Positions 1 through 64,000 of a stretch of 64,000 bases of DNA are shown here, piece after piece. The notes below the pieces were generated by a model. That model worked only from the letters and a program-made list of their open reading frames with translations. It did no database searches and was not told where the DNA came from. The stretch lies in the NCBI GenBank assembly GCA_041663565.1, contig JBAYMJ010000004.1, positions 582 to 64,581 of the forward strand, given 5' to 3'. This DNA comes from Candidatus Micrarchaeia archaeon. Lineage in GTDB: Archaea > Micrarchaeota > Micrarchaeia > Norongarragalinales > CAINOH01. A program made the position numbers and the translations under genes. Every line of letters begins with the position of its first letter. Within the stretch, counting starts at the first letter, position 1.

Positions 1-3000
1 CGGCGGGTTCGCGCTGACGGAATGATAGCTGGCCTGTGAAAGGCCTGTTCCGCTGTAAACCGCGAAAAACAGGCTCTGCCCGCCGTAGAGGAACCACGAA
101 TTCCCGTCGTTGCCGCACCCGTCCGGGCAGCCTATGTGCTTGTCTATTATGCCGCCCCCGGACGCGGACGCGGGCTTGACCCAAGCCTGCACCGTGAGCG
201 CGGGAGTTCCGTCGAGGCCACCCGAATCAGGAACCTCGAGGTAATCCTTCGCCCCGTCAAACCTCATCGCGCTGCCCCACTTGCCGTCAGGAGTCCAGTC
301 GGCGTGCCTCGCCCTGCCCTCGCTGTACAGGCTGGACACTTCATAAGCCGAAAGGCCGCGCGAATAAAGCGCGACCTCGTCTATGGTGCCGTTGAAGAAG
401 TGGCCCGTCGGGTTGTAAGCGCCTATGTACTTGGACCGGTTGTAGTACGGGAAAAGCATCGGGTACCCGGCGTACTGCCTTGCGAAGAACACGCCGTTGC
501 GGTAAACGTCAACAGTGCCCGCGGGGTAGTCGGCCACGACAACTATGTGGACGAGCGTGTTGTCAAGCCCCGTGAAGTAGCCCGGAAAGTAAAGCCCGTA
601 ATAATACGTGCCGTTGCCGTACTGGAAGCACAGGTGGTCGCCGGCCGCGTTGCGGTAGACGAACAGGTAACCCCCGACGCCCTGCGCGTCGTCGCTGAGA
701 AGCGTCTGGTAGCTCGCCGACAGGCTGCTGTTTACCCACATCGACATCGTGAGCGTCGAGTTGCCCGGGCTGCTTATGGCAAACGGGCCCGTTGCAAGGT
801 AGTCGTTCAGCCCGTCGAAGCGCAGGCCGTAGCCGGACTTTCCTGCAACCGAGTCCGCGTGCCTGGCCCTGCCTGAATTGTACCGGGAGAGGACTTCGGA
901 AGCGGAAAGGGATTTGTTGTATATTCCGACTTCATCGATTGTACCGTTGAAATAGGTGTTCCGGTTGTATTGGCCGCCAACACGCAAAGTTGTTGAGACG
1001 ATGATGTTTGCAGTCGCTGATGTTTCGTTTGCCAGTAGTCCGTTAACATAGATGCGAACCTTCGAGTGGTCGTAAGTCCCGGCAATGTGATACCACGTGT
1101 TTTCCGTTGGCGTAATGCTGAACTTTGCGCTACCCGCACCATAAAAGAGGGCAGTCATCGTGTTGTCTGAAAAGTACTCAAGCAAAAATCCCTTGTCGCC
1201 GTCGTCTCCGCCGTACGCCACAACGATTTGGCTGCTGTTTGGAACCTTGTTCCATTTTACCCACGCGCAGACTGAAACGTTATTCTGCCCGTATGGGATT
1301 GCGCCTGAACGTAAGTCCAAGTCAACGTAATCATTGACACCGTCGAACAATATGCCGGCGCCGCTCTTTCCTGCCACCCAATCGGCGTGCTTGGCCTGGC
1401 CGGCATTGTACTGCGCAAGGACTTCGGAAGCCGAAAGCGAACGGCTTGCAACCATTACCTCGTCAATCGAACCGTTGAAATACATCCACTTGCCCCACGA
1501 CGGCGAGTATTCCGCGCCGATGTAGAGGTTGAGCGCGTTCGTCGGCAGCGGGATAGGAAGCGTGCCGTTGGAGGCCTGGATGCCGTCAACGTAACCCACC
1601 ACCGAAAGGCCATCTATTGTCATAGTGTAGTGATGCCAGCCGGACTGGGTGAAAAACAGGGGGTTGTAGGCGCCATTGTATGACGTATAAAGTATCACGC
1701 TGCTGCCACTACCCGCAGTTGCAATGGACCATTGCCCGTTGTCTATCCCATACTTGCTTATTATCCCGTTGCCCCACGACTCTGCCTGCACGCCGGGATT
1801 CATCCACCACGAGACGGACATCTTGCTCGAGAGATTGATGGATGAAGAGGCTGCGACCACCGCATAGTCATTGACACCATCAAACGAGACACCCAGGCCA
1901 GCTTTTCCGGTCGTCCAGTTGCAGTTGGTGACTCCTGACCCGCCGTTCATGTTGTAGCACGTGGCGTTATTTGCGTATACGCCCTTGTCGTAAGCCGTGT
2001 TGCCCGCATTCTCATCCATATGAAGAAGCAATGCGGTATTCCCATAGAGCTTTCCATTATTGAGGTTGGTGCTTCCATCGGCAATTGAAGTCGGATCTGC
2101 CTCTTCCATGTGCAGGAGGAGCGCAGTATTCCCATAGAACCTTCCGTTGTTGTGGTTGACGCTCTCGTCCGTGATGTTCGCCGAATCATCGTCCTCCATG
2201 CGCAAAAGAAGCGCGGTGTTCCCGTAGATTGTTCCGTTGTTGCCGTAGCGCGAGACGTCAACTACCTTGGCTGCGGTGTCACCGATTGCTGCCATGTCGT
2301 CGAAGTTGTACGCAAGCACAAGCGAGTCGTTGTACATCGTGTAGTTCGCGCCGTTCCAGTTGAACACCACCTGCGAAGGCACTGTCGTGTTCTGGACGCT
2401 CGCAGTTATCGTTATGTTGTTTATGAACACCGTGGGAGCGTTCAGCGGGGTCTGGGGGAGGAACAATATGCCGTTGAACGTGACGCTGCGCGAATCGCTC
2501 GACACGTTCGACCAGTTGGAGCCGGAAAGCGACGAGGCGAAAAGCCTGTAACCGTAAGCCCCGCTGTCCACGCCCTGCCGCACCGAAGTGAACAGCCACC
2601 GGTCAGGAGCGTACTTTGCGAGGTTGGAATAATACTGCTGCTGTATCTCGGCTGCGGAAAGCGAACGGTTCCACACGCGCACCTCGTCTATGGAGCCGTT
2701 GAAATGGCGGTTGTAAGCGGTCCCGTCGTACCAGCCGACCATCGTGTGCTCTGGTATCAACACCTTCGAAGCCGCGGGACTGGAATCGCTACCCACCAAC
2801 GAGCCATCCACGTACACGTTGGCGATGATACCGTTGCCTGTCGCGGCTATGTGGTGCCATCCCGGCGCATATGCATTGTTCACCTGTATCAGAGTGCCCC
2901 AGGTGGACCCGTCGGCAGACTCCACGAAGCCCTGCAAGCTGTTGCTGAAAAAGAGACTGTACGGACCGTAACCGTTGCTCAACTTTATCTTAGAAAGCAC

Positions 3001-6000
3001 GTCAGCATTGCCCGAACCAGCATAATTGACCCACGCGGAGACTGTGATGGGCCCGGTGACGTTCAGGCCGGCCGAATCGCCACTGTCAACATAATCATCA
3101 ACTCCGTCAAACCTCAAAGCCGAGCCCCACTTGCCGCTCGGGCCCCAGTCCGCATGCTTTGCTTTCCCGGCGTTGTAGTGCGCAGCGACTTCGGAGACGG
3201 TTAGCGCCTTGGAATAGACTCCAATCTCGTCAAGCGAGCCGTTCAGGTTGTACGCCGCATAGTTCAGCTTGCCTATCAGCATGCTGTTGGACTCCGACAG
3301 GTTGGTGATGTTGCCTGATGAACTCTTATTGGTGCCGACTGGGACGCCGTTGACGTAAAGTTGTGCCCTGTGGCTTGCGAAGGAATAGGCTGCGGCTACG
3401 TGCGTCCACTGGTCAAGCGGGATTATGTCGCCTGTGCTTGCCGGCCAATAGTCCTCATAATTCGTGCCGTCGCCAAGAATAAGTGATGGAACGTACGGGT
3501 GGCTGGAACCGCTGCCGGATATCACAAACGCATATCCGCTAGCCTTGTCCGCCCCTGCGACATTGGTTTTCTTCGCCAGTATTCCAGGGTTGACCGCGGG
3601 GTTGTCGTTGCGCTTGACCCACGCCTCCAGCGTGAAGTCGTTGGTGGACAGGGTGAGACTGTTGCTGTTGGGTATGACCACGTAATCGTCGTTGCCATCA
3701 AAGGAAATACCTGTGCCGGTTTTTCCGGCAACCCAGCTACAGTTGGTAGTTCCGGAGCCGCCGCCCATGTTGTAGCAGGTTCCGTTGTTGCGCCAGACGC
3801 TTTCGTCGTAAGTCGTGTTGCCTGCGTTCTCGTCCATGCGCAAAAGCAGCGCGGTGTTCCCGTAAATCGTGCCGTTGTTGCCGTAGCGCGATACGTCAAC
3901 TACCTTGGATGCCGAGTCGCCGATTGCCGATTGGTCGTCAAAGTTGTACGCAAGCACAAGCGAGTCGTTGTACATCGTGTAGTTGGAAGAGTTCCAGTTG
4001 AAGATGATGGCCGAAGGCTGCGAAACGTTCTGGATGCTCGCATTGATGGTTATGTTGTTGATGTAGACGGTCGAGGCGTTCGCCGGGGTCGGCGAGAGGA
4101 ACCGGATTGCATTGAACGTGACGGACCGCAATTCGCTGGACGAGGTGTTCCCGACGGGATCGCGCGTCCACAGGAAATAATTGTAGGCCCCGCTGTCGAC
4201 GTCCTGAGGTGAATAAGTAAAGAGCCACCTGCCGGGCGCGTACTTTGCGAGGTTGGAATAATACTGCTGCTTGATTTCATCTGCCGAGAGCGAACGGTTC
4301 CAAATCCGAACCTCGTCGATTGAGCCGGTGAGTACTAGCGAACCGGTGAAATACGCGCCGACAGAAGCCTTGTCAATCCCCGAAAGCCCGCCCCATTGCC
4401 CGTCGTTGCTTGCCTGGCCTACGGACAGCGGCTTGCTTGCCCCATCGAGATACAAGGTAGTGTAAGTGCCGTTGTACGTGGCTGCTATCTGGTGCCAGTT
4501 GCCATCGAAGACCTCCGACCGCGAGGAAGTAACGTAGCCAAGCCGAGGCCCGGAGGACTGCCTGCCGAGCATGATAAGCTCTCCGCTCAGTGTGCTGGTG
4601 CAGCCGTCGCCTATGCATATGTCCTGGTGCTGTGTAACATCCCCGGAATTGCCTATGCCGAAAAGGGTCGCGGTGGTTTCGGACGCGGACTTGACCCACA
4701 GCGAGACCGTTGCAGGCGCTGCGAAATTCAATGCCGAAGCGTTGGAAACAAGCACGCGGCCATATGCGCCGTCAAGCCTCAACGCCGAATTCCATTTTCC
4801 GTTCGGGTCCCAGTTTGCGTGCTTTGCCTTCCCGGCATTGAACTGGTTGAGGATTTCAGCCGCGGAAAGCGAGCGGTTGACAACCATGGCCTCATCAATG
4901 GAGCCGTTGAAGTAAGCCCCGTAATTCCAACCCGCACCCAAAGAAACGCGAACATAAGTCGGCGCAGTGCCGCCAGACGAGCCCAGATAGGCTCCGTCAA
5001 CGTAGAACTTGTAAGTGGTGCCTTCGCGCGTTCCCATCAAGTGGTGCCACTGGCCGTCGTTTTGCGGCGCGGTGCCCAATACATTGCCTGTCGGCCCCCC
5101 GCTGTTATCGGTAATGAACGTGCCGTTGGTGTACAAGCAAATCTGGAATCCCGCCCCGCTCGCCTGCGCCAAGTCCATTATCCTCTGCTGATAGGCCTGC
5201 GCCGCGGAGGCTTTCACCCATGCACCGAAAGAGAAGTCGCCAGTTATATTCGCGGAAAACGTGTTTGACAGCACATAGTCGTTGACTCCGTCAAAACTGA
5301 TTCCGCTACCGCTCTTTCCCGCAACCCAATTGCAGTTGGTGACTCCCGAACCTCCGCTCATGTTGTAGCACGTGCCGTTGTTCCTGTAAGCGCTCTCGTC
5401 ATAAGTGGTGTTTCCGGAGTTCTCGTCCATGTGCAAAAGCAGCGCGGTGTTCCCGTAAATCGTGCCGTTGTTCCCATACTTGCTCGTGTCCACCACTTTC
5501 CCCACGGTGTCCCCAATCGCGGAAGCGTCGTCGAAGTTGTACGCAAGCACAAGCGAGTCGTCATAAAGCGTGTAGTTCGTGCCGTTCCACGAGAACGTCG
5601 CGTTCGAAAACGTCTGGCTCGCGACGGTCGTGTTGTCGATGGTCGCGTTGAACATGGCGTTGGCCGAAAACACTGTCGAGCCACTGTCCGGGGTCGGCGG
5701 GGCGAACTGTATGAGGCTCGGGTAGTTTGTCGCATTCGGCGTAGGTGAAGGCGACGGGCTGGCGGTGGGCTGTGAGGACAGCACGTAGACGGACGCGGGA
5801 ATCTCGATGCTCTGGTTGCCGAGCTCGCCCTGCACGGTCACGTTGACTATCCCCGAATAAATGCCGTACGCGGAGTCACCGACAGTAAAATTTACAAAAA
5901 AAGGGACGCTTGAGTGGGCGGAAAGCGCAAAGCTCGAGCTCGGGCAGGAGATTGTCACGTCGCTCGCGGTCCAGTTGCACTGCACGGTCACGTTCGAGCT

Positions 6001-6492
6001 GGTGCTTGAAAGGCTGGACAGGGTTATGGGTTCATTATGGGTTTCACTGAGAAAAAGCGTGGTGTCAATCGCGCTCACGTTTGCGTAGGCGAGCCACCTG
6101 CCGATGGACACGGTCGCGCCGTCGTTCTCGACCAAAAACTCGTACGTGCCCGGCCTGCCTGGGAGCGAGCCGGTCACCTGGAACGGGAACGTCTCTATGT
6201 AGTCGGACCGCCCGGCGTGAACCTTGATGTAGTAGGGGTAGACCCCGGACAGGGACGCGTTGTAGGAGCGCGGCAGCGTGACCAGGGACGTTTTCCGCGC
6301 GCCGATGCCCTGGGCGTAGACTTCGCGGGCCGCGTTGCCTATGTCGGTAGCGGCGAGGGACGCCTGCAGCTCGGCCTTGCGGGTTGACAGGGCGCTGCCC
6401 TGCTCGTTGGAAAGTGTGACTGTCACAAGGAGGACGAGCAGGGCGATGCCCAGTATCATCATAAACTCCAAAGTAGTCTGGCCGCGACGCAT
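1..6492 (-). CDS. Giant (>2160 aa in window, 3'-truncated by window edge) secreted/surface protein with archaeal class-III (pilin-type) signal peptide and repeated LamG/ConA-like lectin modules
   Basis: Hand translation of minus strand from the ATG at 6492 gives MRRGQTTLEFMMILGIALLVLLVTVTLSNEQGSALSTRK (RGQ-TTLEF class-III signal peptide). Further hand-translated stretches give LamG-like motifs: ALRFDGVDDYVDSGDSAGLN (from the reverse complement of 3061-3120), GSLDEIGVYSKALTVSEVAAHYNAGKAKHADWGPSGKWGS (3121-3240), IYGNTALLLHMDENSGNTTYDESAYRNNGTCYNMSGG (~5344-5460), and NTALLLRMEDDDSANITDESVNHNNGRFYGNTALLLHMEEADPTSIADGSTNLNNGKLYG (2041-2220). The frame is antisense to all the plus frame-1 pseudo-ORFs. 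No minus-frame ORF with codon ends congruent to 0 mod 3 is listed in 1-6500, which is consistent with one open frame running off the window. Confidence 0.8.
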   Translation of the reverse strand, partial: MRRGQTTLEFMMILGIALLVLLVTVTLSNEQGSALSTRKAELQASLAATDIGNAAREVYAQGIGARKTSLVTLPRSYNASLSGVYPYYIKVHAGRSDYIETFPFQVTGSLPGRPGTYEFLVENDGATVSIGRWLAYANVSAIDTTLFLSETHNEPITLSSLSSTSSNVTVQCNWTASDVTISCPSSSFALSAHSSVPFFVNFTVGDSAYGIYSGIVNVTVQGELGNQSIEIPASVYVLSSQPTASPSPSPTPNATNYPSLIQFAPPTPDSGSTVFSANAMFNATIDNTTVASQTFSNATFSWNGTNYTLYDDSLVLAYNFDDASAIGDTVGKVVDTSKYGNNGTIYGNTALLLHMDENSGNTTYDESAYRNNGTCYNMSGGSGVTNCNWVAGKSGSGISFDGVNDYVLSNTFSANITGDFSFGAWVKASAAQAYQQRIMDLAQASGAGFQICLYTNGTFITDNSGGPTGNVLGTAPQNDGQWHHLMGTREGTTYKFYVDGAYLGSSGGTAPTYVRVSLGAGWNYGAYFNGSIDEAMVVNRSLSAAEILNQFNAGKAKHANWDPNGKWNSALRLDGAYGRVLVSNASALNFAAPATVSLWVKSASETTATLFGIGNSGDVTQHQDICIGDGCTSTLSGELIMLGRQSSGPRLGYVTSSRSEVFDGNWHQIAATYNGTYTTLYLDGASKPLSVGQASNDGQWGGLSGIDKASVGAYFTGSLVLTGSIDEVRIWNRSLSADEIKQQYYSNLAKYAPGRWLFTYSPQDVDSGAYNYFLWTRDPVGNTSSSELRSVTFNAIRFLSPTPANASTVYINNITINASIQNVSQPSAIIFNWNSSNYTMYNDSLVLAYNFDDQSAIGDSASKVVDVSRYGNNGTIYGNTALLLRMDENAGNTTYDESVWRNNGTCYNMGGGSGTTNCSWVAGKTGTGISFDGNDDYVVIPNSNSLTLSTNDFTLEAWVKRNDNPAVNPGILAKKTNVAGADKASGYAFVISGSGSSHPYVPSLILGDGTNYEDYWPASTGDIIPLDQWTHVAAAYSFASHRAQLYVNGVPVGTNKSSSGNITNLSESNSMLIGKLNYAAYNLNGSLDEIGVYSKALTVSEVAAHYNAGKAKHADWGPSGKWGSALRFDGVDDYVDSGDSAGLNVTGPITVSAWVNYAGSGNADVLSKIKLSNGYGPYSLFFSNSLQGFVESADGSTWGTLIQVNNAYAPGWHHIAATGNGIIANVYVDGSLVGSDSSPAASKVLIPEHTMVGWYDGTAYNRHFNGSIDEVRVWNRSLSAAEIQQQYYSNLAKYAPDRWLFTSVRQGVDSGAYGYRLFASSLSGSNWSNVSSDSRSVTFNGILFLPQTPLNAPTVFINNITITASVQNTTVPSQVVFNWNGANYTMYNDSLVLAYNFDDMAAIGDTAAKVVDVSRYGNNGTIYGNTALLLRMEDDDSANITDESVNHNNGRFYGNTALLLHMEEADPTSIADGSTNLNNGKLYGNTALLLHMDENAGNTAYDKGVYANNATCYNMNGGSGVTNCNWTTGKAGLGVSFDGVNDYAVVAASSSINLSSKMSVSWWMNPGVQAESWGNGIISKYGIDNGQWSIATAGSGSSVILYTSYNGAYNPLFFTQSGWHHYTMTIDGLSVVGYVDGIQASNGTLPIPLPTNALNLYIGAEYSPSWGKWMYFNGSIDEVMVASRSLSASEVLAQYNAGQAKHADWVAGKSGAGILFDGVNDYVDLDLRSGAIPYGQNNVSVCAWVKWNKVPNSSQIVVAYGGDDGDKGFLLEYFSDNTMTALFYGAGSAKFSITPTENTWYHIAGTYDHSKVRIYVNGLLANETSATANIIVSTTLRVGGQYNRNTYFNGTIDEVGIYNKSLSASEVLSRYNSGRARHADSVAGKSGYGLRFDGLNDYLATGPFAISSPGNSTLTMSMWVNSSLSASYQTLLSDDAQGVGGYLFVYRNAAGDHLCFQYGNGTYYYGLYFPGYFTGLDNTLVHIVVVADYPAGTVDVYRNGVFFARQYAGYPMLFPYYNRSKYIGAYNPTGHFFNGTIDEVALYSRGLSAYEVSSLYSEGRARHADWTPDGKWGSAMRFDGAKDYLEVPDSGGLDGTPALTVQAWVKPASASGGGIIDKHIGCPDGCGNDGNSWFLYGGQSLFFAVYSGTGLSQASYHSVSANPP
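2195..2480. repeat. Approx. 300-nt intragenic/intergenic DNA repeat (copy 1 of 4) encoding the GNTALLLHM(D/E)E…NNGTCYNM linker module
   Basis: Shared strings such as aagttgtacgcaagcacaagcgagtcgttgta and gcgcggtgttcccgta…gccgttgttgccgtagcgcga recur at ~2200, ~3770, ~5430 and ~15080. Boundaries are approximate. Confidence 0.55.
3768..4055. repeat. Repeat copy 2 (about 88% identical to 15082-15362 by eye)
   Basis: Direct by-eye comparison of 3768-4055 with 15082-15362. Confidence 0.6.
5415..5700. repeat. Repeat copy 3
   Basis: Same conserved strings (ccatgtgcaaaagcagcgcggtgttcccgtaaatcgtgccgttgtt…aagttgtacgcaagcacaagcgagtcgtc). Confidence 0.55.
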
Positions 6493-6585
6493 ATTTTCCC
6501 CGAACAGTGAACGGAATTAGTGCTTTTTAATGCGCCTTTTAGCTCGTAAAAACGGGAAAAATTCGCTGGAGCGGCTGGCTTTCCG

Positions 6586-9339
6586 CTACTTGCACGCATC
6601 CGCAGTCGGGTGGTCGGCACAGACTATTTCATTCAACTGCCCTATCTGCAACTTCTGCTTTGCATTGTCGGACTTCATCTGTTCTATCTGCGCCTGCTGC
6701 GCCGCCTTGTCCGCCTTGAGCGCGTCGATTTCCTCCTGCTGTTCCTGCATCGCGCTGACAATCACGGGCGCGATGCGCTCGTAGGATATCCCCTTGTAGC
6801 CCTTGTCGTCGGTAGTCACCAATTCAGGAATGATTTTCTCAACGTCCTGCGCGATGAAACCGACTTGAGTTCCATCGGTGAAGCCCATGTTCGGGTACTC
6901 ACTCGTCCGCCACTCGAAATTCACAGGCTTGAGCGCCATTACCTTGTCGAGCGATGCCGAAGGCAGGAGCGAAGTCACGTTCTTCTTCCAGCGCGCATCA
7001 GAACCCGACCACGAACCCGAGGTGACCCAAGCGGTGCCTGCGACGGTCAGAGTATAGCTGGGGGTTGTTGTGCCGATGCCGACGTTGCCGCTCTTCAGGG
7101 TCATCGTATCCAAATAATTCTGCGAACCCAAACGCAACTCCCAAAGGGTGCTGACAAACTGCGAGGTTATTCTTCCAAGTTCATAAGAGCCTTGGTTGAA
7201 GCTGATTTTTGTCCCGGTCCCACTGCCTTCGCTGTTGGGATTGTCCAACCTCAATAACTCTACTACCGCGCCGCTTGACGTCTTGGCCAGGTGCAGCGGC
7301 GCGCCAGGGCTGGCGGTGCCTATGCCCACGCTGCCATTTAGGATTGACGAGCCATCCACGCGCAATGTTGCCGCAGGCACCTGGTAGCGTATGATCACGA
7401 TTCCCGAACCGCCTGCCCCGCCGGAACCGCCGGTGCCGCTTGCGGGCCATCCGCCACCTCCGCCTCCACCGCCACGGTTAGCTATGCCTGCAGTTCCATT
7501 GCTTCCGCCGGTCGCCCCGGCTCCGCCGCCGTCCATCGCAGCCCCGAAAGAGGTATAACCGCCGCCTCCACCGCCGCCTGCATAAGTAAGCGAGACCCCG
7601 GAAATGGAATAAGCCAACCCATAGCCGCCGGACCCGTTGCCTGAAGTACCGCCTGCAGTGCCCGCGCTGCCGGCACCGCCACCTCCACCGCCCACGTATG
7701 GCAATGCGGACCCTCCGCCAGCGCCGCCTGCATTACCCTGGGAACCGGTTCCGCCGGCAGCACTCGTACCGCCGCCTCCGCCCGAACCGCCGTTTCCTCC
7801 GGCATAACTAGATTTTGCGCCATAACCGCCGCCGATTGCGGTGATTGGACCGAACGTGGAATTGTTGCCGGAGCTTCCGCTGTTGCCGCCCTGACCATCC
7901 GCGTTTCCGAGACCGCCCGCACCACCGGCACCCACAGTAACAGTATACGGCGTCGTAGTTATGGCATAAGACGCGTTGTACAGGACTCCGCCACCGCCAC
8001 CACCGCCTATGCCATTACCGTTCCCGTACCCGCCGCCTCCACCACCACCGCCTGCGACCACGAGGTATTGCACGCTGGTGACTCCTACGGGGGGGATGAA
8101 CGTGCTGTTGCCGACTGTCGTGAACTTGTGAACGCGGTAAGCGACGCCGTTCTCAACAATGTCATAGATGCTGTCGCCTCCAAAACCCATCGGCCCTGCA
8201 ACGTGAAGCATCTCGCTTGAGACAGGCGTGCCGATGCCTACGCTGCCGTTGAGGAAGGTCGTTCCGTTCACGTGCAGCATTGCCAGGGGCCTTGTTGTCC
8301 CTATGCCGACGCTGCCTTGAAGAACCGCAGCAGGACCGGATATCGGGTAGCGGATTATCACTACCCCTGAACCGCCGTAACTGTTGCCGGCGCCGTTGCC
8401 GGTGCCAGCACCGCCATTGCCCAACCCGTTGGTGCCTGATGCGCCAACTGTGCCGTCGGAGCGGCCGTAACCTGCGTTACCTCCGGTGGCATAAGTTACC
8501 GGGACGCCGCTGATGCTGCTGGTGACGCCAATCCCGCCAAGACCCATCGTGTTCTGGCCGAACTGGCCTGGCCCGCCGGCACCGCCGCCACCGCCACCGC
8601 GGTCGTTGCCGCCATACCAGCCGCCGTCTCCGCCGTTGTTGCCCTGGCCCGCAATCCCGTACCCTCCGAGAGACTGGCTCATGTCGCTGAAGATTGTTCC
8701 CGCACCGCCGCCCGAGCCGCCGGTATTGGCGCGCCCGCCGCAATGCGTCACTCCGCCACCGCCGCCCATTGCGGTGATGTTTGCAAAAGTCGAATTCCCG
8801 CCGTTGCCTGCTGCGCCATAACCACCCGCGCCTACTGATACGGTATACGCCCCGGACACGCCGGTAAGGACCCCAGTAAGCATACCCCCCGCTCCGCCAC
8901 CGCCACCCGCGGTGTTGACCTGCGCGCCTGCTCCGCCGCCACCGCCTGCGACGACAAGGTATTCGACTTGGGTGACTCCAGTAGGCGCGGTGAACGTGCT
9001 GTTGCCAACGGTCGTGAACTTGTGCACTCGGTAAGTCGTGCCGTTTTCAACAATGTCATAGATGCTGTCCCCGCCGGAACCTCCCGACACGTTGATTGGA
9101 GGAACGACCTGAAGGGTCGCGTTGGGGCTTGCTGTGCCGATGCCTACGCGGCCGGAAGCGGAGTTGACAAAGAGCGAACCATTGCCCGCGGAAAAGTCGC
9201 TGGTTGAGTTGAACTGGCCCTGCACAAGAAGGCTTCCTGCTGACGCGGGCTGGAAAAGCAAGACCGCACAAAGAAGAAGCAAAGACGCGCACGTAGGCAA
9301 GGAAACCAAATACCTACAGCCACTTGCACCAACCACCAT
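6586..9339 (-). CDS. Secreted Gly-rich tail-fibre-like protein with C-terminal peptidase S74 (intramolecular chaperone auto-processing) domain
   Basis: Sec-type signal peptide (…LLFQPASAGS). N-terminal phage tail-fibre-like repeat (GRVGIGTASPNATLQVV). Two copies of the motif IVENGTTYRVHKFTTVGNSTFTAPTGVTQVEYLVVAGGGGG, each followed by a poly-Gly tract and GSGIVIIRYQ. C-terminus SDARWKKNVTSL…LKPVNFEWR…GFIAQDVEKIIPELV…GYKGISYERIAPVIVSAMQEQQEEIDALKA matches the S74 chaperone domain consensus. Confidence 0.8.
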   Translation of the reverse strand: MVVGASGCRYLVSLPTCASLLLLCAVLLFQPASAGSLLVQGQFNSTSDFSAGNGSLFVNSASGRVGIGTASPNATLQVVPPINVSGGSGGDSIYDIVENGTTYRVHKFTTVGNSTFTAPTGVTQVEYLVVAGGGGGAGAQVNTAGGGGGAGGMLTGVLTGVSGAYTVSVGAGGYGAAGNGGNSTFANITAMGGGGGVTHCGGRANTGGSGGGAGTIFSDMSQSLGGYGIAGQGNNGGDGGWYGGNDRGGGGGGAGGPGQFGQNTMGLGGIGVTSSISGVPVTYATGGNAGYGRSDGTVGASGTNGLGNGGAGTGNGAGNSYGGSGVVIIRYPISGPAAVLQGSVGIGTTRPLAMLHVNGTTFLNGSVGIGTPVSSEMLHVAGPMGFGGDSIYDIVENGVAYRVHKFTTVGNSTFIPPVGVTSVQYLVVAGGGGGGGGYGNGNGIGGGGGGGVLYNASYAITTTPYTVTVGAGGAGGLGNADGQGGNSGSSGNNSTFGPITAIGGGYGAKSSYAGGNGGSGGGGGTSAAGGTGSQGNAGGAGGGSALPYVGGGGGGAGSAGTAGGTSGNGSGGYGLAYSISGVSLTYAGGGGGGGYTSFGAAMDGGGAGATGGSNGTAGIANRGGGGGGGGWPASGTGGSGGAGGSGIVIIRYQVPAATLRVDGSSILNGSVGIGTASPGAPLHLAKTSSGAVVELLRLDNPNSEGSGTGTKISFNQGSYELGRITSQFVSTLWELRLGSQNYLDTMTLKSGNVGIGTTTPSYTLTVAGTAWVTSGSWSGSDARWKKNVTSLLPSASLDKVMALKPVNFEWRTSEYPNMGFTDGTQVGFIAQDVEKIIPELVTTDDKGYKGISYERIAPVIVSAMQEQQEEIDALKADKAAQQAQIEQMKSDNAKQKLQIGQLNEIVCADHPTADACK

Positions 9340-9383
9340 ACTGCATTCCCATTAGCTTTCAGCAAACCCGAATAATACTGCGC

Positions 9384-11954
9384 TCATTTGCAGGCATCCG
9401 CAGCAGGGTGGTCAATGCACACAAGCGCCTTCAGCTGTTCTATCTGCAACTGCTGCGCAGCCTTGCCAGCCTTGAGCGCGTCGATTTCCTCCTGCTGTTC
9501 CTGCACCGCCTTCACAATTACCGCGGAGAGCTGCCCATAGGCAATCCCTTTCCTGCCATCCTCGCCGGAAACGACTTCGGGAACCACTTTCTCAAGTTCC
9601 TGCGCAACGAACCCGACCTGGGAAGAGTTGTCGGACTTCATCAGGTAGCTTCTTGGCTGCATCAACATCAAATCCGCCAATCCGTAGTGGATGTCCCTTA
9701 CGTCCTTCTTGTAACTTGCATCGGACGCGCTGGTCCACGCGCCTGCGGAAGAGAGGTAGCCTTCGTTCGCTCCGTTGTAGAAGTACAGGTTTCCCGCATA
9801 ACCCAGGTATATTTGGCGATACAGTCCTTCCGACGAATCCTGTATCTCTAGGCCGGTGTAAGGCAGGCTCTTGTTGTTGACCACGTGAAGTGCCGCGGAC
9901 GGGCTTGACGTGCCGATGCCTACGCTGCCGTTGAAGAACGACTGCCCGTTCACGTGCAAGGAAGCCGCGGGACTGGATGTGCCGATGCCGACGCTGCCTT
10001 GGAAGACCGCTGCCGACCCGACTTGATAGCGCACGATTACGATTCCTGAACCGCCATTGCCGCTAACTTCACTAACGCCCCCGCCGCCCTCGCCGCCGGA
10101 ACCGGTATTATCGAGGCCCGACACGCCATTCCCGCCTGCACTCCCGTTGCCGCCGGCTGCGTATGTAACCGGGGTTCCTGAAATATAATTTACATTTCCC
10201 GCGCCACCGAGACCACCGCTAGGATATCCGACGTATCCTGCATGGCTGCTGCCACCGCCACCGCCACCGGAGTTGTTTCCGGGTGCACCAACAATCGCCG
10301 CACCGCCAGCATAACCTTGACCGGCTATTCCAGAACCGCCGGGGGCGCTGTCACGAGCGCCTCCACCGCCCCCAGAACCACCAGCCTGACCATTCCAATC
10401 AATACTATATTCCCCGCCGCGGCCGCCACCCTTCGCTATAATCGTATCAAAAACGGAATCGCTGCCGCTGGTTGCACCACCACCCCAGCCTGCACCGGAT
10501 CCTCCGGCGCCGACAGTTATTATTTTTGCCCCGTTGACGATGAGTGAACCTGAGAGATATCCGCCTGCACCGCCACCACCACCATATCCCCCGCCTCCGG
10601 CGCCGCCGCCAGCAACTACGAGGTATTCAACTTGCGTGACGCCATCCGGCGGGGTGAACGTGCTGTTGCCAATGGTCGTGAACTTGTGGACCCGGTAAGC
10701 CACGCCGTTCTGTACTATTTCATAGACGCTGTCGCCTCCGGACGCCATTGGACCGGAAACAACGTGAAGCTTCGCCTTCGGACTCGCCATCCCTATGCCG
10801 ACGCTGCCGTTGAAGACTGACGTACCCGCCACATGCAACGTAGCCAAAGGATTCGCTGTGCCTATGCCGACGCTGCCTTGGAAGACTGCCGCGGGTCCTG
10901 ATAGTTGGTAGCGTATGATCACGATGCCGGAACCACCATTGCCGCCAACGCCGCCACCCGCCGGAGCTAAGGCAGTAGACCCGCCTCCTCCGCCACCGGT
11001 ATTTGCATCTGCGTTTGAACCGCTCACTGTGGAACGCCCCGTCCCACCGCCACCGATGCCACCTGGCGTAGTTAGCCCGGCAGTTTCGCCTGCCCCTCCG
11101 CCTCCACCGCCTGCATAGTATGTCGGAGTACCTGAAATCGAGTAGGACAGGCCTATTCCGCCAGCTCCGGTAGTTGCACCAGAAACTCCCGCGCCACCCG
11201 CGCCGCCACCGCCACCGCTCCGAGTGCCACCAGTAGCAGCATCTCCAATTGCGCCATTATTGCCCTGGCCAGCGACGCCCTTACCATAGGAATACAAATT
11301 ATCGTAATTATTGGGACGACCACCAGCGCCGCTGCCGCCATCCTCAATATCGGAACGGCCACCGGCGTTGTAACCCGGAGCACCACCCCCGCCTATTGCC
11401 GTCTGAGAGTTAAAGCTACTGTTGGACCCTTTGCTTCCAAAAGCATCATTTGCATTGAACTCGGCTACGGTTGCAGGCCTGCCGGCGCCACCCGCACCTA
11501 CAACAACAGGATAGCTTGTTCCTGCAGTTACAAAGGAAGAGGAATTGTAAATCAGGCCGCCTGCTCCGCCTCCACCACCATACCACGAAGCACCTCCACC
11601 GCCACCCGCAACAATAAGGCATTCGACAGAAGTAACGCCACTAGGCGGAGTGAATGCGCTGGTGCCGACTGCTGTGAACACGTGGACGCGGTAGGTCGTG
11701 TTGTTGACTACGGTGTCATAGACTCGGTCCCCGCCAAAACCGCTGGAACCGCTAACGACATGAAGAGTCGCATTTGGGCTTGACGTGTTGATGCCTACGC
11801 GGCCGGAAGCGGAGTTGACAAAGAACGAACCATTGCCAACGGAAAAGTCGCTGGTCGAGTTGAGCGCACCCTGCACGAGCAGGCTTCCTGCGGACGCGGG
11901 CTGGCACAGGCAAATGACAAGGAACACGGAAATAATCCAAAGGCCAGATTTCAC
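9384..11954 (-). CDS. Paralogous secreted Gly-rich tail-fibre-like protein with C-terminal peptidase S74 chaperone domain
   Basis: N-terminus is near-identical to the 917-aa neighbour (SAGSLLVQGALNSTSDFSVGNGSFFVNSASGRVGINTSSPNATLHVV). It has the same duplicated YRVH.FT…GVT.VEYLVVAGGG motif and Gly-rich tracts. C-terminus SYKKDVRDI…GFVAQELEKVVPEVV…GIAYGQLSAVIVKAVQEQQEEIDALKA. Confidence 0.8.
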   Translation of the reverse strand: MKSGLWIISVFLVICLCQPASAGSLLVQGALNSTSDFSVGNGSFFVNSASGRVGINTSSPNATLHVVSGSSGFGGDRVYDTVVNNTTYRVHVFTAVGTSAFTPPSGVTSVECLIVAGGGGGASWYGGGGGAGGLIYNSSSFVTAGTSYPVVVGAGGAGRPATVAEFNANDAFGSKGSNSSFNSQTAIGGGGAPGYNAGGRSDIEDGGSGAGGRPNNYDNLYSYGKGVAGQGNNGAIGDAATGGTRSGGGGGAGGAGVSGATTGAGGIGLSYSISGTPTYYAGGGGGGAGETAGLTTPGGIGGGGTGRSTVSGSNADANTGGGGGGSTALAPAGGGVGGNGGSGIVIIRYQLSGPAAVFQGSVGIGTANPLATLHVAGTSVFNGSVGIGMASPKAKLHVVSGPMASGGDSVYEIVQNGVAYRVHKFTTIGNSTFTPPDGVTQVEYLVVAGGGAGGGGYGGGGGAGGYLSGSLIVNGAKIITVGAGGSGAGWGGGATSGSDSVFDTIIAKGGGRGGEYSIDWNGQAGGSGGGGGARDSAPGGSGIAGQGYAGGAAIVGAPGNNSGGGGGGSSHAGYVGYPSGGLGGAGNVNYISGTPVTYAAGGNGSAGGNGVSGLDNTGSGGEGGGGVSEVSGNGGSGIVIVRYQVGSAAVFQGSVGIGTSSPAASLHVNGQSFFNGSVGIGTSSPSAALHVVNNKSLPYTGLEIQDSSEGLYRQIYLGYAGNLYFYNGANEGYLSSAGAWTSASDASYKKDVRDIHYGLADLMLMQPRSYLMKSDNSSQVGFVAQELEKVVPEVVSGEDGRKGIAYGQLSAVIVKAVQEQQEEIDALKAGKAAQQLQIEQLKALVCIDHPAADACK

Positions 11955-12012
11955 AAAAACACCAACTTACCAAAACAACCCAACAGTCAAAACGTCAGAA
12001 AGCCAATACGTA

Positions 12013-13404
12013 CTACGTGAACCCGAGGAATATCCACTTGACAACCGTGTTGCTGTCGCACTCCGAACCGACCATCATGACCTCGACGTCGCTGTACTGG
12101 GCCGCGCGCCTTGCAATCGGATAGCCCGAGCACCAGGCCGAATACTGGAGCTGCGTAGCCATGCTTCCGACTGAAGCAGCGGAATTCGAGATGGCGTACG
12201 TCGAGCCGCCGTATGACCCTTTCAGGATGAGCAGCCCCTGGTCCAGCTGGCCTATTGACCTCCAGCCTCCGCCGCCTACGTCGATGGTCCCGCTTTGTAT
12301 TGCTGCCAAGTTGCTCTTTATGTTGCCTGCCGCCTCGATTTTTCCGCTTGAAAATATGTTGACGGGCTTGTTGCCGTTGCTGTCGGATGTCGAGAAGACA
12401 GTTGAGTCGTCGGATGTGACGGTTATGTACATGTGGTTGCCGGTGTTAAAAGTCGTAGGCGTGAACGTCCCTCCGAGAGTGGGCTCGGTGTTGTCCTGTA
12501 TGTAGTCCACGGCACCGCCCGTGCCGTTGTCAACGTAGAACGCGCCAGTTGGCATGTAACCCACCACCCCGCTTTTCCACGCGACGTAATAATCGGCAGT
12601 AGCCGAGGTCAGCGGGCTGCCTATGGTCAGGTCCGCCTGCGAGAAAGCCTGCGTCACCTGCGCGCCTGCAGCCCCAGCAGGCAGCGTGAAGCGCGCGCCG
12701 AACCTTACTGCCCACGTGTTGCCGCCGGTGTTCTCGACAAACAGCAGCCACCACTTTCCTGTTGTGCTTGCGCTGGGCTTGCGGTAGGTCACCGCGGTGT
12801 ACAGCGTGTTCTTTGCAAGCAGGAACTCGGGCGTGTTCTCAACCCCGAAATAAGCGTTGTTCGCGTCGAACCACGAAGTCCCGTCAGTGTGCGGCAACGG
12901 GTGACCCGTCAGGCCGTAGGACGTGTTGCTCCGGACCTGCAGGCTTGCAGACGGGCTTATGATGCCGATGCCCACGTTGCCGGTGCCGTTCTGTATGGTG
13001 ACCCGGTCTGCAATACCTGACTCCGTAACCCTCAGCGTGCCGTCGTAATCCATCCGCACTATGTGCCATTTTAGCGAACCGGATGCATTGCCGAAGAATA
13101 TTACCGAGTTGTTCCACGCGTCGGGACTCACCCTAATAGACCCGTTCACGTCAAGCCTAACTATGGGGCTCACCGTACCGACACCGACGTTGCCGGAAGT
13201 CGCGTTCACGAAAAACGAAATCGAACCGTTGCCAGCAGAAAAGTCGCTGCTTGAGTTGAGCGCACCCTGCACGAGCAGGCTTCCGGCGGACGTGACCGGG
13301 CAGAGGAGGATTGCGCCAAGGAGAAGGAACGCGAAAAAAGCGGGAGCGTCGGCTGCCAAGACGCCGCGCGCCGCATTACCGCCCAAAACAGTTCTTGCAA
13401 TCAT
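12013..13404 (-). CDS. Secreted protein sharing the fibre-like N-terminal module (SAGSLLVQGALNSSSDFSAGNGS…GNVGVGTVSP) but with a distinct C-terminal region
   Basis: 463-aa ORF. Signal-peptide-like N-terminus, and N-terminal motif paralogous to the two S74 proteins. No S74 domain. Confidence 0.65.
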   Translation of the reverse strand: MIARTVLGGNAARGVLAADAPAFFAFLLLGAILLCPVTSAGSLLVQGALNSSSDFSAGNGSISFFVNATSGNVGVGTVSPIVRLDVNGSIRVSPDAWNNSVIFFGNASGSLKWHIVRMDYDGTLRVTESGIADRVTIQNGTGNVGIGIISPSASLQVRSNTSYGLTGHPLPHTDGTSWFDANNAYFGVENTPEFLLAKNTLYTAVTYRKPSASTTGKWWLLFVENTGGNTWAVRFGARFTLPAGAAGAQVTQAFSQADLTIGSPLTSATADYYVAWKSGVVGYMPTGAFYVDNGTGGAVDYIQDNTEPTLGGTFTPTTFNTGNHMYITVTSDDSTVFSTSDSNGNKPVNIFSSGKIEAAGNIKSNLAAIQSGTIDVGGGGWRSIGQLDQGLLILKGSYGGSTYAISNSAASVGSMATQLQYSAWCSGYPIARRAAQYSDVEVMMVGSECDSNTVVKWIFLGFT

Positions 13405-13435
13405 GATATCCTACCCATCATCCAACAAACCCGAA

Positions 13436-16198
13436 TCAACTGCCGTTGTTCTGCATGAGGCTGCCCACCAGGCACATCTGTCCTGTCTCGCTAATGTATG
13501 ACACGGTAACGTTGTTTGCGTCCTTGACCACGAACAGGTTGTCCGACGCGGTGCACGAAGCGTCGTGGTCGCCGCAGGACGCGTCCTCCAAGCACAGGTT
13601 CCCTGCCTCGGTTATGTACGCGTGGGACACGCCAAGGGAGTCGCGGAACGCCAGCGCGCCCGACGGCGGGGTTGCGCAGCTTGCGCCTGCCGAGCAGGCG
13701 CCTGAAAGTATGACGTCGCCTGCCTGCGTGAACGTCGCCACGCTCGTGCCGGTCGGCGCCTGGAAGAACGCTATGCCTGAAGAGAACACGACCTTGCGCA
13801 GCGCCGAGCGCCCCGACCAAGAATCGTTCTGCGCGAACAGGGAATACCACACGCTGCCTTCAAGCAGGGGGCTGCTATACGAGAACAGCCACTTGTCGGG
13901 CGCGTACTTTGCGAGGTTGGAATAATACTGCTGCTGTATCTCGGCTGCGGAAAGAGAGCGGTTCCAGACGCGCACCTCGTCTATGGAGCCGTTGGAGGAA
14001 TAACCCCTGCCGGAACCGATCCACCAAGGATAGTTGGCCGCATTCGTTACGTTCTGGCCGTACATGGGCTGGGTAAGCCCCAAAGCGAGAGGCATCTGTA
14101 CCCCGTTGACGTATATTGAGAAGTTGTTCGTTGAACCGTCGTGCGTCGCCACGACGTAGGTCCATGCGTTCCTCGGAACTACTCCGACTGCGGTCCTTGA
14201 ATACCTGACCCAGCCATAGCCCCAGTGAGGCACGCCCACAAAGACGTCGCCAAAGCCCACGTCGGTCACCAAAAAGTCGAAGCCATAATTGTTGCCGAAC
14301 GACGGGTCGGGTGCTATTAATATGTGGTTGTAGCTGTTACCCTGTATCTTGACCCACGCCCCGACCGTCCAAGGCACGGCGTCTCCGAAAACCCCACCCA
14401 ACGCGCTGCCGTTGGCCTGCAGGTAGTCGTCAACCCCGTCAAACCTCATTGCACTCTCCCACTTCCCTTCCGGGTCCCAGTCGGCGTGCCTTGCCCTGCC
14501 CGCAGCGTAGGCCGCGGCAACTTCCGCGTCCGAAAGGGCGCGAGAGAAGACTCCAACTTCATCTATTGAACCGTTGAACCCGGCCATGAACGAGTCGCCT
14601 ATCCTGTTGAACGCGCCGATGTTAACCGAGTTGTTGGCAAAACACAACGGCCCGTACGCGGCCCTAGAACCGTTGAGCACGCCGTTCAGGTAGACGCGTA
14701 TCGATTGGCGGTCACGGTCGTACGCAGCCGCCACGAAGGTCCAAGAGTTGGCCGGCACCGCGTTTGTTGCAAACCCGTTGTTGGTGCCCGACGGGTCGCC
14801 TGCGGTGTTGTTGATGAATTGGAACGACACGATGCCTGGCGAGGCGAAGAACAGCATGAACTGCTGGTGCTCCTCCGTTCCCGGGCCATAGCGGTACTTG
14901 CCGACAATCTGTGGGCTTGAAAGCGAGCGAGGGTATATCCAAGCCATCACGGTCACCGCGTTGGAAACGTTAGCAGCTGACGCGTTGCCTGCGACGACGT
15001 AGTCGTCCACCCCGTCGAACTGAACCCCGGTTCCGCTCTTGCCTGTTGCCCACCCGCAGTTCGTGACTCCCGTGCCTCCGTTCATGTTGTAGCAGGTTCC
15101 ATTGTTGCGCCAGACGCTCTCGTCGTACGTCGTGTTGCCGGTGTTCTCATCCATGTGCAGAAGCAGCAACGTGTTGCCGTAAATCGTGCCGTTGTTGCCG
15201 TAGCGCGATATGTCCGTCACCTTGCTCGCGGTGTCTCCGATTGCGGAAACGTCGTCGAAGTTGTACGCAAGCACAAGCGAGTCGTTGTATACCGTGTAAT
15301 TCGTCGAGTTCCAATTGAAGATTACGCCCGAAGGCTGCGAAACGTTCTGGATGCTCGCGTTTATGGTGATGCCGCCAAACGCCATCGATGAATTCGCCGG
15401 CGTCGGCGGCAAGAACTGTATTAGCGAGACTGGCGGGCTTGAGATGACGTTGGATACCACCAGGGTTATCGGCACCTGGAAGCTCTGGTTCCCGGTTGAC
15501 CCTGCGCCGACAAGCGATATGAAAAGCTGGCCGGAGTAGGTGCCCTTTGCGAGCGCGCTGGTGTTCACAAGCAAGTCTAGTTGCTGCGTGCCGTAAGCCA
15601 AAAGCGTGAAGTCCGAAGGGCCAAAAGTTAGGTTGACGCTGCCGTTAGACCACGTCGAGGACACCGTGCCTGCCATCTGGACGATTGACGTGCTTGACAC
15701 GAGGATGGCGTCCGAATATCCGCTGCCGGGGGCCACCACCGCGCTTATGGACGTACGATTGATGCGCGCGACCTTGTCGCCGATTATGACCGAAGTGCCG
15801 TCGTTCTCAACCGGCCAATAGTACGTGCCGGAAGAGTCGGGCAGGCTCCCCTGCAGGGAAAAGGAGAAGGTGCGCACGTAGTCCGTGTCCTTTGCACGCA
15901 GGATTATCGCGTTCTGCGTGATGCGCGAGTTGTCCGGGTCGTAGGAGCGCGGCAGGTCTATCGTCACAATCTTGCGCGCGCCCGCGCCCTGCGAGTGCAC
16001 CTCCCGCGCGGCGTTCGCAAGGTCGGTCACCGCGAGGTTTGCGGAGATTTCGACGTTGCGCGAGCTCAGCGCGTCGCTCCGGCCGACCGTGACCGCGTAG
16101 ATTATCGCAAATACGACTACCGCTGCGGCGAAAAGGAGCAGGAACTCCGTTGAACTCTGCCCCCTGGCCTTGACGCTCCCCATAAAACCCGGTATCAA
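13436..16198 (-). CDS. Large (920 aa) surface protein with class-III (pilin-type) signal peptide and LamG/ConA-like domains
   Basis: N-terminus MIPGFMGSVKARGQSSTEFLLLFAAAVVVFAIIYAV (KARGQ-SSTEF). LamG motifs GVQFDGVDDYVVAGNASA and GSIDEVGVFSRALSDAEVAAAYAAGRARHADW. Shares the YGNTLLLLHMDENTGNTTYDESVWRNNGTCYNM module and an ~88%-identical ~300-nt DNA repeat with the giant gene. True start may be the internal Met (MGSVKARGQ, 16183). Confidence 0.8.
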   Translation of the reverse strand: MIPGFMGSVKARGQSSTEFLLLFAAAVVVFAIIYAVTVGRSDALSSRNVEISANLAVTDLANAAREVHSQGAGARKIVTIDLPRSYDPDNSRITQNAIILRAKDTDYVRTFSFSLQGSLPDSSGTYYWPVENDGTSVIIGDKVARINRTSISAVVAPGSGYSDAILVSSTSIVQMAGTVSSTWSNGSVNLTFGPSDFTLLAYGTQQLDLLVNTSALAKGTYSGQLFISLVGAGSTGNQSFQVPITLVVSNVISSPPVSLIQFLPPTPANSSMAFGGITINASIQNVSQPSGVIFNWNSTNYTVYNDSLVLAYNFDDVSAIGDTASKVTDISRYGNNGTIYGNTLLLLHMDENTGNTTYDESVWRNNGTCYNMNGGTGVTNCGWATGKSGTGVQFDGVDDYVVAGNASAANVSNAVTVMAWIYPRSLSSPQIVGKYRYGPGTEEHQQFMLFFASPGIVSFQFINNTAGDPSGTNNGFATNAVPANSWTFVAAAYDRDRQSIRVYLNGVLNGSRAAYGPLCFANNSVNIGAFNRIGDSFMAGFNGSIDEVGVFSRALSDAEVAAAYAAGRARHADWDPEGKWESAMRFDGVDDYLQANGSALGGVFGDAVPWTVGAWVKIQGNSYNHILIAPDPSFGNNYGFDFLVTDVGFGDVFVGVPHWGYGWVRYSRTAVGVVPRNAWTYVVATHDGSTNNFSIYVNGVQMPLALGLTQPMYGQNVTNAANYPWWIGSGRGYSSNGSIDEVRVWNRSLSAAEIQQQYYSNLAKYAPDKWLFSYSSPLLEGSVWYSLFAQNDSWSGRSALRKVVFSSGIAFFQAPTGTSVATFTQAGDVILSGACSAGASCATPPSGALAFRDSLGVSHAYITEAGNLCLEDASCGDHDASCTASDNLFVVKDANNVTVSYISETGQMCLVGSLMQNNGS
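15082..15362. repeat. Repeat copy 4, inside the 920-aa LamG gene
   Basis: See copy 2. Confidence 0.6.
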
Positions 16199-16499
16199 GC
16201 AGGTAATCGGGACTTTTTAACTCACCGGAAATGAAGTGCATAAACTGTTTTTTACTCGAAGAATGACAACAAAATCCGATGAATTACAAAGCCCGTTTGG
16301 GCGGCGAAATGAAAATGGAAAACCGACTTGACAAAACTAGGGGCTTGCCTGGAAACAAAACTCCCTGCAAGACACGGCACGGCTCCGGGAAAAGCATAAA
16401 AACATACTCAAATAACATATGTTCGGGGGGATTGTCCTGAAGGAACATTGGATATACCCCACATGGCAGTCGCTTCCCCTAATCCCGAGCCGTTCTGCG

Positions 16500-16718
16500 A
16501 TGAACGAACTTTGGAAGTACGGCCTCGCATTGGACGATGCAAAACAGGTGCTTGAGGAAGGCTACGACTGCTCGGACGGAAAACGCAAAAAGACCGTGTT
16601 CGAACGGTGCCTGCACAGCAGAGGCAAGGTCATCAAAATCGTTGTCGCATGCGGCTACAACCATTCCCTTGCAACGGACTGCTGGGTGGTCACGCACGTC
16701 GGCACGGTCAAAGAATGA
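16500..16718 (+). CDS. DUF4258-like small protein, putative type II toxin (ORF track start 16419; likely true start at the Met of MNELWKYG)
   Basis: The pattern …VLEEGY…KR..VFERC..RGKVIKIVVACGYN…WVVTHVG resembles the DUF4258 family. It sits immediately upstream of a Zn-ribbon/AbrB-like partner. Confidence 0.45.
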   Translation: MNELWKYGLALDDAKQVLEEGYDCSDGKRKKTVFERCLHSRGKVIKIVVACGYNHSLATDCWVVTHVGTVKE

Positions 16719-16733
16719 GGGAAAGGAATTCTT

Positions 16734-17057
16734 ATGGCTGGAAAAAAGAAGGGAATGGATTGCGTCAAGTGCGGGGGGCTAGCTAAGCCCGCCAAAACCG
16801 GGTTCCAGGGCATCGATATAGACGGGTGGAAGTGCACGCGGTGCGGCGAGGTATATTACGACCCGGCCCAGGCACAGCGGATACTCCTGCTTCACAAGCT
16901 CGGGCACGAAGAGATTGAAGCCAAGCTAGGCAAGGTGCGGAGCAACCTGATACTGCGCATCCCAAAGGCGGTTGAGGAAGGCCTCGGGCTCAAGGAAGGC
17001 GAAAAAATCAGGCTCAAGGTGCGGAACGCGACGGAATTGACGCTCACAACGGGATAA
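16734..17057 (+). CDS. Zinc-ribbon (CxxC…CxxC) plus AbrB/SpoVT-like swapped-hairpin domain protein, putative antitoxin
   Basis: N-terminus CVKCGG…CTRCGEVYYD. C-terminus LILRIPKAVEEGLGLKEGEKIRLKV is AbrB/MazE-like. 15-nt gap from the upstream small ORF. Confidence 0.5.
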   Translation: MAGKKKGMDCVKCGGLAKPAKTGFQGIDIDGWKCTRCGEVYYDPAQAQRILLLHKLGHEEIEAKLGKVRSNLILRIPKAVEEGLGLKEGEKIRLKVRNATELTLTTG

Positions 17058-17153
17058 GAGCAAGGAAAGAAAAACGGACTTTGAAAACGGGACCTGCGGA
17101 GCCTGTCTCTTTGCAATATAAAAAAACCGCCGCACAAAAGTAGTTGGGAAGAT

Positions 17154-18206
17154 TTGAACATGGAAAAAACATCGCGCGCAACCGCATCCGCACCCAACAA
17201 GATAATACTCGCAGGCGAGCACAGCGTGGTGTACGGCGGCAAGGCAATCAGCGTGCCAGTTGAGGTCAACGGCAGGCGCAACGGGGCGATTGCGACCGTC
17301 GCGAAGGGAAGCGGCAGGATTGCGGTGACCGCAGGAAGGCAGACCTCGACGCTCTCGGACGGATTGGCCGCGGGCGACCGCGAGTTTTTCCCGGTGCTGC
17401 ACGCAGTTGGCTTTGCCCTGCAGGAGCATGCAAAGCAGCTTGCTGAAAGCGACGTGCACATCACATTGCACTTTTCGGGCGCGCCGAAGGGCACCGGCAA
17501 CTCCGCGTCGATGTCCGCAGCCGCGGTATGCGCGTCGTGCGCGGCACTTGGCTGCACACTTACCAATGAAGAGCTGTTCAACGCGACGATGGTTGCAGAG
17601 AACGAGTACCACGCGGGGAAGGCCTCGGGGCTGGATCCGATGACGGTGTGTTCGGACGAGCCGCTGGTTTTTCGCAAGGAATTTTCTAAGAAAGGCGTGC
17701 GCTTCGACTACGTGCGGAAAAAGCTCTCTCTGCCCAAGGGCACTTCGCTCCTTCTGGTGAACGCGCTGTTTGGCGGAAAACGCGCGTACACCGACGAGAT
17801 GATAAGCGCGTTCGCACAGGCAAACAGGATTGACTGCGCGCCCGACGCCCTCCCGAAGGAGCGCCAAAAGTCGCTTGTCGCGGCGTACGACATGCTGGTC
17901 GAGGAAATGGAAAAGGAGCTTCACCCCGACGGCAGCATGGAGACCCTCGGCGAGCTCTTCGACGAGAACCACGCGCTGCTTTCATGCTCGGGAGTGTCGT
18001 GCCACAGCATCGAACGGGTGAGGAAAGTCGCCGCAAACAACGGCGCGCTCGGCTCCAAGCTGACCGGGGCGGGCGGCAACGGCGGGTGCGTCCTGGTCCT
18101 TTCCGCAAGCGAGGACGAGGAAAGCATCAGGGACGCGCTGGAGAAGCAGGACTTCCGGTGCTTCAATGCGGAGTTCTCGCACAGGGGCGCCGGGATAGAC
18201 CGCTAG
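17154..18206 (+). CDS. mvk: Mevalonate kinase (GHMP kinase family)
   Basis: KIILAGEHSVVYG N-terminal motif, GKASGLD, and the GHMP ATP-binding motif KLTGAGGNGGCVLVL. Confidence 0.85.
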   Translation: MNMEKTSRATASAPNKIILAGEHSVVYGGKAISVPVEVNGRRNGAIATVAKGSGRIAVTAGRQTSTLSDGLAAGDREFFPVLHAVGFALQEHAKQLAESDVHITLHFSGAPKGTGNSASMSAAAVCASCAALGCTLTNEELFNATMVAENEYHAGKASGLDPMTVCSDEPLVFRKEFSKKGVRFDYVRKKLSLPKGTSLLLVNALFGGKRAYTDEMISAFAQANRIDCAPDALPKERQKSLVAAYDMLVEEMEKELHPDGSMETLGELFDENHALLSCSGVSCHSIERVRKVAANNGALGSKLTGAGGNGGCVLVLSASEDEESIRDALEKQDFRCFNAEFSHRGAGIDR

Positions 18207-18328
18207 CAGAATCATCGGCAACCCGCCCAGTAAAAGATTAACTACTGCTTTTCACACCGACTTTGCGATAGGCGACTTTCCAAGTCCCCCGCAGGCAACA
18301 GGATAAAAGCCTTGCTTGCCTACAAATT

Positions 18329-18345
18329 GATATCAAATAGATATC
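18329..18345. promoter_or_regulatory. Tandem palindromic hexamer GATATC-aaata-GATATC, putative operator for the downstream RHH antitoxin/RelE pair
   Basis: The motif lies 15 nt upstream of an SD-like ggtgg and the ATG at 18361. Confidence 0.3.
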
Positions 18346-18360
18346 TAAAAGGTGGAATGA

Positions 18361-18618
18361 ATGGAAATGATTGTCAGGCTTGACGGCATGGTGGAAAAAA
18401 TCCTGAACTCGCTTGTCAAGCAGGGTTACTACAAGACCAAGACCGAGGCAATCCGTGCGGGAATACTTTGGATGGGAAGGGACTACAACCTCATAACCGA
18501 CCCCGAAGCAAGGCTTGTCTCCAAAAGGATAAGGCAGATGGAGGCCGAGGTAGCTGCAGGAAAGAAGAGGATGGTTCCCATCGAGGAAGTCGCCAGGAAA
18601 GCTGGCGTTAAGATATGA
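18361..18618 (+). CDS. Small DNA-binding antitoxin-like protein (RHH/CopG/ParD-like)
   Basis: 85 aa. Its 4-nt overlap (ATGA) with the downstream RelE/ParE-family ORF is the classic TA arrangement. Confidence 0.55.
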   Translation: MEMIVRLDGMVEKILNSLVKQGYYKTKTEAIRAGILWMGRDYNLITDPEARLVSKRIRQMEAEVAAGKKRMVPIEEVARKAGVKI

Positions 18619-18884
18619 CAGAGTACAGGATAACTGTCCATGAGACGGTGACAAGGAAGCTCCTTAAGATGGACAACGCAATCCGCGAACGCCTAATCAA
18701 GGAAATCGCGAGGATGCGTTTTTCGGACCTCGGAAGGCATATGAAACACGGCCTTGATTTTTTTGTTGAGGAGGCTGGGCAGTACCGGATTGTTTTTCGG
18801 TGCATCGACCATGAAAAAAGAATTCATTTTGTCGGCAACCACAAGGAATACGAAAAATGGTATCGTAAAGCGATGCAAAACTAA
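18615..18884 (+). CDS. Type II toxin, RelE/ParE family
   Basis: 89 aa, with …YRIVFRCIDHEKRIHFVGNHKEY… (RelE/ParE fold signature). Confidence 0.6.
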   Translation: MTEYRITVHETVTRKLLKMDNAIRERLIKEIARMRFSDLGRHMKHGLDFFVEEAGQYRIVFRCIDHEKRIHFVGNHKEYEKWYRKAMQN

Positions 18885-18929
18885 TGTTAGGAAAAACGGC
18901 GCAGGATAATTTTCTTAAACCTGTCGGAT

Positions 18930-19679
18930 TCAGACGGGAGTGCCTGCGGTGTTGGACACGTCCACCACCTGGTCGCACATCACCTGGATGCCGTTCTCGT
19001 CAAGCACCATCGGGCAGACGTTCTCGCTTATCCTCGTGTCGCGCATCTTGATGACTTCGACCGCGCGGATGCGCACGCCCTTCTCCCGCAGGTGGTAGAA
19101 GTGGATTATGCCGTCGGAGAGGAAGTCGGCGCGCTTCGAGGTATAATTGTCAAGACGGGCGGGCTCCTCGGAAACCACGAGGGTGGTGCAGCCGAGGTCG
19201 TGCAACAGCTGGAAGAGCTCAAGAAGCGTCTGCTGCTCGCGGTAGGCGTCCTTTTCGAACATCAGCGAGAACGAAGTCAGCGGGTCCAGGACGACTCGCG
19301 AGATGTTGAACGACTCTATGGTGTCGCGGATGGAGCCGCCGCCCTGGGCGACTATGTCCATCAGGTCCTTGGGCTGGTAGTGGAAGAAAACGAAACGGCC
19401 CTGGCGCTCGAACTCCTCGAAGTTCCAGCCAAATAGGGATGCGGTCTGGTATATCTCCTCGCGCGGCTCGGAAAAGCTGATGAAGAGGGCGTTCTCGCCG
19501 CACGCGGTAAGGCCGGAGTAGAGGAACTGCAGGCAGAAGGTGGTCTTGCCCGTGCCGGAGTCGCCGCCCACCAGGGTGACGCTCTTGCGTATCAGGCCTC
19601 CGCCAGTCATCTCGTCCAGGCCGGGGACGCCGGTGCTTGTGCGCACGACGCCGCACACGTTCTGAAGCCGCGGTTCCAT
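18930..19679 (-). CDS. KaiC/RadA-like RecA-superfamily ATPase (start taken at the internal Met of MEPRLQNV; the ORF-track N-terminal extension is probably spurious)
   Basis: GVPGLDEMTGGGL, the Walker A motif GGDSGTGKTTFCLQF, and a KaiC-like core. The Ser/Ala-rich N-terminal extension of the listed ORF (18930..19976) looks non-coding. Confidence 0.7.
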   Translation of the reverse strand: MEPRLQNVCGVVRTSTGVPGLDEMTGGGLIRKSVTLVGGDSGTGKTTFCLQFLYSGLTACGENALFISFSEPREEIYQTASLFGWNFEEFERQGRFVFFHYQPKDLMDIVAQGGGSIRDTIESFNISRVVLDPLTSFSLMFEKDAYREQQTLLELFQLLHDLGCTTLVVSEEPARLDNYTSKRADFLSDGIIHFYHLREKGVRIRAVEVIKMRDTRISENVCPMVLDENGIQVMCDQVVDVSNTAGTPV

Positions 19680-19725
19680 GAGAAAAGCACGCAACCGGCA
19701 TTGATAAACGTGTCGAGGGCACCCG

Positions 19726-20847
19726 CTATGCGGAGAACACCTCGTCCATGTCGCCGAAGCGCTCGAGGACGGCTCCAAGGCCGAGAACCTTCCCGAGGGC
19801 AAGAAGCGAGGAAAGGCCGCGGTTTCCAAGGGCATCGAAAAACGAGCGGATGCCCCGGTGGAGCGCAAGCTTCCGGCCATATGCCTTTCTCCAGCGCTGC
19901 TCGTAGCGGATGGGCTGCTTGCGCTTGACGAAGGCCACAATCTCGTCGGCTGCAACCTTTGCGCACCTGCTTGCAAAGACTATGCCTCCACCGGTGCTTG
20001 CCTTCGCCTGGCCAGCGGCGTCGCCTACAAGCAGCACGTTCCCCAACTGCGTCCTTTTGCGCGGCCGGAGGGGAATCATGGCGTAGAACTCGCGGCGAGC
20101 CATTGCGCGCGCCCCAAGAAGCGCCCGCACTTCGGGCCGCGAAAGGAAAGCCGCCTTGGAGTACAGGAGGCCGCGGCGGTTTGTAGTGCCTAACCCCACG
20201 CGCACCACGGACTCCGAGCAGGGCACGGTCCAGCCGAAGAAGCCCGACAGCCTTTCGGAGTCGAGGAAGACCTGCACCTTGCCAACTGCCGGGACCTTCG
20301 CGTCGGCGTATTCCGCCTCGTAGCAGAAAGCGTAGTCGCGGTCGCGGAATGCCGGGAAGCACGCCGCCCGCGCAACCGCCGAATTCGCGCCGTCGGCGCC
20401 TACGAGGACCTTGCAGCGGAATTTTTGCGCTGCCTTGTTTTTGGGCCTCTTGCACGATACGGAAAAGCCCGACTCGTCCTCCAAAAACGACTCGAAGCGC
20501 GTGTCGAACAGAAACTTCGCGCCGGCCTTCTGCGCGGCCTTGGCGCAAGCTTCGTCGAACTTGAACCGGTCAAGCACGAGGGCCTGCACCTTGCCGGTGC
20601 GGACGCCCATGTGCGTGCCCGCGGCGCGGATGTCGGCCCCGTGGATTTCGTTGAGCGTTGACGACGAGTAGTCCGCGCCGATGGAATCAAGGCCCTTCCT
20701 GGAAACTATGGCGGTGCAGCGTCCGTACTTTCCGGGCAGGGGGTGCTCCTCCACGACGCAAACCGAAAGCCCGGCGCGGGCGCAATGGAGCGCGACGGCG
20801 CTGCCCGACACCGAGCCGCCAACGACAACAACGTCAAACTTTTGCAT
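19726..20847 (-). CDS. Geranylgeranyl reductase family FAD-dependent oxidoreductase (digeranylgeranylglycerophospholipid reductase-like)
   Basis: N-terminal FAD motif DVVVVGGSVSGSAVA, and GDAAGQAKASTGGGI. Confidence 0.75.
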   Translation of the reverse strand: MQKFDVVVVGGSVSGSAVALHCARAGLSVCVVEEHPLPGKYGRCTAIVSRKGLDSIGADYSSSTLNEIHGADIRAAGTHMGVRTGKVQALVLDRFKFDEACAKAAQKAGAKFLFDTRFESFLEDESGFSVSCKRPKNKAAQKFRCKVLVGADGANSAVARAACFPAFRDRDYAFCYEAEYADAKVPAVGKVQVFLDSERLSGFFGWTVPCSESVVRVGLGTTNRRGLLYSKAAFLSRPEVRALLGARAMARREFYAMIPLRPRKRTQLGNVLLVGDAAGQAKASTGGGIVFASRCAKVAADEIVAFVKRKQPIRYEQRWRKAYGRKLALHRGIRSFFDALGNRGLSSLLALGKVLGLGAVLERFGDMDEVFSA

Positions 20848-21004
20848 TCAATTTCGCCTGGAAGCGGATTGTTTGCCGCCCATCACTTGCAAATATATTT
20901 TGTTGGGCTGGATGACTCCTCATGTTAGCTGGGAGTTGAAAACCTCTCGAATAGTGGCAATGGGCTCGGTCAAGGTTAAAAAGTGTTGGTAACGCGGGTT
21001 TTTT

Positions 21005-22174
21005 ATGAATCGGGTTTGCAAGTTCAGGTTGTATCCATCCAAAGCGCAGGAAGAGCTATTGCTCCAGCACTTGTGGGCAGCTAAAAACCTTTGGAACAAC
21101 GTCTTGAAAATTACTAAGCAGTTGTATGAGAACTTTGACAAATTCCCAACTGGGCGCACCCTAGCGCAGTTGAGCAAAGATTCGGGCTTGTATTCTCAAG
21201 TCGCGCAACAGGTTTCAATACGCTTGACTCTCGCATTGAAGGCAGTTTCGTGTCGTAAGAAATCGGGCGAGAAGGCGGGGTTTCCGCGTTTCAAAAACAT
21301 TGACCGAATGAAATCACTATGCTACCCCCAGTCAGGGTTCAAACTCGTAGAGAAGAAGCTGCGAGTCACTCCTTTTGGAGAAATCAACATCAGGTTACAC
21401 AGGCCAATCGAGGGCAAAATCAAAACGTTATCACTCAAGCGGAAGTCGAGCGGCAGATGGTTCGCCGTAATCACAGTCGAACTGCCCGACGTGGAATACA
21501 AGTCCAACGGCAAGCCGAGCGTCGGGATAGATGTTGGTTTGAAATCGTTTGCTACTCTGTCGGATGGTTCGAAGATAAAGAATCCGCGCAATTTTGAACT
21601 CGCTCAAGAGCGACTCGCAGCCGCCCAAAAGCAGTTGTCGAAAAAGGCAAGGGACGGGAAGAACCGCTGGAAATCCAAGCGCAGGGTGGCCCGTATCCAC
21701 GAAAAGATTGTGAACAAGCGCGACGACTACCTACACAAACTCTCACACAAGTTCGTAGGCGAGTACGGGCTAATTGCACTAGAAAAACTAGATATAAATA
21801 GGCTGAAAGAGAATAAGTTTGGTAAACAGATTAATGATGCTTCTTGGGGTAAACTCTCGAATATGATTAGCTACAAAGCGGCAGATGCTGGTTGCCAAGT
21901 CGTGCTCGTAGAACCCAAGGGAACAACAAAACAGTGTTCCAACTGCGGCCACGAAAAACGAATGCCACTAACTGAACGCATCTACGGGTGCGACGCCTGC
22001 GGGTTGGTGGAAGACCGTGACGTGAACGCTGCCAAAAACATACTTGCGAAAGCTACGGCGGGAATCGCCGGAAGTAACGCCCGTGGAGTCGGGAGCATAA
22101 TCCCGACAGTGAAACAGGAAGCACTAACCGAAAGGCGGTGTAATTCACAGCGGTTGCAGGCTTCAACAGTTTAA
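21005..22174 (+). CDS. tnpB: TnpB (IS200/IS605 family OrfB; RNA-guided endonuclease), no adjacent tnpA
   Basis: N-terminus MNRVCKFRLYPSKAQEELLLQHLWAAKNLWN (OrfB HTH). C-terminal RuvC plus zinc finger: QVVLVEPKGTTKQCSNCGHEK…CGCDACGLVEDRDVNAAKNI. Confidence 0.85.
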   Translation: MNRVCKFRLYPSKAQEELLLQHLWAAKNLWNNVLKITKQLYENFDKFPTGRTLAQLSKDSGLYSQVAQQVSIRLTLALKAVSCRKKSGEKAGFPRFKNIDRMKSLCYPQSGFKLVEKKLRVTPFGEINIRLHRPIEGKIKTLSLKRKSSGRWFAVITVELPDVEYKSNGKPSVGIDVGLKSFATLSDGSKIKNPRNFELAQERLAAAQKQLSKKARDGKNRWKSKRRVARIHEKIVNKRDDYLHKLSHKFVGEYGLIALEKLDINRLKENKFGKQINDASWGKLSNMISYKAADAGCQVVLVEPKGTTKQCSNCGHEKRMPLTERIYGCDACGLVEDRDVNAAKNILAKATAGIAGSNARGVGSIIPTVKQEALTERRCNSQRLQASTV

Positions 22175-22190
22175 CGAGTGTGACCATGAG
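22000..22190 (+). ncRNA. Putative omega RNA (reRNA) overlapping the tnpB 3' end and right end
   Basis: Perfect 7-bp hairpin gtcgggagcataatcccgac (~22088-22107) and further stems within the last ~170 nt of tnpB, as expected for omega RNA scaffolds. No direct evidence of transcription. Confidence 0.3.
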
Positions 22191-22192
22191 AT

Positions 22193-22480
22193 ATGGACTT
22201 CCAACCTCTGCAGGCAATAGTCGGCGGCGCGCTGTTTCTGGTAAGCGGCTACGCGGTCTCCCTTGCTGCGTTTCCCAAAAACGAGCTTGACGCGATAGAG
22301 CGCATCGTGCTTTCGCTGTTCTTCTCGGTATCAATACCCGCGGTGCTCCTTCTGGTCGCGAACCTCCTCTTGGGAATACGGCTTGACGCGGTTGCAGTCT
22401 ATGCGGCGTACATAATCACGATTGCGGCCGCCCTCGGGTACATGAAGTACGGGAAGAAGGGCCACGGACACCGCGCATAA
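22193..22480 (+). CDS. Small membrane protein (3 predicted TM helices)
   Basis: Hydrophobic 95-aa ORF that starts 19 nt after the tnpB stop. Confidence 0.45.
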   Translation: MDFQPLQAIVGGALFLVSGYAVSLAAFPKNELDAIERIVLSLFFSVSIPAVLLLVANLLLGIRLDAVAVYAAYIITIAAALGYMKYGKKGHGHRA

Positions 22481-23183
22481 ACCACCCAAGCCATAGGTAG
22501 CGCAGCCGGAGCTGCAGGATTCCCAGCGTCATCTTCAACAAGTCCAGCGGACGCGCCTTACTGCCCTTCCGATACGCCCACGCAACCGGGCGCTCCGCAA
22601 CAACAAGGCCCATCTTCCTTGCGGCGACAAGCATCTCCACGTCCCACTCGTAGCCACTGGATGAAAAAGCGAACCTTGAGAGCTTGCGGGCTGCCTTCCG
22701 CGAGTAGAGCTTGTAGCCGCACTGCGTGTCGGAATACGAAAAGCCGAAGAGAAGGCGCACGAAGGAATTGAGAAGGAAGCTCAGGCAGCGACGGTAGAAC
22801 GGGATTGCGCCGATTGCCTTCGAGCCTGCGCGCCGCCTTGACGCGATGACTATGTCCGCTGCCTTGAGTTTTTGCCGCATCTTCGGAACCTCGGACAGCT
22901 CCAGGCTCGCGTCGGCGTCGAAGGAAAGGACGTCGCCGGTTGACTTCCGAAGGCCGACAAGTATTGCCGCGCCTTTCCCCAAGCGGTGCGGAAATGATAT
23001 CACTTCAAGCCGAGGCTTGAACGCGCCGGCAAACCTCCTGCAGGTTGTGGCGGTGGAATCGTCGCCGTCGCTGACTACGATGATCCGGGTCCCGCGCCGT
23101 TCCTTGGCCCACCCGGCAAGCACGGACAAAGTCGGCGCTATGCGCTCTTCCTCGTCGTATGCCGGGATAAGTATGGTCAGCAA
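22416..23183 (-). CDS. Family 2 glycosyltransferase (dolichyl-phosphate sugar synthase-like)
   Basis: N-terminus LTILIPAYDEEERI…VVSDGDDST, the canonical GT2 DxD region. Confidence 0.75.
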   Translation of the reverse strand: MLTILIPAYDEEERIAPTLSVLAGWAKERRGTRIIVVSDGDDSTATTCRRFAGAFKPRLEVISFPHRLGKGAAILVGLRKSTGDVLSFDADASLELSEVPKMRQKLKAADIVIASRRRAGSKAIGAIPFYRRCLSFLLNSFVRLLFGFSYSDTQCGYKLYSRKAARKLSRFAFSSSGYEWDVEMLVAARKMGLVVAERPVAWAYRKGSKARPLDLLKMTLGILQLRLRYLWLGWFMRGVRGPSSRTSCTRGRPQS

Positions 23184-23295
23184 GCTAACTCCCCAGTCCT
23201 GCGGGGCGCAAATACACCGCAGGCCGTATATACCTTATCGTCCATCACAATAACAACTGTTCGAAAAACCTGATGCTGTTTCCTGAAAAGGACAA

Positions 23296-24681
23296 GTGGT
23301 GGCGCGTATGTCTTCTTCTATTTTTGGCGGCTACGACGTCCGCGGGATATTCCCGACAGAGCTTGACGACAAGGCCGCGCTGCGCATAGGCGCATCCTTC
23401 GGCGCGCTGCTTTCGCAGAGGGGGATACCCACCTGCATCGTCGGCCGCGACAACCGCGAAAGCTCCGAGGCGCTCTCTCACGCATTCATCGAAGGCCTCA
23501 CTGCCTATGCAGGGGTGAACGTGATAGACATCGGCCTTGCGCCGACAAGCACCCTGTGCTTTGCCCTTTCCAACAACATGCAGATGGCCGGCGCCTCGGT
23601 AACCGCGTCGCACAACCCCATCCAATACAATGGCATCAAGTTCTACGGCCGAAAGGCACTACCGCTTTTTTCGGATGACCTTGCGAAGGTAAGACGGGTT
23701 TACGAATCCGAAGGCAATCTTGCGAAGGCAAACGTCGCAGGAAGGGTCACGCGCGCGACGTACACCGACAGGCACGCCGAGTTCGTCGCATCAAGGCACA
23801 GGCTCGCACGCAAGTTCAAGGTCGTAGTCGACTGCGGCAACTCCGTGTGCGGAATGGTCGCGCTCCGGATGTTCAAGCTTTTGGGCTGCGAGACGGTCGA
23901 GCTTTTCTGCGAGCCCGACGGCAGGTACCCGAACCACCTGCCTGACCCGCACAAGCGCGAGAACTACGCGGCGATTACCGCGAAGGTCATCGAGACAAAG
24001 GCGGACTTCGGCGTGATGTTCGACGGCGACGGCGACCGCGCGGGCTTCGTCGACGAGACGGGAAACATAGTCGACGGCGACTACGCGCACATCCTGCTTT
24101 TGCGCGACCTGCTCTCGCGCAAGCCGGGCGCGACCGCGATACTCGACCTGCGGCTTTCGCTTGCAGTGTTCGAGGACGCCACCGCGCACGGGGCCAAGGT
24201 AGTGATGAGCAAGGCGGGCAGGATGGCAATCCACGAGGAGATGGACAAGCTTTCCGCGGACTACGGCGGGGAAGTCACCGGGCACATCTCGTTTGCGGAA
24301 AACTCGGGAAACGACGACGCGTTCTACTCTACGGCGAGGATGGCGCAGATACTCTCGCAGTCGCAGGAAAAGTTCTCGAAGATTGTCTCGGACCTGCCGC
24401 ACTACTATTCGCTTCCCGAGATGCGCATCCCCTGCGCCAACGAAAGGAAGTTCGCAATCGTGGAGGAAGTCAAGAAGGAGATGTGGAAGAGCTACAAGGT
24501 CAACTCGCTCGACGGCGTCCGGGTTGACTTCGACGACTCGTGGGGGCTGCTGCGCGTCTCCAACACCGAGCCGCAGGTTACGCTGCGGTTCGAAGGAAAG
24601 ACCCGGGCCGCGCTGGAAAAAGTATACGCGATATTCTCTGCCGAGCTTTCAAAGAACGGCGTCACGCTCCCAAAAATCTGA
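23296..24681 (+). CDS. Phosphomannomutase/phosphoglucomutase (alpha-D-phosphohexomutase family)
   Basis: YDVRG…, active-site TASHNP, FDGDGDR metal loop. Confidence 0.85.
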   Translation: MVARMSSSIFGGYDVRGIFPTELDDKAALRIGASFGALLSQRGIPTCIVGRDNRESSEALSHAFIEGLTAYAGVNVIDIGLAPTSTLCFALSNNMQMAGASVTASHNPIQYNGIKFYGRKALPLFSDDLAKVRRVYESEGNLAKANVAGRVTRATYTDRHAEFVASRHRLARKFKVVVDCGNSVCGMVALRMFKLLGCETVELFCEPDGRYPNHLPDPHKRENYAAITAKVIETKADFGVMFDGDGDRAGFVDETGNIVDGDYAHILLLRDLLSRKPGATAILDLRLSLAVFEDATAHGAKVVMSKAGRMAIHEEMDKLSADYGGEVTGHISFAENSGNDDAFYSTARMAQILSQSQEKFSKIVSDLPHYYSLPEMRIPCANERKFAIVEEVKKEMWKSYKVNSLDGVRVDFDDSWGLLRVSNTEPQVTLRFEGKTRAALEKVYAIFSAELSKNGVTLPKI

Positions 24682-24703
24682 TTGCCCCGGACGGCGTTTA
24701 CGG

Positions 24704-25444
24704 TCAGAGCCTGCGCACGTTGCGCTTCAGCCACTCCTCGGCCTCCGCATACTGCCCGAACTTACGCTCGTCCGCAAGGAACGAAGTCGAGTGCACGATT
24801 ACCCGCATGCTCTTGCCGCGCTCGTAGAGCGGCTTGTACTTCGAGTGCAAAAACTCGTGGAAGCACAGGTACTCGATTATGAACCGGGGGACTTCTTCGG
24901 AATCGAATATGCGGCTCACGAGGACCGCGTCGAACGCGCGGTCGTAGAATGCCAGGGTGCGCCGTCCGCCCTTGTCGTTCCAATGGACCGCAGGCATCTT
25001 GTCAAGCTGGAGCACCCAGCGGTATTTTTCCATCACCGACCTACCGACCTCCGAAAGGTCGTACGCGGTTCCCTGCGAGTTGTCGCGCCGCTTCCTAGCG
25101 CGCATCTGCCTCATGGAATCGGAAAGCTTGAACAATGCGCCCTTCTTGGAAAACTCGCGGAAGGCACGCACGTACTCGTTGTCCACTTTCCTGCGAAAGA
25201 GCCGGCCGCACAAGTCAAGCGCAAGGCCCGTGAGCGCCTCGCGGGTGGACAGCCGGAACGCGTCGCTCGCCTCGGCGTCGATGCGCATCTGCAGCCGGTC
25301 CACCGATGCTTTGTGCCTGACGGACGAGAACGGCCTGAAGCGCGCATTGACCGAGTAGCCGGAGATGCCCAGGATTGAGAGTGCGGAATAGAACGCGGCC
25401 TCCAGGTCGGAGTCGTCGAATGAGTCTGCCGGAAGGTCGTCCAT
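24704..25444 (-). CDS. Putative zinc metallopeptidase-like protein (HExxH; DUF45/YgjP-like)
   Basis: …LCFHEFLHSKY… HExxH motif near the C-terminus. Family assignment is uncertain. Confidence 0.35.
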   Translation of the reverse strand: MDDLPADSFDDSDLEAAFYSALSILGISGYSVNARFRPFSSVRHKASVDRLQMRIDAEASDAFRLSTREALTGLALDLCGRLFRRKVDNEYVRAFREFSKKGALFKLSDSMRQMRARKRRDNSQGTAYDLSEVGRSVMEKYRWVLQLDKMPAVHWNDKGGRRTLAFYDRAFDAVLVSRIFDSEEVPRFIIEYLCFHEFLHSKYKPLYERGKSMRVIVHSTSFLADERKFGQYAEAEEWLKRNVRRL

Positions 25445-25562
25445 CGGAATCAGGAAGATACATTGGATGCCGGGAGTTTTTTTGACTATGCAAAAAAATA
25501 CGAAGCATTAAATACGGCGCGCCGGTGATATGATAAATCTCAAAAAAAGGAGGCGTAATGAA

Positions 25563-25595
25563 ATGGCAGCAAAGAAGAAAGCAAAGAAGAAATAA
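25563..25595 (+). CDS. Micro-ORF encoding MAAKKKAKKK (10 aa)
   Basis: Preceded by aaaaaaaggagg (SD-like) and followed by the hairpin ggggggagcattcccccc plus a T-run. A paralog lies 230 nt downstream. Confidence 0.35.
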   Translation: MAAKKKAKKK

Positions 25596-25610
25596 GTGCC
25601 TTGATTTTTA

Positions 25611-25640
25611 GGGGGGAGCATTCCCCCCGCACCATTTTTC
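25611..25640 (+). terminator. GC hairpin (GGGGGGA/TCCCCCC) plus T-tract, intrinsic-terminator-like
   Basis: ggggggagcattcccccc gcacc attttt. Confidence 0.4.
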
Positions 25641-25793
25641 GCCGAGAAAAACAATATTTGCCGGAAAAAATAAAAAAATCCGGCGAAAAATCTGATTTTG
25701 CCGGAAATTATTTTTCCAAAAATTCTGGTATAGTTTTTTATATGATGCCGCAGTGCCAGTATTAACTTTTCAAGAAAAGGAGTGAATCCACAC

Positions 25794-25838
25794 ATGGCAG
25801 CAAAGAAGAAGGCTAAGGCAAAGGCCAAGAAGAAATAA
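25794..25838 (+). CDS. Micro-ORF encoding MAAKKKAKAKAKKK (14 aa), paralog of 25563..25595
   Basis: Same start context (aaaaggag…atggcagcaaagaagaa) and the same …aagaagaaataa ending. Followed by the hairpin gggggacgcatgtgccccc plus a T-run. Confidence 0.35.
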   Translation: MAAKKKAKAKAKKK

Positions 25839-25854
25839 TTTATTTTAAGAGTAT

Positions 25855-25885
25855 GGGGGACGCATGTGCCCCCGACTTTTTCTTT
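25855..25885 (+). terminator. GC hairpin plus T-tract, terminator-like
   Basis: gggggacgcatgtgccccc gac tttttctttt. Confidence 0.4.
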
Positions 25886-26057
25886 TATTTCCCTTCCTTT
25901 CTTTTTACTTTCCGAAAATTCCATCCCGCCGGCGAGCCTGCTGCATATTTATCCTCCGGCGTGGAGAATAATCCTGTGATGAGACTGAGGTATTTCCTAG
26001 CCGCTTGTCCTATGGGATTCTGCTGCGATGAGGAGAAGAGAGTCATCTGATAATTGT

Positions 26058-26672
26058 TCAACCGCTTTCCTCTGCGGACTGGACGGAATACACAAGCACT
26101 TTTGGTCTGAGCGTGCGCCACGAATCGGGCCGCATCCCTGCCTTCGCGCACAGGTGCGAAAGGAACTCCTCCTTTCCCGGAAGCTGTTCCCAGACCTGCG
26201 GGAGGAAAGTCGAGCCAGCTCCGTTCGAGAACTTAAGCAGCACGCCGTTCTCGCGTGGCTTTAGCTTTGAAAGCAAATCGCTTGAATCAGAATAACCAAG
26301 CTCGGACAGCGGCGAAAGCACCGAAACCTCAATAGTGATTTTTTCAAACTCGTCTTTTGAAAGCGGCAGGAAGCGCGGGTCGGAGAACGCGGCGTTGAGC
26401 GCGTTGTCATAAACCGCATACAGCAGAGGCGAGTCGGCAAACATCGAGCCTATGCAGCCGCGAAGGTTCCCGGCGATGGTCAGGGTGAGGAACGCGCCGC
26501 GCTTTTGCATGAGGGCGCCGGCATCTTTTCCCGCGGATTTTTCCAAACCTTTCCGTGAAAGGTTCGGCTGGCCGGAAAGCCGCCGCGCTATCGCTTCCCT
26601 TGCGATGCGCAAAAGAAGACGCATCTGCGGCTTTGAAAACCGTTTCTCACTTGTAGAACGCGAAAGCGCCAT
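26058..26672 (-). CDS. amrA: AMMECR1-domain protein (AmmeMemoRadiSam system protein A); start possibly the internal Met at 26624
   Basis: GAFLTLTIAGNLRGCIG signature of AMMECR1. Operon with MEMO1-like and radical SAM genes. Confidence 0.8.
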   Translation of the reverse strand: MALSRSTSEKRFSKPQMRLLLRIAREAIARRLSGQPNLSRKGLEKSAGKDAGALMQKRGAFLTLTIAGNLRGCIGSMFADSPLLYAVYDNALNAAFSDPRFLPLSKDEFEKITIEVSVLSPLSELGYSDSSDLLSKLKPRENGVLLKFSNGAGSTFLPQVWEQLPGKEEFLSHLCAKAGMRPDSWRTLRPKVLVYSVQSAEESG

Positions 26673-27447
26673 AGCCTACCACCCTTGAATCGTCGCCGCT
26701 TGCCTCTGCCGAAGTCGAGTAACCGAGCCGCACGCACTTCCAGCCCAGCCTGCGGGCAAGAAGCATAACGATGACTATGCCTGTCTTTCCGCACGCGTCG
26801 ATTTCATCCGCACGCGAAACGTCAAGACCTGATATTATTCCGCACGAACGCGAATCAACCGCCTTTGCTTTTGCGAGAGGGAGAAAATGCGAAAGGTCGC
26901 TGCTGACTACCAGGAGGTTCCCTGGTTCCTGCATTGCTACTGAAAGGTAATCAGCGGCGCCCTGCCCGTCGGTCTCGCAGGTTAGCGCGGGATAGATTGT
27001 GAAATCTTTTTTCATCACAGCCTGCAGGAACGGGAGCTGGACTTCGAGGCAGTGCTCGGGGGCGTGGGCCTCGCACGCATCAATGACCAGGTCGGACTTG
27101 CCGCAAATCTTATCGATTGCGCCAGCAGCGACTCCGCCGATTGGCGTCCGCCATGCTGTTGCGCCGCAGGTCGCAAGGCCGGAAAAGAGCGCGTTGTGCG
27201 ATGGGCCGACAAGGATTACGTTTTTTGGCTGTGATGCGAGTTGTGACAAAAGGGCGTATGCCTTGCCGGCGGTTGCGCCGGAATAGACATAACCTGCGTG
27301 GGGAACTATCAGGGCGCGAAGGGTGCCGGGAACTTCCGCCGCGGCCGCTTTGTTCAGGAAGCCATACACCGCGGATTCCAGTTGCGTTTTTCCCGCAGGG
27401 TAGAAACTGCCTGCGTATGCCGGTTTGCGCTCGGTCTTTTTCTCCAT
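26647..27447 (-). CDS. amrB: MEMO1-family protein (AmmeMemoRadiSam system protein B)
   Basis: N-terminus RKPAYAGSFYP plus HAGYVYSG motifs typical of Memo/LigB-like proteins. Confidence 0.8.
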   Translation of the reverse strand: MEKKTERKPAYAGSFYPAGKTQLESAVYGFLNKAAAAEVPGTLRALIVPHAGYVYSGATAGKAYALLSQLASQPKNVILVGPSHNALFSGLATCGATAWRTPIGGVAAGAIDKICGKSDLVIDACEAHAPEHCLEVQLPFLQAVMKKDFTIYPALTCETDGQGAADYLSVAMQEPGNLLVVSSDLSHFLPLAKAKAVDSRSCGIISGLDVSRADEIDACGKTGIVIVMLLARRLGWKCVRLGYSTSAEASGDDSRVVGYGAFAFYK

Positions 27448-28590
27448 TCACTTCACGCTGATTTTTCGGGCTGGTTTGAGCTGGTTCTTGTCCCATATGC
27501 CCGGAATCTTCTTTTTGCACTGGCTGCACTTGCCGTCCTTTCCGAGGGACTTGACCCCTACTGAATAGCCGTGCCGCGAAACCAAAAGGGCCTTGCAATC
27601 CGGGCAGTAGGTGTTCTCATACTCTTGGTCTTTTGAAGGGAGGTTGCCTGCATAGACGAATGAAAGGCCCTCGTCCAAGCCGATTTTCCTCGCAGCCACA
27701 AGCGACTGCATAGGCGTTGCCATCACGTCCAACATCCTGTACGCGGGATGGAAAGCGGTCACGTGCCAGGGAATATCTTTGTCAACAGATGCGATGAAGC
27801 TGGCGATTTGCGAAAGCTCGTCTTTGGAGTCGTTCTTTCCGGGGATTACGAGGGTGGTTATCTCGACCCAGATGCCGAGCTTGCGGCAGCGCCTGACCGT
27901 CTCAAGCACCGGCTCAAGCGAGGCGTGGCAAATCGAGGAATAGAACTTTTCTGAGAAGGACTTGATGTCTATGTTGATTGCATCAAGCACGGGCGCTATG
28001 AACCCAATCGACTCCTTGGAGGTGTAGCCGTTGGATACGTAGACCGTCCCAAGGCCCGCTGCTTTTTTTGCGGCAACGGAACAGTCGTAGGCGTACTCGG
28101 AGAAAATCGCAGGCTCGTTGTAGGTGAACGCGACGCTTGCGCAGCCGCCCGCGATTGCCGCACCGGCAAAGTCGGAAGGCGAGACATAAGGAAGATTATC
28201 AAATTCCTTTTCAAGCAGCGCAAGTCTCTCCTTTGCAGTTGACTTTGCGCCTCCAATCAGCCTCGGCGCCTGGGAAAGCTCGGGGTTCTGGCAGAACTCG
28301 CAGGCGAAGTTGCAGCCGTAAGTCCCCATCGAAAGGATTTCAGTCGAGGGCAGGAAGTGGAAGAGCGGCTTCTTCTCAACCGGGTCTATTGCGATTGAAG
28401 ATGGCCTGCCGTATGCGAGGAGATGCAGCTGACCGCGTTCGTTCTTCCGGATGCCGCAAAAGCCCGTCGAGCCGTTCGGGATGGTGCAATAGCGCGAGCA
28501 GGCGAGGCACTTGACTGGTTTGCCCGCGCCTACGCTTGAGAAGAGCTTTGCAACAGCACTGTCTCCGCTTCCTTTGCTTTTGCCGGTCAT
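27448..28590 (-). CDS. amrS: AmmeMemoRadiSam system radical SAM enzyme (PFL-activase-like); start taken at the Met of MTGKSKG
   Basis: Radical SAM cluster motif GCNFACEFCQN. Contiguous with the MEMO gene, and has a 4-nt overlap with the upstream PhoU-like gene. Confidence 0.75.
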   Translation of the reverse strand: MTGKSKGSGDSAVAKLFSSVGAGKPVKCLACSRYCTIPNGSTGFCGIRKNERGQLHLLAYGRPSSIAIDPVEKKPLFHFLPSTEILSMGTYGCNFACEFCQNPELSQAPRLIGGAKSTAKERLALLEKEFDNLPYVSPSDFAGAAIAGGCASVAFTYNEPAIFSEYAYDCSVAAKKAAGLGTVYVSNGYTSKESIGFIAPVLDAINIDIKSFSEKFYSSICHASLEPVLETVRRCRKLGIWVEITTLVIPGKNDSKDELSQIASFIASVDKDIPWHVTAFHPAYRMLDVMATPMQSLVAARKIGLDEGLSFVYAGNLPSKDQEYENTYCPDCKALLVSRHGYSVGVKSLGKDGKCSQCKKKIPGIWDKNQLKPARKISVK

Positions 28591-29627
28591 TTCTCCTCGC
28601 CCTGCCTGTGCGCCCCTGCCGGCCGCCTGTTGCGGTTGAGCGTAATCTCCGCAATCTCCGCGCAATAGTTCGCGATGCTGTTGTCGAGCTTTGCAAGCAT
28701 GAGCGTGTACTGGACAGGCACCTTGCGCTGGTGCTGCGACACCTCGTTTAGTGCCGCTCGGTACTCCTCGCTTGAGCGGCGCCTGTAATCGAGCACGGAC
28801 TCGGCAGCCGCGGTGTCGGACTCGGTGAACGCGCGCACCGCCAAGCCGTACTGCCTTGCCGCTTCGGTGCAGGCCGCCTCGAACTTCCTTGCCGGAAAGT
28901 CCTGGGACCTGGCATTGCCCACCTCGTGGTAGTGCATGCCGATTTCGATTATGTCGTCAGCTATGTGCTCGAGATTGCGGGTCGCGACCGCGTAGTCTAT
29001 GCAGTCCGCGCTCGCAAGGCCCATCGCAAGCAGGACGCGCGTGTCGGAAAGCGCCAGGTTGAGCTGGCGAAGGATGAGGAATTTCAGCCGGTCGACCTCG
29101 TCGTCGCGCGAGCGCATCGAACGGGCGGACTCGTAATCTGCGCGCTTGACTGTGGAACAAAGCTCGGAGAACAGCTTCCCTACAAGGAGATGCATCCTGC
29201 CGAAGGCGCGTTCAACCGACAGCTCCTTTTGCGAGTAGAAGTCCCGCACGGTAAGCGATGATTCGGTCTCGTCGGTCACTTCCATTCCGATGAGCCTGCG
29301 TGCCTCCTCGAATATCGACTGGCGCGTGCTGTTGGAAAGGGCGTTCCGGGAGTAGAAGAGGATGCGGCCGGTGCCTGCAATGTAGGACGCGATGAACTTC
29401 CTGCGAAGTGAGTCCGTCTTGTACTGGTCCACGCAGACTTTTTCCTCAGCGGCCCGCGCAGCCTGCGCCTCCGCGTCCTCCGCATCAAGGACAAGCGAGC
29501 CTCCGGCGGATTCTAGCACTGAAAGCCTGGTTCCCCGACCTATCCCCTTGCGCTTGGCCCACTCCTTGGGCAGGGAGACGGTGTAAGTTGAAGTCCCGGT
29601 GAGCTGGACGCGGCGTACTGACGGCAT
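28587..29627 (-). CDS. AbrB/SpoVT-domain plus PhoU-domain regulator (archaeal PhoU homolog)
   Basis: N-terminus VQLTGTSTYTVSLPKEWAKRKGIGRGTRLSVLESAGGSLVL (AbrB-like), followed by a PhoU-like helical region (…DDEVDRL…, …LEHIADDI…). Confidence 0.65.
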   Translation of the reverse strand: MPSVRRVQLTGTSTYTVSLPKEWAKRKGIGRGTRLSVLESAGGSLVLDAEDAEAQAARAAEEKVCVDQYKTDSLRRKFIASYIAGTGRILFYSRNALSNSTRQSIFEEARRLIGMEVTDETESSLTVRDFYSQKELSVERAFGRMHLLVGKLFSELCSTVKRADYESARSMRSRDDEVDRLKFLILRQLNLALSDTRVLLAMGLASADCIDYAVATRNLEHIADDIIEIGMHYHEVGNARSQDFPARKFEAACTEAARQYGLAVRAFTESDTAAAESVLDYRRRSSEEYRAALNEVSQHQRKVPVQYTLMLAKLDNSIANYCAEIAEITLNRNRRPAGAHRQGEEK

Positions 29628-29781
29628 GAGAAACCTACCGGTAAGAAAGTAGGTCTATATAGAAAAAAGCCTTGTGATTGGGGGCTTTGCTGCGGGATGG
29701 AAAAAATGAAAAAGAAAGAAAAAGAGTTTGGAAAAGAAGGACGGACCGAAAAACAGGCGAGTGAGCCTGTAAGCCTAAAGC

Positions 29782-29895
29782 TTACAGCTCGCTGTTGCGG
29801 CGCGCTATCTTCCGCTTGAGGCGGCGGCGCTTCTTCTTAATCCATTTCCAGCGCATGTGGTTCTTTTTCTTCCATTTGCGGGGTCTTGAACCCAT
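29782..29895 (-). CDS. rpl41e: Ribosomal protein L41e (37 aa); not in ORF track
   Basis: Hand translation of the minus strand: MGSRPRKWKKKNHMRWKWIKKKRRRLKRKIARRNSEL*, a typical archaeal L41e. Confidence 0.7.
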   Translation of the reverse strand: MGSRPRKWKKKNHMRWKWIKKKRRRLKRKIARRNSEL

Positions 29896-30032
29896 CGAAT
29901 ACACTCTCCTAAAAATGTGCTGATGCTCCCTTTTGCCTCAGGGCGTGGCCTTCGGCAGAATGAGGATTGACAGGTAACTTTTGTGCATATTATCGTTTTT
30001 ATATGGTAGCATTCCGGCCCGAAGGAGCAAAA

Positions 30033-30635
30033 CTATTGGCTTCTTGAGACGTACCTTCCACGTGACTCGATGTCGGAAAGCTGGGTTATGGCGGCCTTCG
30101 CATTCGGGTTGGCGGCCTTGTATCCGGAAAGGAAGGCCGCAAATTCCTTCCCGGTCACCGCCTTCTTGAAAAGAAGGAGATCAGTAGCGTAGTCCTCCAC
30201 CCGGAGCGAGCGCTCGGAGAGGCCGAAGTCGATGACGTAAAGCGCCTTGCCGCAGAGCATCAGGTTTGCAGTAGTATAATCACCGTGGTATATGCCTGCC
30301 GAGTGCAGCCTGCCTAGGAGTTCGCCTGCAGCCTTGGCTTGTTTTGAGCGCACCACAGGGCTTACTGAGGAAAGGAGCCTGCCATCGAGCTTTTCCTCAA
30401 AGATTCGCATCCTCCGCACGTCGACGTACTTGACCAGCGGGCACAGCACGCCGGCCTGCTTCGCAGCGGAAAGCAGCCGGGCCTCTGAAAGCGTGCGCCC
30501 GCGGCGCAGGGTCGAGTCAATTTGGCTGATGCGGTAGCGTTTCGGCCTGCGCTCCTTGATTACAACCGGCTTTGAAAGAAAGATTGCCTCCAGTAGGTAA
30601 GCCTCAGCGCCCTTCGAGATGACTTTTTCGCTCAT
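30033..30635 (-). CDS. bud32: Bud32 (KEOPS complex RIO-type kinase/ATPase); start at MSEKVISKG
   Basis: Kinase-like motifs …HGDYTTANLM…VIDFGLS. Adjacent to tsaC and kae1. Confidence 0.75.
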   Translation of the reverse strand: MSEKVISKGAEAYLLEAIFLSKPVVIKERRPKRYRISQIDSTLRRGRTLSEARLLSAAKQAGVLCPLVKYVDVRRMRIFEEKLDGRLLSSVSPVVRSKQAKAAGELLGRLHSAGIYHGDYTTANLMLCGKALYVIDFGLSERSLRVEDYATDLLLFKKAVTGKEFAAFLSGYKAANPNAKAAITQLSDIESRGRYVSRSQ

Positions 30636-31381
30636 TTCTTCCTGCCTTTTGGACTTGATTTCTTCTTTTCGTTCGAACGCGTCTTCTTTTTCGCCGCTTT
30701 CATCCCGCCCGCAGTTCCGGACGCTTCCGCCAGCACTTCCTTGCTGCCAATCGGGCCCTCGCGCAGTATCTTCGGAGCGCCAAGCAGGCACACTATGGTG
30801 GACGCGGGCACCTGTGGAAGGTTGCCGCCATCGACAATCAGGTCGGCCTTCCTTGCAAACAGCTCTACTACCTGGCCGATTTCATAAACAGCTGCCTCGC
30901 CGGAGAGGTTTGCGGAAGTGGAAACTATAGGCGCCCCAAAAAGGCGGCTTGCCTTTCTTGCAAACTCGCTTGCGGGGATGCGGAACGCGACGGTCTCTGC
31001 TTTCCCGCTTGCGGGAATCGCAACCCTCTTTTTTGCGGCGATGGTCAGCGGGCCGGGCATGAACTTTTCTACAAGCCTCTTCTGGCCGGGAGTTGAAACT
31101 GTAAACTTTGAGACCATCCTGGCATCTGCCATTATCAGCGGAAGCGGCTTGGACCTGTCGCGTGCCTTGATTGCATACACCCGTACAACTGCGCCCTTGT
31201 CAAGCCCGCTGCAGCCAAGGGCGTAGGCGGTCTCTGTAGGGTAGGCCACGATTCCTCCAAGTGCCATCACCGCTGCCGCCTTGCGCGGCGCTGCAGGGTC
31301 GCGGACTGAAATTATGGGGCAGTGAAAACCCGGTGGCAACAGTATTGCCGAGGTTTTTTTTGCGGTTTTTCTTGCAGCCAT
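30632..31381 (-). CDS. tsaC: L-threonylcarbamoyladenylate synthase (YrdC/Sua5 domain) with Lys-rich C-terminal tail
   Basis: …GGIVAYPTETAYALGC… YrdC signature, …STSANLSG…. Tail …GMKAAKKKTRSNEKKKSSPKGRKK. Confidence 0.8.
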   Translation of the reverse strand: MAARKTAKKTSAILLPPGFHCPIISVRDPAAPRKAAAVMALGGIVAYPTETAYALGCSGLDKGAVVRVYAIKARDRSKPLPLIMADARMVSKFTVSTPGQKRLVEKFMPGPLTIAAKKRVAIPASGKAETVAFRIPASEFARKASRLFGAPIVSTSANLSGEAAVYEIGQVVELFARKADLIVDGGNLPQVPASTIVCLLGAPKILREGPIGSKEVLAEASGTAGGMKAAKKKTRSNEKKKSSPKGRKK

Positions 31382-31387
31382 AACAAC

Positions 31388-32413
31388 TCACTTCTTTTCA
31401 AGTTCGCTTTTCCTTATCCAAGAAACGGGCTCCGAATCCATGCGCAAGTCCTGCACCACTCCGAGGTTTGCGCTCTTTTTGGGCGCGGATTTACCTGCCA
31501 TCAGCATCGCGGTCAGCGCAATCATCGCCGCGTTGTCGCCCAGGTACTCGTCGGCTGCGATGCACAGCCGCGCGTCGTTTTCGGACGCCACGAGACCCAG
31601 CATCTGCGAAAGCCTGCGGTTCCGGGCGTTGCCGCCGCACAGCACGATTTCCTTTTTGCGCTTGAGCAGGAGCGCACGCTCGGTCGCCTCGCACAATGCG
31701 GCAAACGCTGTCTCCTGCGCCGAGTAGCAGATGTCCTTGGCGCTTGCGCCGCCTGATTGCGCCATCTTCTGGCAGTAGGTGAGCATGCCCGAATAGGAGA
31801 CGCTCATCCCCTTGACCACGTAGGGCATCGGGACGTAATTGCAGCCTGGAAGGGCTGCAAGCTTGAGCACCCCGACAGCATCCGGCGGGTTCAGGTTGAG
31901 CGAGCGGCCGAGCATGTCGAGGAAATTCCCGATTCCCATGTCGAGCGTCTCTCCAAGGACGCGGTAGCGGCCGTTCTCGATGCACAGGATTTGCGTGTTG
32001 CCTCCTGAGACGTAAACTACGAGCGGGTCGTTTGCTTTGGACAAGTAGCGAACAATCTCTGCGTGCGCAAGCGCGTGGTTCACGCCAATTACTGGAATAC
32101 CTAAAGCAGAACCAAGGGCCTTGGCCGCATCTGAACCAACAGACAAGCAGTGTCCCATCCCGGGACCGCGCGTGTAAGCTACAAAGTCAAGGTCTGAAAA
32201 ATTGATTTTCGCCTTTGAGACCGTTTCCTCAAGAAGGGCCCGGATGTTCCTTGCGTGGGACTCCGCAAGCTTTCTCGGGACATAACCTTCCTTAAGGGAG
32301 GGATATTTTGCGGTGCAGTTTGAGAGAACCTCAATCTTGCCTGCCTTGCGCGTTGCAACTGACATCCCGAGAGTGTGCGCGGAGGACTCGATTGCAAGCA
32401 CGTTCAAAGGCAT
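31388..32413 (-). CDS. kae1: Kae1 (tRNA N6-adenosine threonylcarbamoyltransferase, KEOPS catalytic subunit); start at MPLNVLAIE
   Basis: …LAIESSAHTLGMSV…, …GNFLDMLGRSL… and Kae1/TsaD family conservation. The upstream in-frame extension is probably not translated. Confidence 0.85.
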   Translation of the reverse strand: MPLNVLAIESSAHTLGMSVATRKAGKIEVLSNCTAKYPSLKEGYVPRKLAESHARNIRALLEETVSKAKINFSDLDFVAYTRGPGMGHCLSVGSDAAKALGSALGIPVIGVNHALAHAEIVRYLSKANDPLVVYVSGGNTQILCIENGRYRVLGETLDMGIGNFLDMLGRSLNLNPPDAVGVLKLAALPGCNYVPMPYVVKGMSVSYSGMLTYCQKMAQSGGASAKDICYSAQETAFAALCEATERALLLKRKKEIVLCGGNARNRRLSQMLGLVASENDARLCIAADEYLGDNAAMIALTAMLMAGKSAPKKSANLGVVQDLRMDSEPVSWIRKSELEKK

Positions 32414-32463
32414 CTGACCACTATAAGGGATTTGGCTGCGGCTGCCAATAAAGCATTTGCTGG

Positions 32464-33501
32464 TCAGGCAATCACGGAGAATATTACGGCCATCGAGAGT
32501 GCGTTGTAGGCGCAGTGGGCAAATACCGGCGCAACAAGGTTGTCGGTGCGGCGCACGTACCACGCGAACAGCAGCCCGATTGCGATGGCTCCCGCGACCT
32601 CGATTACGGAGCCGTAAAAGTAGTGGGCAATGCCGAACGCGACGCTGCTTGCGAGGATGCCGTACTTTTTCGAGAGCAGGCCGCGGAAGAAAAGCTCCTC
32701 TGCAAGCGGGCCGAACGTCACCGCAAGAAAGAGCGCAACTGCGCCCTGCCTCTTGATTACCTCGGCCACCTGGCCCTGGTCGGCAAAGCCGAAGTGGGAG
32801 AACACCACGCCCACAAGCCCGACGAGGAGGATGCTTGTCAGGAGAAGCCAGGCGCAGTCCGAGATGAGCCTGACCGCGGGCATCCTGTTGAGCCCGAGGA
32901 ACGAAAGCGATTCGGAAAGCGTCTTGCGCTCAGCTGCAAGCCACACGAAGGGCGTAAGGAGGAGCAGCAGGTTGATTATGAAGCTCCCGGACACCGAGCC
33001 AAGTAAGAACACCGCAAGCGTTGCCATGCGGAAGGATAGCGACGCGGCAAAGCCGAACCTGCCAAGCAGGAAGGCGCAGATTGCGCCGGAGAACAGAAGG
33101 AACAGCACGTTTGACAGGTAGGAGCCGAAGCCGGCTGAGAACGGCCACGCCACTAGGAGCGCGTAAGCAACCGCCTGGCCCGCAAACCCCACTAGGTTTT
33201 TTTGGACCGTGACGCGGAAGAACAGCTCCTCGGAAAGCACGAGAAGAAGCGCGGCCCAGAGGGGGGCTTCCGCAAGCGCGTCCAGGTACTGGTCCTGCGC
33301 AATCGCGCGCGAAAAGAACACCGCGGCGGTTGCAAGTAAAATTATCAGTATGAAGCGCAGCGAAAGCCGGTTCCAGGCGGGATTTGAAAGTTCCTGCGTC
33401 GGCGCAAGGAGGGCGGAGATTTTTTTCCTGTCCCACTTGAGAAGGAGCGCGCAGAGTGCGGTTGCTGCAAGAAGCAATACTGCAAGCTCAAGGACGGCCA
33501 T
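32464..33501 (-). CDS. Tandem CPBP-family (CAAX protease/Abi) intramembrane metalloprotease
   Basis: Two EELFFR motifs (SEELFFRVTV, AEELFFRGLL), plus FGIAHY and FAHCAYN. Confidence 0.7.
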   Translation of the reverse strand: MAVLELAVLLLAATALCALLLKWDRKKISALLAPTQELSNPAWNRLSLRFILIILLATAAVFFSRAIAQDQYLDALAEAPLWAALLLVLSEELFFRVTVQKNLVGFAGQAVAYALLVAWPFSAGFGSYLSNVLFLLFSGAICAFLLGRFGFAASLSFRMATLAVFLLGSVSGSFIINLLLLLTPFVWLAAERKTLSESLSFLGLNRMPAVRLISDCAWLLLTSILLVGLVGVVFSHFGFADQGQVAEVIKRQGAVALFLAVTFGPLAEELFFRGLLSKKYGILASSVAFGIAHYFYGSVIEVAGAIAIGLLFAWYVRRTDNLVAPVFAHCAYNALSMAVIFSVIA

Positions 33502-33585
33502 GTGAAAAGCAGGAAAGCTGAAAATAAAAGGCAGCTATTGAAAATAAAAAATAGAAAAAGAAATTGAAAAGAAAGGAAAACCCTC

Positions 33586-33744
33586 TCAAATCATTTCGGT
33601 GTACCCGCACTTTCCGCACGCGTACCTCGGCTTCTGGCCCTTCGCCTCGTGCTTTGCGAGCTTGTTGCCTGCCCCGCACTTGGGGCACGACCTGCCGGGC
33701 TTGTAGGCCTTCGTAACGCGGGCCTTCTTCTTTGCTTCTGCCAT
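33586..33744 (-). CDS. rps27ae: Ribosomal protein S27ae (eS31), 52 aa zinc ribbon; not in ORF track
   Basis: Hand translation: MAEAKKKARVTKAYKPGRSCPKCGAGNKLAKHEAKGQKPRYACGKCGYTEMI*. Confidence 0.8.
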   Translation of the reverse strand: MAEAKKKARVTKAYKPGRSCPKCGAGNKLAKHEAKGQKPRYACGKCGYTEMI

Positions 33745-33760
33745 CAAAATCACCAATCAC

Positions 33761-34075
33761 TTAGGCTGCAGGCTTCGCTGCATCCTTTTTCTTTGCCGAG
33801 CGCTCGATGCGCGCGAACTTGTACCCGCGCTCGGTGCCCTTCGCCGCGTCTGTGGACTTGTAGACCTTGGCGTGGACCTGCACGGTCTTGGTGCCGAACT
33901 TCTGGTCAACCTTGTCGACTACCACGCAGTCCTTTGCGCACTTGCACGCAACCGACACCGCCTCCGCAATCTTGTCGCGCGAGGGAGTCGGCGAACCGGT
34001 TGCAGTGAACACGACTTCCTTGCGGCCAAAGAGGGCGTTTTCCTTTTCGCTTACCTTCTTGAGTTCCATATTCAA
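33761..34075 (-). CDS. rps24e: Ribosomal protein S24e
   Basis: MELKKVSEKENALFGRKEVVFTATGSPTPSRDKIAE… matches the S24e family. Alternative start at 34069. Confidence 0.8.
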   Translation of the reverse strand: MNMELKKVSEKENALFGRKEVVFTATGSPTPSRDKIAEAVSVACKCAKDCVVVDKVDQKFGTKTVQVHAKVYKSTDAAKGTERGYKFARIERSAKKKDAAKPAA

Positions 34076-34097
34076 AAACCACCGTTGAAAACATGAC

Positions 34098-34283
34098 TTA
34101 CTTTATCTTGAGCGCGTACCTGCCGGGCGCCTTTGCGCCGATTGTGGTCGCTACTTCGGACGAAGTGTCCATTATGAAGATGTAGCCCATCCACGACTTC
34201 GAAAGTTCGCCTGCCTGCTGGCAGTTGGGGCACACGTCGCCCTCGACAATCAACCTGCATTTCTTGCACGCTTTCTGGACCAT
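34098..34283 (-). CDS. spt4: Spt4 / RNA polymerase subunit E''
   Basis: 61 aa, CKKC…CPNC zinc ribbon. Directly downstream of rpoE'. Confidence 0.8.
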   Translation of the reverse strand: MVQKACKKCRLIVEGDVCPNCQQAGELSKSWMGYIFIMDTSSEVATTIGAKAPGRYALKIK

Positions 34284-34292
34284 AATAACACC

Positions 34293-34817
34293 TTATCCTG
34301 AGACCTTCCCCAGCCCAGCCGGGCGCATCGTGAGCGCTATCTTGCTGTTGAGGATGGTGTCCTTCATGCTGACCGTCGCGACCTTTGCGCGGACCCAGTC
34401 TCCCTTCTTGATTCCCTTCTTGCTCTCGCGTCCTACTAGCATCCCCGTCTTCTTGTCGTAGGATAGGAAGTCGTCCGCAATCTGCGAGACGTGCACGAGG
34501 CCGTCTATGGGCCCGATGCGCACGAATGCTCCGAACTCCACAATCTCGGTCACTTCGCCCTCGACCACCTCGTTCACCTTGGGGGTGTACACGAGCGCGT
34601 CGAACTCCGCGTCAAAGTATGCGGCACCGTCTCCCTGGATGATGCGTCCCTCGGACTTCACTTCTGCGTCTGAGATGCTGATGACTACGCCGTACTCGCG
34701 GTGGACCGTGCGCTCGTACTGGTCGCGCAAAATCTTGAGCGCTGCCTCTGAAATCTTCATGCCGAAAAGGTTCGGCGGTATCCTGACTGACTCAGAAAAC
34801 CTGCAAATGCGGAACAT
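34293..34817 (-). CDS. rpoE: DNA-directed RNA polymerase subunit E' (Rpb7 homolog, S1 domain); start at MFRICRF
   Basis: Rpb7-like N-terminus with S1 domain (…GEVTEIVEFGAFVRIGPIDGLVHVSQI…). Confidence 0.8.
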   Translation of the reverse strand: MFRICRFSESVRIPPNLFGMKISEAALKILRDQYERTVHREYGVVISISDAEVKSEGRIIQGDGAAYFDAEFDALVYTPKVNEVVEGEVTEIVEFGAFVRIGPIDGLVHVSQIADDFLSYDKKTGMLVGRESKKGIKKGDWVRAKVATVSMKDTILNSKIALTMRPAGLGKVSG

Positions 34818-34852
34818 ATTTTCCTCAAACCTCCAATGAATGCAATTCTTTC

Positions 34853-35242
34853 CTACTCGCCGCTTCGCCACTCGGTGACAAGGTGCGACTTGTCACGCGA
34901 ATAGATGAGCTGCACCAAGCCAACTTGCTTGAGCCGCTTCATCAGCTTGCGGTCCTCCGTTACCACCGCGACCTTGCCGCGGTGCCTGGTGGCATAATCG
35001 ACAATCATGTCGTCCACCTTCCCCTCGCCGGGGATTATCTCGGCGCCCTCGTTCGCAAGGGCAGCCATTATCGCCTTCACGCGCAACTGCTGCTTGCGCG
35101 ACTTTGTCGAAAGCTCGTTGCCAGACTGCGCGAACACGACGAACTCCGCCGTGCCGTCCACGAGCTTTTCGGACTGCCGGAAGATGTCAATGCCCCACTC
35201 GAATGGCATCAAAAGCGCGTTCGAGTCCAGGACGATTTTCAT
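34853..35242 (-). CDS. PIN-domain protein conserved upstream of rpoE in archaea; start at MKIVLDSNAL
   Basis: MKIVLDSNALLMPF… PIN N-terminal acidic motif. Conserved synteny with rpoE'/spt4. Confidence 0.65.
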   Translation of the reverse strand: MKIVLDSNALLMPFEWGIDIFRQSEKLVDGTAEFVVFAQSGNELSTKSRKQQLRVKAIMAALANEGAEIIPGEGKVDDMIVDYATRHRGKVAVVTEDRKLMKRLKQVGLVQLIYSRDKSHLVTEWRSGE

Positions 35243-35394
35243 CTTGTTTCCCTTTGCTGCCGATGCAAACATCTTGTTTTCGCAACGGGCCCGACGGGAT
35301 TGCTCAGCGTGCGTCGGGGAAAACTACGTTTTCCCCTTGTCCACGCCGGACGCTCCCCTTTCCTTGCGGAAACGAGACCGTTCATTTTTTCTAG

Positions 35395-35534
35395 CGGGCC
35401 CGACGGGATTCGAACCCGCGACATCTTGATTGCTTCTCGACCCGCTTGCGAAACTAAAACGATTGCAAAAAAACAAATCTCGCAAGAAGGAGGATTAAAA
35501 GTCAAGCGCTCTAGCCAGACTGAGCTACGGGCCC
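35395..35534 (-). tRNA. tRNA-Lys (anticodon UUU) with ~66-nt intron at the canonical 37/38 position
   Basis: Reverse complement reads GGGCCCGTAGCTCAGTCTGGCTAGAGCG CTTGA CTTTTA [intron ATCCTCC…GAGAAGCA] A TCAAG ATGTC GCGGGTTCGAATCCCGT CGGGCCC G, with acceptor, D, anticodon and T arms all pairing. Confidence 0.8.
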
Positions 35535-35592
35535 TCTTAACTTACTAAGAATAGGGTCGAAAAGGAATTAAAAGGGTTTATTTGGCGGGAAT

Positions 35593-37689
35593 ATGGCGCG
35601 GTTTAATATGCTGCGAAAAAATAACCGTACAGAGGGATTACTTATGAACAGGAATGCATGCTTTGTCGCCATTTTCATCATGCTCTTTTCGGCAACGGTT
35701 GCCGCAATAAGCTGCGCACAATCGCCCCAGTCCGACGAGATATTCAAAAAGGACCTGGGCTCCTGCGTTCTTGACGGCAACATAAGGCACTGCACCTTCA
35801 CGATTGAATCGGAAATCTGCAACGCCACGGCGGTCAAGCCGTGCCAGGTCGATTACGGCAGCTCGTACGCCTACAACGACAAGAACATGGTATACAACGA
35901 GAGCCTGGTCAGCTGCTATGTCATCCACGATGGGACTAAGCTTGCGTGCGGAGAGCCGTTCGTGACGGGCGAGGAGGACTACCCTTGGGGAACGGCCAGG
36001 GGCATGGCAGTAATGCTTCCCTCGTGCGAGAATGGCGACGTATACCAGGTCATCACGTCAAGCAATTTCTCAAACCTGAGGAATGACGTGGTTGAGGACA
36101 GCTGGTACTTTACGATGACCGGCATGAACGGGACGCCCGCGTACTCCGAATGGTCCCGGCTGGAAATCAGCGTTCCGAAGGGGATGCCCATGTATTATTA
36201 CTTCCATTCCAAGGCCGCCACAGCGACAAACACCACGGTAAACGGGGTTACGAAGTACGTCTTCGAACAGAAGGGCATGCCGCCCCTAAAGGAGGAGGAA
36301 AAAATGCCGGCCGCCAAGGAAGTCGAGGACTGGATGGAATACGCCAGCTCGGACGACTTCGGGGCGGTTTCAAGCTGGTTGCAAAGCGGATATGAAGACG
36401 CGGTAAAGCCCGACGAGTCGGTCATTGCCAAAGCATCGGAAATCGTCGGGAACTCGCAAGGCGGGGAAGCCATAGGAAAGCTGTACGATTGGACGAGGAA
36501 AAACATCGGATACAAGAGCGGGACCTCGATGGGATTCCGGCCCAACAATGCAAGCTACGTGCTGAAAACCGGGTACGCCAACAGCCAGGACGTCGGCGCG
36601 TTGCTTACGGCCCTCCTGAAAAGCAGGGGCTTTGACGCCGAACCCGCAATAGTCGCGTCAAACAGGGCCACGCGGATGGGAACGCTTGACCAACTCAACT
36701 ACATCATAACAGTTGCGCATTACCAGGGCAAGGACATCTGGATGGACGCAACTTGCGCCACCTGCCCCTACGGAACAGTTCCGTGGGATAAGCGGGACGT
36801 GCCGGTACTGCGGTTCATGACGCAGGACGCGACGGAAACAATACCCGCAGCCGGCGGGGAAACCAACACGTCAATCCGGATAGGCATCAAGGTGCTCCCA
36901 AATGGCACCACGCACATCACCCAGGCAAACATCCTTATGGACAAGCTCCGCGCTGAAGAATACCGGCAATATTACGGGACGTCAAGCAAGGAACAACGCA
37001 ATGGCTGGTTACAGGGGGCGGCAGGCGACTTCTGCAGCAACTTCTCAAACCTCGAATACTCGGGCCAAGACTTGGACAACGGCAAGTTCGAAATAAAGAT
37101 CAGCCTGGACTGCAACGGCCTTGCGGTTGTTGATGGCAAGAAAATCACGTTGCCAACATACGAGGGCAACAACATCGGGATGCCACATTACCTTACCGCA
37201 ACCGAACGCGTAAACGACTTTGACCTGGGCCCGACGGTCTACTACGAAGTCGCAATCAACTTCGAGTTCCCGGAAGGATATGAAGTCACTACGGACATCG
37301 CACCGGTCAGCGGCGGGTACGAAAACTACACCAAAACGCTCGGTTACGCCAAGCAGGGGAACACGGCCAAGTTAGTTTTCAACGCCTACTCCGGCCCGTT
37401 CGTGTCAAAGGAAGGTTTTGCCAGCATGAAGGCAGTAAGCACCGCGGTTTTCAACGCGCTGACACCCATTGAGGCGGTTTCTGCCGACGATGCCATTGCG
37501 ACGCCGAACGGCCAGACGGACAACCCGACTGCAACGCCAACGGCAGGCGGAAAGCTCGACAACACGGCAATCGCCGGCATCCTGGCCTTGGTCGCAATCG
37601 TTGCAGTCGGAGGATACTACCTGCTCAAGGCAAAGCCCAAAACTAAAGGCGGGAAAAAGATCAAATCAAGGAAGGGCAAGAAAAAGTAA
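35593..37689 (+). CDS. Secreted surface protein with degenerate transglutaminase-like core and C-terminal TM anchor plus Lys-rich tail (probable start at MNRNACF, 35644)
   Basis: Signal/lipobox-like …FSATVAAISCAQS. Transglutaminase-like core GYANSQDVGALLTALLKSRGFDAEPAIVAS…HYQGKDIWMDAT, with the catalytic Cys position replaced. C-terminal …AIAGILALVAIVAVGGYYLLKAKPKTKGGKKIKSRKGKKK. Confidence 0.45.
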   Translation: MARFNMLRKNNRTEGLLMNRNACFVAIFIMLFSATVAAISCAQSPQSDEIFKKDLGSCVLDGNIRHCTFTIESEICNATAVKPCQVDYGSSYAYNDKNMVYNESLVSCYVIHDGTKLACGEPFVTGEEDYPWGTARGMAVMLPSCENGDVYQVITSSNFSNLRNDVVEDSWYFTMTGMNGTPAYSEWSRLEISVPKGMPMYYYFHSKAATATNTTVNGVTKYVFEQKGMPPLKEEEKMPAAKEVEDWMEYASSDDFGAVSSWLQSGYEDAVKPDESVIAKASEIVGNSQGGEAIGKLYDWTRKNIGYKSGTSMGFRPNNASYVLKTGYANSQDVGALLTALLKSRGFDAEPAIVASNRATRMGTLDQLNYIITVAHYQGKDIWMDATCATCPYGTVPWDKRDVPVLRFMTQDATETIPAAGGETNTSIRIGIKVLPNGTTHITQANILMDKLRAEEYRQYYGTSSKEQRNGWLQGAAGDFCSNFSNLEYSGQDLDNGKFEIKISLDCNGLAVVDGKKITLPTYEGNNIGMPHYLTATERVNDFDLGPTVYYEVAINFEFPEGYEVTTDIAPVSGGYENYTKTLGYAKQGNTAKLVFNAYSGPFVSKEGFASMKAVSTAVFNALTPIEAVSADDAIATPNGQTDNPTATPTAGGKLDNTAIAGILALVAIVAVGGYYLLKAKPKTKGGKKIKSRKGKKK

Positions 37690-37706
37690 ATCTGTAAGTA
37701 GGTGAG

Positions 37707-38360
37707 ATGGATACGGTGGCAAAACACATAATCTTGCTCGGCGCGCCCGGAGTGGGCAAGGGAACTCTCGGCCAGGAAGTGGTCAGGCGCGCGGGCCTTG
37801 CATACGTCTCAACAGGGGACATGCTGCGCTCCGAAGTCGCGGCAAAGACTCCGCTTGGAAACAAGATTGCATCCATTCTCGCCGCTGGCGAGCTTGTAAA
37901 CGACGACCTTGTCAACGAGCTAATCAAGAAAGCGCTCGAGCGGCCGGAATCCCGTAACGGCTATATGCTCGACGGCTACCCGCGCACGCTTTACCAGGCA
38001 AAGACGCTTGAAGCGCTCCCGCAGGGAAAAATCGACATAGTGTTCAACATCGAACTGCCCACTGAGGAAATTGTCCGAAGAATCTCATCGCGCCGAAGCT
38101 GCCCCAAGTGCAAGGCAGTGTACAACCTGCTTTACTCAGCACCGAAGAAGGCCGGAGCCTGCGACAAGTGCGGCACCGGGCTGGTGACGCGCTCGGACGA
38201 CACGCCGGAGACAATCCGCAACCGCATCGCGGTATACGAGAAGAACACCAAGCCCCTTGTCGAGTATTACGAGAAGAAGGGAGTGCTTGTGCGCATCGAC
38301 TCGAGCGGAAGCGACAACGAACCGAAAATCCGCAAGATGCTTGCGGTAATCGGAAAGTAA
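37707..38360 (+). CDS. adk: Adenylate kinase (long form with Zn-binding LID)
   Basis: IILLGAPGVGKGT P-loop. LID CPKCKAVYN…CDKCG. Confidence 0.85.
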   Translation: MDTVAKHIILLGAPGVGKGTLGQEVVRRAGLAYVSTGDMLRSEVAAKTPLGNKIASILAAGELVNDDLVNELIKKALERPESRNGYMLDGYPRTLYQAKTLEALPQGKIDIVFNIELPTEEIVRRISSRRSCPKCKAVYNLLYSAPKKAGACDKCGTGLVTRSDDTPETIRNRIAVYEKNTKPLVEYYEKKGVLVRIDSSGSDNEPKIRKMLAVIGK

Positions 38361-38415
38361 GCCAAGGTTGCACGCATCGTCCTTTTCAAGGGCGAATTAG
38401 CGCACACCTAGGCAA

Positions 38416-38793
38416 CTACCCGCGCAATTGCGAGCGCTCCTCCGGCGTGAGGATTCGGAAGTACAACATTGACTTCTTGGCCGAATGCTCGCCGATGTTT
38501 GTTATCCCCGTCCTGCGGGAAGTGAAAAAACGCTTATGCGCAGGCACCGAACCGACCTGTTCATGCGTCAAGCCGGATTCGCTTGCAATCTTGGCCAAAT
38601 AGGCCTTATCCGGAATTGAAGACGGGCGTTCGCCCAGAAACACGCCGTGCGGAACGTGCGTCTTTTCATTCTCAAGCCGGGCAACGAAACCCGTATTATG
38701 AACGTCAATCGCCTTCCATGACGGCTTCAAGCTCCCGTGCGGGATGTGGACATACCGGTATGTTCCCTCGGTTTTGGCGGGTGTTTTCGGCAT
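38416..38793 (-). CDS. Hypothetical protein
   Basis: 125-aa ORF with plausible composition and no recognisable motif. Confidence 0.3.
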   Translation of the reverse strand: MPKTPAKTEGTYRYVHIPHGSLKPSWKAIDVHNTGFVARLENEKTHVPHGVFLGERPSSIPDKAYLAKIASESGLTHEQVGSVPAHKRFFTSRRTGITNIGEHSAKKSMLYFRILTPEERSQLRG

Positions 38794-38835
38794 CGCAGAT
38801 TCACCTTTCTTAGTATCTGGGTTCTTGTTTAAAAC

Positions 38836-39519
38836 TCAGCCTGCGAGAAGCTTTTCAATCTCGTAAAGGCTTGCAATCCTGCATACTTCCTCGCCTAGCG
38901 GCGGCTCGTCGCCAAGCAGCTTCGTGTACTTCAGGTTCCGGTCAAGAAGTATTGCCGAGCAGCCTTCCTTTACTGCTGGAAGATAATCGCTCTTGTAGGA
39001 GTCGCCGACGTGCAGGATTTCGCAGGTCTCCACGCCAAGCTCGCGTGCAAGCCGTGCGAACACGCCGTCGTGGGATTTTATTTTTGAGTAGTCGGAATAT
39101 ACTGAAATCGAGCGCTCGAAGAACCCGTCGAGGCCGTCAACTTTTATCTTGATGTCGAGGAACATCTTGGGCGTGTTCGAGAACACCACCATCCGCCGCT
39201 TTTCCTTCCGGAGCGCTTTCAACACGGGAAGCGCGTCGGGAAATACAGTGATCTTGTGCGAAAGGTCGGACACTATTTTCTGCGGGTCAACCTTGAGCTT
39301 GTGGTGCTCTATCCAAAAGCACAGGTCGTACCACTCGCGGCGCTGCATCCCGATGCGGTCGTATTCCGAACGCATCAGTTCCTTCGCCTGCGCAAGCGGC
39401 ACCCCGTTCTGCTCCGAATACAGCCGCGGGAGCTCCTGAAACCACAGGTGGAAGTCAAAATCCAGGTCTATGAGCGTGCCGTCGAGGTCGAATGAGATTA
39501 CCTTTGGCGACAAAGGCAT
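38836..39519 (-). CDS. HAD-superfamily hydrolase (start at MPLSPKVISFDLDGTL)
   Basis: DxDGT motif FDLDGTLID, plus …HVGDSYKSD. Confidence 0.65.
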   Translation of the reverse strand: MPLSPKVISFDLDGTLIDLDFDFHLWFQELPRLYSEQNGVPLAQAKELMRSEYDRIGMQRREWYDLCFWIEHHKLKVDPQKIVSDLSHKITVFPDALPVLKALRKEKRRMVVFSNTPKMFLDIKIKVDGLDGFFERSISVYSDYSKIKSHDGVFARLARELGVETCEILHVGDSYKSDYLPAVKEGCSAILLDRNLKYTKLLGDEPPLGEEVCRIASLYEIEKLLAG

Positions 39520-39535
39520 TTGGGCAAACACCGGG

Positions 39536-40750
39536 TTACTGGGCAAGCACTGCCGTGCCATAGAGGCGCCAGCGCTTCTGCGCCTGCCTCATCACGGCAA
39601 TCTTGGATGCGCCGTCGATGCAGACGGGCTTTCTGAGCTTGAGGGTTGCGACGTTCTTCTTTTTGTCGGTCACAAAGCCGACGGTTGTGTTGGTTCCAAC
39701 CCCAAGAACGAGAGGCTCGTCCTTCCCAAATCCTGCAGGGAATATCTCCATCGTGCGCTCCAGGGGGGTAATCTTGATTTTGATTTCATCCATCAGAAGC
39801 GGGAGCTTGCCAGGAAGGCCTACCGTGCATCCAACAAGAGTGTCCGCCTTTGAGATTGCCGGATCCACTTCAAGGCCCATCGCGATGAGCCCGCCGGGAA
39901 CGGCTTCCTTGAGCTGCTCTGCGCCGGCGTGAAGGGAGACTATTTTCGACTTGAGCTTTACGTAGCTCGTCTTTTCCTTCTTCTTCCTTGCGGGCCCTGG
40001 AAGCAACTCGACCTCGTCGCCTACCTTGAAGGAGCCGCGGATTACCGAGCCGCCGACCACCCCGCCGCCAACTTCGGCAATCTTGGTGCCGGGCTTGTTG
40101 ACATCGAAGCTGCGGGCGACGTAAAGTATGGGCGAGTCCGAAGGCTCGCGCTTGGGGGTGGGGATGTCCTTCTCGATGGCCTGGATGAGCGCGTCGAGGT
40201 TGATGCCCTGGTTTGCAACAACGGGAATGATTTGCGAGTTCTCGTAGGAGGAGCCTTTGAGGAACGTCTTGATTTCCTTGTAGTGCTCAAGCGCGCGCTC
40301 CTTGCTTACCAGGTCGATTTTGTTCTGTACAATCACGACGTTCTTTATCCCCGCGGCCTCAAGCACAGCAAGGTGCTCCACGGTCTGGGGCATCGGGCAC
40401 TTCTCGGTCGCGGCAATCAAAAACAGCGCGCCGTCGATGATGGAGCTTGCTGCAATGACGGTTGCCATCAGCGTCTCGTGACCCGGCGCGTCCACGAATG
40501 AAATCTTCCTCATCTTCTCGGTCTTCCGGTTGCACACCGGGCACTCCTGCTTCATAGAGAAGCACTGTGGCGCCGAGCACTTCACGCAGCGGTAGAACGT
40601 GGCGTCGGCGTAGCCGAGCTTGATGGTGATGCCGCGCTTGAGCTCCTCGCTGTGCGTGTCCGTCCACTTGCCGGTAAGCGCCTGCACTAAGCTGGTCTTT
40701 CCGTGGTCGACGTGGCCTATGGTGCCTATGTTGATTTCAGCCTGAGCCAT
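39536..40750 (-). CDS. eif2g: Translation initiation factor aIF2 gamma subunit; start at MAQAEINIG
   Basis: GTIGHVDHGKTSLVQALTG G1 motif, …DAPGHE…, Zn knuckle CPVCNRK. Confidence 0.85.
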   Translation of the reverse strand: MAQAEINIGTIGHVDHGKTSLVQALTGKWTDTHSEELKRGITIKLGYADATFYRCVKCSAPQCFSMKQECPVCNRKTEKMRKISFVDAPGHETLMATVIAASSIIDGALFLIAATEKCPMPQTVEHLAVLEAAGIKNVVIVQNKIDLVSKERALEHYKEIKTFLKGSSYENSQIIPVVANQGINLDALIQAIEKDIPTPKREPSDSPILYVARSFDVNKPGTKIAEVGGGVVGGSVIRGSFKVGDEVELLPGPARKKKEKTSYVKLKSKIVSLHAGAEQLKEAVPGGLIAMGLEVDPAISKADTLVGCTVGLPGKLPLLMDEIKIKITPLERTMEIFPAGFGKDEPLVLGVGTNTTVGFVTDKKKNVATLKLRKPVCIDGASKIAVMRQAQKRWRLYGTAVLAQ

Positions 40751-40874
40751 GAGAATGAAATTATCGCGCTTCAAGGTTAAAATGGGATGGGGTGTAGCTC
40801 CCAACGCATTTATCTTTCCTTTCGTGCCAAAGCCATAAGACGCAATCCGCCCTATTTTCCAGAGGTAATTTACA

Positions 40875-42539
40875 ATGGCAGCTGACTACGACCCCGAAAA
40901 GAAAAGAAAGCTCGACTTGCTGGTCGCAAAGAAGGTCAACCCATACCCCTACACTTTCGGCCGCACGCACAAGGCGCAGCAGGTCAAGGACTGCTACGAC
41001 GCCCTCGAGGGAAAGGAAGTCTCGGTCGCGGGCCGCATCATGCAGATGCGCTCGTTCGGGAAGCTCGTGTTCTCAACGCTGGACGACGTGTCCGGCCGCA
41101 TACAGGTGTACGCAAGCGAGGCGGACGTCGGTCCGGAAGTTCTCAAGTCGTTCGAGACTGCTGACCTGGGAGACATCATCGGAGTCACCGGGAAGGTCAC
41201 CAAGACCAAGAAGGGCGAGATTTCAGTTGCCATAAAGAAGTGGGAGATGCTTGCAAAGTCGCTCCGCACGCTTCCGGAGAAGTTCCACGGCCTGGAGGAC
41301 ACCGAGACCCGCTACCGAAAGCGCTACCTCGACCTTTTGATGAACCCCGAGTCGAGAAAAATCGCAATCATACGCTCGAAGATGGTCAGCGCGATGCGCG
41401 ACTACTTCGACCGCAACGAGTTCTTCGAGGTGGAGACGCCGATTTTGCAGCCGCTTTACGGCGGCGCCGCTGCAAGGCCGTTCATCACGCACCACAACGC
41501 GCTTGACACCGACCTATACTTGAGGATAGCAAACGAGCTCTACCTCAAGAGGCTGATAGTGGGCGGGCTTGAGCGGGTGTACGAGTTCTCCAAGGACTTC
41601 CGCAACGAGGACATAGACTCGACCCACAACCCCGAGTTCACGCAGGTGGAATACTACGCCGCGTACTGGGACTACAACAGCTGCATGCGCTTTTCCGAGG
41701 GAATACTCGGACACGTAGTTGAAAAGATCCACGGCACGAAGAAAATCCAGTTCCGCGGGAAGGAAATCAGCTTCGAGGCGCCGTTTGCGGTCGTGTCCTT
41801 GGTTGGCAAAATCTTGGAAAAATCCGGCGAGGACGTTCTTACTTGGACTACTGACGCGCAGGCTGTCGAGGCTGCAAAGAAGCACGGCCTGGACTGCAAG
41901 ATACCCAACAGGGCGCACGTGATTGACGCTTTGTTTGACAAGTACGTTCAGCCGGAATTGGTCCAGCCCACATTCCTCATCGACTTTCCGGGGTTCATGT
42001 GCCCGCTTGCAAAGAAAAAGCGCGGCGACGAGAGGCTTGCCGAGAGGTTCGAGCTTTTCATCGGAGGCGGCGAGTGCGGGAACTCCTACTCGGAAATCAA
42101 CGACCCCGTGTTCCAGCGCCAGAAGCTCGAGGAACAGGCCCGCGAGCTTGCGGGCGGGGACGACGAGGCGATGCCCCTTGACGAGGACTTCCTCGAGTCG
42201 ATGGAGTACGGCATGCCGCCGACCGGAGGCATGGGAATCGGCATCGACCGGCTGGCAATAATCCTAACTGACTCTCCCTCAATCAAGGAAGTCATACTCT
42301 TCCCCAGCATGAGGCCCCTTGACTCCGACCGCCGGAACAACGAAAAGGCCGTCCCAAAGGCGGTTGCGGAACAGAAGCAAAAGGAGAAGGGCGATGCGAA
42401 GGCCAGGGAAAAAGAGCCGAAGAAGCCTGCTGGAAATGACAAGACTGCGGGCGGCTCCAAGGACAAGGACGAAAAACCACCTGCAAAACTAAATACGCCC
42501 GGCTTCGCAGAGGACTTGGACGAGATGCCGTCAATCTGA
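40875..42539 (+). CDS. lysS: Lysyl-tRNA synthetase, class II, with ~70-aa Lys/Asp/Glu-rich C-terminal extension
   Basis: N-terminal OB anticodon-binding fold. Class II motifs …FRNEDIDSTHNPEFTQVEYYAAY… and …GMPPTGGMGIGIDRL…. Tail …KQKEKGDAKAREKEPKKPAGNDKTAGGSKDKDEKPPAK…. Confidence 0.8.
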   Translation: MAADYDPEKKRKLDLLVAKKVNPYPYTFGRTHKAQQVKDCYDALEGKEVSVAGRIMQMRSFGKLVFSTLDDVSGRIQVYASEADVGPEVLKSFETADLGDIIGVTGKVTKTKKGEISVAIKKWEMLAKSLRTLPEKFHGLEDTETRYRKRYLDLLMNPESRKIAIIRSKMVSAMRDYFDRNEFFEVETPILQPLYGGAAARPFITHHNALDTDLYLRIANELYLKRLIVGGLERVYEFSKDFRNEDIDSTHNPEFTQVEYYAAYWDYNSCMRFSEGILGHVVEKIHGTKKIQFRGKEISFEAPFAVVSLVGKILEKSGEDVLTWTTDAQAVEAAKKHGLDCKIPNRAHVIDALFDKYVQPELVQPTFLIDFPGFMCPLAKKKRGDERLAERFELFIGGGECGNSYSEINDPVFQRQKLEEQARELAGGDDEAMPLDEDFLESMEYGMPPTGGMGIGIDRLAIILTDSPSIKEVILFPSMRPLDSDRRNNEKAVPKAVAEQKQKEKGDAKAREKEPKKPAGNDKTAGGSKDKDEKPPAKLNTPGFAEDLDEMPSI

Positions 42540-42562
42540 GCGGCAGCCCAAAAACCCTCCTC

Positions 42563-43108
42563 TTATTTTTTATTGAACGACTTGGAAAGCCGCAAGTCCA
42601 GGTAGCCCATCAGCTGGTAGCCGGCATCGAAGCCCACCACCGCAAACGCGTACGCGGGTTCGGAAAGAAGAAGCGACACGGCTATTGCGGTCACGTCGAG
42701 TATTACGCGGTAGGACAGCAGCCTGCGCAACGTCCTGTCCCTGACTTTCCCGAGGCTTGCGCGGTCGGACAGGACCTCGTCCACATAGGCCGCGACGACC
42801 AGCGCACACAGCGGGAGGAAATAGGGCATCCTCAGGCCCATCGCAATCGACGCGACCACGAACGCGAGCATCCCGGCGTAGTGTATGGGGTGGTCCTCCT
42901 TTCCCGCAAGGATTACTGCGACTATTACCGCAAGAGCAGCTGTCGCAAGCACCGGGCTCTGGGTGAATATGATTGCGCCTACAAGGCCGTAGCCTATGCC
43001 CGCCAGGTACCCGTAAACGCTGTGGCGCGAAAGCCTGCGATCGTCGGCGATGTCGTCGGCCAGCTTGACCAGGCAGCCGCAGAGGATGCAAAGGACGTAA
43101 ATGAACAT
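42563..43108 (-). CDS. Polytopic membrane protein, unknown function
   Basis: 181-aa hydrophobic ORF with ~5 TM segments. An alternative overlapping frame, 42570..43139, is less protein-like. Confidence 0.4.
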   Translation of the reverse strand: MFIYVLCILCGCLVKLADDIADDRRLSRHSVYGYLAGIGYGLVGAIIFTQSPVLATAALAVIVAVILAGKEDHPIHYAGMLAFVVASIAMGLRMPYFLPLCALVVAAYVDEVLSDRASLGKVRDRTLRRLLSYRVILDVTAIAVSLLLSEPAYAFAVVGFDAGYQLMGYLDLRLSKSFNKK

Positions 43109-43167
43109 TCAGACCACGAAATATTCGGAAAAAGGGCAATATATTCCTCTGCCCGACAAACTCCTTC

Positions 43168-44136
43168 CTAAAGAAAAGGCGAGATTATGATTGGGAAAAG
43201 CACGGTCGCGTCGCCCTCCACATAGGCTGACTTTGCCTTGGCGCTGATTTTCCCCCACGACACGGCCTCGTTGGTGCGCGCGCCGGTCATCGAGCCGTCG
43301 TACTGCGTGCCTGTTGAGACGTAAACTGCATAGTCAAGCCCGCCGCGCATTATGTTCAGGCCGATGGTGTGGTGCTTTGCAAAACCCCCGCCGAGTATGA
43401 TTGCGCCGGTCTTCTTTGCAAATGCCACTTCCGTGCCAATGGTGCGCATGTCGCCAGCCGCGTCGACTACCAGGTCGTAGTCCTGGCGGAAGAACGCAAG
43501 GTGCATCCCCATCGCGCCGTCGGTCGGGGCCGGGAGGATGACCTTGATTCCGTTCTTGTACGCCCAATATACCCACGAGCTTTCCAAGGCCTTGTTGCCC
43601 TTGAACTTCTCGGCAATGAACTTGCCGTACGCAAAGACCATTTCCGAAGGCGTGATTACCGCGCGGAACTTTCCGTTCGGACGCTTCTCCTTCTTCGCCT
43701 CGAAAATTTTGGAATAGAACTCCATATCGAGCTTCTCAAGGAGAACATACCGGTCGTTGGGCACGAGCACGTTCCCGATGCGGTTGATGCCCTTCCTGTG
43801 CAGCGCGGCATCGTCCTCGTTGAAGGTCCCGAGCAGGAATGGCTTGCTGATTTTCATCACGTCCTCCTCGACCGAGCCCACGCCGGTGACTACTGCGTCG
43901 CAGAACTTGCGGCGGCAAAGCTCGGCGAAGAGCTCGCGCAGGCCGCCGGACACCATGTTGGAGGTGAACGCAAGGAAAGTGTAGGCGTTGTCCGCCTTCA
44001 TCGCCTTGACAACGTCAACGGCCCTGCCAAGCTCGCTTGCCTGGAAGCCTGCGGACTTGAGCATGCTCGCATAATCCGAAAGCGTGGTCTTTGCTGACAC
44101 TGAAATGCCTGAAATCTTCTGCTGCACTGTTTTCAA
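43168..44136 (-). CDS. dys: Deoxyhypusine synthase
   Basis: …FTSNMVSGGLRE…, …ILGGGFAKHH… DHS signatures. Confidence 0.8.
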   Translation of the reverse strand: MKTVQQKISGISVSAKTTLSDYASMLKSAGFQASELGRAVDVVKAMKADNAYTFLAFTSNMVSGGLRELFAELCRRKFCDAVVTGVGSVEEDVMKISKPFLLGTFNEDDAALHRKGINRIGNVLVPNDRYVLLEKLDMEFYSKIFEAKKEKRPNGKFRAVITPSEMVFAYGKFIAEKFKGNKALESSWVYWAYKNGIKVILPAPTDGAMGMHLAFFRQDYDLVVDAAGDMRTIGTEVAFAKKTGAIILGGGFAKHHTIGLNIMRGGLDYAVYVSTGTQYDGSMTGARTNEAVSWGKISAKAKSAYVEGDATVLFPIIISPFL

Positions 44137-44750
44137 CTCCGTTCTTCCCGCTCTTCGAACTCGATTTTGAAACCTTTCGGGGTCAAGGCATCGAAATAAT
44201 TCGGTTTTCCCTTCGCATTTGCCAGATGCTCGTTGGCGGCTGCGCGAATACCGTCTTGTGCTACTCCCGAGTTCTTGGCCTTGACGAGCTGCACAAACGC
44301 CTGCAACCCTTGGGTGGATTCGGGATTGTAGGACCTCTTTTCGTGGAACGCTTCCTTTATGACGGCCTGGTGCGTCGGATGCTCGCGTTGAACGGTATTT
44401 ACCAGCCTCTGCAACGCTTCCTTTGCCAACTGATAATGGGTGGTTTCGCCGTTTTTCACCCGCATCGACAGGTTATCAACGATTATTTTCTGCAACCCCT
44501 TGACGTCTTGCGAGGTTGGAATGGCAGTAAGGTCGGAAATGCGCTGCCTTATCACAAGCGGCAGCAGGGTATTCCGGTTCTCATTAAAATCGATGACCAG
44601 GCCGTCCATTTGACCGCTTTTCCCGTTCAGGTGTTCCATGGCCACGATGCCGTTTTTTTTCAAGGCCCGCTTAATAGTCGGCAAAAGTGCATCGTGCCCG
44701 GTTATGTGCGAGATGGTCTGCTTTCGTTCCTCTGGATTGGCGGAGGCCAT
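44133..44750 (-). CDS. Hypothetical protein co-transcribed with deoxyhypusine synthase (4-nt overlap)
   Basis: 205-aa ORF, hydrophilic, no motif recognised. Confidence 0.35.
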   Translation of the reverse strand: MASANPEERKQTISHITGHDALLPTIKRALKKNGIVAMEHLNGKSGQMDGLVIDFNENRNTLLPLVIRQRISDLTAIPTSQDVKGLQKIIVDNLSMRVKNGETTHYQLAKEALQRLVNTVQREHPTHQAVIKEAFHEKRSYNPESTQGLQAFVQLVKAKNSGVAQDGIRAAANEHLANAKGKPNYFDALTPKGFKIEFEEREERS

Positions 44751-44830
44751 GTGGATTCCTTCTTAGAGGTTATCTGCCTGCCGCGGTTTTTAACGCTTCC
44801 AGATGCCCCTGCTGAATGCAGCCTGGCGCA

Positions 44831-45997
44831 TCAGGGCTGGCTCCACTCTATCTCGTAATACTCGAACTTGCTGTCGGCAAGCGCAATGCGCTTTACAAGG
44901 TAGTGCGTGACAGCTGTCTCGCGGTCGCAGATTGCAAGCATCAGGTCGATGCCGTACTTCTTGGAGGTCTCGATTGCCTTGGCAAGCTCCTGGCCGCCAA
45001 TCTCCTCCTCCTCGGAAAGCGCGAGCATCGCAAAGCGCGGCCCGGAGGTCTTGGGCGTTTCGATGCCTTCCTTCGCGCGGTGGTATAGAATGAAATCAAC
45101 GTCGGACGGCACCTCGCGCCTTGTGCCCGGTATTGCGAGGATGAATGTCTTCTTCACGCCGTGCGCAACTCGGATTGCGCGGCTCCACTCGGAGATGAGC
45201 ATCTTGCTTTCGCGGGGAAACACGTGGATTACGTGCTTGGAGTGCATCCACTCGTCATTCGAGAGCGCGGGAGAGGCTCCGGGAAGGTACAGCCGAAAGT
45301 GCGTGCCGAACTTGAACCCGGTCTTGAGCACGCACCCGCGGAGCCGCCAGTCCTCGTAGACTTCGTAAAGCGCGAGGAAGTCGAACCTGCGCTTGGTTGC
45401 CTCCTCGATGAGCCTCTTTTCGCCCACGTTGAGCACAAGCCCGCAGTGCCTCATAAGGAAAAGCGTCTCGTATGCATCCAGCTTGAGGAAGCGGCCGTGC
45501 TTGCGCGCCTTGTAGGTTCCAAGCTGGCCGAACCAGCCGTTGTCGTAAAGCGAGGCGCCTACTGCGTCGTCGTCGATTACTGTCATCAGGTCGTCGTAGA
45601 AGAACAGGCCCTTCGCGCCAATCTTGAACGGCTTGAAATCCCCCGACGGGTACTTCTTGACCGGGTTTCTTCCGTAATTCTTCTTGGCCTCGGAAAACTC
45701 GCGGGCAATAAGGCCGCGGTCGCGCCAGTCCTTGTAGCAGAAGTAGCGCGCTAGGAACTTTTTCGAGCGGTCGCACTTTCGCGCGACGTCGTTGAACGAC
45801 AGCAGCTTGCCCGAAGGACCCTTGCACTCGGCGTTGCGAACGTCGAGCAGGTAAAGGGCTTCCTCTGCCGAAAGCTCCAGCTCGAACTTTCCCTTTTCCT
45901 TCTTCTCCACGCCGTAGAAGCTGCGGTCAAGCGCCTGGACTGAGACCAGGTCGCGCACTGTCGCCTTCTCTCCGTCGAATCCGAAAACTACGCCCAT
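44831..45997 (-). CDS. endA: tRNA-intron endonuclease, long three-unit (epsilon2-like) form
   Basis: Catalytic unit …FLALYEVYEDWRLRGCVLKTGFKFGTHFRLYLPG…HSKHVIHVFP. It is preceded by an EndA-like unit (…YFCYKDWRDRGLIAREF…) and followed by a third ~120-aa unit. 388 aa in total. Confidence 0.65.
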   Translation of the reverse strand: MGVVFGFDGEKATVRDLVSVQALDRSFYGVEKKEKGKFELELSAEEALYLLDVRNAECKGPSGKLLSFNDVARKCDRSKKFLARYFCYKDWRDRGLIAREFSEAKKNYGRNPVKKYPSGDFKPFKIGAKGLFFYDDLMTVIDDDAVGASLYDNGWFGQLGTYKARKHGRFLKLDAYETLFLMRHCGLVLNVGEKRLIEEATKRRFDFLALYEVYEDWRLRGCVLKTGFKFGTHFRLYLPGASPALSNDEWMHSKHVIHVFPRESKMLISEWSRAIRVAHGVKKTFILAIPGTRREVPSDVDFILYHRAKEGIETPKTSGPRFAMLALSEEEEIGGQELAKAIETSKKYGIDLMLAICDRETAVTHYLVKRIALADSKFEYYEIEWSQP

Positions 45998-46064
45998 GAA
46001 TTACTACCCGCCAAGAGGCGCGTATGACACGTTTATATCCTTCAGGATTTTTGCTTACTATTGT

Positions 46065-46505
46065 ATGGCATCCCATAAATTAAACAGGTGCAAAGGCCAG
46101 GTCTCGCTCGAATACGTCGTGATGGTCGGGCTGGTGCTTGCGGCGTGCGTGCCCGTCTGGATACTCGCACAGGACCGCATCTCGGACGCGCAGACGGAAC
46201 TCGACGCGGTGACCGCGCAGGCGTCCGTTGACGCCTTGGCCAAGGCGGCCGACTGGGCGGCGCTGTCCGGATACCCCGCAAGGCGCACCGTTGACATCGA
46301 GCTTCCTCACACAGTCCAAGGCGCGCTTGTCGCAGGACGCGAGGTGCGCATACTGTTCTACGGCTCTGCAGGGCTTTCCGAAGCTTACGCCGTTTCCGAA
46401 GCCAACCTCACCGGGACGATACCCATCGGCGGCTCGAAGGTGACGATGGTGGTTGCCGCAAGCCAGTCGCAGCCTGGGAACGTCACAATAGGGCAGGCGG
46501 GTTAA
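46065..46505 (+). CDS. Pilin-like protein with class-III signal peptide (MASHKLNRCKGQVSLEYVV…)
   Basis: Short basic leader, G-Q, then a hydrophobic helix. First of five consecutive such genes. Confidence 0.55.
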   Translation: MASHKLNRCKGQVSLEYVVMVGLVLAACVPVWILAQDRISDAQTELDAVTAQASVDALAKAADWAALSGYPARRTVDIELPHTVQGALVAGREVRILFYGSAGLSEAYAVSEANLTGTIPIGGSKVTMVVAASQSQPGNVTIGQAG

Positions 46506-46506
46506 G

Positions 46507-46899
46507 ATGCGTCGCGGCCAGGTAGCCATGGAATTCGTCGCAGTCTGCATGCTCCTCATACTCGTGTGGACCGCGTTCTCGATGCTCTCGGCCGAGTGGA
46601 ACCGCAGGACCTATTCCGTCGCGGCATCTGCTGACGCGCAGGCCCTCCTTGAGAAGATTTACAACGAGGCTGTTGACGCGAAGGCTGCCGGACCGGGCTA
46701 CTCGCACGCGTTTGCGGTGCCTGCCGCGCTTGCGGGAAACCAAAACTACACCGTGAGCATCTATCCAGCATACTCCACGATACAGATTGCATTCAAGGAT
46801 TCAAGCGCATCAGCCGTGCTCCCATTCAGCGCATCCGGAAGCGCCGGCTGCTGCACCGTAAGAGTGACTAATGACAATGGCAACGTCGTGTTCTCATAG
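46507..46899 (+). CDS. Pilin-like protein, class-III signal peptide (MRRGQVAMEFVAVCMLLILV)
   Basis: RRGQ-VAMEF class-III motif. Confidence 0.6.
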   Translation: MRRGQVAMEFVAVCMLLILVWTAFSMLSAEWNRRTYSVAASADAQALLEKIYNEAVDAKAAGPGYSHAFAVPAALAGNQNYTVSIYPAYSTIQIAFKDSSASAVLPFSASGSAGCCTVRVTNDNGNVVFS

Positions 46900-47461
46900 G
46901 CGCCGTGGCAACCACCGCCGCGGCCAGGTGCTTAGCGCGGAAATAGTGCTCGCCACATTCGTGTTCGTGATGGCCGTTGCCATCATAAACCACGCCTACT
47001 CGCGCACTCTTGAGGCGGGGCTCTCGATGACGTCGGGCCAGCGGGACGTGCGCACTTATGCGGGGCTTCTTTTGGACGGCCAGGGCAGCCAGCCCGACTG
47101 GGACTATGCAAGCCATGATGCCCGGCCGCTAACGCTTTCGTCGGACGGCTCAATCAATATCACCAAGGCGGCGGACCTTGTCGCATTGCTTTACGATGAC
47201 GAGAACGCCACGCTCTCCGCACTCTCGGCCGGGCCGTACAAGGTAGGGATACGCATAACCGGCCAGGACGGCTTGCCGATTGTGGTTGCCTGCCCCGGCT
47301 GCAGCTGCGGCGGCAGGTGCAACGTCACGCTCGAGTATTACCCGCCGCTTTATTCGAAGAACATCTTCCCGGTCGAGGGCGTTTATAGGCTTGTGAACGC
47401 CAACGGCTCGGGAGCGGGAATCGGGAACGTACGGCTGCTATTCTACAGGACATACGACTAG
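46871..47461 (+). CDS. Pilin-like protein, class-III signal peptide (…HRRGQVLSAEIVLATFVFV)
   Basis: RRGQ-VLSAEIVL. The exact start is uncertain (it overlaps the previous gene). Confidence 0.5.
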   Translation: MTMATSCSHRRRGNHRRGQVLSAEIVLATFVFVMAVAIINHAYSRTLEAGLSMTSGQRDVRTYAGLLLDGQGSQPDWDYASHDARPLTLSSDGSINITKAADLVALLYDDENATLSALSAGPYKVGIRITGQDGLPIVVACPGCSCGGRCNVTLEYYPPLYSKNIFPVEGVYRLVNANGSGAGIGNVRLLFYRTYD

Positions 47462-47475
47462 GATTTGATGACGCT

Positions 47476-48027
47476 TTGGAAAAAAACGCGGGTAAAGGCA
47501 GGGGGATTGCGTTCGCAATTGACGCGCTGTTCGCAATAGCGGTAGTGGCGGCGTTCGCAATAACTGTCGTGCCCGCAAGTTCCGGCCTGCAGGATGCGGG
47601 CGATGCCGCGCCAAGGGCGGCCTCAAAACTGTCCGAGAGCACGCTCCGAGCGATGTGCCTTGCGACCGCAAGCGAGCTTTCAGCGGCTTCGCCGGAAATC
47701 GCCGCAATTTATTCGGACGGCAACCTCACTGCAAACGATTCGGAAATGACCTTGTGCCAGCTTCTCGCCAGGCTGGAAGCCGAGGGCAACGGCTCGGTCT
47801 TGCGGGCAAAGAACGTAACTGCACAGGTGTTCGGTCCGCTTGTGCCGCAGACAATGGGGCTTGCGGTCTATGCAGATGGCGCGCTAATCTACAACACCAC
47901 TTTCGAGCCGCCGGCGCCAATAGCGCTGCACTCGTCAGCGGCATACGTCTACTCCTATGGGAAGGCCGGCGTTTCTACAGCGCCAATCGGGCCGGTAAAA
48001 ATCGAGGCGAGGAGCTGGTGGCCATGA
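47476..48027 (+). CDS. Pilin-like protein (MEKNAGKGRGIAFAIDALFAIAVVAAFAITVV)
   Basis: KGRG-IAFAIDALFAI class-III-like N-terminus. Confidence 0.5.
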   Translation: MEKNAGKGRGIAFAIDALFAIAVVAAFAITVVPASSGLQDAGDAAPRAASKLSESTLRAMCLATASELSAASPEIAAIYSDGNLTANDSEMTLCQLLARLEAEGNGSVLRAKNVTAQVFGPLVPQTMGLAVYADGALIYNTTFEPPAPIALHSSAAYVYSYGKAGVSTAPIGPVKIEARSWWP

Positions 48028-48575
48028 GACGCGGTTTTGCCTACTCGCTTGCTGCTCTTGCGCTCGCCCTAGCTGTCGCGCAGGCAGCGATAATCTTTTC
48101 GTCGGCCCAGTCGGGCGTTGCGTACGAACGCAGCTCGCAAAAGGACGCAGTTGAGTTCGCCGCGTTTTCAGAGGGCACTGCCGGGCTCCAATCAGGACTG
48201 CTCCTCAGCTGCGGCCTTGCGTTTGAGGCTGCAAAGGACTACGAGGAGTCCACCAATTCCACGTTCGTAAACCGGTCCTGCGTGCTGACGTTCCTTGCAA
48301 GGGACGGCAGCGTCACAAACGCCACCTGCCCGGGCGAGCCTTTTGCCCTGATTGAGACTTCCAACCAGGCGTATTCGCTTTCAGGCTGGCAGCAGGCCGC
48401 GGCATCGGAAAGGACAGGCAGCGTGGGAATCTCTTCGGAGGTTCTGTCAGCCTATGCGACGGGGAACGCAACGCGCGCGATGTGCGACGCAACCGCACTG
48501 GTCACTGCTGCCACCCCTGGCAATTCCACATTCATTTCGAGAACGTACGCGGCGCAAAGGACGGTGCAAAACTAG
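48024..48575 (+). CDS. Pilin-like protein, class-III signal peptide (MRRGFAYSLAALALALAVAQAAIIF); internal start of track ORF 47655..48575
   Basis: ATG at 48024 overlaps the previous stop (ATGA). RRG-FAYSL motif. Confidence 0.55.
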   Translation: MRRGFAYSLAALALALAVAQAAIIFSSAQSGVAYERSSQKDAVEFAAFSEGTAGLQSGLLLSCGLAFEAAKDYEESTNSTFVNRSCVLTFLARDGSVTNATCPGEPFALIETSNQAYSLSGWQQAAASERTGSVGISSEVLSAYATGNATRAMCDATALVTAATPGNSTFISRTYAAQRTVQN

Positions 48576-48674
48576 CGCAAATATGACAGGCGGGCTTTTA
48601 TTTGGCACGACATTAATAGTGCCATAAGGGCAAATGCAGTAAAACTGCGCAAATCCTAAGAGGGCTGAAGACTT

Positions 48675-49241
48675 TTGGCTGGAACAGGCGACGCAGGCTC
48701 ATCCGAAAAGGCGATTGAGACGGTAGTGGACCGGCTCTACGACCTTGTCAACGCGAAGAAGTCGGTGACCGTAAGGGAAGTCGCCAAGGCGCTGTCGATT
48801 TCCGAGCCCCAGACCGAGAAGCTTGCCCGGCTGCTCGAGTCGTCCAAGCTGGTGCAGGTAAACTACAGCCTTTCTGAAATAATCATCACCATCGCCGAGG
48901 AGGCCAAGGCGGCCCCGGCCGCAGCGGCCACCGAGCCGGACCCAGCTGAGCGCGCCATCCTGTCCTCCTGCGACGAGGTAGCGAGGGCGAAGGCGGTGCT
49001 CGAGTTTTCCAGGCGCCAAGTCGAGCAGCTTTCAGGCAGGCTCGCACAGTCGGCTTCGCAGCAGGCTGCCGCAATCAAGGCAAAGGACGTGAGCCCGGCT
49101 TTGCGAAGGAGGCTTGAAGGCATCGGGTCGGACGCCGCCCAGGCGAAGGCCCACGCAACCGCCGCCCTGGCAGCGGCAACGGTTCTCGAGGAGGCCAGCC
49201 AGAGGCTTTCGCAGGTCGCGACACGCAAGGGTGCAAGATAA
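48675..49241 (+). CDS. Winged-helix-like / coiled-coil accessory protein of the pilus locus
   Basis: N-terminus …VTVREVAKALSISEPQTEKLARLLESSKLVQV resembles a wHTH. The rest is Ala/Gln-rich and helical. Confidence 0.35.
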   Translation: MAGTGDAGSSEKAIETVVDRLYDLVNAKKSVTVREVAKALSISEPQTEKLARLLESSKLVQVNYSLSEIIITIAEEAKAAPAAAATEPDPAERAILSSCDEVARAKAVLEFSRRQVEQLSGRLAQSASQQAAAIKAKDVSPALRRRLEGIGSDAAQAKAHATAALAAATVLEEASQRLSQVATRKGAR

Positions 49242-50737
49242 TGAAAATCCTAGACTCGTACAGCGTTGAAAGCGAGGGCATACCCGCCCTGATACAGATA
49301 GTGGACGACGAGTCGTTCACCAACATGTACATGCTACACCGCGCCAAGGTGCGCAAGTCAACTGAGGCGGTGATGGACTTCCTCAAGCAGCGCGTCATCG
49401 ACGCAGTCAACATCAGCGCGTCCGAGATAGCCAACTTCAGCGCGTGGGAAAAGCTTCGCGCGAACGTCAAGAAGAAGGCCCACGAGCTCGTGCGCACCGA
49501 GCTTGGCAACCTCGACCCCAAGGAGGAGGACTTGCTCGTGGGGAAGCTCCTGCAGGAGATGCTCGGCATCAGCGAGCTCGAGTTCTTCCTGAGCGACGAG
49601 CAGCTCGAGGAGGTCGTGGTCATCTCCTCCAAGGACCCCGTGTGGGTGTACCACCGCAAGTACGGCTGGCTCAAGACCAACGTGAACATCGACACCGAAG
49701 AGCAGATACGCAACTACGCGGCCATAATGGGAAGGCGGGTTGGCAAGCAGATAACAAACCTCGACCCGCTGATGGACGCGTACCTGCTTTCCGGCCACCG
49801 CGTCAACGCGACCCTCGCGCCGGTCTCGGCGAAGGGCAACAGCATCACCATACGCAAGTTCCGCAAGGACCCGTTCACGGTCATAGACTTCATGAACCCT
49901 AACCTCAACACCACCTCGGTCGAGGCGCTCGCGTTCATCTGGCTTGCGGTGCAGTACGAGATGAACCTCCTGGTTGGAGGAGGGACCGCAAGCGGGAAGA
50001 CGTCGTTCCTCAACGCAATACTCGCGTTCACCCCGCCGAACCAGCGCATAGTCAGCATCGAGGACACGCGCGAGCTCATGCTCCCGACGTACCTGCACTG
50101 GACGCCGATGGTCACGCGGCTGCCGAACCCCGAAGGCAAGGGCGGCGTGAGCATGCTCGACCTTGCGGTGAACTCCCTGCGCATGCGGCCCGACCGCATC
50201 GTGCTCGGCGAAGTGCGCAGGCAGAACGAGGCCGAGGTTCTCTTCGAGGCAATGCACACCGGACACTCAGTGTATTCCACCGTCCACGCGGATGACGCGT
50301 CCCAGATGAAGGCCAGGCTCATAAGCCCGCCCATCAACCTGCCCGAGCAGTTCCTTTCGGCCATGCACCTTGCGGTAGTGCAGTACCGCCAGCGCAGGAC
50401 GGGGATACGCAGGACGACCGAGATTGCCGAGATAATTCCCGGCGAGCGCGGGGTCAGCTTCAACGTGGTGTACCAGTGGAACGCCCAGGACGACACCCTC
50501 GAGAAGGTCGACGAGCACATGAGGGTCGACAACGAGATTAAGGCCCGGACCGGCATGAAGCAGAAGGAAATCACTGCAGACCTTGAGCAGAAGAAGGCAA
50601 TACTCCTTGCGATGTCCGACGCGGGGATAAGCAAGGTGGACGACGTGGGAATGATATTCGCAAAGTACTACAAGTCGCCCAAGCTGGTGGCCGAGAGCGC
50701 GCAGAAGGGCGCGAGGGAGATGCGCAAGCTCCTGTGA
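49241..50737 (+). CDS. Type IV pilus/archaellum assembly ATPase (FlaI/TadA/VirB11 family)
   Basis: Walker A LLVGGGTASGKTSFLNAIL, and …IVLGEVRRQNEAEVLFEAMHTGHS… typical of secretion ATPases. Confidence 0.8.
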   Translation: MKILDSYSVESEGIPALIQIVDDESFTNMYMLHRAKVRKSTEAVMDFLKQRVIDAVNISASEIANFSAWEKLRANVKKKAHELVRTELGNLDPKEEDLLVGKLLQEMLGISELEFFLSDEQLEEVVVISSKDPVWVYHRKYGWLKTNVNIDTEEQIRNYAAIMGRRVGKQITNLDPLMDAYLLSGHRVNATLAPVSAKGNSITIRKFRKDPFTVIDFMNPNLNTTSVEALAFIWLAVQYEMNLLVGGGTASGKTSFLNAILAFTPPNQRIVSIEDTRELMLPTYLHWTPMVTRLPNPEGKGGVSMLDLAVNSLRMRPDRIVLGEVRRQNEAEVLFEAMHTGHSVYSTVHADDASQMKARLISPPINLPEQFLSAMHLAVVQYRQRRTGIRRTTEIAEIIPGERGVSFNVVYQWNAQDDTLEKVDEHMRVDNEIKARTGMKQKEITADLEQKKAILLAMSDAGISKVDDVGMIFAKYYKSPKLVAESAQKGAREMRKLL

Positions 50738-50748
50738 GGTGACAAGCG

Positions 50749-51633
50749 GTGGAAAGCAAGATACCCATACTGCCGTTTTCGCTGGTGCCCTCGCAGTTCC
50801 TGTTCGTCCTGGCCGAAAAGACGCGGCCCATAGGCAACGCCGTGCAGGCTTGGATGCCCATACTCGGCGACGACCTGATGGGCGCGGGGTACGGGAACCT
50901 CGACGCCGACGCGTACGCGACCGCGTGCGTGCTCAACGCGTTCACGAACTTCTTCGTCTCGTTCCTCTTCATCAACCTGCTGGGCGTGCTTGCGCTCACG
51001 CCGATGCTGCTCCTCGCTGGCCTTGCCTCGGCCGGGATTGGGGTGGCGACGCTGGTCACCTGCCTGGTGTACCCGCAGATAGTCGCATCGCAGCGGAGGC
51101 GCGCAATCGACGCGAACATGATAACGGCCACGAGGCAGCTGCTCATCCAGATACGCTCCGGGGTGCCGCTGTTCAACGCGCTCCTTTCGGTGAGCACTGG
51201 GCACAACAAGGTGTCGGACGAGTTCTACAAGATAGTCGCGCAGCTCAACGCGGGCGTTGCTGAGGCCGACGCGCTCGCCGAGGCGTCCGCAACGTCGCCT
51301 TCGATGCAGTTCCGCAAGGTCGTGTGGCAGCTTTCCAACGCGCTCAAGGTGGGCACCGACGTGGGCCTTGCGCTCGAGGCCACGCTTTCCGAGCTTGAGC
51401 ACGAGCAGACCGAGCAGATCAAGAAGTATGCGCAGGAGCTCTCGCCGCTGACCATGATATACATGATAAGCGCAATCATAGTACCGAGCCTGGGAGTGAC
51501 CCTGCTCATAGTCATAGGCTCGCTGCTTTCGTTCCCGATTCCCAAGGCCCTGCTCGTGGTCATATTCATAATAATGGTCGGCTTCCAGGCTTTCTTCCTC
51601 GACTTCGTCTCAACCCGGAGGCCGGTGGTGTAG
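50749..51633 (+). CDS. T2SSF-domain membrane protein (TadB/FlaJ N-half-like)
   Basis: …TRQLLIQIRSGVPLFNALLSV…QLSNALKVGTDVGLALEA… T2SSF repeat with TM segments. Confidence 0.65.
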   Translation: MESKIPILPFSLVPSQFLFVLAEKTRPIGNAVQAWMPILGDDLMGAGYGNLDADAYATACVLNAFTNFFVSFLFINLLGVLALTPMLLLAGLASAGIGVATLVTCLVYPQIVASQRRRAIDANMITATRQLLIQIRSGVPLFNALLSVSTGHNKVSDEFYKIVAQLNAGVAEADALAEASATSPSMQFRKVVWQLSNALKVGTDVGLALEATLSELEHEQTEQIKKYAQELSPLTMIYMISAIIVPSLGVTLLIVIGSLLSFPIPKALLVVIFIIMVGFQAFFLDFVSTRRPVV

Positions 51634-51636
51634 GAC

Positions 51637-52671
51637 ATGAAGGCCAGCCGCATAATCATAAGGTCGTCCTACGCCCTTCCCAGGAGGTGGGTCGAAGCAA
51701 TCGGAAAGCTCCTTGCAAAGGGCGGTTTCGACACCACGAAGAACCGGTACCTGATAGGCCTCTGCATGCTCGGCGCGGCCTCGCTCGGCATCCTCGTTTT
51801 CCTCATATTCGCAGTAGTCACGGCCGACTACAGGTTCGCGGCGTTCTCCGGGCTCCTCGTGGTGATGGCCGAGGTCGGCGGCGCGTACGTCATCCTGAAG
51901 TCGACCGCGTACCAGAGGAGCAGGAAGATAGAGAGCGTGCTCCCGGACGCGCTGCGCATCATCTCGGCGAACATGCGCGCGGGGATGACCGTCGAGAACG
52001 CTCTCTGGTCGGCAGCAAGGCCGGAGTTTGGGCCGTTCAGGGACGAGCTGAGCAGGGTTGCTGCGGACACGTTCGGCGGGATGCCAATCGAGGACGCGCT
52101 GCTTGCGATGCCCGACCGGGTCGACTCGCGGCTTCTGGAACACTCGGTGAACCTGATGGTCGGAGGCCTGCGCCTGGGAGGCAGGATGACCGACCTGCTT
52201 GACCGCATCGCGGCAGACATCTCGTCGCGGCAGGGCCTGCAGCGCCAGATAGAGACATCGACTACGACGTACTCGATATTCATAGTGTTCTCCGCGCTCG
52301 TAGCGGCACCCATGCTGTTTGCGGTCTCGACGTTCTACTCCGAAATCAACGAGACTACGCTCACCGGCTTCACCTCAGGGATGCAGATAGACTCGGCCGC
52401 CAGGGCGCGCATCTCAAGTTCGGGCATCCCGATACTACTGCCTTCACAGCAGGACACCCAGACGGACCAGATAGCGTTCGCCGACATCCGGCTGTTCTCC
52501 CTAGGCGTGATAATCATCATCGCGTTCTTTGCCGCCCTGCTCATCGCCCAGATAAAGGAAGGCGAGTCGCACCGGGGGCTTTCCTACGTGCCGATATTCG
52601 TGGCAGTAGCGATGGCGGTGTTCATAACCAGCCTGTTCGGGCTTGAGACCGTGTTTGCGGGAATGGTCTGA
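51637..52671 (+). CDS. T2SSF-domain membrane protein (TadC/FlaJ C-half-like)
   Basis: …LRIISANMRAGMTVENALWSAA…VNLMVGGLRLGGRMTDLLDRIA… second T2SSF domain. Confidence 0.65.
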   Translation: MKASRIIIRSSYALPRRWVEAIGKLLAKGGFDTTKNRYLIGLCMLGAASLGILVFLIFAVVTADYRFAAFSGLLVVMAEVGGAYVILKSTAYQRSRKIESVLPDALRIISANMRAGMTVENALWSAARPEFGPFRDELSRVAADTFGGMPIEDALLAMPDRVDSRLLEHSVNLMVGGLRLGGRMTDLLDRIAADISSRQGLQRQIETSTTTYSIFIVFSALVAAPMLFAVSTFYSEINETTLTGFTSGMQIDSAARARISSSGIPILLPSQQDTQTDQIAFADIRLFSLGVIIIIAFFAALLIAQIKEGESHRGLSYVPIFVAVAMAVFITSLFGLETVFAGMV

Positions 52672-52772
52672 GCGCCCTTTGCGGCGCGCGGCTCCCTGCG
52701 GCCGGCAGACAGCAACGCATTAATAAGCGGGGAAAGTAATTTTTGCAGGACGATTCAAACGGTGGTATAGTT

Positions 52773-53237
52773 ATGTCAAAAGGCCAGACTGCGCTCGAAT
52801 ACCTTGTCACTTACGGCTGGGCCATACTCGGAATCATAATCATCGTGGGAGTCCTCATCAACTTCGGCGTGTTCAACCCGAGCAAGTGGGCCAACGTGCG
52901 CCAGCAGGGCGGCTTCTCCTCGCTTGCGGTGCTTGACCACAGCGTCATAGCGGGGGCCAACGGCAACATGACCATAGCGTTCCAGAACACCCGCGGGAAC
53001 TCCATCACCATCACGCGTGTGGTCACGATGGCGGGCGGGTGCGGCTGGTCGGGCTCGCAGCTCCTTACCGTTGACAACCCCGTATCCATCACCACAACTG
53101 CATGCAACCAGAGCACGGTAACCGGCGCAAGCGTCGGCTCCGCGTACGACTTTTCGGACGTCGCGGTGACCTACACCGACTCGGTGTCGAGCATGGCGCA
53201 CACCGAACGCGGGTTCATCAAGGGGCAATTCCAGTAG
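52773..53237 (+). CDS. Major pilin candidate, class-III signal peptide (MSKGQTALEYLVTYGWAILGIIIIVGVLI)
   Basis: Canonical KGQ-TALEYL archaeal prepilin N-terminus. The track ORF starts 30 nt upstream. Confidence 0.75.
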   Translation: MSKGQTALEYLVTYGWAILGIIIIVGVLINFGVFNPSKWANVRQQGGFSSLAVLDHSVIAGANGNMTIAFQNTRGNSITITRVVTMAGGCGWSGSQLLTVDNPVSITTTACNQSTVTGASVGSAYDFSDVAVTYTDSVSSMAHTERGFIKGQFQ

Positions 53238-53261
53238 GCAAAGCCCGGCTCTGCAATCCTC

Positions 53262-54191
53262 ATGACCAAGGAACGCTTCCCAAAGGAATACTTGGAAAAA
53301 TACTCCGCAATACTTGGAAGCGAGTTCGACAGGTTCATCCATTCCTTCGACAGCAGGGCCAAGAAGACCATCTGGTGCAACTCGCTTTGCATCACCCCCA
53401 AGGGTCTTTGCGAAGAGTTGGCCGGTCGCGACTTTCGCCTGTCCCCGCTTGAATTCTCCGAAAACGCCTTCCAGATAGATTCCGGGCCGGAGAGGCCCGG
53501 CCAGGACGAGGCGTTTGCGCAAGGCAGGTTCAACCTGCAGGAGAAGGCGTCGATGCTTCCCGCAATCGCGCTTGGCGCAAGGCCGGGAGAGCGCATACTC
53601 GACGCGTTCGCGGCCCCGGGAAACAAGACGCTCCAGCTGTGCTGCCTGTGCAACAACGAAGCGGAGATTACCTGCCTTGAGCGCGACCCGACGCGAATTG
53701 GCACGCTCCGGTTCAACACGAGAAAGTTCGGCATGCGCATCGACGCCAAGAAGCTTGACTTCCAAAAGTTCAAGGATTACGAGGGGTTCGACAGGATGCT
53801 CCTCGACGCGCCGTGCAGTTCCGAGGGGATGGCAAGAAAGAGGCTAGACGCGCTTTCTGAATGGAGCGAAAAGAAAGTGGCAAACATGTCCAAGAGGCAG
53901 AAGAAGGCCATCGTGCGCGGATTTGACCTGCTCAAGACCGGCGGCACCCTCGTCTATTCGACTTGCTCGCTCTCGCCGGAGGAAGACGAGGAAGTCATCG
54001 ACCATTTACTCTCAAGCAGGGATGGCGCGAAAGTCGAAAAGACAAAAATAGCCGGAGTAAACGCGTCCAAGGGCATCCCGGAATACAAGGAAAAGGAATA
54101 CGCCGGCCAAGTCCAAAATTGCTCAAGGCTCTATCCCCACGAATGGGACTGCCAGCCGTTCTTCCTTGCAAGGGTCTCAAAGCAAAAGTAG
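53262..54191 (+). CDS. NOL1/NOP2/Sun-family RNA (cytosine-5)-methyltransferase
   Basis: …DAFAAPGNKT…, DAPCSSEGM, …VYSTCS… motifs. Confidence 0.8.
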   Translation: MTKERFPKEYLEKYSAILGSEFDRFIHSFDSRAKKTIWCNSLCITPKGLCEELAGRDFRLSPLEFSENAFQIDSGPERPGQDEAFAQGRFNLQEKASMLPAIALGARPGERILDAFAAPGNKTLQLCCLCNNEAEITCLERDPTRIGTLRFNTRKFGMRIDAKKLDFQKFKDYEGFDRMLLDAPCSSEGMARKRLDALSEWSEKKVANMSKRQKKAIVRGFDLLKTGGTLVYSTCSLSPEEDEEVIDHLLSSRDGAKVEKTKIAGVNASKGIPEYKEKEYAGQVQNCSRLYPHEWDCQPFFLARVSKQK

Positions 54192-54292
54192 GTCTGGTGA
54201 CAGCGAAGGAAAAATAGGCGCAAGCATGCAACCGCTGCGGCTACGAAGGCAGGAGCGCAGCATGACAAGCGGATGCGAAGGGCATATAATCA

Positions 54293-55075
54293 TTGATGCC
54301 CAAGTCGTCTTACAAATCTTTACGAAAAAAGGTCGGTTGCCTTATGACCATAGTTACGCCACAGACGTTCGATGCAATACTTTCCGAAAAGCGCGAGGAA
54401 GTCCCCGGAGTCATAACGATGCGGCTCACACCGGTTGACGGCCGCAAGCTTTCCTTTGCCCCGGGCCAGTTCGCGATGCTGTGCTTCCCCGAGGAGGCTG
54501 ACCCACAGCGCAAGTGCCGCGCATACTCCATCTCATCGGCGCCCCAGGTTGCAGACTACGTCGAGGTGACCATCAAGGTAGTCAAGGAGTGGACGACCCG
54601 CATGACCTCGACTTCGGTTGGCGCCAAGCTGCAGGTCAAGATGCCCTTCGGACGGTTCGTCCTCGACCCGGCGTGCAAGGACCACGTGTTCATCGCAGGC
54701 GGCGTGGGAATCACGCCCTTTGCGGCAATGTCAAGCCACCTTGCCGCGACCAAGCCCGAAGGCGTGAAGGCGACCCTGTTCTACAGCGCAAAGACGCCTG
54801 CAACGCTCATATTCCGCAAGAGGTTCGAGGACATCTCAAAGGAGTGGCCCGGGCTGAAGCTTGCGTTCACCATTACCGACAAGGAGTACGCGGGCACGGA
54901 CTGGAGCGGGCACCGCGGAAGGCTGGACGCCGAATACGTCAAGGCCACGCTTGGCGGAATAGGGGGGAAGAAGTTCTACCTCTGCGGCTCCGGCCAGATG
55001 ATGGGCGGCATCGAGGAGATACTTGAATCGATGGGCGTTGCCAAGGAGAACATCCACACCGAAAAGTTCGGATGA
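54293..55075 (+). CDS. Ferredoxin-NADP reductase-like FAD/NAD(P)-binding oxidoreductase
   Basis: RAYSISS flavin-binding motif. NAD-binding GGVGITPF. Confidence 0.65.
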   Translation: MMPKSSYKSLRKKVGCLMTIVTPQTFDAILSEKREEVPGVITMRLTPVDGRKLSFAPGQFAMLCFPEEADPQRKCRAYSISSAPQVADYVEVTIKVVKEWTTRMTSTSVGAKLQVKMPFGRFVLDPACKDHVFIAGGVGITPFAAMSSHLAATKPEGVKATLFYSAKTPATLIFRKRFEDISKEWPGLKLAFTITDKEYAGTDWSGHRGRLDAEYVKATLGGIGGKKFYLCGSGQMMGGIEEILESMGVAKENIHTEKFG

Positions 55076-55088
55076 AAAACGGCGACGA

Positions 55089-55394
55089 CTAGCGCTTGGT
55101 CTTCATCTTCTCGCCGACGAAGCTGATGAGGTCGCGCAGCTTCTTTTCCATCGTGGGGTAGTCCACGAGCTCTTCCAGCCCGGTGCGCATCGACTCGATT
55201 TCGGGCTTCATCTTCAGGTACTCGCGCTCGAGCTGCTCAAGGCGCGACGAGAGCTCCTTTATCTCCTTCTGCGTCCTGCGCTGGTAGTCGATGACAAAGT
55301 ATATCACTACCGCGAGGATGACCATGGAGATGGTGAAAAGCCCGAACGCAATTGCCGACATGCCTAGGATTTCCATGTTGTCACGACCCCTCAA
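55089..55394 (-). CDS. Small N-terminal-TM plus coiled-coil protein
   Basis: …LGMSAIAFGLFTISMVILAVVIYFVI… followed by heptad-like KELSSRLEQLEREYLKMK. Confidence 0.35.
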   Translation of the reverse strand: MRGRDNMEILGMSAIAFGLFTISMVILAVVIYFVIDYQRRTQKEIKELSSRLEQLEREYLKMKPEIESMRTGLEELVDYPTMEKKLRDLISFVGEKMKTKR

Positions 55395-55683
55395 TAACCG
55401 CCGAAGTCAGGTCCTTGGCCTGCTTTGTGATGCTCTGCATCGCGTTGCGGGTGATTTTCTTCTCCAGGCCGGACTTTGCCGCCTGGATGTCCGAAGTCAT
55501 GGCCGCGGACTCCGCGTGGGCGGACTCGATGCGGGCCGAAAGCTCCGCGACGCTGGCCACAGCAGCCTCGTGCGTCTTCTTGGAAAGATGGTAGGCGACT
55601 GCAGCGGCCGCTACCGAGACCAGGAAACAGAATCCCGCAACGTAGAGGTCGTCTGCCATATTGCCATCAATACCTAGGCGCAC
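55381..55683 (-). CDS. Small N-terminal-TM plus coiled-coil protein (similar architecture to 55089..55394)
   Basis: …LYVAGFCFLVSVAAAAVAYHL… then an Ala/Glu-rich helix. Confidence 0.35.
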   Translation of the reverse strand: MRLGIDGNMADDLYVAGFCFLVSVAAAAVAYHLSKKTHEAAVASVAELSARIESAHAESAAMTSDIQAAKSGLEKKITRNAMQSITKQAKDLTSAVIEGS

Positions 55684-56156
55684 GTTCCGATAAGCGGCCG
55701 GGCACCGGTCTGCCTCATGGAGTAAGTCATGAAGTTGTACAGGATGTTGACCTGGGTTATCTCGAACATCTTGCCCGTTGCGGTATAGACGCAGGGGTTG
55801 CCGTTCGTGAAGCCGGTGATGTAGATTGCCTTCTCCTCGCCTGCCGTGAGGAGCTGGTAGCCCGTGCTCAGGTTGCGCACGTTGCCTGAGCCGTCGTCAA
55901 ACTGTATCTCGGTGATGTTGAGCTTGTCCGAGCCGCGGTTTGCGACCATCAAAAGGGCGGTGCCGTTGCCGAGCTGGACCGTAGTGATGGAAAACGGCGT
56001 GGCCGTCTTCCAATAGGACTGGGACTCCTTTTCCCTTGAGGGGCCGCCCACTTGCGGGAACCATCCTAGAAGCGCGATGATGACCATCGCCACAAGCAAT
56101 ACTGCGCCGAGGATGACGAGATATTCTGTCGCGCCCTGCCCCTTTGAACGAGCCAT
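55674..56156 (-). CDS. Pilin, class-III signal peptide (MARSKGQGATEYLVILGAVLLVAMVIIALLGW); start at 56156
   Basis: KGQ-GATEYL motif. Paralogous to the partial ORF at 63681..64000 (shared NPC…TGK…YEF/FEI core). Confidence 0.7.
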   Translation of the reverse strand: MARSKGQGATEYLVILGAVLLVAMVIIALLGWFPQVGGPSREKESQSYWKTATPFSITTVQLGNGTALLMVANRGSDKLNITEIQFDDGSGNVRNLSTGYQLLTAGEEKAIYITGFTNGNPCVYTATGKMFEITQVNILYNFMTYSMRQTGARPLIGTCA

Positions 56157-56281
56157 AGAATCACCTAGTTCATACGATTGGTTGGAATTATACAAGGGGA
56201 ACGGGAGGGGGAAATAAAAAAGTAGGTTTTGGGGAAAGACCACCCAATAACCCGTGCTGCTTGGGCGCCTAGCCAATCTGG

Positions 56282-57505
56282 CTATTTCCTTCTTCGCGCA
56301 AGCTCGGCCCGTACCTCGTCCGGGGTTATCCCTTTCTTTGCCATCAGCACAAGAAGGAAGTACGAAAGGTCCGCTATCTCCCACACGAGGTTCTCACGGT
56401 CCTGGTAATCTATGACCTCTGCTGACTCCTCGGCAACCTTGTCCAAGATTGTTGACTCGCTTGCGCTGATTGCCGAGGTGAAGGAGCCTTCCTGCGGGTC
56501 ATCCACCTTGCCCTTCACTACGGCATACAACTCGTCCAACCCGAACTTCCTGTTGCCAAAGCAGCTGTAGGTGCCGGTGTGGCAGGCGAAATTCTCCTGC
56601 CTGACGGTAAAGAGAAGGCTGTCGCGGTCGCAGTCGTACCTTGCAGTCAGCAGGGCCTGGAAGTTGCCCGAAGTCTCGCCCTTGGTCCACAACGTTTTTC
56701 GCGAGCGGCTGTAATACGCGGCCTTGCCAGTCTCAAACGTCCTGGCAACCGACTCCTTTGAGGACCACGCGAGCATCAGGACCTGCCCGTTCCCGTCTTG
56801 GACAATCGTCGGGATGAGGCCGGTCGCCGGGTCGAACCGCAGGACGCCAGCAAAAGCATCCGCAAGCCTTACCGCGCCGGTGTAGATGGACATCCCGAGC
56901 TGCGGGTTCATGCCGGCTTCCTCTATTTTTTTTATTTCTTCGGTTGTGGTGATTCCGCCAGCAATCGTGAGCTTGTTCTTAGTCGAAGCCTTGACCTGCA
57001 TTATGGCGCCAAAATCCACTCCCTGCATCAGGCCCTCGCGGTCGACGTTGGTGTAGAGAAATTCCGAGCATAACGGTTCGAGTTTTTTTGCAAGCCCAAC
57101 CGGCGTGTTGTCCGTCGCGTTGGTCCAGCCTTTGTCCACCACTTTCCCTTGCTTCGAGTCAAGGGCTACAACCAGCCTGTCCTTTGGAAGCTGGGAAAGG
57201 AACTCCGGCGTTGCCGCGGTGCCTATGATTATTTTTTTCGCGCCAGCAGCAAGCAGCTCGTTTGCCCGGCCGGCCGTGCGTATCCCGCCGCCCACGCGGC
57301 AGTCCGCAACCTTGCAAAGGGCCTTCACCAACTCCAGGTTGTCGCCCCTGCCTAGGGCCGCGTCCAAGTCGATGACTGCGACTTCGCCGTACTTCGCGAA
57401 CTCCGCCGCAAGCCCAAGTGGGTCGTCCCGCTCAAGGACTTTCTCCTTCCCCTGCCGCAGCTGGACCGCCTTTCCGCCCATCAGGTCAATGCTTGGTATG
57501 ATCAT
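56282..57505 (-). CDS. hisA: Trifunctional fusion HisA (ProFAR isomerase) - HisI (PR-AMP cyclohydrolase) - HisE (PR-ATP pyrophosphatase)
   Basis: HisA MIIPSIDLMGGKAVQL…IIGTAA…AGGIT. HisI …LMLAWSSKESVARTFETGKAAYYSRSRKTLWTKGETSGNFQ…FTVRQENFACHTGTYSCF. HisE …LDKVAEESAEVI…WEIADLSYFLLVLMAKKGITPDEV. Single ORF. Confidence 0.75.
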   Translation of the reverse strand: MIIPSIDLMGGKAVQLRQGKEKVLERDDPLGLAAEFAKYGEVAVIDLDAALGRGDNLELVKALCKVADCRVGGGIRTAGRANELLAAGAKKIIIGTAATPEFLSQLPKDRLVVALDSKQGKVVDKGWTNATDNTPVGLAKKLEPLCSEFLYTNVDREGLMQGVDFGAIMQVKASTKNKLTIAGGITTTEEIKKIEEAGMNPQLGMSIYTGAVRLADAFAGVLRFDPATGLIPTIVQDGNGQVLMLAWSSKESVARTFETGKAAYYSRSRKTLWTKGETSGNFQALLTARYDCDRDSLLFTVRQENFACHTGTYSCFGNRKFGLDELYAVVKGKVDDPQEGSFTSAISASESTILDKVAEESAEVIDYQDRENLVWEIADLSYFLLVLMAKKGITPDEVRAELARRRK

Positions 57506-57584
57506 TTTCTCACGCTCATCTATGCTTGTGTTCCCAGTGCCCGCCGGCCCCGGTGCCCGCGCCATTATATTCTTCTTCCCATGC

Positions 57585-58418
57585 TCATGTCCTTACGCTT
57601 ACTTTTCTTGCCGCAAGGTAATCCTTTATCTCTCCCACGGTCAGGTTCCCGTAGTGGACCAGCGAGGCCACCAATGCGGCATCCGCGTTTCCCTTTTCAA
57701 AAACATCTGCAAAATCGGACAGCTTTCCCGCTCCCCCCGACGCAATCACGGGTATGTTCACCGCATTGCTGACTGCGCAGGTCAGCTCCAAGTCGTACCC
57801 TTCCTTGGTGCCGTCGCGGTCCATCGAGGTCAAAAGGACCTCTCCCGCGCCGAGCTTCTCAGCGCGGCGGACCCACTCAACCGCGTCAATCCCTGTGGGA
57901 GTCCTTCCGCCATTTACGAAGACTTCCCAGCCTGCAACCCTGCCGGTTCCATCACCAGACGCCTTGCCCGCTGCTTTGCCCGCGGACTCGCCCATCGCTT
58001 TCCCCTCTGTTCCATACCTTTTTTTCGCATCAACCGCAAGGACGACAGCCTGGCTTCCGAACCTTTCGGCCGCCTCTGAAACCAACTGCGGGTTTTTCAC
58101 TGCTGCGGTGTTCAGCGATACTTTGTCAGCCCCTGCTGCCAATATCTCCTGCACCTGTTCAACCGTGGAAATGCCTCCACCGACGGTGAACGGGATGAAC
58201 ACTTCCCTTGCGACGCGTTCCACAAGCCCGACAATCATCCTCCGCTTTTCAACTGACGCGGTTATGTCAAGGAAAACCAGCTCGTCAGCACTGTCATCAT
58301 TGTACTTCTTGGCGAGGGCAACAGGGTCGCCTGCGTACTGCAAGTTTACGAAATTCGTCCCCTTGACCACCTGCCCGTCCCGAACGTCAAGGCAGGGGAT
58401 TATGCGTTTTGTCAGCAT
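57585..58418 (-). CDS. hisF: Imidazole glycerol phosphate synthase cyclase subunit HisF (with ~25-aa Gly/Lys-rich insertion)
   Basis: [20 protein letters not shown]…, …[10 protein letters not shown]…. Insertion …[30 protein letters not shown]…. Confidence 0.85.
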
Positions 58419-59140
58419 TCAAGCCACCTTCGAAGCAAGTCCAGCCCGAACTCGCCGCTTCTTTCCGGGTGGAACTGCACTGCAGTAACGTTCCCCTTCC
58501 GGACTGCGCTCGCAAAATCGCCGTAATAGTCAGTTGTCGCAGCGACGATGCCCAAGTCGTCGGGGACGACGAAATAGGAATTGACGAAATACGCGTAGCC
58601 TTCCTTGATAAGACCGGGTTGCATGTTTTTTCCACCTTCCGAGCAGTCTCCGCCTTTTCCATCTTTTGGGCAGCCCGCGCCTTTTCCGGCATTCGTGTTG
58701 TCCCCGCATTTTCCGTCTTTTGTGCCGTATTCTCCGTTCCCGTTCTTTCCTTCAGCAACAACTGGAATAATCCTGTTCCAGCCAACTTGCGGCACTTTTC
58801 CCTTTGAAAAGCGGATTACCTTTCCTTTGAACACGCCAAGGCCGGCCACCCCGGGGCTTTCCTCGCTCGACTCGAACAGCGCCTGCAGCCCGAGGCAGAT
58901 TCCAAGAAACGGCGTGCCTTTTGCGATGGCCCCGACTATGGCCTCGTCCAGCCCTTTTTTCCTCAGGCGTTCCATCATGTACCCGAACGAGCCCACTCCG
59001 GGAAATATTATCCTTTCAGCTGCAAGGATTTCCGAAGGGCTCGCGCTCAGCCTTGACCTTGCGCCAAGCCGGTCGAGCGCGTTCCTCACGCTCGAGATGT
59101 TTCCCGCCCCGTAGTCTACAATTACGACATCATCTGCCAT
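58412..59140 (-). CDS. hisH: Imidazole glycerol phosphate synthase glutaminase subunit HisH (with ~45-aa Gly/Lys/Cys-rich insertion)
   Basis: …[12 protein letters not shown]…, catalytic [11 protein letters not shown], …QFHPERS…. Insertion [48 protein letters not shown]. Confidence 0.85.
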
Positions 59141-59143
59141 AAA

Positions 59144-59737
59144 CTATATCGCCCCTTTCGTGCTCGGCATGCTGCCCTTTGCCCTCGCGTCCTTCGAGCA
59201 AGCCATCTTCAGGGCTTTGGCGAACGCCTTGAAAGCCGCCTCAATCTTGTGGTGGTCGCTCCTGCCGCAGGGTATGCGGACGACTACGTTGGCCCCCAGG
59301 CCGGAAGCGAATCCCTGGAAGAAATCCTCAATCGTGTCAGTGTCGAAGCCGCCGCAGAACTGGCGCTCGAACTTGGCGTCGTACTGCACGAAGGGCCTGC
59401 CGCAGACGTCAACTGCGACAATCGCAAGCGCCTCATCCATCGGGAACACGAAGTATCCTGCACGGTTTATTCCCTTCTTGTCCGAAAGGGCGGCCCTGAA
59501 AGCCTGGCCTAGCGCGATGCCGCAGTCCTCCACAAGGTGGTGCGAGTCAACCTCGAGGTCGCCTTCCGCCTTGACTTCCAGGTTGAAGAGGCCGTGCTTT
59601 GCGAAGGACTCCAGCATGTGGCTGAAAAAGCCGATTGGCGTCCCAACCGAGTACCTTCCGTTCCCGTCCACGTTCAACGACAGGGTTATGGCCGTCTCCT
59701 TGGTCTTCCGCACGATTTTTGCCTTACGCATAAGCAC
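59144..59737 (-). CDS. hisB: Imidazoleglycerol-phosphate dehydratase
   Basis: …RKTKETAITLSLNVDG… and IGPD histidine motifs (…HHLVEDCGIALG…, …GRSDHHKIEA…). Confidence 0.85.
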   Translation of the reverse strand: MLMRKAKIVRKTKETAITLSLNVDGNGRYSVGTPIGFFSHMLESFAKHGLFNLEVKAEGDLEVDSHHLVEDCGIALGQAFRAALSDKKGINRAGYFVFPMDEALAIVAVDVCGRPFVQYDAKFERQFCGGFDTDTIEDFFQGFASGLGANVVVRIPCGRSDHHKIEAAFKAFAKALKMACSKDARAKGSMPSTKGAI

Positions 59738-59747
59738 TCACATCCTC

Positions 59748-60449
59748 CTAAACATTCCCAGACCCGTCTCTTGGTTTCTCCGCCCTTTTTGCCGACTTTA
59801 CCGATTTTGTCCAATTCATTACGTCCGCGTTAATGCCCCGAAAATCCGGCTTGGTAACCCAGATGCACTTGCCTCCCCCTTGCTTGATTCGGGCCATAAA
59901 TGGCGCGTCGCCTTCCGAGTCCGCAATCCCGGCAACCATTGAAAGCGGAGTGCCCGCGTCCGAACAGGCCCGCAGGAGCGCGGCCTCCTTTTGCTTTCCC
60001 TCAATCACCGGGCCGACAAGGCCTACTGCCTTGCCGCCGGCCATCCGCAACCTGCTTGCAAGCACAACCGCATCCTTGAGCCCGAGCCTTCCCGCGACCC
60101 TTTCCGCAATCGGCTCGTAGCTTGCGGTCAGAATGCACACGCGGGCCCCCAGCGATTCAACACCTGAAAAAAATCCTGCAGCTCCGGGAAACAGCTTTGC
60201 ATCATCGGCCACCCTTGCAAACGCCTCATTTGGTATCGGGTCCCTTGACGCAACCCGCTCCAAAAGCACCCTCACGTCCGAGCCATTCTCCTCGGCATCG
60301 AGCCTCGCGGCTTCCTTTTCCAGGCTGAACCCCCTGAAAAATGCGAATATGGTGTCGCCATCGACGATGGTGCCGTCAAGGTCCGACGCTATGAGAAAAC
60401 CCTCGAGGGGCTTTGCGCAGTATTTTTTTCCGGTTGCAGTCGTGCTCAT
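59748..60449 (-). CDS. HAD-family phosphatase within the his operon (candidate histidinol-phosphatase)
   Basis: DLDGTIVDGD HAD motif I. Positioned between hisC and hisB, where a histidinol-phosphatase is expected. The assignment is inferential. Confidence 0.5.
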   Translation of the reverse strand: MSTTATGKKYCAKPLEGFLIASDLDGTIVDGDTIFAFFRGFSLEKEAARLDAEENGSDVRVLLERVASRDPIPNEAFARVADDAKLFPGAAGFFSGVESLGARVCILTASYEPIAERVAGRLGLKDAVVLASRLRMAGGKAVGLVGPVIEGKQKEAALLRACSDAGTPLSMVAGIADSEGDAPFMARIKQGGGKCIWVTKPDFRGINADVMNWTKSVKSAKRAEKPRDGSGNV

Positions 60450-60455
60450 GCAAAA

Positions 60456-61532
60456 TCAAATCCCATCAAAGCTTTTCCCCAATATCCTGCCAAGTTCCGC
60501 TGCAAGGCGCCGGTTCTCTTCCCCGGTCCCGACTGTTATGCGGATGCAGTTTCCAAGCATCGGAAGCGACGACCGGTCGCGGACTATAATGCTCGCCTCT
60601 TCTGCCAGCCGTCCCTGTACTTCCTTAGAGCTGATTCCCTCAGGAAAGCGCACCAGCACAAAGTTCGCCTGGCCGGGAAACACCTCAAGCCCGAGCCTTC
60701 GTAGGCCGCCCGAGAGCCTCTCGCGCTCCGCCATTATAGCGGACACGTTTTCGAGCATCCGCGCCTTCCCTTCGCGCAGCGCTTTCGACGCCAGAATCTG
60801 GCTCAGGGTGCCCACGCCGTACGGGAACCTTATCTTTCTCATTACCTTGATGGCTCCGGGCGACGAGATGCAGTAACCTACGCGGAGCGCGGCAAGCCCC
60901 CACGCCTTGGACAGCGTCCGCGAGACAATCAGGTTCGCAAACTCGTCAACAAGGGGCCTGACGGTTTTGCCGCAGAACTCGAAATACGCCTCGTCCACGA
61001 ACACCATCCCGTTGAACTCTCTCGCCAGCCTGCGGATTGAGGCTTCACCAACCGGCCTTCCGGTCGCGGCGTCGGGGCTTGCGAGGAAAACGATGCGCGT
61101 ATCCGAATCCACGCAATCCAATACCGCGTCCACATCCAATTCAAAGTCGCGCGTCATAAGGGCCTGCCGCTCCGTAGCGCCCGCCACTTGCGAACGCACG
61201 CCCCACATCGAGTACCCGGGCTGGACGGTCACGACGTTGTCGCCAGCGCCGCAAAACGCCGATGCGGCAATGGAGATTATGTCGTCCGAGCCGTTTCCGA
61301 CAAGCAGCTGCCCTTCACCGGCGCCGCAGTAGCCGCCGAGCAACCCCGCCAGCTCGGTGCAGTCCGAATCGGGATACCGGTTCAGGCTCACGCCAGGATA
61401 GTCAACTGCGCTGCCGAACGGGTTCTCGTTGGCATCCAGGAAAGCGCCGGCTTTCTTGTAAAGGTCCCGTGCGCAGACGTATGACTCTAGCTGGGCGACT
61501 TCCGGCCTTGCCCTGATGGTCTTGCTTATCAT
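60456..61532 (-). CDS. hisC: Histidinol-phosphate aminotransferase
   Basis: …LDANENPFGS…, class II aminotransferase fold, …SKAWGLAALRVGY…. Confidence 0.8.
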   Translation of the reverse strand: MISKTIRARPEVAQLESYVCARDLYKKAGAFLDANENPFGSAVDYPGVSLNRYPDSDCTELAGLLGGYCGAGEGQLLVGNGSDDIISIAASAFCGAGDNVVTVQPGYSMWGVRSQVAGATERQALMTRDFELDVDAVLDCVDSDTRIVFLASPDAATGRPVGEASIRRLAREFNGMVFVDEAYFEFCGKTVRPLVDEFANLIVSRTLSKAWGLAALRVGYCISSPGAIKVMRKIRFPYGVGTLSQILASKALREGKARMLENVSAIMAERERLSGGLRRLGLEVFPGQANFVLVRFPEGISSKEVQGRLAEEASIIVRDRSSLPMLGNCIRITVGTGEENRRLAAELGRILGKSFDGI

Positions 61533-61533
61533 A

Positions 61534-63447
61534 TCAATTCATCCCTTTGTCCTCGAACCGCTTTTTCACCGAGTTCGCGTGGGCTTCGAGCCCTTCGGCC
61601 CTTGCAAGCACCTCGATGGTCCCGGCAAGCTCCGAAAGCCCGTTGCGCTCAAGCTTGAGGTAGTTGACCTCGCGCACGAAGTCCCTTGCCGAAAGGCCTG
61701 AATACATCCTTGCGGCCCCGCCGGTAGGAAGCACGTGGTTCGGCCCCGCCGCATAGTCGCCTGCCGAGACGCTGGTGTAGTTCCCGATGAATATCGCCCC
61801 TGCGTTCCTGACTTTGTCAAGGACCGTGAACGGCCTGTCAACCGCAAGCAGGAGGTGCTCGGGCGCGTACTCGTTCGAAAAGTCTATCGCCTCGCCGACG
61901 TCGCCTACGACCAGGATTGCGCCGTTTGCTGACAGCGAAGTGCGGATTATCTCCCTTCGCGGAAGCAAAAGCATCTGGCGCGAAACCTCGGCCTCGACTT
62001 CGTCCGCAAGCTCTTTTGAAACCGCAAGCAGCACCGCAGCCGCATCCGGACTGTGCTCGGCCTGCGCCAGCATCTCGGCAGCCAAGAACCTCGCGTCGGC
62101 AGTCCGGTCGGCTATTGCCAGAAGCTCGCTCGGGCCTGCAGGCGAGTCTATGGATACGAGTGCGCGGGACAATGCCTCAAGCTTTGCCGCAGCCACGTAC
62201 GAGTTGCCTGGCCCCACTATTTTCCTGACTCGCGGGACGGTCCGCGTCCCGAGGGCCATTGCAGCTATCGCCTGGGCCCCGCCGAGCTTGAACACCTTGC
62301 CAACCCCGGCAACGTCAGCCGCAACAAGCACAGCGGGGTTGCACTTTCCTTCCCTGTCCGGCGGGGTGCAAAGGACGATGTCGCGGACTCCCGCCACCTT
62401 TGCAGGCACCACGCCCATTATGACCGACGAAGGGTATGCAGCGGAGCCGCCCGGCGCGTATACCCCCACCGAATCAAGCGGGACAACCAGCTTGCCGCCC
62501 AGGCCGCCTTCCATCTTCATCTCCCATTTTTGCGGAAGCTCCTTCTGCGAAAAGCGCGCCACGTTTTCCGCCGCCTTCTTCAGCGCCGCAATGACCTCGG
62601 GCTTGACTTTCGAATATGCTTCCTTGGTCTCCTCGGCTGTAACAGCGAACTGCCTTGGAAGCAGCTTGACCTTGTCGAACCGTTCGGTATAGGATGAGAG
62701 CGCCTCGTCGCGGCCCTTTGATACGGTGTCGAAGACTTCGGCCGCAAACACCCTTGCCTCGGCTGCCTTGCTGAAATTGCGGTAGAGTATCCTCTTGCGG
62801 TCCCCTGCGGAAATCCCGTCCAGCCGGCCCCGAAGAACGGAGAAGTCCCCGCGAAACGCGCCTACTGCGCCGTCGACCTGGCCGCGCTTTTGCGCAAGCG
62901 AAGCGGGGTTGGCGACGATGACTGCGCTTGAGCGCAAAAGCTCCTGCGACTCCTCCAGGCCGTTCGCGGCAAGGGTGCGGCCGGTGCTCGAAAGGTCGAT
63001 TATCGCATCAGCTATCCCCGCGGATACGCTGGCCTCTATCGCGCCGTCAAGCTGGATGACCTTCGCGTCGATGCCGTTTTCCGAAAGGAACTTTGCAGCA
63101 AGGCGCGGGAACGCGGTTGCCACGCGGCCTGGCTTGCCGCAGCCGCCCTTGGGGACGGCATAGACCAGCCTGCAGAAGCCGAAGGGAAGCGGAAGAAGCG
63201 TCACCACTTCGGAGCCCTTTTCCGCAACCATGTCGGAACCGGTTATCCCGATGTCCGCAACGCCTGACTCTACGTAAGTGGGTATGTCGCGCGCCCGGGC
63301 AAGGAGGAAGCGGTACTTTCCGCACGGCGAGGCCGAGTAGTACCCCCGGTCCCTGCCGGAGTTCTCAAACCCAAGCGCCCTGGCAAGAAGCTGGGCCGGG
63401 GCCGCCAGCGCGCCCTTGTTGGGCAGTGCTATGATGAAGAGACTCAC
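61534..63447 (-). CDS. hisGD: Bifunctional fusion: ATP phosphoribosyltransferase (HisG, short form) N-terminal ~200 aa plus histidinol dehydrogenase (HisD) C-terminal ~430 aa
   Basis: HisG: MSLFIIALPNKG…DIPTYVESGVADIGITGSDMV…AIIDLSSTGRTLAANGL. HisD: …VGVYAPGGSAAYPSSVIMGVVPAKVAG…QAEHSPDA…NEYAPEHL…HVLPTGGAARMYSGL. A single 637-aa ORF with no stop between the halves. Confidence 0.75.
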   Translation of the reverse strand: MSLFIIALPNKGALAAPAQLLARALGFENSGRDRGYYSASPCGKYRFLLARARDIPTYVESGVADIGITGSDMVAEKGSEVVTLLPLPFGFCRLVYAVPKGGCGKPGRVATAFPRLAAKFLSENGIDAKVIQLDGAIEASVSAGIADAIIDLSSTGRTLAANGLEESQELLRSSAVIVANPASLAQKRGQVDGAVGAFRGDFSVLRGRLDGISAGDRKRILYRNFSKAAEARVFAAEVFDTVSKGRDEALSSYTERFDKVKLLPRQFAVTAEETKEAYSKVKPEVIAALKKAAENVARFSQKELPQKWEMKMEGGLGGKLVVPLDSVGVYAPGGSAAYPSSVIMGVVPAKVAGVRDIVLCTPPDREGKCNPAVLVAADVAGVGKVFKLGGAQAIAAMALGTRTVPRVRKIVGPGNSYVAAAKLEALSRALVSIDSPAGPSELLAIADRTADARFLAAEMLAQAEHSPDAAAVLLAVSKELADEVEAEVSRQMLLLPRREIIRTSLSANGAILVVGDVGEAIDFSNEYAPEHLLLAVDRPFTVLDKVRNAGAIFIGNYTSVSAGDYAAGPNHVLPTGGAARMYSGLSARDFVREVNYLKLERNGLSELAGTIEVLARAEGLEAHANSVKKRFEDKGMN

Positions 63448-63680
63448 TTTCCATATTCTCCCCTCCGGAGCAAACCCGCAGGTAACGGGCTGACGATTTC
63501 AAAAAGGAGGATGGACGCGAGTAGGGACGAAGAAGAAGCCTTAGTGAACAAAATCCCTTTCCATTGCTCCCGAACCTTTTGCGAAAAGACATTGTGCGAA
63601 GACAGGTTAATAACCGTTGCCACTGCCCGAAAGGGGCGTTGGGAAAAGGCAGGGAACCCTACGGAGGCCCAGCCGGGAAC

Positions 63681-64000
63681 CTATGAACAGAAGCCGACGA
63701 AACGCTCTGCGCCCACCTGGCGCATGTCGGAAATCAGGCCCTGCGAGTAGAGGAAGGACAGGTTTGAGAACTCGTAAGGCGTGCCGACCTTTCCGGTGCC
63801 GGCGCACGGGTTGGAGACCGTGAACGCCAGGTTGGTGAAGTCCGCCTCCTCGCCCGCATTCATCACCTGGTTCGGCGAAAAGACGGCGATGGTGCCGTTG
63901 GACTCGTCGCCGAACTCAATCGAGGACAGCATGAGCTTCTCGGCGCCCTGGTTGCGTATGCGGAGGCTGATGTTTGAGCCGGTAAGCTTCGAAGTCACTA
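63681..64000 (-). CDS. Pilin paralog, C-terminal part (the gene start lies beyond the window end)
   Basis: …NAGEEADFTNLAFTVSNPCAGTGKVGTPYEFSNLSFLYSQ… aligns with the 55674..56156 pilin (…TAGEEKAIYITGFTNGNPCVYTATGKMFEITQVNILYN…). Confidence 0.45.
   Translation of the reverse strand, partial: VTSKLTGSNISLRIRNQGAEKLMLSSIEFGDESNGTIAVFSPNQVMNAGEEADFTNLAFTVSNPCAGTGKVGTPYEFSNLSFLYSQGLISDMRQVGAERFVGFCS

What the first reader, a model, noticed from the sequence alone, without database searches (positions are those of the whole stretch)
1..16198. 16-kb co-directional array of five secreted surface proteins: pilin-signal-peptide LamG giants plus tail-fibre-like S74-chaperone proteins
Five minus-strand genes are separated by only 31-93 nt. 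The array runs in transcription order from the 920-aa class-III-signal-peptide LamG protein, through a 463-aa protein and the 856-aa and 917-aa Gly-rich fibre-like proteins with C-terminal peptidase-S74 intramolecular-chaperone domains, to a >2160-aa class-III-signal-peptide LamG multi-module protein. The array therefore combines archaeal prepilin-type N-termini (RGQ-TTLEF, KARGQ-SSTEF), eukaryote/bacteria-type LamG lectin modules, and phage tail-fibre-type trimerisation/auto-processing chaperone domains, so the fibre proteins may trimerise and auto-cleave like phage tail fibres. In a small-genome (possibly episymbiotic DPANN-type) archaeon this looks like a dedicated adhesion or host-attachment surface apparatus rather than a prophage, since no capsid, terminase or other virion genes are nearby. 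I do not know of this being described as a system.
Basis: partly seen in the sequence, partly recalled or inferred. Interest (0 to 1): 0.8.

Follow-up and report, generated by a model that had tools for sequence, protein, structure and literature searches.

The report
Variable surface-adhesin island of a Micrarchaeon
A tiny symbiotic-type archaeon keeps, at one fixed chromosomal spot, two huge pilin-like lectin proteins with three exported proteins built from phage tail-fibre parts between them; this is probably its fast-evolving kit for sticking to other cells, and it extends known ideas rather than being a new kind of system.

Summary
Five co-directional minus-strand genes, 31-93 nt apart, encode two LamG-repeat proteins with class-III (prepilin-type) N-termini (920 aa and a giant of at least 3367 aa, cut by the contig end). 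Between them lie three Sec-signal proteins with a shared N-terminus. Two of these carry 2x Gly_rich_2 plus a Peptidase_S74 chaperone with an intact Ser/Lys dyad.

The source is a Candidatus Micrarchaeia (DPANN) chromosome, and the other 48 kb are housekeeping genes with no virion genes. The Gly_rich_2 model resembles the receptor-binding part of the cyanophage Pam3 tail fibre.

Three related genomes carry the same site. The conserved core is the two LamG genes plus four small pilin-like genes, seen in relatives beyond this contig's end. The fibre genes between them vary: 3 here, 8-9 in one relative, none in two. So the region is a hypervariable adhesin island, not a fixed five-gene machine.

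LamG expansion linked to type IV pilus loci in Micrarchaeota, LamG-bearing modular pilins in bacteria, and large pilus adhesins in archaea are all published. I found no paper describing the exported phage-fibre-like cassettes. Host attachment, trimerisation, auto-cleavage and pilus display are inferred, not shown.

The parts
13436..16198 (-). 'QSSTEF-type' class-III LamG protein, 920 aa. It has a leader ending ...KARG, then QSSTEFLLL (an exact QxSxExxxL match), a ~245-aa pilin-like carrier module (about 15449-16183), then 2 Laminin_G_3 domains and a Cys-rich tail.
   Evidence: The N-terminal module belongs to a family of 398 cluster representatives and is always N-terminal. The AF2 model has pLDDT 94, with a helix at 7-65 followed by two beta domains. 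The ortholog at the same site in relatives is 55% identical.
12013..13404 (-). 463-aa exported fibre-family protein with no S74 domain. It has a signal-like N-terminus ...TSAGS, the shared N-terminal region, two GxVGIG stalk motifs, and a module (aa 141-356) that occurs inside a Gly_rich_2+S74 protein of a relative.
   Evidence: no Pfam hit; 59-67% identity to the N-termini of g856 and g917; 63% identity to L001 12002-12655, inside P0003.
9384..11954 (-). 856-aa fibre-like protein: signal-like N-terminus, shared N-terminal region, two Gly_rich_2 modules (about aa 94-350 and 400-650) separated by GxVGIGT motifs, Peptidase_S74 at aa 744-795, a coiled coil, and a terminal C-x8-C motif.
   Evidence: NCBI names it 'tail fiber domain-containing protein' (MFA6329305.1).
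9723..9725 (-). Codon of Ser744 of the 856-aa protein, the predicted S74 auto-cleavage residue (SDASYK; Lys749 is the dyad partner).
   Evidence: motif position; the S74 match begins at aa 744.
6586..9339 (-). 917-aa fibre-like protein, a paralog of the 856-aa protein (47% identity). It has two Gly_rich_2 modules (about aa 94-340 and 407-653), Peptidase_S74 at aa 780-842, a coiled coil, and the terminal motif CADHPTADAC.
   Evidence: PDB sequence hit to the MYRF ICA domain 7dc3. The AF2 model of aa 56-400 matches the Pam3 fibre and the Bxb1 tail tip by Foldseek. phrog_2295 matches at E=6.6e-86 and several tail-fibre PHROGs also match.
7000..7002 (-). Codon of Ser780 of the 917-aa protein, the predicted S74 auto-cleavage residue (SDARWK; Lys785 is the dyad partner).
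   Evidence: In the MYRF alignment this position falls on ADLRAK, at the start of the S74 match.
1..6492 (-). N-terminal 2164 aa of the 'QTTLEF-type' class-III LamG giant. It has the leader MRRG, then QTTLEFMMI, the same 245-aa carrier module (about 5758-6492), and 8 Laminin_G_3 domains. The gene runs off the window and the contig.
   Evidence: It reaches 2357 aa on the JGI contig (P0154) and at least 3367 aa on the ENA contig. Orthologs of 4444 and 6910 aa occupy the same relative position.
45996..47461 (+). Three small genes with class-III signal-like N-termini (…CKGQVSLEY, MRRGQVAMEF, …HRRGQVLSAE). They are candidate pilins of the type IV pilus locus in the same window.
   Evidence: PF04021 scores 26.2 bits against a cut-off of 23.7 for 45996-46505.
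49241..52671 (+). Type IV pilus assembly genes: a T2SSE-family ATPase (49241-50737) and two T2SSF/TadC-like membrane proteins (50749-51633, 51637-52671). This is the candidate machinery for the class-III LamG proteins; the link is inferred.

Best explanation
This is the variable part of a chromosomal surface-adhesin island of a Candidatus Micrarchaeia (DPANN) archaeon. It combines two kinds of exported protein.

(1) Two modular, type-IV-pilin-like mega-adhesins (920 aa and at least 3367 aa). A prepilin peptidase would cut a short basic leader after Gly, before Gln+1. The long hydrophobic N-terminal helix of a ~245-aa carrier module holds the protein in the membrane or in a pilus. The carrier presents long, sequon-rich chains of LamG (concanavalin-A-like lectin) domains that bind surface glycans of a partner cell. 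The pilus machinery encoded 30 kb away could display them, probably as tip or low-abundance subunits. In relatives, four small pilin-like genes follow the giant and would assist.

(2) Three Sec-exported fibre proteins made of phage tail-fibre parts. A shared N-terminal region serves as a presumed docking end. GxVGIGT stalk repeats form the shaft. TNF-like/glycine-rich 'knobs' (Gly_rich_2, as in the Pam3 fibre) act as the binding modules. In two of the three, a C-terminal S74 intramolecular chaperone would drive trimerisation and then cut itself off at Ser744 or Ser780.

The fibre genes are swappable cargo in a hotspot between the two conserved LamG genes. Shown here: gene layout, domains, motifs, cellular context, synteny and its variability, and the structural resemblance. 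Inferred: export route, leader cleavage, pilus display, trimerisation, auto-cleavage, and a role in attachment to a host.
For: Domains.

Organism and context: the names 'Candidatus Micrarchaeia archaeon'. The rest of the window is housekeeping genes: Kae1, Sua5, RpoE, aIF2-gamma, AspRS, deoxyhypusine synthase, tRNA splicing endonuclease and a his operon, with no virion gene.

Pilin-like nature of the LamG proteins: g920 matches QxSxExxxL exactly with Q at +1, and the giant has Q-T-T-L-E. The motif and its EppA-type processing are described in PMC2910488. The N-terminal 245 aa define a family of 398 representatives, always at residue 1. Members are either stand-alone (~240 aa) or fused to LamG, VWA, RTX, MG2, Ig, WD40 or FG-GAP modules. 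The AF2 model has pLDDT 94 with a helix at 7-65 and then beta domains. A T4P ATPase, two TadC-like genes and small RGQ-type pilins lie in the window. In relatives four conserved small genes with RG|Q or RG|F N-termini follow the giant directly.

Fibres: S74 scores above cut-off, with S-D-x3-K dyads that align to the MYRF ICA domain. An S-[DE]-x3-K motif is present in 10 of 11 S74-bearing relatives, and all 11 have hydrophobic N-termini. The Gly_rich_2 model core has pLDDT above 90; its top PDB matches are the Pam3 fibre (E=4e-5) and the Bxb1 tail tip. In Pam3 this domain pair is assigned to receptor recognition (PMC9608196). PHROG tail-fibre families match.

Island behaviour: the same flanks (73-94% aa identity) hold a 55%-identical LamG leader gene and non-orthologous fibre sets. 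Four locus versions carry 3, 8-9, 0 and 0 fibre genes. Modules are shuffled between genes. One ortholog of the giant contains both LamG and Gly_rich_2. The 5' ends of the three fibre genes are 85-87% identical in DNA, against 47% protein identity overall.
Confidence: 0.6

Rival explanations
1. This is mere co-location. The fibre genes are unrelated cargo that landed in a recombination hotspot. They do something other than host attachment, such as forming biofilm or matrix fibres, a surface coat, or decoys against viruses. The LamG giants stay membrane-anchored as a glycan-binding coat and never enter a pilus.
For: Fibre genes are missing from two of the four versions of the site. A g463-like gene and a second fibre mini-array sit elsewhere in the relative's genome. 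Toxin-antitoxin genes, a TnpB gene and SLFN-type genes also occupy or border the site. The pilin fold was not recovered by fold search. Class-III signal peptides also occur on non-pilus archaeal surface proteins (PMC2910488).
Against: In both genomes that have fibres, they lie in the same orientation directly after the same LamG leader gene with short gaps. LamG and Gly_rich_2 occur in one polypeptide in an ortholog of the giant and in many other proteins. Four pilin-like genes follow the giant in relatives.
Confidence: 0.25
2. This is a provirus or virus remnant. The S74/Gly_rich_2 proteins are real virion tail fibres of an integrated archaeal virus, and the LamG proteins are virion structural proteins.
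For: The modules match phage families: phrog_2295 at E=1e-91, tail-fibre PHROGs, and phrog_8510 'virion structural protein' for LamG. The structures match the Pam3 fibre and the Bxb1 tail tip. NCBI uses the name 'tail fiber domain-containing protein'.
Against: No capsid, portal, terminase, integrase or tail gene occurs in the 48 kb on one side. In the complete relative genome both sides are housekeeping genes (GHMP kinase on one side, PheRS on the other). All three fibre proteins and their relatives begin with hydrophobic signal-like N-termini, which are not expected for cytoplasmically assembled virions. The LamG proteins carry prepilin-type leaders. Only one weak match was found in IMG/VR.
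Confidence: 0.05
3. The fibre proteins are released as free trimeric effectors (bacteriocin-like or lectin-like agents acting on other cells) rather than cell-attached fibres.
For: After signal-peptide removal and S74 cleavage no membrane anchor is evident.
Against: No toxin or enzyme domain was found in any of the three. The strongly conserved N-terminal region, 85-87% identical in DNA among paralogs, looks like a common docking end, as in phage fibres.
Confidence: 0.07

Closest known systems
Modular type IV pilins of bacteria (Streptococcus sanguinis PilB and PilC; PF13385-bearing pilins, including ones from Candidate Phyla Radiation bacteria) - PMC8179133, PMC9934059
   Same: [quoted passage not shown] ConA-like/LamG lectin is among the most frequent grafts, and an S74 graft is also listed. 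A role as a pilus-presented adhesin is proposed.
   Different: Here the carrier is an archaeal QxSxExxxL/DUF361-type module of ~245 aa (helix plus two beta domains), not the bacterial IPR012902 type. The grafts are chains of 2 to more than 8 LamG domains, giving proteins of 920 to about 7000 aa. No structural or functional test has been done.
LamG-protein expansion in the Micrarchaeon 'Ca. Mancarchaeum acidiphilum' Mia14 and other DPANN archaea - PMC5498576 (also Undinarchaeota, PMC7414124)
   Same: The same phylum-level group. LamG-like jelly-roll proteins are expanded there, some linked to type IV pilus loci and located on genomic islands, and a host-interaction role is proposed.
   Different: Those papers do not describe, in the passages I read, the class-III carrier module family, the two-gene LamG bracket with a variable cassette site, or the Gly_rich_2/S74 fibre genes.
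Large DUF2341 proteins predicted as pilus-tip adhesins in archaeal T4P loci of the Methanococci/Thermococci type - PMC4858521
   Same: Large secreted ConA-like-fold proteins encoded with archaeal pilins and proposed as PilY1-like adhesins. In the relative genome some fibre genes carry DUF2341.
   Different: The window's LamG genes are 30 kb from the ATPase and TadC genes. They themselves carry the class-III leader, and they are far larger.
Phage tail fibres and spikes with a C-terminal S74 intramolecular chaperone (K1F endosialidase, T5 L-shaped fibre) and glycine-rich receptor-binding tips (Pam3 gp24, S16 gp38) - PMC9608196
   Same: The S74 domain with a Ser/Lys dyad, stalk repeats, a TNF-like plus glycine-rich lattice domain, a conserved N-terminal end with mosaic distal parts, and paralog cassettes.
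   Different: These genes are encoded in a cellular chromosome with no virion genes. The proteins carry signal-like N-termini. The Gly_rich_2 knobs are internal and duplicated rather than terminal. In Pam3 the chaperone is a separate protein.
MYRF (eukaryotic membrane-bound transcription factor with an ICA domain), PDB 7dc3
   Same: It is the only solved structure detectable by sequence (E=3.6e-5). It shares the GxVGI stalk motif and the S74/ICA core, which shows that the ICA domain works outside viruses.
   Different: Its biology is unrelated, and only about 100 residues are shared.

Membership tests
Archaeal class-III signal peptide / type IV pilin-like proteins (DUF361, EppA-type) | A short charged leader ending in Gly/Ala, Gln at +1, and the QxSxExxxL motif | tested here: met
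   g920 reads RG|QSSTEFLLL, an exact match. The giant reads RG|QTTLEFMMI, with conservative S>T and L>I changes. The same pattern holds across the family alignment. The motif is defined in PMC2910488.
Archaeal class-III signal peptide / type IV pilin-like proteins (DUF361, EppA-type) | Pfam PF04021 Class_IIIsignal above its gathering score | tested here: not met
   The giant scores 18.1 bits against a cut-off of 23.7, and g920 has no hit. Only 5 of 80 family members hit at E<1e-4. The model is only 27 positions long, so this is a weak test.
Archaeal class-III signal peptide / type IV pilin-like proteins (DUF361, EppA-type) | A long hydrophobic N-terminal alpha-helix followed by a beta-rich globular domain (pilin 'lollipop'), resembling solved pilins | tested here: inconclusive
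Archaeal class-III signal peptide / type IV pilin-like proteins (DUF361, EppA-type) | Encoded with, or dependent on, a prepilin peptidase and a T4P ATPase/TadC | tested here: inconclusive
   The ATPase, two TadC-like genes and small pilins are in the window, but 30 kb away. No peptidase was found in the window. In relatives four small pilin-like genes follow the giant.
Archaeal class-III signal peptide / type IV pilin-like proteins (DUF361, EppA-type) | Leader cleavage and incorporation into a filament | not testable with these tools
   This needs proteomics or cryo-EM.
Peptidase S74 / intramolecular chaperone auto-processing (ICA) fibre proteins | PF13884 above its gathering score, at the C-terminus | tested here: met
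   Scores of 58.3 and 40.6 bits against a cut-off of 22. The MYRF ICA domain is hit in the PDB.
Peptidase S74 / intramolecular chaperone auto-processing (ICA) fibre proteins | A catalytic Ser with Lys five residues downstream, at the start of the domain | tested here: met
   S780/K785 (SDARWK) and S744/K749 (SDASYK). An S-[DE]-x3-K motif is present in 10 of 11 S74-bearing relatives. That these residues are the catalytic ones rests on my knowledge of endosialidase and MYRF.
Peptidase S74 / intramolecular chaperone auto-processing (ICA) fibre proteins | Trimeric assembly and self-cleavage | not tested
   No multimer prediction tool was available. Mass spectrometry or a mutant is needed.
Gly_rich_2 / TNF-like plus glycine-rich lattice receptor-binding domain (Pam3 gp24-like) | PF21722 match and fold similarity to a solved fibre tip | tested here: met
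   E=3e-42 and 4.5e-41. Foldseek gives 7ypx_A at E=4e-5 with probability 1.0 and TM 0.36/0.48, and 9d93 at E=8e-5; the ALK glycine-rich domain appears only weakly.
Gly_rich_2 / TNF-like plus glycine-rich lattice receptor-binding domain (Pam3 gp24-like) | Binds a cell-surface receptor | not testable with these tools
   This is assigned by analogy to Pam3 and S16 gp38 (PMC9608196).
Provirus / virion tail fibre | Neighbouring capsid, portal, terminase, tail or integrase genes | tested here: not met
   Pfam scans of about 50 ORFs across 16-64 kb found only cellular genes plus one TnpB. In the complete relative both flanks are cellular. The sequence beyond the contig end is unseen.
LamG / concanavalin-A-like lectin repeat proteins | PF13385 above its gathering score, in repeats | tested here: met
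   2 stretches in g920 and 8 in the visible part of the giant.

The most novel reading that the evidence does not exclude
Micrarchaeia, and perhaps other ultra-small symbionts, may have domesticated phage receptor-binding fibre modules as Sec-exported cellular fibres. The modules are a TNF-like/glycine-rich knob, a stalk repeat and an S74 chaperone. The genes are kept as exchangeable cassettes in a recombination hotspot bracketed by two pilin-anchored LamG mega-adhesins. The fibres would dock through their conserved N-terminal end onto that pilus/LamG scaffold. The symbiont's host range would then be set and changed the way a phage's is, by swapping fibre cassettes.
Probability: 0.25. Interest if true: 0.75.

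Novelty: new variant of a known kind. Interest (0 to 1): 0.5.

Why it matters
How DPANN archaea recognise and hold on to their hosts is largely unknown. This locus gives concrete, testable candidates. One is a family of about 400 archaeal pilin-like carrier modules that present varied adhesion domains. The other is a fixed chromosomal site where phage-fibre-like genes come and go between close relatives. If these proteins mediate attachment, the site would be a genomic marker of host specificity in Micrarchaeia. It would also be an example of cells and viruses sharing one receptor-binding toolkit. If not, it is one more variable surface-protein island.

Tried and rejected
1. Exact look-ups of the 917-aa and 898-aa products found nothing. 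The 463-aa product located the contig.

2. The word-indexed homolog search with the g920 N-terminal module found nothing. The exhaustive HMMER search found 398 relatives, so the first result was a sensitivity limit, not absence.

With a 6-sequence alignment it gave one Micrarchaeota locus with a LamG ORF next to a stand-alone carrier-module gene and no fibres. This says little about how widespread the island is.

4. An apparent disruption of the 856-aa gene in the ENA assembly (called there as 76 aa plus 246 aa) is a gene-calling artefact. The DNA is identical across the array and the frame is intact.

5. Both fold searches for a pilin fold were swamped by the Ig-like second domain.

6. NCBIfam gave only a weak LamG-level match to haloarchaeal TafC (48 bits against a cut-off of 410), which I rejected as membership.

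8. The provirus idea is rejected on gene context (see the rival explanations).

9. A diversity-generating retroelement link was considered because relatives carry FGE-sulfatase-type C-termini. None of the window ORFs I scanned matched a reverse transcriptase, none of the five proteins has that domain, and I did not pursue it.

10. No clear archaeal TATA-like element was found in the short gaps apart from one before the giant, so operon structure is unresolved.
Full report
**Observation**

A fifth frame stays open from 6492 to base 1, giving 2164 aa from the first Met. The gaps are 31, 58, 44 and 93 nt.

- The 920-aa protein has two Laminin_G_3 stretches.
- The visible part of the giant has eight, plus a sub-threshold Class_IIIsignal hit.
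- The 856- and 917-aa proteins each have two Gly_rich_2 (PF21722) stretches and a C-terminal Peptidase_S74 above its cut-off.
- The 463-aa protein has no Pfam match.

**Source and context**

Public copies of these proteins are labelled 'Candidatus Micrarchaeia archaeon'. A longer assembly of the same contig is 99.99% identical over 21.4 kb. On that assembly the giant reaches at least 3367 aa and is still cut by the contig end.

The other 48 kb of the window are ordinary archaeal chromosome:
- a GHMP kinase, a KaiC-like ATPase, an FAD reductase, PGM/PMM, AMMECR1, Memo and a radical SAM protein;
- Sua5, Kae1, RpoE, adenylate kinase, aIF2-gamma, AspRS, deoxyhypusine synthase and tRNA splicing endonuclease;
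- a histidine operon and one TnpB.

There is no capsid, portal, terminase or tail gene. The window also holds a type IV pilus locus. It has three small genes with RGQ/KGQ-type class-III N-termini (45996-47461), a T2SSE ATPase and two T2SSF/TadC-like genes (49241-52671).

**The LamG proteins**

The two LamG proteins are paralogs, 38% identical over about 870 aa. Both begin with a short basic leader ending in Arg-Gly, followed by Gln. g920 reads QSSTEFLLL, an exact QxSxExxxL match. The giant reads QTTLEFMMI. This motif, with Q at +1, marks the DUF361 class of archaeal class-III signal peptides, which the EppA-type prepilin peptidase processes (PMC2910488).

An exhaustive profile search with the first 245 residues found 398 cluster representatives. 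The match is always at the N-terminus, and protein lengths run from about 240 aa (stand-alone) to 7018 aa. Among 80 members scanned, the C-terminal additions include LamG, VWA, RTX, MG2, Ig-like, WD40 and FG-GAP domains.

The AF2 model of the module is confident (pLDDT 94). It shows a helix from residue 7 to 65, a small beta domain and an Ig-like domain. This is the layout of a 'modular pilin', in which a carrier module presents a grafted functional module. That concept is established for bacteria, where PF13385 is among the commonest grafts (PMC8179133).

Three caveats apply. Pfam PF04021 is below its cut-off here. Fold searches returned only PapD/ASH-like Ig domains and no solved pilin. No prepilin peptidase gene lies in the window.

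**The fibre-like proteins**

g856 and g917 are paralogs at 47% identity, and g463 shares their first ~100 residues at 59-67% identity. All three start with a hydrophobic segment ending in (A/T)SAGS, which looks like a Sec signal peptide. Each of g856 and g917 contains five copies of the motif GxVGIGTxxPxxxLxV.

In the PDB sequence search the last copy of that motif, plus the S74 core, aligns to the MYRF intramolecular-chaperone domain (7dc3, E=3.6e-5). The S74 match starts exactly at SDARWK (S780/K785) in g917 and SDASYK (S744/K749) in g856. From my knowledge of endosialidase and MYRF, this is the Ser/Lys dyad arrangement. Ten of eleven S74-bearing relatives keep an S-[DE]-x3-K motif, and most of them end in a two-Cys motif (C-x8-C or C-x9-C) near the C-terminus.

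I modelled residues 56-400 of g917 with a 26-sequence alignment. The Gly_rich_2 core is confident, with pLDDT mostly above 90. Its best PDB matches are the cyanophage Pam3 fibre (7ypx, E=4e-5; 7yfw) and the mycobacteriophage Bxb1 tail tip (9d93). The ALK glycine-rich domain appears only far down the list. In Pam3 gp24, the TNF-like domain and the glycine-rich lattice form the distal part of the fibre and are assigned to receptor recognition (PMC9608196). PHROGs agree: phrog_2295 matches at E=1e-91 and 1e-86, and several tail-fibre families match the C-termini.

So these proteins are built from phage tail-fibre modules. They carry export signals, though, and sit in a cellular chromosome.

**Comparative genomics**

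This is the main new result. The same chromosomal site exists in related genomes, with flanking proteins 73-94% identical to those of the window. I saw four versions:
- **A, this window:** a QSSTEF-type LamG gene (920 aa), then three fibre genes, then the QTTLEF-type giant.
- **B, a ~1.2 Mb genome:** a QSSTEF-type LamG gene (891 aa, 55% identical to g920), then eight or nine Gly_rich_2 genes ending in S74 or FGE-sulfatase domains, some with DUF2341. A toxin-antitoxin pair follows, then a QTTLEF-type giant of 4444 aa, four small genes and then housekeeping genes.
- **C:** a QSSTEF-type LamG gene of 7018 aa, then SLFN, toxin-antitoxin and DUF3800 genes, then a QTTLEF-type giant of more than 3220 aa. 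There are no fibre genes.
- **D:** the end of a LamG gene, an 85-nt gap, a QTTLEF-type giant of 6910 aa that contains both LamG and Gly_rich_2 domains, and then the same four small genes.

The four small genes are 63-82% identical between B and D, and each starts with an RG|Q or RG|F leader plus a hydrophobic stretch, as minor pilins do. They would lie beyond the end of this contig.

The fibre genes of A and B are not one-to-one orthologs. Residues 141-356 of g463 occur, at 63% identity, inside a Gly_rich_2+S74 protein of B. The nearest whole-gene relative of g463 in B lies elsewhere in that genome. Within the window, the 5' ends of the three fibre genes are 85-87% identical in DNA over 85-156 nt, and the 3' ends of g856 and g917 are 79-91% identical. 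The interiors have diverged.

**Interpretation**

The conserved unit is the pair of class-III LamG genes, plus the four pilin-like genes seen in relatives. The fibre genes are variable cargo in a hotspot between the two LamG genes. The region is best described as a hypervariable surface-adhesin island, not a fixed five-gene apparatus.

The most likely mechanism, with about 0.6 confidence, has two parts:
- The LamG proteins are pilin-like mega-adhesins, held by their N-terminal helix in the membrane or in a type IV pilus, and they present lectin-domain chains.
- The fibre proteins are exported, trimerise with help from the S74 chaperone, shed it by self-cleavage, and expose two Gly_rich_2 binding knobs per chain. 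The shared N-terminal region serves as a common docking end.

Export, cleavage, trimerisation, pilus display and attachment to a host are all inferences.

The provirus alternative is unlikely (about 0.05) given the gene context and the export signals. Only one weak hit was found in IMG/VR. A real alternative (about 0.25) is that the two protein classes are merely co-located and do not work together.

**Comparison with what is known**

Three relevant ideas are already published:
- Golyshina et al. 2017 reported expanded LamG-like proteins in the Micrarchaeon Mia14. Some are linked to type IV pilus loci and lie on a genomic island, and a host-interaction role was proposed (PMC5498576).
- Makarova et al. 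2016 predicted large DUF2341 proteins as pilus adhesins in archaeal T4P loci (PMC4858521).
- Raynaud et al. 2021 established modular pilins, including PF13385 and S74 grafts (PMC8179133).

NCBI already names the 856-aa protein a 'tail fiber domain-containing protein'. More than 3600 Gly_rich_2 relatives exist, including some from Patescibacteria.

In the literature I could search I did not find three things described:
- the archaeal carrier-module family as such;
- the bracketed cassette site;
- exported Gly_rich_2/S74 fibres in DPANN cells.

I therefore rate the finding as a new variant of a known kind, of moderate interest.

Noticed in passing
window 45996-52671 (+): A complete-looking archaeal type IV pilus locus: three small genes with class-III N-termini, two unannotated ORFs, an HTH-like gene, a T2SSE ATPase and two T2SSF/TadC-like genes. 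No prepilin peptidase gene is nearby.
   Followed up: partly
L013 23436-25625; L011 21091-23312: Four conserved small genes (about 130, 180, 135 and 290 aa; 63-82% identical between two genomes) with RG|Q or RG|F leaders directly follow the QTTLEF-type LamG giant. They are probably minor pilins and should lie just beyond this contig's end.
   Followed up: partly
L011 355-21087 (P0147, 6910 aa): An ortholog of the giant combines the class-III carrier module, many LamG domains and a Gly_rich_2 domain in one polypeptide.
   Followed up: no
L009 10001-23757; L001/L013: In the relative genome most Gly_rich_2 genes at this site end in an FGE-sulfatase (PF03781) domain instead of S74, and two also carry DUF2341. 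From memory, FGE-sulfatase-type C-type-lectin folds are typical targets of diversity-generating retroelements. I did not search for a reverse transcriptase.
   Followed up: no
window 9103-9259, 11754-11910, 13222-13306; 6673-6812 vs 9429-9568; 2590-2701 vs 13883-13994: Short DNA stretches at the 5' ends of the three fibre genes (85-87% identity), at the 3' ends of g856 and g917 (79-91%), and one 112-nt stretch shared by the two LamG genes (94%) are far more alike than the rest of the genes. This suggests gene conversion or recombination anchors.
   Followed up: partly
window 6586-6630 and 9384-9430 (C-termini of g917 and g856): The S74 proteins and most of their relatives end in a conserved two-Cys motif (CADHPxADAC or CAKDxxYxWC) of unknown role.
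   Followed up: no
window 21005-22174 (+) and 16419-17057 (+): A TnpB (IS605 OrfB/Cas12f-like) gene and a small pair that includes a MazE-like antitoxin gene border the array. Neither is at the same site in the 1.2 Mb relative.
   Followed up: partly
window 35395-35534 (-) and 44831-45997 (-): A 140-nt tRNA match, presumably intron-containing, is found by Rfam but missed by ARAGORN. A tRNA splicing endonuclease gene with duplicated N-terminal domains lies 9 kb away.
   Followed up: no
window 56282-57565 (-) and 61534-63447 (-): The histidine operon has fused genes: His_biosynth+PRA-CH+PRA-PH (427 aa) and HisG+HisD (637 aa). A his operon is notable in a supposedly reduced DPANN genome.
   Followed up: no
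L004 12022-14021 (= window 9384-11383): The public gene calls split the intact 856-aa gene into 76-aa and 246-aa fragments although the DNA is identical across the array. Glycine-rich genes of this family are probably under-called in databases.
   Followed up: yes
L010 1-14179: A second mini-array of three Gly_rich_2 genes (one with S74) in the relative genome sits about 6.6 kb from another T2SSE ATPase gene and follows three unannotated genes of 380-617 aa.
   Followed up: no

Follow-up and report, generated by a model that had tools for sequence, protein, structure and literature searches.

The question raised by this locus is what its first 6,492 nucleotides encode. In the 64,000-nt stretch of DNA analysed here (the window), the list of open reading frames places seven ORFs on the plus strand of this region (136..876, 1387..1683, 2110..3204, 3499..4212, 4396..5268, 5431..5748, and 6037..6387), and the starts of all seven are congruent to 1 mod 3. 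The earlier note held that these ORFs lie antisense to one real frame of more than 2160 aa; translation of the reverse complement of 1..6492 bears this out. From an ATG at 6492..6490, the minus-strand frame runs for 2,164 codons and is still open where the window ends at position 1; TAA, TAG and TGA are absent, and the in-frame stops or frameshifts that the earlier note named as grounds against its claim were looked for in 1..6492 and not found. The remaining two minus frames over the same interval contain 71 and 58 stops, and the plus frames contain 26 (the codon-aligned antisense frame), 95, and 83. By our own arithmetic, at ~3% stops per codon, the chance of a 2,164-codon open run is ~e^-65. 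The GC content at third codon positions (GC3) is 0.74 compared to 0.50 and 0.48 at positions 1 and 2, and it stays within 0.67−0.81 over the whole length of the gene, which indicates one continuous coding frame.

The seven plus-strand ORFs, all in the codon-aligned antisense frame, are antisense shadows of this gene; stops in that frame match the rarely used sense codons TTA, CTA, and TCA (1, 3, and 22 uses, respectively), which accounts for the long antisense open stretches. The giant ORF is indeed absent from the list, as had been pointed out, but only because the lister leaves out any ORF truncated by an end of the source sequence; its absence is a listing artefact rather than a biological oddity, and the coding sequence is already public as a partial CDS whose class has been described. 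For annotation, the lesson is that ORF lists omitting end-truncated ORFs miss the largest genes and list antisense shadows instead.

Over its first 2,164 residues, P0001, a partial LamG protein of 2,357 aa at NCBI from a Ca. Micrarchaeia archaeon, is 100% identical to the translated frame. P0001 extends the frame by 193 aa and itself runs off its contig, still with no stop in 2,357 codons; the proposed continuation past position 1 thus holds. The public contig terminates inside the giant gene, exactly in a repeated motif, and a 50-nt exact pattern (window 31−80) returned 0 matches among genome contigs and metagenome contigs; looking up P0001 by exact sequence likewise yielded no contig. The full gene is probably 13 kb or longer. 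The taxon is indicated by archaeal housekeeping genes within the window, alongside the identity to P0001; no tRNA genes were found in the 64,000 nt.

The N-terminus of the protein carries a class III (prepilin-type) signal peptide and hydrophobic helix, as the earlier note had recognized at 6492 (residues 1−27, 6412..6492, minus strand; MRRG/QTTLEFMMILGIALLVLLVTVTL, the slash marking the predicted cleavage; PF04021 over residues 2−25). The short basic leader ends in Gly and is followed by a hydrophobic stretch (MRRG/QTTLEFMMILGIALLVLLVTV), a pattern conserved in an 18-member family alignment (A3); cleavage after Gly4 is predicted to leave Gln at +1 and Glu at +5 (MRRG/QTTLEF), and both residues, Q5 and E9, are invariant across the 18 sequences. 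With the whole protein as query, the Pfam model Class_IIIsignal (PF04021) reaches 18.1 bits; with the first 135 aa alone it reaches 22.7 bits, slightly short of its cutoff of 23.7 bits. Six of the 18 family members are matched at E < 0.05.

Residues 1−135 (6088..6492, minus strand) form a pilin-like module, identified by AlphaFold2 (AF2) modeling and profile homology. The AF2 model of this module (mda8b920696cf; mean pLDDT 94.4) features a 60-residue α-helix (residues 2−61) followed by a seven-strand β head (strands within residues 66−132). An exhaustive HMM profile search with the module found 809 relatives at E <= 1e-3, which include stand-alone proteins of 132−140 aa, giants of 4,444, 6,910, and 7,018 aa, and proteins in which the module bears VWA, FG-GAP, RTX, or Ig/PKD cargo. 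The family is visible only by such a search; with the N-terminal 260 aa as query, a word-indexed protein search gave two matches only, and NCBIfam had no match to the N-terminal 300 aa. A first AF2 model (residues 1−260, built from 4 sequences) was poor beyond residue 133, and the PDB fold search of that model was noise. With Foldseek, neither N-terminal model, including that of 135 residues, had a significant match to a solved pilin in the PDB (best E = 0.25 and 0.34); in a profile search of PDB sequences neither of the best matches, to an archaellin (E = 0.13) and to the pilin PilA5 (E = 0.73), was significant.

C-terminal to the pilin module lies an array of LamG domains, a layout characteristic of modular pilins. 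Pfam Laminin_G_3 (PF13385) matches the protein in 8 stretches with 530.8 bits against a cutoff of 27.6 bits (E = 3.5e-161), and the LamG motifs reported earlier are present, with a motif beginning GSLDEI at residue 1085 and FDGVDDYV at residue 1128; the LamG domains are mutually 19−46% identical, and further ones follow outside the window. Between module and array are a second β-rich domain (residues 136−240), poorly modelled with AF2 pLDDT < 50, and a Pro/Ser/Thr linker (residues 241−258; together 5719..6087, minus strand). The array itself, delineated by Laminin_G_3 matches, motif mapping, DNA repeats, and LamG comparison, falls into three super-repeats on the minus strand, with module copies ~1.6 kb apart at 70−82% nucleotide identity. 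Super-repeat 1 (residues 259−795, 4108..5718; DNA repeat families D1 and D3) contains, in order, a junction piece (..PPTP..WNGTNYTLYDDSLVLAYNFDD), a 'YGNTALLLHMDE' unit, LamG-1 (4828..5352), LamG-2 (4249..4827), and a closing 'QQYYSNLAKYAP..W.F' piece. Super-repeat 2 (residues 796−1340, 2473..4107) consists of a junction piece, LamG-3 (3169..3759), LamG-4 (2620..3168), and a closing piece. Super-repeat 3 (residue 1341 to beyond 2164, 1..2472) begins with a junction piece and three tandem 30-aa 'YGNTALLLHM(E/D)E' units (1963..2247), followed by LamG-5 (1405..1941), LamG-6 (877..1404), LamG-7 (319..876), and LamG-8 (1..318), the last being cut by the window edge. This module order recurs in relatives that are complete or long and come independently from other samples (P0108, P0107, P0112, and P0002).

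The window also contains a type IV pilus assembly locus (45996..53237, plus strand; Pfam and NCBIfam), 40 kb from the giant gene. It features five small pilin-like ORFs with class III signal peptides (45996..46505, 46507..46899, 46871..47461, 47476..48027, and ~48024..48575), a T2SSE/FlaI-like ATPase (49241..50737), two T2SSF platform genes (50749..51633 and 51637..52671), and a further pilin (52743..53237), all on the plus strand. The profile of the giant's pilin module matches the first of these pilins (45996..46505) over positions 4−132 with 68 bits, and ORF 46507..46899 with 30 bits. A prepilin peptidase (Peptidase_A24-type; FlaK/PibD/EppA) was not found among the window ORFs scanned. A recent preprint describes 'system 1' loci with two platform genes in DPANN, and large adhesin-like proteins within archaeal type IV filament loci (bioRxiv 10.64898/2026.04.22.720090).

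Upstream of the giant gene are further surface-protein genes on the minus strand. The products of 6586..9339 and 9384..11954 each have two Gly_rich_2 stretches and a C-terminal Peptidase_S74 tail-fibre chaperone domain (Pfam), and the product of 12013..13404 shares their N-terminus; the gaps between the genes are 31−93 nt. Beyond them is a paralogous, smaller modular pilin of ~915 aa (13436..16183, minus strand; MGSVKARG/QSSTEF), which has a pilin module and junction like those of the giant, two LamG domains (two Laminin_G_3 stretches), and a Cys-rich C-terminal domain common to P0104, P0106, and P0229. Giant and paralogue are 45% identical over their first 400 aa, the second β-rich region included, and the A3 pilin-module profile scores 157 bits on the paralogue. 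Its identification as TafC was rejected, as the NCBIfam match reached 47.9 bits against a cutoff of 410 bits and lies inside the LamG region. The three genes at 6586..13404 and both LamG pilin genes probably constitute one surface-protein cluster. The cluster has a counterpart around the gene for P0108, a complete relative of 4,444 aa with at least 17 LamG stretches that is encoded inside a 1.2-Mb contig; Gly_rich_2/S74 homologues of up to 70% identity lie upstream of that gene in L001/L002, and directly downstream are four small ORFs with class III-type N-termini. A profile search for related loci with a 4-sequence alignment recovered two archaeal MAG loci only.

Given the pilin module followed by LamG domains and the homology to a pilus-locus pilin, the probable product of this gene, whose 5' part occupies 1..6492, is a giant modular adhesin of the pilin type, belonging to a Micrarchaeia (DPANN) archaeon. 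From its sequence, we infer that the class III signal peptide is cleaved by a prepilin peptidase, which would cut after Gly4. The hydrophobic helix would either serve as a membrane anchor or be taken up by the pilus machinery; in the case of uptake, the bulk of the cargo would place the giant at the filament tip, as has been proposed for bacterial modular pilins. In either case a long, flexible array of lectin domains would be displayed. The LamG array would bind glycans of a host cell, another cell, or a surface, with many weak contacts adding up to attachment; glycan binding is here a family-level expectation, since LamG domains bind many kinds of ligands. The neighbouring Gly-rich/S74 proteins, predicted to be trimeric and tail-fibre-like, are probably part of the same attachment apparatus.

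The strongest rival is a membrane-anchored surface fibril or S-layer-associated envelope component that never enters a pilus, its class III peptide serving for export and anchoring only, as in the Sulfolobus bindosome, and its LamG array coating the cell or scavenging glycans. A protein of at least 4,000 aa would be an awkward filament subunit, the giant gene and the pilus locus lie apart in the window, archaeal non-filament surface proteins are reported to use class III signal peptides (bioRxiv 10.64898/2026.04.22.720090), and the ATPase in the window matches the bindosome ATPase BasE weakly, with a score below threshold. Against this, a stand-alone pilin of the pilus locus is homologous to the N-terminal module over its full length; the Glu at +5, which is used in pilin-pilin packing (PMC9934059), is invariant across the family; and in the related genome the four small class III-type ORFs directly follow the giant gene. 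Such a fibril or envelope component is considered rather unlikely, though it deserves more weight than the remaining alternatives.

A mobile or viral element, e.g., a provirus, could also carry a host-recognition module composed of a LamG protein and tail-fibre-like Gly-rich/S74 proteins. Peptidase_S74 is a chaperone domain typically seen in phage tail fibres and spikes, a TnpB/IS605 gene is located at 21005..22174, and toxin-antitoxin-like genes are found nearby, both in the window and in L001−L003. However, capsid, terminase, portal, and integrase genes were not seen among the window ORFs scanned, housekeeping genes flank the cluster both in the window and in the 1.2-Mb contig of the relative, and the N-terminal module belongs to a type of cellular pilin linked with a pilus locus on the chromosome; a prophage origin was rejected on these grounds as very improbable. 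Slightly more improbable still is a pseudogene, or a chimera in which assembly joined several LamG genes through repeated modules, as the internal repeats (44 nt exact, and 120−300 nt at 70−82% identity) and the end of the public contig exactly in a repeated motif might suggest; it was rejected because the frame has 0 stops in 2,357 codons and uniform GC3, the module order recurs in the four independent relatives, and the internal copies are too diverged for trivial mis-joins.

The modular pilin-type adhesin can be compared with several known systems. The bacterial modular pilins of S. sanguinis include PilC, in which a concanavalin-A-like lectin module binds glycans and the complex is modelled at the pilus tip (PMC9934059), and PilB, described as a pilin with a VWA module (PMC9934059 and PMC8179133). 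[quoted passage not shown] A match of the giant to bacterial pilins could be detected neither in sequence nor in fold, and its leader is of the archaeal type with Gln at +1. Where PilC has one lectin module, the archaeal proteins have 8 to at least 17 LamG domains and the giant is 5−15 times larger; tip location and glycan binding are putative for the archaeal protein.

Among DPANN archaea, LamG proteins have been described before. For Micrarchaeota strain Mia14, Golyshina et al. 2017 (PMC5498576) report a LamG expansion in which some genes are associated with type IV pili loci, and propose a role in host interaction; other examples are arCOG07813 of Undinarchaeales (PMC7414124) and nanohaloarchaeal LamG operons, including that of Ca. 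Nanohalococcus, where LamG genes share one operon with fibre-like adhesins (PMC10266531). Such proteins resemble the giant in having multi-copy jelly-roll LamG/ConA-like domains, in being secreted, and in belonging to the same phylum-level group, and their link to pili and role in attachment have already been noted; the giant differs in that the pilin module is fused to the LamG array, so that the link to pili lies within the protein itself, and in being far larger (>2,357 aa here and 4,444−7,018 aa in relatives). Keyword searches of the full texts of PMC5498576, PMC7414124, PMC10266531, PMC9934059, and bioRxiv 10.64898/2026.04.22.720090 gave no description of a pilin-fused LamG giant.

The SPEARE proteins of Nanohaloarchaeota (8,880−9,409 aa; PMC10266531) are reported to combine a Sec signal peptide with Ig-like/fibronectin arrays and a VirB4/TraG-like ATPase domain. 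Like the giant they are very large surface proteins of a DPANN symbiont; they are strain-specific and thought to mediate host contact. Unlike theirs, the signal peptide of the giant is of the class III type, and membership in the SPEARE group was rejected, as Ig, FN3, and ATPase families are absent from the Pfam matches in the 2,164 aa within the window. The Sulfolobus bindosome and other class III surface proteins are similar in that a signal peptide and hydrophobic helix display a large ligand-binding ectodomain via type IV filament machinery (bioRxiv 10.64898/2026.04.22.720090); the cargo of the bindosome is an ABC-type solute-binding domain for uptake, whereas the giant carries a LamG array and has no transporter genes in its vicinity.

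Little is understood of the means by which DPANN archaea locate and retain their hosts, and suspicion usually falls on large LamG surface proteins. In this locus, a pilin module shared with a pilus-locus pilin directly connects a LamG giant to the type IV pilus system; together with the conserved partnership of the giant with tail-fibre-like proteins, this link supplies specific candidates, open to testing, for the machinery by which Micrarchaeia attach. More tentatively, and as a possibility that we would not yet favour, the cluster may represent a conserved 'attachment island' of Micrarchaeia, in which megadalton modular pilins and trimeric Gly-rich/S74 proteins would form a pilus-presented host-recognition organelle of episymbionts, with the diverged LamG domains encoding host range. 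If so, these pilins, with 8 to >17 LamG domains and up to ~7,000 aa, would be among the largest proteins of the type IV pilin family known.

Further features were observed in and around the giant gene. PF10102 (DUF2341), which belongs to the DUF2341-LamG proteins of CPR bacteria, is not among the Pfam matches of the giant; it is present in several of its distant database matches. The protein contains 76 N-glycosylation sequons, twice the 36 +/- 5 expected from composition. In the upstream intergenic region (93 nt, 6493..6585, minus strand), an A/T-rich TATA-like box, ATTAAAAA, is located at 6524..6531, ~35 nt upstream of the ATG; judging from this box, the giant gene may have its own promoter.

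The minus-strand gene that starts with the ATG at 6492 and runs off the window at position 1 (the giant gene) encodes a real secreted-type protein, with an N-terminal module of a pilin family ahead of a LamG array. The earlier note had read a single stop-free frame of more than 2160 aa here, and a check of the reverse complement of 1..6492 for TAA, TAG and TGA agrees, with 0 stops in 2,164 codons; the other minus frames over the same interval contain 71 and 58 stops, and the plus frames 26, 95 and 83. GC at codon positions 1/2/3 is 0.50/0.48/0.74 and GC3 lies between 0.67 and 0.81 in each 200-codon block; this steadiness argues for one coding frame across the whole of 1..6492. The seven plus-strand ORFs that the note had placed antisense to a real gene are all found in the ORF list, with starts all congruent to 1 mod 3 (the codon-aligned antisense frame), and are antisense shadows of the giant gene; a stop in this frame requires TTA, CTA or TCA as a sense codon, and since the GC3-rich giant gene uses these just 1, 3 and 22 times, the frame is nearly open. 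The giant gene is indeed missing from the ORF list, as had been remarked, but this is no biological oddity, since the lister simply omits ORFs running off the end of the source.

The whole translation matches P0001 at 100% identity; P0001 is a 2,357-aa partial NCBI protein encoded on a 64,718-nt contig, and the gene is therefore already annotated, though its public version is still incomplete. The sequence of P0001 finishes with "...NYTFYNDSLVLAYN", and the gene's longest exact internal repeat (44 nt) encodes NYTMYNDSLVLAYNF; the public contig therefore probably breaks at this repeated module. A 50-nt exact pattern from window 31-80 matched none of the genome or metagenome contigs searched, and no extension of the gene was obtained.

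Residues 1-27 of the giant (MRRG/QTTLEFMMILGIALLVLLVTVTL) form a class III-type leader and helix: the leader is short, basic and Gly-ended, and is followed by Gln at +1, Glu at +5 and a hydrophobic helix. This supports the class III signal peptide first noticed at 6492, although Pfam Class_IIIsignal scores only 18.1 bits on the whole protein and 22.7 bits on the first 135 aa, both below the 23.7 cutoff. The AlphaFold2 model of residues 1-135, built from an 18-sequence alignment (mean pLDDT 94.4), features a discrete module, a helix over 2-61 leading into a seven-strand β head; a second, poorly modelled β-rich domain (136-240) and a Pro/Ser/Thr linker (241-258) follow. The remainder consists of super-repeats, which a motif map starts at residues 259, 796, 1341 and 2305; each has a junction piece (..SPTP..NWNxxNYTxYNDSLVLAYNFDD), one to three 30-aa "YGNTALLLHMDE" units, two or four LamG domains and a closing piece ("QQYYSNLAKYAP..W.F"). 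The LamG domains that had been recognized by motif are confirmed by Pfam, with Laminin_G_3 matching eight stretches of the giant within the window (E = 3.5e-161). Junction pieces share 70-82% DNA identity whereas the LamG domains share just 19-46% protein identity, a contrast of conserved scaffold with diverged putative binding domains. The giant contains 76 N-x-S/T sequons (36 +/- 5 expected by composition), an excess that fits an archaeal surface protein carrying many N-glycans. Three tandem 30-aa units, YGNTALLLHM(E/D)E...NNGx, at residues 1416-1510 (window 1963..2247, minus strand) look like duplicates of the lead-in strand preceding a LamG domain; unit copy number varies between super-repeats and between relatives, with the 4,444-aa relative P0108 one copy short.

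By sequence, the N-terminal module is considered a pilin. An exhaustive profile search returns 809 proteins at E <= 1e-3, some of which match only the Cys-rich C-terminal domain of the relative P0104, as the profile also spanned its C-terminal part. Among the relatives of the module itself are three groups: small proteins of 132-140 aa (P0109 and others) that stand alone and begin with the same [KR]GQxSxE motif; mid-sized proteins with the module ahead of VWA, FG-GAP, RTX or Ig/PKD domains; and giants with the same LamG super-repeat, P0108, P0107 (6,910 aa) and P0112 (7,018 aa). Fusions to VWA, FG-GAP, RTX-repeat or Ig/PKD cargo are seen in archaeal P0133, P0165, P0125 and P0169. The range of partners suggests that the 135-aa module is a "modular pilin" platform of general use in these lineages. 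Foldseek against the PDB gave no significant match for either N-terminal model, and the best PDB sequence matches of the module profile were non-significant (archaellin, E = 0.13; bacterial pilin, E = 0.73).

A complete-looking type IV pilus locus lies at 45996..53237 on the plus strand; it features five small ORFs with class III signal peptides, a FlaI/T2SSE-type ATPase (49241..50737), two T2SSF platform genes and a terminal pilin (52743..53237). Its first genes are 45996..46505, which the module profile matches at full length with 68 bits, and 46507..46899, matched with 30 bits; the first pilin of the locus is thus of the same family as the giant's module. A recent preprint gives the same layout to the type IV filament loci that it calls "system 1", from methanogens and DPANN (10.64898/2026.04.22.720090). 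None of the scanned window ORFs came up as a prepilin peptidase gene. Within ORF 55674..56384 (minus strand), residues 80-103 match the class III signal peptide family PF04021 with 20.7 bits; translation probably begins further downstream than listed, and the ORF looks like an additional orphan pilin-like gene.

The giant gene is one of five genes on one strand in 1..16198, separated by gaps of 31-93 nt. Two encode paralogous secreted proteins of about 900 aa (6586..9339 and 9384..11954, minus strand), each with two Gly_rich_2 (PF21722) stretches and a C-terminal Peptidase_S74 by Pfam; a third (12013..13404, minus strand) encodes a 463-aa protein that has no Pfam match and shares the N-terminus common to both. 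Peptidase_S74 is an intramolecular chaperone of phage tail fibres and endosialidases, and such proteins are an unusual sight in an archaeal chromosome. The last, a minus-strand gene (13436..16183), encodes a 915-aa paralogue that is 45% identical to the giant over 400 aa; the paralogue carries the same pilin module and two LamG domains, and its C-terminal domain is Cys-rich. Complete P0108 sits within a 1.2-Mb contig, with homologous Gly-rich/S74 genes upstream (loci L001/L002; up to 70% identity) and four small ORFs with class III-type N-termini immediately downstream; P0107 carries a Gly-rich domain inside its LamG array, and the association of LamG giants with Gly-rich proteins is therefore conserved. 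The Cys-rich domain of the paralogue (13436..13700, minus strand; about 110 aa), also in P0104, P0106 and P0229, has the consensus AFRDS.GV.HAYI.E.G.LCLED..C.D.DA.C...DNLFVVK....VSYI...G.LC..G...QNG.P and no match in Pfam; it terminates many LamG and other surface proteins of varied length, up to 3,787 aa, and may be an anchoring or sorting domain.

Prepilin peptidase would cleave the giant after Gly4. The hydrophobic helix could then serve as a membrane anchor, and the main rival keeps the giant there, never in the filament, in the manner of bindosome proteins; alternatively the helix would be taken up by the pilus machinery, and a pilus locus matching the giant's module lies in the same window. 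Uptake would place the giant at the filament tip only, given the bulk of its cargo, as is proposed for the modular pilins PilB and PilC of S. sanguinis, the latter of which binds glycans through a ConA-like lectin module (PMC9934059). With the giant in either position, its diverged LamG domains could bind glycans on surfaces or host cells, and the tail-fibre-like Gly-rich/S74 neighbours may be members of the same attachment apparatus. Prophage origin is unlikely, since the ORFs scanned showed no virion genes and both the window cluster and the P0108 locus are bordered by housekeeping genes.

LamG expansion in Micrarchaeota Mia14 and LamG abundance in DPANN were reported in 2017, with some LamG genes linked to type IV pili loci and a role in host interaction proposed (PMC5498576); nanohaloarchaea have LamG operons with fibre-like adhesins (PMC10266531), and the modular-pilin concept is established for bacteria (PMC9934059). 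These three reports cover most of the ground; this locus adds to them a pilin module explicitly fused to a very large LamG array, a pilin family common to the giant and the pilus locus, and the conserved partnership of the giant LamG pilin with Gly-rich/S74 proteins. The nanohaloarchaeal SPEARE giants are a different family; they are described with a Sec signal, Ig arrays and a VirB4-like ATPase (PMC10266531), none of which was seen in a Pfam scan of the window part of the giant.

Other window genes fit an archaeal chromosome: Kae1/TsaD, deoxyhypusine synthase, an Rpb7-like subunit, tRNA-intron endonuclease, a mevalonate-kinase-like GHMP kinase, a geranylgeranyl-reductase-like FAD protein and his-operon genes (HisG and histidinol dehydrogenase among those scanned). 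A TnpB/IS605 OrfB-family gene (21005..22174, plus strand; OrfB_IS605 and Cas12f1-like TNB domains) has no adjoining TnpA among the listed ORFs. The 698-aa protein at 35593..37689 (plus strand) begins with a hydrophobic, signal-like stretch and has a transglutaminase-like core domain (PF01841, 23.9 bits); it may be another protein of the cell surface, or an envelope protease. Small antitoxin-like or toxin-antitoxin-like genes, including a 107-aa ORF with a MazE/AbrB-type domain, lie beside the surface cluster (16734..17057 and 18361..18884, plus strand); in L001 and a further related locus, L003, a UPF0175 and DUF3368 pair is directly upstream of the pilin-module gene.

What the first reader, a model, noticed from the sequence alone, without database searches (positions are those of the whole stretch)
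6586..11954. Tandem paralogous Gly-rich proteins with duplicated YRVH.FT…VEYLVVAGGGGG motif and S74 chaperone C-termini in an archaeon
Each protein carries two copies of a conserved ~45-aa motif followed by long poly-Gly tracts and GSGIVIIRYQ. Both end in a canonical peptidase-S74 intramolecular chaperone (SD.RWKKNV…L.PV.F.W…GFIAQ.VEK..PE.V…GY.GI.Y..…QEQQEEIDALKA). Such domains are characteristic of phage tail spikes and fibres and of bacterial surface fibres. Two chromosomal copies in an archaeal surface-protein array is unusual.
Basis: partly seen in the sequence, partly recalled or inferred. Interest (0 to 1): 0.6.

Follow-up and report, generated by a model that had tools for sequence, protein, structure and literature searches.

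The report
Phage-type adhesin fibres in a DPANN archaeon
Two neighbouring genes of a tiny symbiotic (Micrarchaeia) archaeon encode secreted surface fibres built from virus-type receptor-binding and self-cleaving assembly modules, most like the prey-recognition fibres of the predatory bacterium Bdellovibrio, so they are good candidates for how this archaeon grips its host.

Summary
ORFs 6586-9339(-) (917 aa, "A") and 9384-11954(-) (856 aa, "B") each carry two PF21722 Gly_rich_2 domains (E about 1e-41) and a C-terminal PF13884 Peptidase_S74 domain (58 and 41 bits; cut-off 22). The SDxxxK Ser/Lys dyad is intact: A S780/K785, B S744/K749. It is invariant in 60 relatives.

AF2 models plus fold search show two things. 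The Gly-rich domain has the fold of phage receptor-binding proteins (Pam3 gp24, Bxb1 tail tip, 259 viral models). The C-terminus has the fold of the MyRF and endosialidase intramolecular chaperones.

The closest cellular relatives are the Bdellovibrio MAT fibres; the shaft profile hits Bd2133 at E=9e-23.

The genes are chromosomal, not viral. They have Sec signal peptides and about twofold enrichment of N-glycosylation sequons. They sit in a same-strand cluster D-C-B-A-E flanked by pilin-like LamG proteins. Related Micrarchaeia genomes hold larger arrays with shuffled modules and S74 or C-type-lectin ends.

Best reading: S74-matured trimeric adhesin fibres, probably for attachment to a host or a surface. 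NCBI already labels B "tail fiber domain-containing protein", and S74 proteins occur in other DPANN and CPR genomes. This is a new variant of a known kind, not a new kind.

The parts
6586..9339 (-). Gene A, 917 aa. Order of modules: Sec signal peptide, N-module, Gly_rich_2 #1, linker, Gly_rich_2 #2, beta-helix shaft, S74 chaperone.
   Evidence: ORF. Pfam. The ATG start and extended N-terminus are conserved in homologue P0011.
9238..9339 (-). A signal peptide (residues 1-34), with predicted cleavage at ...QPASA|GSLLVQG.
   Evidence: This is the only hydrophobic segment in the protein. The A-x-A motif is shared with B, C and relatives. No signal-peptide predictor was run.
9070..9237 (-). A mature N-terminal module (residues 35-90). 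It is conserved in A, B, C and in all paralogue types of related genomes. It is the presumed cell-proximal anchor.
   Evidence: 57-67% amino-acid identity among A, B and C. It is the best-conserved DNA patch, at 87%. It is shared by S74, FGE-sulfatase and DUF2341 paralogues.
8332..9069 (-). A Gly_rich_2 domain #1 (residues 91-336).
7369..8175 (-). A Gly_rich_2 domain #2 (residues 389-657). This is the domain that was modelled.
   Evidence: AF2 pLDDT 93.6 and pTM 0.92. Foldseek matches to the Bxb1 tail tip and the Pam3 fibre. Viral models reach TM up to 0.86.
7003..7368 (-). A beta-rich shaft (residues 658-779) with two GxVGIGTxxPxxxL loops. It is homologous to the Bdellovibrio MAT beta-helix domains.
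   Evidence: The profile hits Bd2133 (9e-23), Bd3182 (1.2e-12) and Bd1334 (1.4e-10). AF2 predicts strands here.
6589..7002 (-). A S74 intramolecular chaperone (residues 780-917): an alpha/beta core, a 57-residue terminal helix and a C-x8-C loop. Ser780 is at 7000-7002 and Lys785 at 6985-6987.
9384..11954 (-). Gene B, 856 aa, with the same architecture as A. The signal peptide is at 11889-11954.
   Evidence: NCBI accession MFA6329305.1.
10893..11729 (-). B Gly_rich_2 domain #1 (residues 76-354).
10011..10733 (-). B Gly_rich_2 domain #2 (residues 408-648).
9387..9725 (-). B S74 chaperone (residues 744-856). Ser744 is at 9723-9725 and Lys749 at 9708-9710.
12013..13404 (-). Gene C, 463 aa. It is a third fibre paralogue with the same signal peptide and N-module, two GxVGIGTxxP loops, no Gly_rich_2 and no S74. 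Its central domain occurs inside an S74 fibre (P0003) in a related genome.
13436..16198 (-). Gene D, 920 aa. It has a type IV pilin-like (class III) signal peptide, '...KARGQSSTEFLLL', and two LamG_3 domains.
   Evidence: LamG_3 at 1e-42; Class_IIIsignal at 0.064, which is sub-threshold. The motif was read directly from the sequence.
1..6492 (-). Gene E, more than 2164 aa, running off the left end of the window. It has a class III signal peptide, 'MRRGQTTLEF', and eight LamG_3 domains. It is a paralogue of D.

Best explanation
A and B are chromosomally encoded, Sec-secreted, probably N-glycosylated cell-surface fibres of a Micrarchaeia (DPANN) archaeon. They are an archaeal counterpart of the Bdellovibrio 'mosaic adhesive trimer' (MAT) fibres.

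Proposed mechanism:
1. The signal peptide is removed at ASA|G.
2. Three chains are brought into register by the C-terminal S74 intramolecular chaperone, whose long terminal helices form a coiled coil.
3. The chaperone templates folding of the preceding beta-helix shaft. The GxVGIGTxxPxxxL loops are the shaft's capping elements.
4. Once the trimer is formed, Ser780 (A) or Ser744 (B), activated by Lys785 or Lys749, cleaves its own peptide bond. This releases the 138-aa or 113-aa chaperone.
5. The mature fibre stays on the cell through the N-terminal module shared by A, B and C. It displays two TNF-like/polyglycine receptor-binding domains per chain, plus the freshly exposed shaft tip.
6. These bind surface structures of a partner cell or a substrate.

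The paralogue family diversifies by swapping modules.

Shown here: domain identities, the intact dyad, predicted folds, the non-viral chromosomal context, the mosaicism and the conserved N-module. Inferred: trimerisation, cleavage, glycosylation, surface retention and the ligand.
For: Domains: PF21722 twice plus PF13884 in both proteins.

Dyad: SDxxxK aligns with phage 8jov and MyRF 7dc3. S, D and K are invariant in 60 relatives. In Bdellovibrio Bd3182 the same motif was shown experimentally to self-cleave at S782, and the cleavage is blocked by S782A (PMC10769870).

Folds: the C-terminal model (S74 part pLDDT above 90, 57-residue terminal helix) matches the MyRF ICA domain (4e-6), the Bdellovibrio fibres and the endoNF chaperone 3gw6. 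The shaft profile hits Bd2133 at 9e-23, Bd3182 at 1e-12 and Bd1334 at 1e-10. The Gly-rich model (pLDDT 93.6) matches the Bxb1 tail tip (3e-7) and the Pam3 fibre gp24 (2e-5), and 259 viral models. In Pam3 gp24 this domain is the receptor-binding tip (PMC9608196).

Secretion and surface location: the N-terminus is the only hydrophobic segment and carries an AxA site. N-glycosylation sequons are enriched about twofold, with p about 1e-3.

Cellular rather than viral: the neighbours are housekeeping genes. No close relative lies on viral contigs. The arrays are conserved in related 1.2-Mb genomes.

MAT-like logic: a constant N-module carries S74, C-type-lectin (FGE-sulfatase) or other ends, and the modules are shuffled between paralogues.

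Adhesion context: the genes are flanked by pilin-like LamG proteins D and E. Such proteins are proposed to mediate host interaction in Micrarchaeota (PMC5498576).
Against: There is no experimental evidence for secretion, trimerisation, cleavage or binding.

AF2 was run on monomers only, so the trimer is inferred from homologues.

In phages the glycine-rich domain sits at the fibre tip. Here two copies sit in mid-chain, upstream of a shaft and S74, so their geometry and role may differ.

No cell-anchoring mechanism was identified. There is no C-terminal transmembrane segment or sorting signal, so the proteins might simply be released.

The host of this MAG, and whether it is an episymbiont at all, is unknown.

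The homology of the N-module to the Bdellovibrio MAT N-domain was not tested.
Confidence: 0.6

Rival explanations
1. The genes are tail-fibre genes of an integrated or degraded archaeal virus, not cellular genes.
For: Both module types are typical of viruses. PHROGs gives tail-fibre families for the C-termini and phrog_2295 for the Gly-rich domains. There are 259 viral structural matches, including Halorubrum phage HF2. An IS605 OrfB gene lies at 21005-22174.
Against: No capsid, portal, terminase, tail or integrase gene was seen among the neighbours scanned. The locus ends at a GHMP kinase and lies among aIF2-gamma, Kae1, AspRS and His-biosynthesis genes. All three fibres have Sec signal peptides, which virion proteins do not need. 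The array is conserved and expanded in related 1.2-Mb chromosomes. Only one distant match was found on viral contigs. GC content across the locus (0.59-0.60) is within the window's range.
Confidence: 0.04
2. They are secreted or surface-coat proteins with a general role, such as binding matrix, biofilm or environmental polysaccharide, or structural decoration of the envelope. On this reading they are not specific host-recognition adhesins.
For: The same evidence for secretion and glycosylation applies. No anchor was found. The same C-terminal module occurs in very diverse bacteria, such as Omnitrophota, Zixibacteria and Bacteroidota, that are not all symbionts.
Against: Paralogue expansion with tip swapping and mosaic recombination is the pattern seen in receptor-binding proteins under diversifying pressure. 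The Gly-rich fold is known from receptor-binding tips. The genes are linked to LamG and pilin-like adhesins.
Confidence: 0.22
3. The fibres are accessories of a type IV pilus-like filament. On this reading D or E (class III signal peptides) is assembled by the FlaI/PilC-type machinery encoded at 49-53 kb, and A, B and C dock on that filament through their shared N-module rather than on the cell envelope.
For: The gene order D-C-B-A-E is tight, with gaps of 31-93 nt, all on one strand. D and E carry prepilin-like N-termini. A FlaI-like ATPase and two T2SSF proteins lie in the same window. The array-then-giant-LamG-gene order recurs in L004. The MAT paper also raises a possible interplay with type IV pili.
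Against: The class III signal matches are below Pfam cut-offs. The pilus genes are about 33 kb away. Pilins of 920 aa or more than 2164 aa would be very unusual major subunits. No interaction evidence exists. This is a refinement of the best explanation rather than an exclusive rival.
Confidence: 0.1
4. The S74 domain works as in eukaryotic MyRF: trimerisation-dependent cleavage frees the N-terminal part from a membrane-tethered C-terminal part.
For: The best single-sequence and fold matches are to the MyRF ICA domain.
Against: No transmembrane segment follows the S74 domain. The proteins end 138 or 113 residues after the Ser, in a helix plus a Cys loop. The N-terminus is a secretory signal, not a cytosolic domain.
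Confidence: 0.02

Closest known systems
Bdellovibrio bacteriovorus MAT (mosaic adhesive trimer) fibres, S74 subgroup, e.g. Bd3182 (PMC10769870)
   Same: Both are cell-encoded, about 900-1100 aa, and have a signal peptide. Both have a family-wide conserved N-terminal module. The beta-helix shaft with V-G-G/N-pi-x-x-P-x-x-x-L loops is homologous at the sequence level. Both end in an S74 domain with SDxxxK. In both, multi-paralogue families exchange S74 ends for other tips, including a C-type-lectin fold.
   Different: The host here is an archaeon with no outer membrane, and the N-module is much shorter (about 45-56 aa against about 130 aa). Two PF21722 glycine-rich domains are inserted in mid-fibre; the word 'glycine' does not occur in the main text of the MAT paper. 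The genes are arranged in tandem next to pilin-like LamG genes. No experimental data exist for the archaeal proteins.
Phage tail-fibre and tail-spike C-terminal intramolecular chaperone domains (endosialidase K1F 3GW6, S16 gp37 6F45, phi29 gp12 3GUD)
   Same: PF13884 match, SDxxxK dyad, terminal helix, and position after a beta-helical stalk.
   Different: These proteins are not part of a virion. They have a secretory signal. They carry an extra conserved C-x8-C loop at the very end in this subfamily, found in 14 of 60 relatives.
Glycine-rich receptor-binding domains of phage fibres: Pam3 gp24 (7YPX/7YFW), Bxb1 9D93 chains Qa/Qb (probably the gp33 'brush' domains; the chain assignment was not checked), S16 gp38
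   Same: The fold is a beta-sandwich plus a lattice of extended Gly-rich motifs. Each domain has 9-12 Gly-dense motifs separated by variable segments, as in the 12-motif lattice of gp24.
   Different: The domain is present twice per chain and is internal rather than terminal. No separate chaperone gene such as gp25 is seen. Sequence identity to the solved structures is only 22-27%.
Eukaryotic MyRF ICA domain (7DC3)
   Same: It is the best single-sequence and fold match for the S74 part, and it shares the upstream GRVGINTxxP loop.
   Different: MyRF is a membrane-tethered transcription factor. These proteins have no transmembrane segment after the domain.
LamG-protein expansions linked to type IV pilus loci in Micrarchaeota ('Ca. 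Mancarchaeum' Mia14; PMC5498576)
   Same: The flanking genes D and E are of this kind, and that paper proposes that such proteins act in host interaction.
   Different: In the passages I retrieved, that paper lists PKD, beta-propeller, CARDB and LamG surface proteins and does not mention Gly_rich_2/S74 fibres.

Membership tests
Peptidase S74 / C-terminal intramolecular chaperone (PF13884) | Match to the family HMM above the curated cut-off | tested here: met
   A scores 58.3 bits and B 40.6 bits against a cut-off of 22.
Peptidase S74 / C-terminal intramolecular chaperone (PF13884) | Catalytic Ser at the cleavage site with Lys five residues downstream (SDxxxK) | tested here: met
   A has S780/K785 and B has S744/K749. 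They align with 8jov and MyRF. S, D and K are invariant in 60 relatives.
Peptidase S74 / C-terminal intramolecular chaperone (PF13884) | Chaperone fold with a terminal helix, placed directly after a beta-helical stalk | tested here: met
   In the AF2 model the S74 part has pLDDT above 90, with a helix at query residues 198-254. Foldseek matches 7dc3 and 3gw6. The stalk is homologous to Bd2133 and Bd3182. This is evidence from a predicted monomer only.
Peptidase S74 / C-terminal intramolecular chaperone (PF13884) | Trimerisation-dependent autoproteolytic release of the domain | not testable with these tools
   It needs expression of wild type against the Ser-to-Ala mutant.
Gly_rich_2 (PF21722) / phage glycine-rich receptor-binding domain | HMM match above the cut-off | tested here: met
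   141.7 and 145.7 bits against a cut-off of 24.3, with two stretches in each protein.
Gly_rich_2 (PF21722) / phage glycine-rich receptor-binding domain | Fold shared with solved phage fibre tips | tested here: met
   9d93_Qb at 3e-7 and 7ypx_A at 2e-5, with TM 0.5-0.6. Viral models reach TM up to 0.86 with rmsd 2.2 A.
Gly_rich_2 (PF21722) / phage glycine-rich receptor-binding domain | Polyglycine-II / PPII lattice geometry | tested here: inconclusive
   About 70% of the residues are neither helix nor strand in a high-confidence model. The ALK/LTK glycine-rich domains appear only as weak hits.
Gly_rich_2 (PF21722) / phage glycine-rich receptor-binding domain | Receptor binding by the variable distal loops | not testable with these tools
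   Only the pattern of conserved Gly motifs with variable spacers is seen.
Bdellovibrio-type MAT fibre family | Signal peptide and a family-wide conserved N-terminal domain | tested here: inconclusive
   A signal peptide and a conserved module of about 45-56 aa are present in all paralogue types. Homology to the roughly 130-aa Bdellovibrio N-domain could not be tested, because no such sequence was at hand.
Bdellovibrio-type MAT fibre family | Beta-helix shaft with V-G-G/N-pi-x-x-P-x-x-x-L capping loops | tested here: met
   There are five such loops in each of A and B. The profile hits Bd2133 (9e-23), Bd3182 and Bd1334.
Bdellovibrio-type MAT fibre family | Paralogue family with S74 and non-S74 interchangeable tips | tested here: met
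   The window holds A and B (S74) and C (no S74). Relatives hold S74 and FGE-sulfatase (C-type-lectin) ends on the same N-module, and the modules are mosaic.
Bdellovibrio-type MAT fibre family | Surface display and binding of partner-cell glycans | not testable with these tools
   This is experimental.
Virion tail fibre (prophage gene) | Location within a block of virion and morphogenesis genes | tested here: not met
   The neighbours are pilin-like LamG proteins, a GHMP kinase and housekeeping genes. No close viral-contig relatives were found.
DGR (diversity-generating retroelement) target protein | C-type-lectin/FGE-sulfatase variable region with a cognate template repeat | tested here: not met
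   The window has no FGE-sulfatase domain and no near-identical repeats. In relatives the FGE tips exist, but no template repeat lies within +-10 kb.

The most novel reading that the evidence does not exclude
Micrarchaeia (DPANN) archaea have recruited two virus-type modules into a fast-shuffling, tandemly arrayed family of cell-surface fibres. The modules are the TNF-like/polyglycine receptor-binding domain and the S74 self-cleaving trimerisation chaperone. On this reading the fibres are the archaeal equivalent of the Bdellovibrio MAT fibres and act as the primary determinants of which host cell the episymbiont can attach to, possibly displayed together with giant pilin-like LamG proteins.
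Probability: 0.35. Interest if true: 0.75.

Novelty: new variant of a known kind. Interest (0 to 1): 0.5.

Why it matters
How DPANN archaea recognise and hold on to their hosts is largely unknown. Published candidates are mainly pili, LamG, PKD or beta-propeller surface proteins, and nanotubes.

This locus supplies concrete, testable candidates. The proteins have a predicted self-cleavage site and two predicted receptor-binding domains each, and in Bdellovibrio the equivalent fibres have been shown to locate to the cell surface and to bind prey glycans.

If confirmed, phage-style receptor-binding fibres would be a shared solution for cell-on-cell lifestyles in both prokaryotic domains. Module swapping in these arrays could then be read as a record of host-range evolution in uncultured symbionts.

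Tried and rejected
1. The genome-contig scan with protein A returned only distant bacterial S74 proteins (Bacteroidota and others). The window's lineage is not among the species representatives, so this gave no taxonomy or synteny.

2. The second cluster look-up for taxon names returned no names.

4. Model coordinates are not exposed to scripts. PPII dihedrals and the distance between the domain's termini could therefore not be measured.

5. DGR idea: relatives carry FGE-sulfatase/C-type-lectin tips ending in '...GFRCCK', as DGR targets do. However, the window has no such domain, it has no near-identical repeats, and no template-repeat-like copy lies within +-10 kb in L002. The idea is rejected for the window and left open for the relatives.

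6. Provirus reading: rejected on context and on the viral-contig scan.

7. MyRF-like membrane release: rejected because no C-terminal transmembrane segment exists.

8. Literature searches for PF21722/Gly_rich_2, for DPANN with S74 or tail fibre, and for the NCBI product names found no description of these archaeal proteins.

9. The profile of the Gly-rich domain finds no solved structure by sequence alone. Only fold comparison links it to the phage proteins.
Full report
OBSERVATION

Both are about 25% glycine.

The motif YRVH.FT...VEYLVVAGGGGG occurs twice in each protein. Each occurrence is followed by 9-12 glycine-dense motifs and closed by GSG[IV]VI[IV]RY. Pfam shows that each such unit is one PF21722 Gly_rich_2 domain, with two per protein (E=4.5e-41 for A, 2.8e-42 for B). 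Both C-termini match PF13884 Peptidase_S74 above the gathering score: 58.3 and 40.6 bits against a cut-off of 22.

The four Gly-rich domains are 48-59% identical to one another. A and B as whole proteins are mosaic. They are 71% identical across the inter-domain linker and the start of domain 2, but only 36% identical across the C-terminal third.

S74 TEST

The catalytic motif is intact: S780-DARW-K785 in A and S744-DASY-K749 in B. The codons are at 7000-7002 and 6985-6987 in A, and at 9723-9725 and 9708-9710 in B.

A single-sequence search of solved structures aligns this motif with SASDERLK of a phage tail fibre (8jov). It also aligns it with the cleavage site of the MyRF ICA domain (7dc3). 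There the deposited chain has Ala at the Ser position; that this is the inactivating mutant is my inference.

In an alignment of 60 relatives of the C-terminal module, Ser, Asp and Lys are invariant. A profile of that alignment hits S16 gp37 (1.4e-20), MyRF (6.4e-17), 8jov (1e-12) and phi29 gp12 (2.6e-4).

An AF2 model of A residues 656-917 is confident over the S74 part (pLDDT above 90). It ends in a 57-residue helix. Foldseek returns MyRF ICA (4e-6), Bdellovibrio fibre structures and the endosialidase intramolecular chaperone 3gw6 (8e-3).

WHAT THE GLYCINE-RICH DOMAIN IS

An AF2 model of A residues 389-657, built on a 30-sequence alignment, has pLDDT 93.6 and pTM 0.92. About 70% of its residues are neither helix nor strand.

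No solved structure is found by sequence profile, but fold comparison does find some. Foldseek against the PDB gives the mycobacteriophage Bxb1 tail tip (9d93 chains Qb/Qa, E=3e-7 and 1.5e-6, TM up to 0.60) and the cyanophage Pam3 fibre gp24 (7ypx/7yfw, 2e-5 and 2.5e-3). The ALK/LTK glycine-rich domains appear as weak matches.

The Pam3 paper describes gp24 as a TNF-like beta-sandwich plus a lattice of 12 glycine-rich motifs. The variable distal ends of that lattice are proposed to bind the receptor. The authors compare it with S16 gp38 and with ALK (PMC9608196). A 2026 paper notes PPII bundles of the same kind in Bxb1 gp33 and gp29 (PMC13243192).

Against predicted viral structures there are 259 matches at E<=1e-3, with TM up to 0.86. 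They come from uncultured tailed phages, cyanophages, a pelagiphage, prasinoviruses and Halorubrum phage HF2. PHROGs places the domain in phrog_2295, of unknown function (E about 1e-86 to 1e-91), and places the C-termini in many tail-fibre families.

The family consensus alternates conserved Gly motifs with unconserved spacers.

THE SHAFT AND THE BDELLOVIBRIO CONNECTION

Each protein has five GxVGIGTxxPxxxL motifs. They flank the globular domains and precede the S74 Ser. At the DNA level this 32-nt unit occurs 12 times across A, B and C.

The profile of the C-terminal module finds, as its best solved relative, the Bdellovibrio bacteriovorus fibre Bd2133 (9e-23). Bd3182 (1.2e-12), Bd1334 (1.4e-10) and two further 'cell wall surface anchor family' fibres follow. 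All of these match the pre-S74 shaft.

The paper on these 'mosaic adhesive trimer' (MAT) proteins reports several features (PMC10769870):
- a signal peptide;
- an invariant N-terminal domain;
- trimeric beta-helix shafts with V-G-G/N-pi-x-x-P-x-x-x-L capping loops, also seen in MyRF;
- 13 members ending in S74 with SDxxxK;
- self-cleavage of Bd3182 at S782 shown experimentally, and blocked by S782A;
- 8 members with other tips, including TNF-like and C-type-lectin folds;
- surface location and glycan binding.

Searches of that paper's main text found neither 'archaea' nor 'glycine'.

CONTEXT

The window is a piece of archaeal chromosome. It encodes aIF2-gamma above the equivalog cut-off, and it gives best matches to archaeal Kae1 and tRNA-splicing endonuclease families and to an archaeal-type KaiC. 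It also encodes AspRS, phosphoglucomutase, His-biosynthesis genes and an intron-bearing tRNA. It matches a 64.7-kb contig on which NCBI names B (MFA6329305.1) 'tail fiber domain-containing protein [Candidatus Micrarchaeia archaeon]'.

A and B belong to five same-strand genes separated by 31-93 nt.
- D (13436-16198) has a prepilin-like N-terminus, KARGQSSTEF, and two LamG_3 domains.
- C (12013-13404) is a third fibre paralogue.
- B and A follow.
- E (6492 to beyond position 1, more than 2164 aa) has the N-terminus MRRGQTTLEF and eight LamG_3 domains.
E runs off the window, which is why the left 6.5 kb looked free of ORFs.

By eye, TTAAAAAG boxes precede D and E, and T-runs follow A. This suggests that D-C-B-A is one transcription unit, but it is a weak inference.

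A FlaI-type ATPase and two T2SSF/PilC-like proteins lie at 49.2-52.7 kb. LamG expansions linked to type IV pilus loci, and their proposed role in host interaction, are already described for the micrarchaeon Mia14 (PMC5498576).

EVIDENCE THAT THE PROTEINS ARE SECRETED AND CELLULAR

A, B and C each have a single hydrophobic segment, at the N-terminus, ending in ...ASA|GS or ...TSA|GS. There is no C-terminal transmembrane segment.

N-x-S/T sequons are about twice as frequent as in shuffled sequences: A has 18 against 8.3, and B has 15 against 6.8, with p about 1e-3.

The mature N-terminal module of about 45-56 aa is the best-conserved part among A, B and C (57-67% amino-acid identity, and an 87% DNA patch). 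It is shared by all paralogue types in relatives.

A scan of viral contigs found one distant S74 match only.

THE FAMILY IN RELATED GENOMES

Close relatives sit on 1.2-Mb genomes and on shorter contigs. One locus (L001-L003; OZ337364.1) has seven or eight tandem genes. Three are (DUF2341-)Gly_rich_2-FGE-sulfatase, three are Gly_rich_2-S74, and one more ends in FGE-sulfatase. L004 has the same array followed by a homologue of D and E.

The modules are shuffled. B's N-terminal 236 residues are 76% identical to one relative gene, while its S74 end is 75% identical to a different one. A's S74 end is 53-55% identical to yet others. C's central domain (residues 141-303) is 68% identical to an internal segment of the S74 fibre P0003.

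The combination PF21722 plus PF13884 is found in 11 of the best 120 hits to A. The C-terminal module alone has at least 1942 relatives. The named ones come from CPR bacteria (Minisyncoccales, Paceibacterota, Gracilibacteria), from Aenigmatarchaeota, and from Omnitrophota and Zixibacteria.

MECHANISM

What is shown:
- domain identities, the intact dyad and the predicted folds;
- sequence homology of the shaft to MAT fibres;
- secretory features, chromosomal context and family mosaicism.

What is inferred from the experimentally studied homologues:
- the S74 domain brings three chains into register and templates the beta-helix;
- the domain then removes itself by Ser/Lys-catalysed cleavage, leaving mature fibres that end at ...SWSG (A) or ...WTSA (B);
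- the shared N-module holds the fibre on the cell or on a pilus-like filament;
- the two glycine-rich domains per chain, and perhaps the exposed shaft tip, bind a ligand on another cell.

Overall confidence is about 0.6. It is about 0.9 for 'S74-terminated fibre built of phage-type modules' and about 0.5 for 'host-attachment adhesin'.

RIVALS

The provirus reading is contradicted by the gene context, the signal peptides, the conserved arrays and the viral-contig scan.

MyRF-like release from a membrane tether is contradicted by the lack of a transmembrane segment after the S74 domain.

A general matrix or surface-coat role cannot be excluded. A pilus-accessory role is a refinement of the best explanation rather than an alternative.

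A DGR link was considered because of the relatives' C-type-lectin tips. It is not supported in the window or within +-10 kb in a relative.

NOVELTY

The parts are known. Automated annotation already calls B a tail-fibre-domain protein, and S74 proteins occur in other DPANN and CPR genomes. Three things appear undescribed in the literature I could search:
- the architecture: two internal phage-type glycine-rich domains on a MAT-type shaft ending in S74;
- its occurrence as a recombining tandem array in an archaeon;
- its linkage to pilin-like LamG proteins.

I rate it a new variant of a known kind, with moderate interest. It gives concrete candidates for host recognition by DPANN archaea.

Noticed in passing
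window 1-6492 (-): A giant gene (more than 2164 aa, running off the left edge of the window) with a class III prepilin-like signal peptide, MRRGQTTLEF, and eight LamG_3 domains. It is a paralogue of D (38-46% identity). ORF listing hid it because it runs off the window.
   Followed up: partly
window 13883-13994 vs 2590-2701: A 112-nt patch is 94% identical between D and E, far above the roughly 75% identity of the rest. This suggests recent gene conversion between the two LamG genes.
   Followed up: no
window 6589-6630 and 9387-9428 (C-terminal ends of A and B): A conserved terminal loop, VC[AIL]DHPxxxxCK (C-x8-C), follows the chaperone helix. It is present in 14 of 60 relatives of the C-terminal module. 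A second flavour, CAKDxxYxWCD, occurs in other Micrarchaeia paralogues. It may be a disulphide knot. Its function is unknown.
   Followed up: partly
L001-L004 (related Micrarchaeia loci): Paralogues with the same N-module end in an FGE-sulfatase/C-type-lectin domain finishing with '...GFRCCK'. This is reminiscent of DGR variable proteins. No template repeat was found within +-10 kb, and whole genomes were not searched.
   Followed up: partly
L001/L002 16106-19846 vs L003: The third S74 fibre gene is intact in L003 and L004 (1246 aa). In L001/L002 the gene callers annotate it as a 268-aa reverse-strand gene plus a 356-aa remnant. tblastn still finds matches across the region. The difference may be strain-level disruption or merely a difference in gene calling.
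   Followed up: no
window 49241-52671 (+): A type IV pilus or archaellum-type assembly set: a FlaI-like ATPase and two T2SSF (PilC/TadC-like) membrane proteins. It lies about 33 kb from the adhesin cluster.
   Followed up: partly
window 21005-22174 (+): An IS605-family OrfB/TnpB (Cas12f-like TNB domain) gene, the only mobile-element gene noticed.
   Followed up: no
window 35395-35534 (-): A tRNA gene spanning 140 nt, presumably with an intron. Rfam found it (57 bits) but ARAGORN missed it. A tRNA-splicing endonuclease gene lies at 44831-45997.
   Followed up: no
window 61534-63447 (-): An apparent HisG-HisD fusion: ATP phosphoribosyltransferase plus histidinol dehydrogenase in one 637-aa ORF. 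A HisA-HisIE fusion-like ORF lies at 56282-57565.
   Followed up: no
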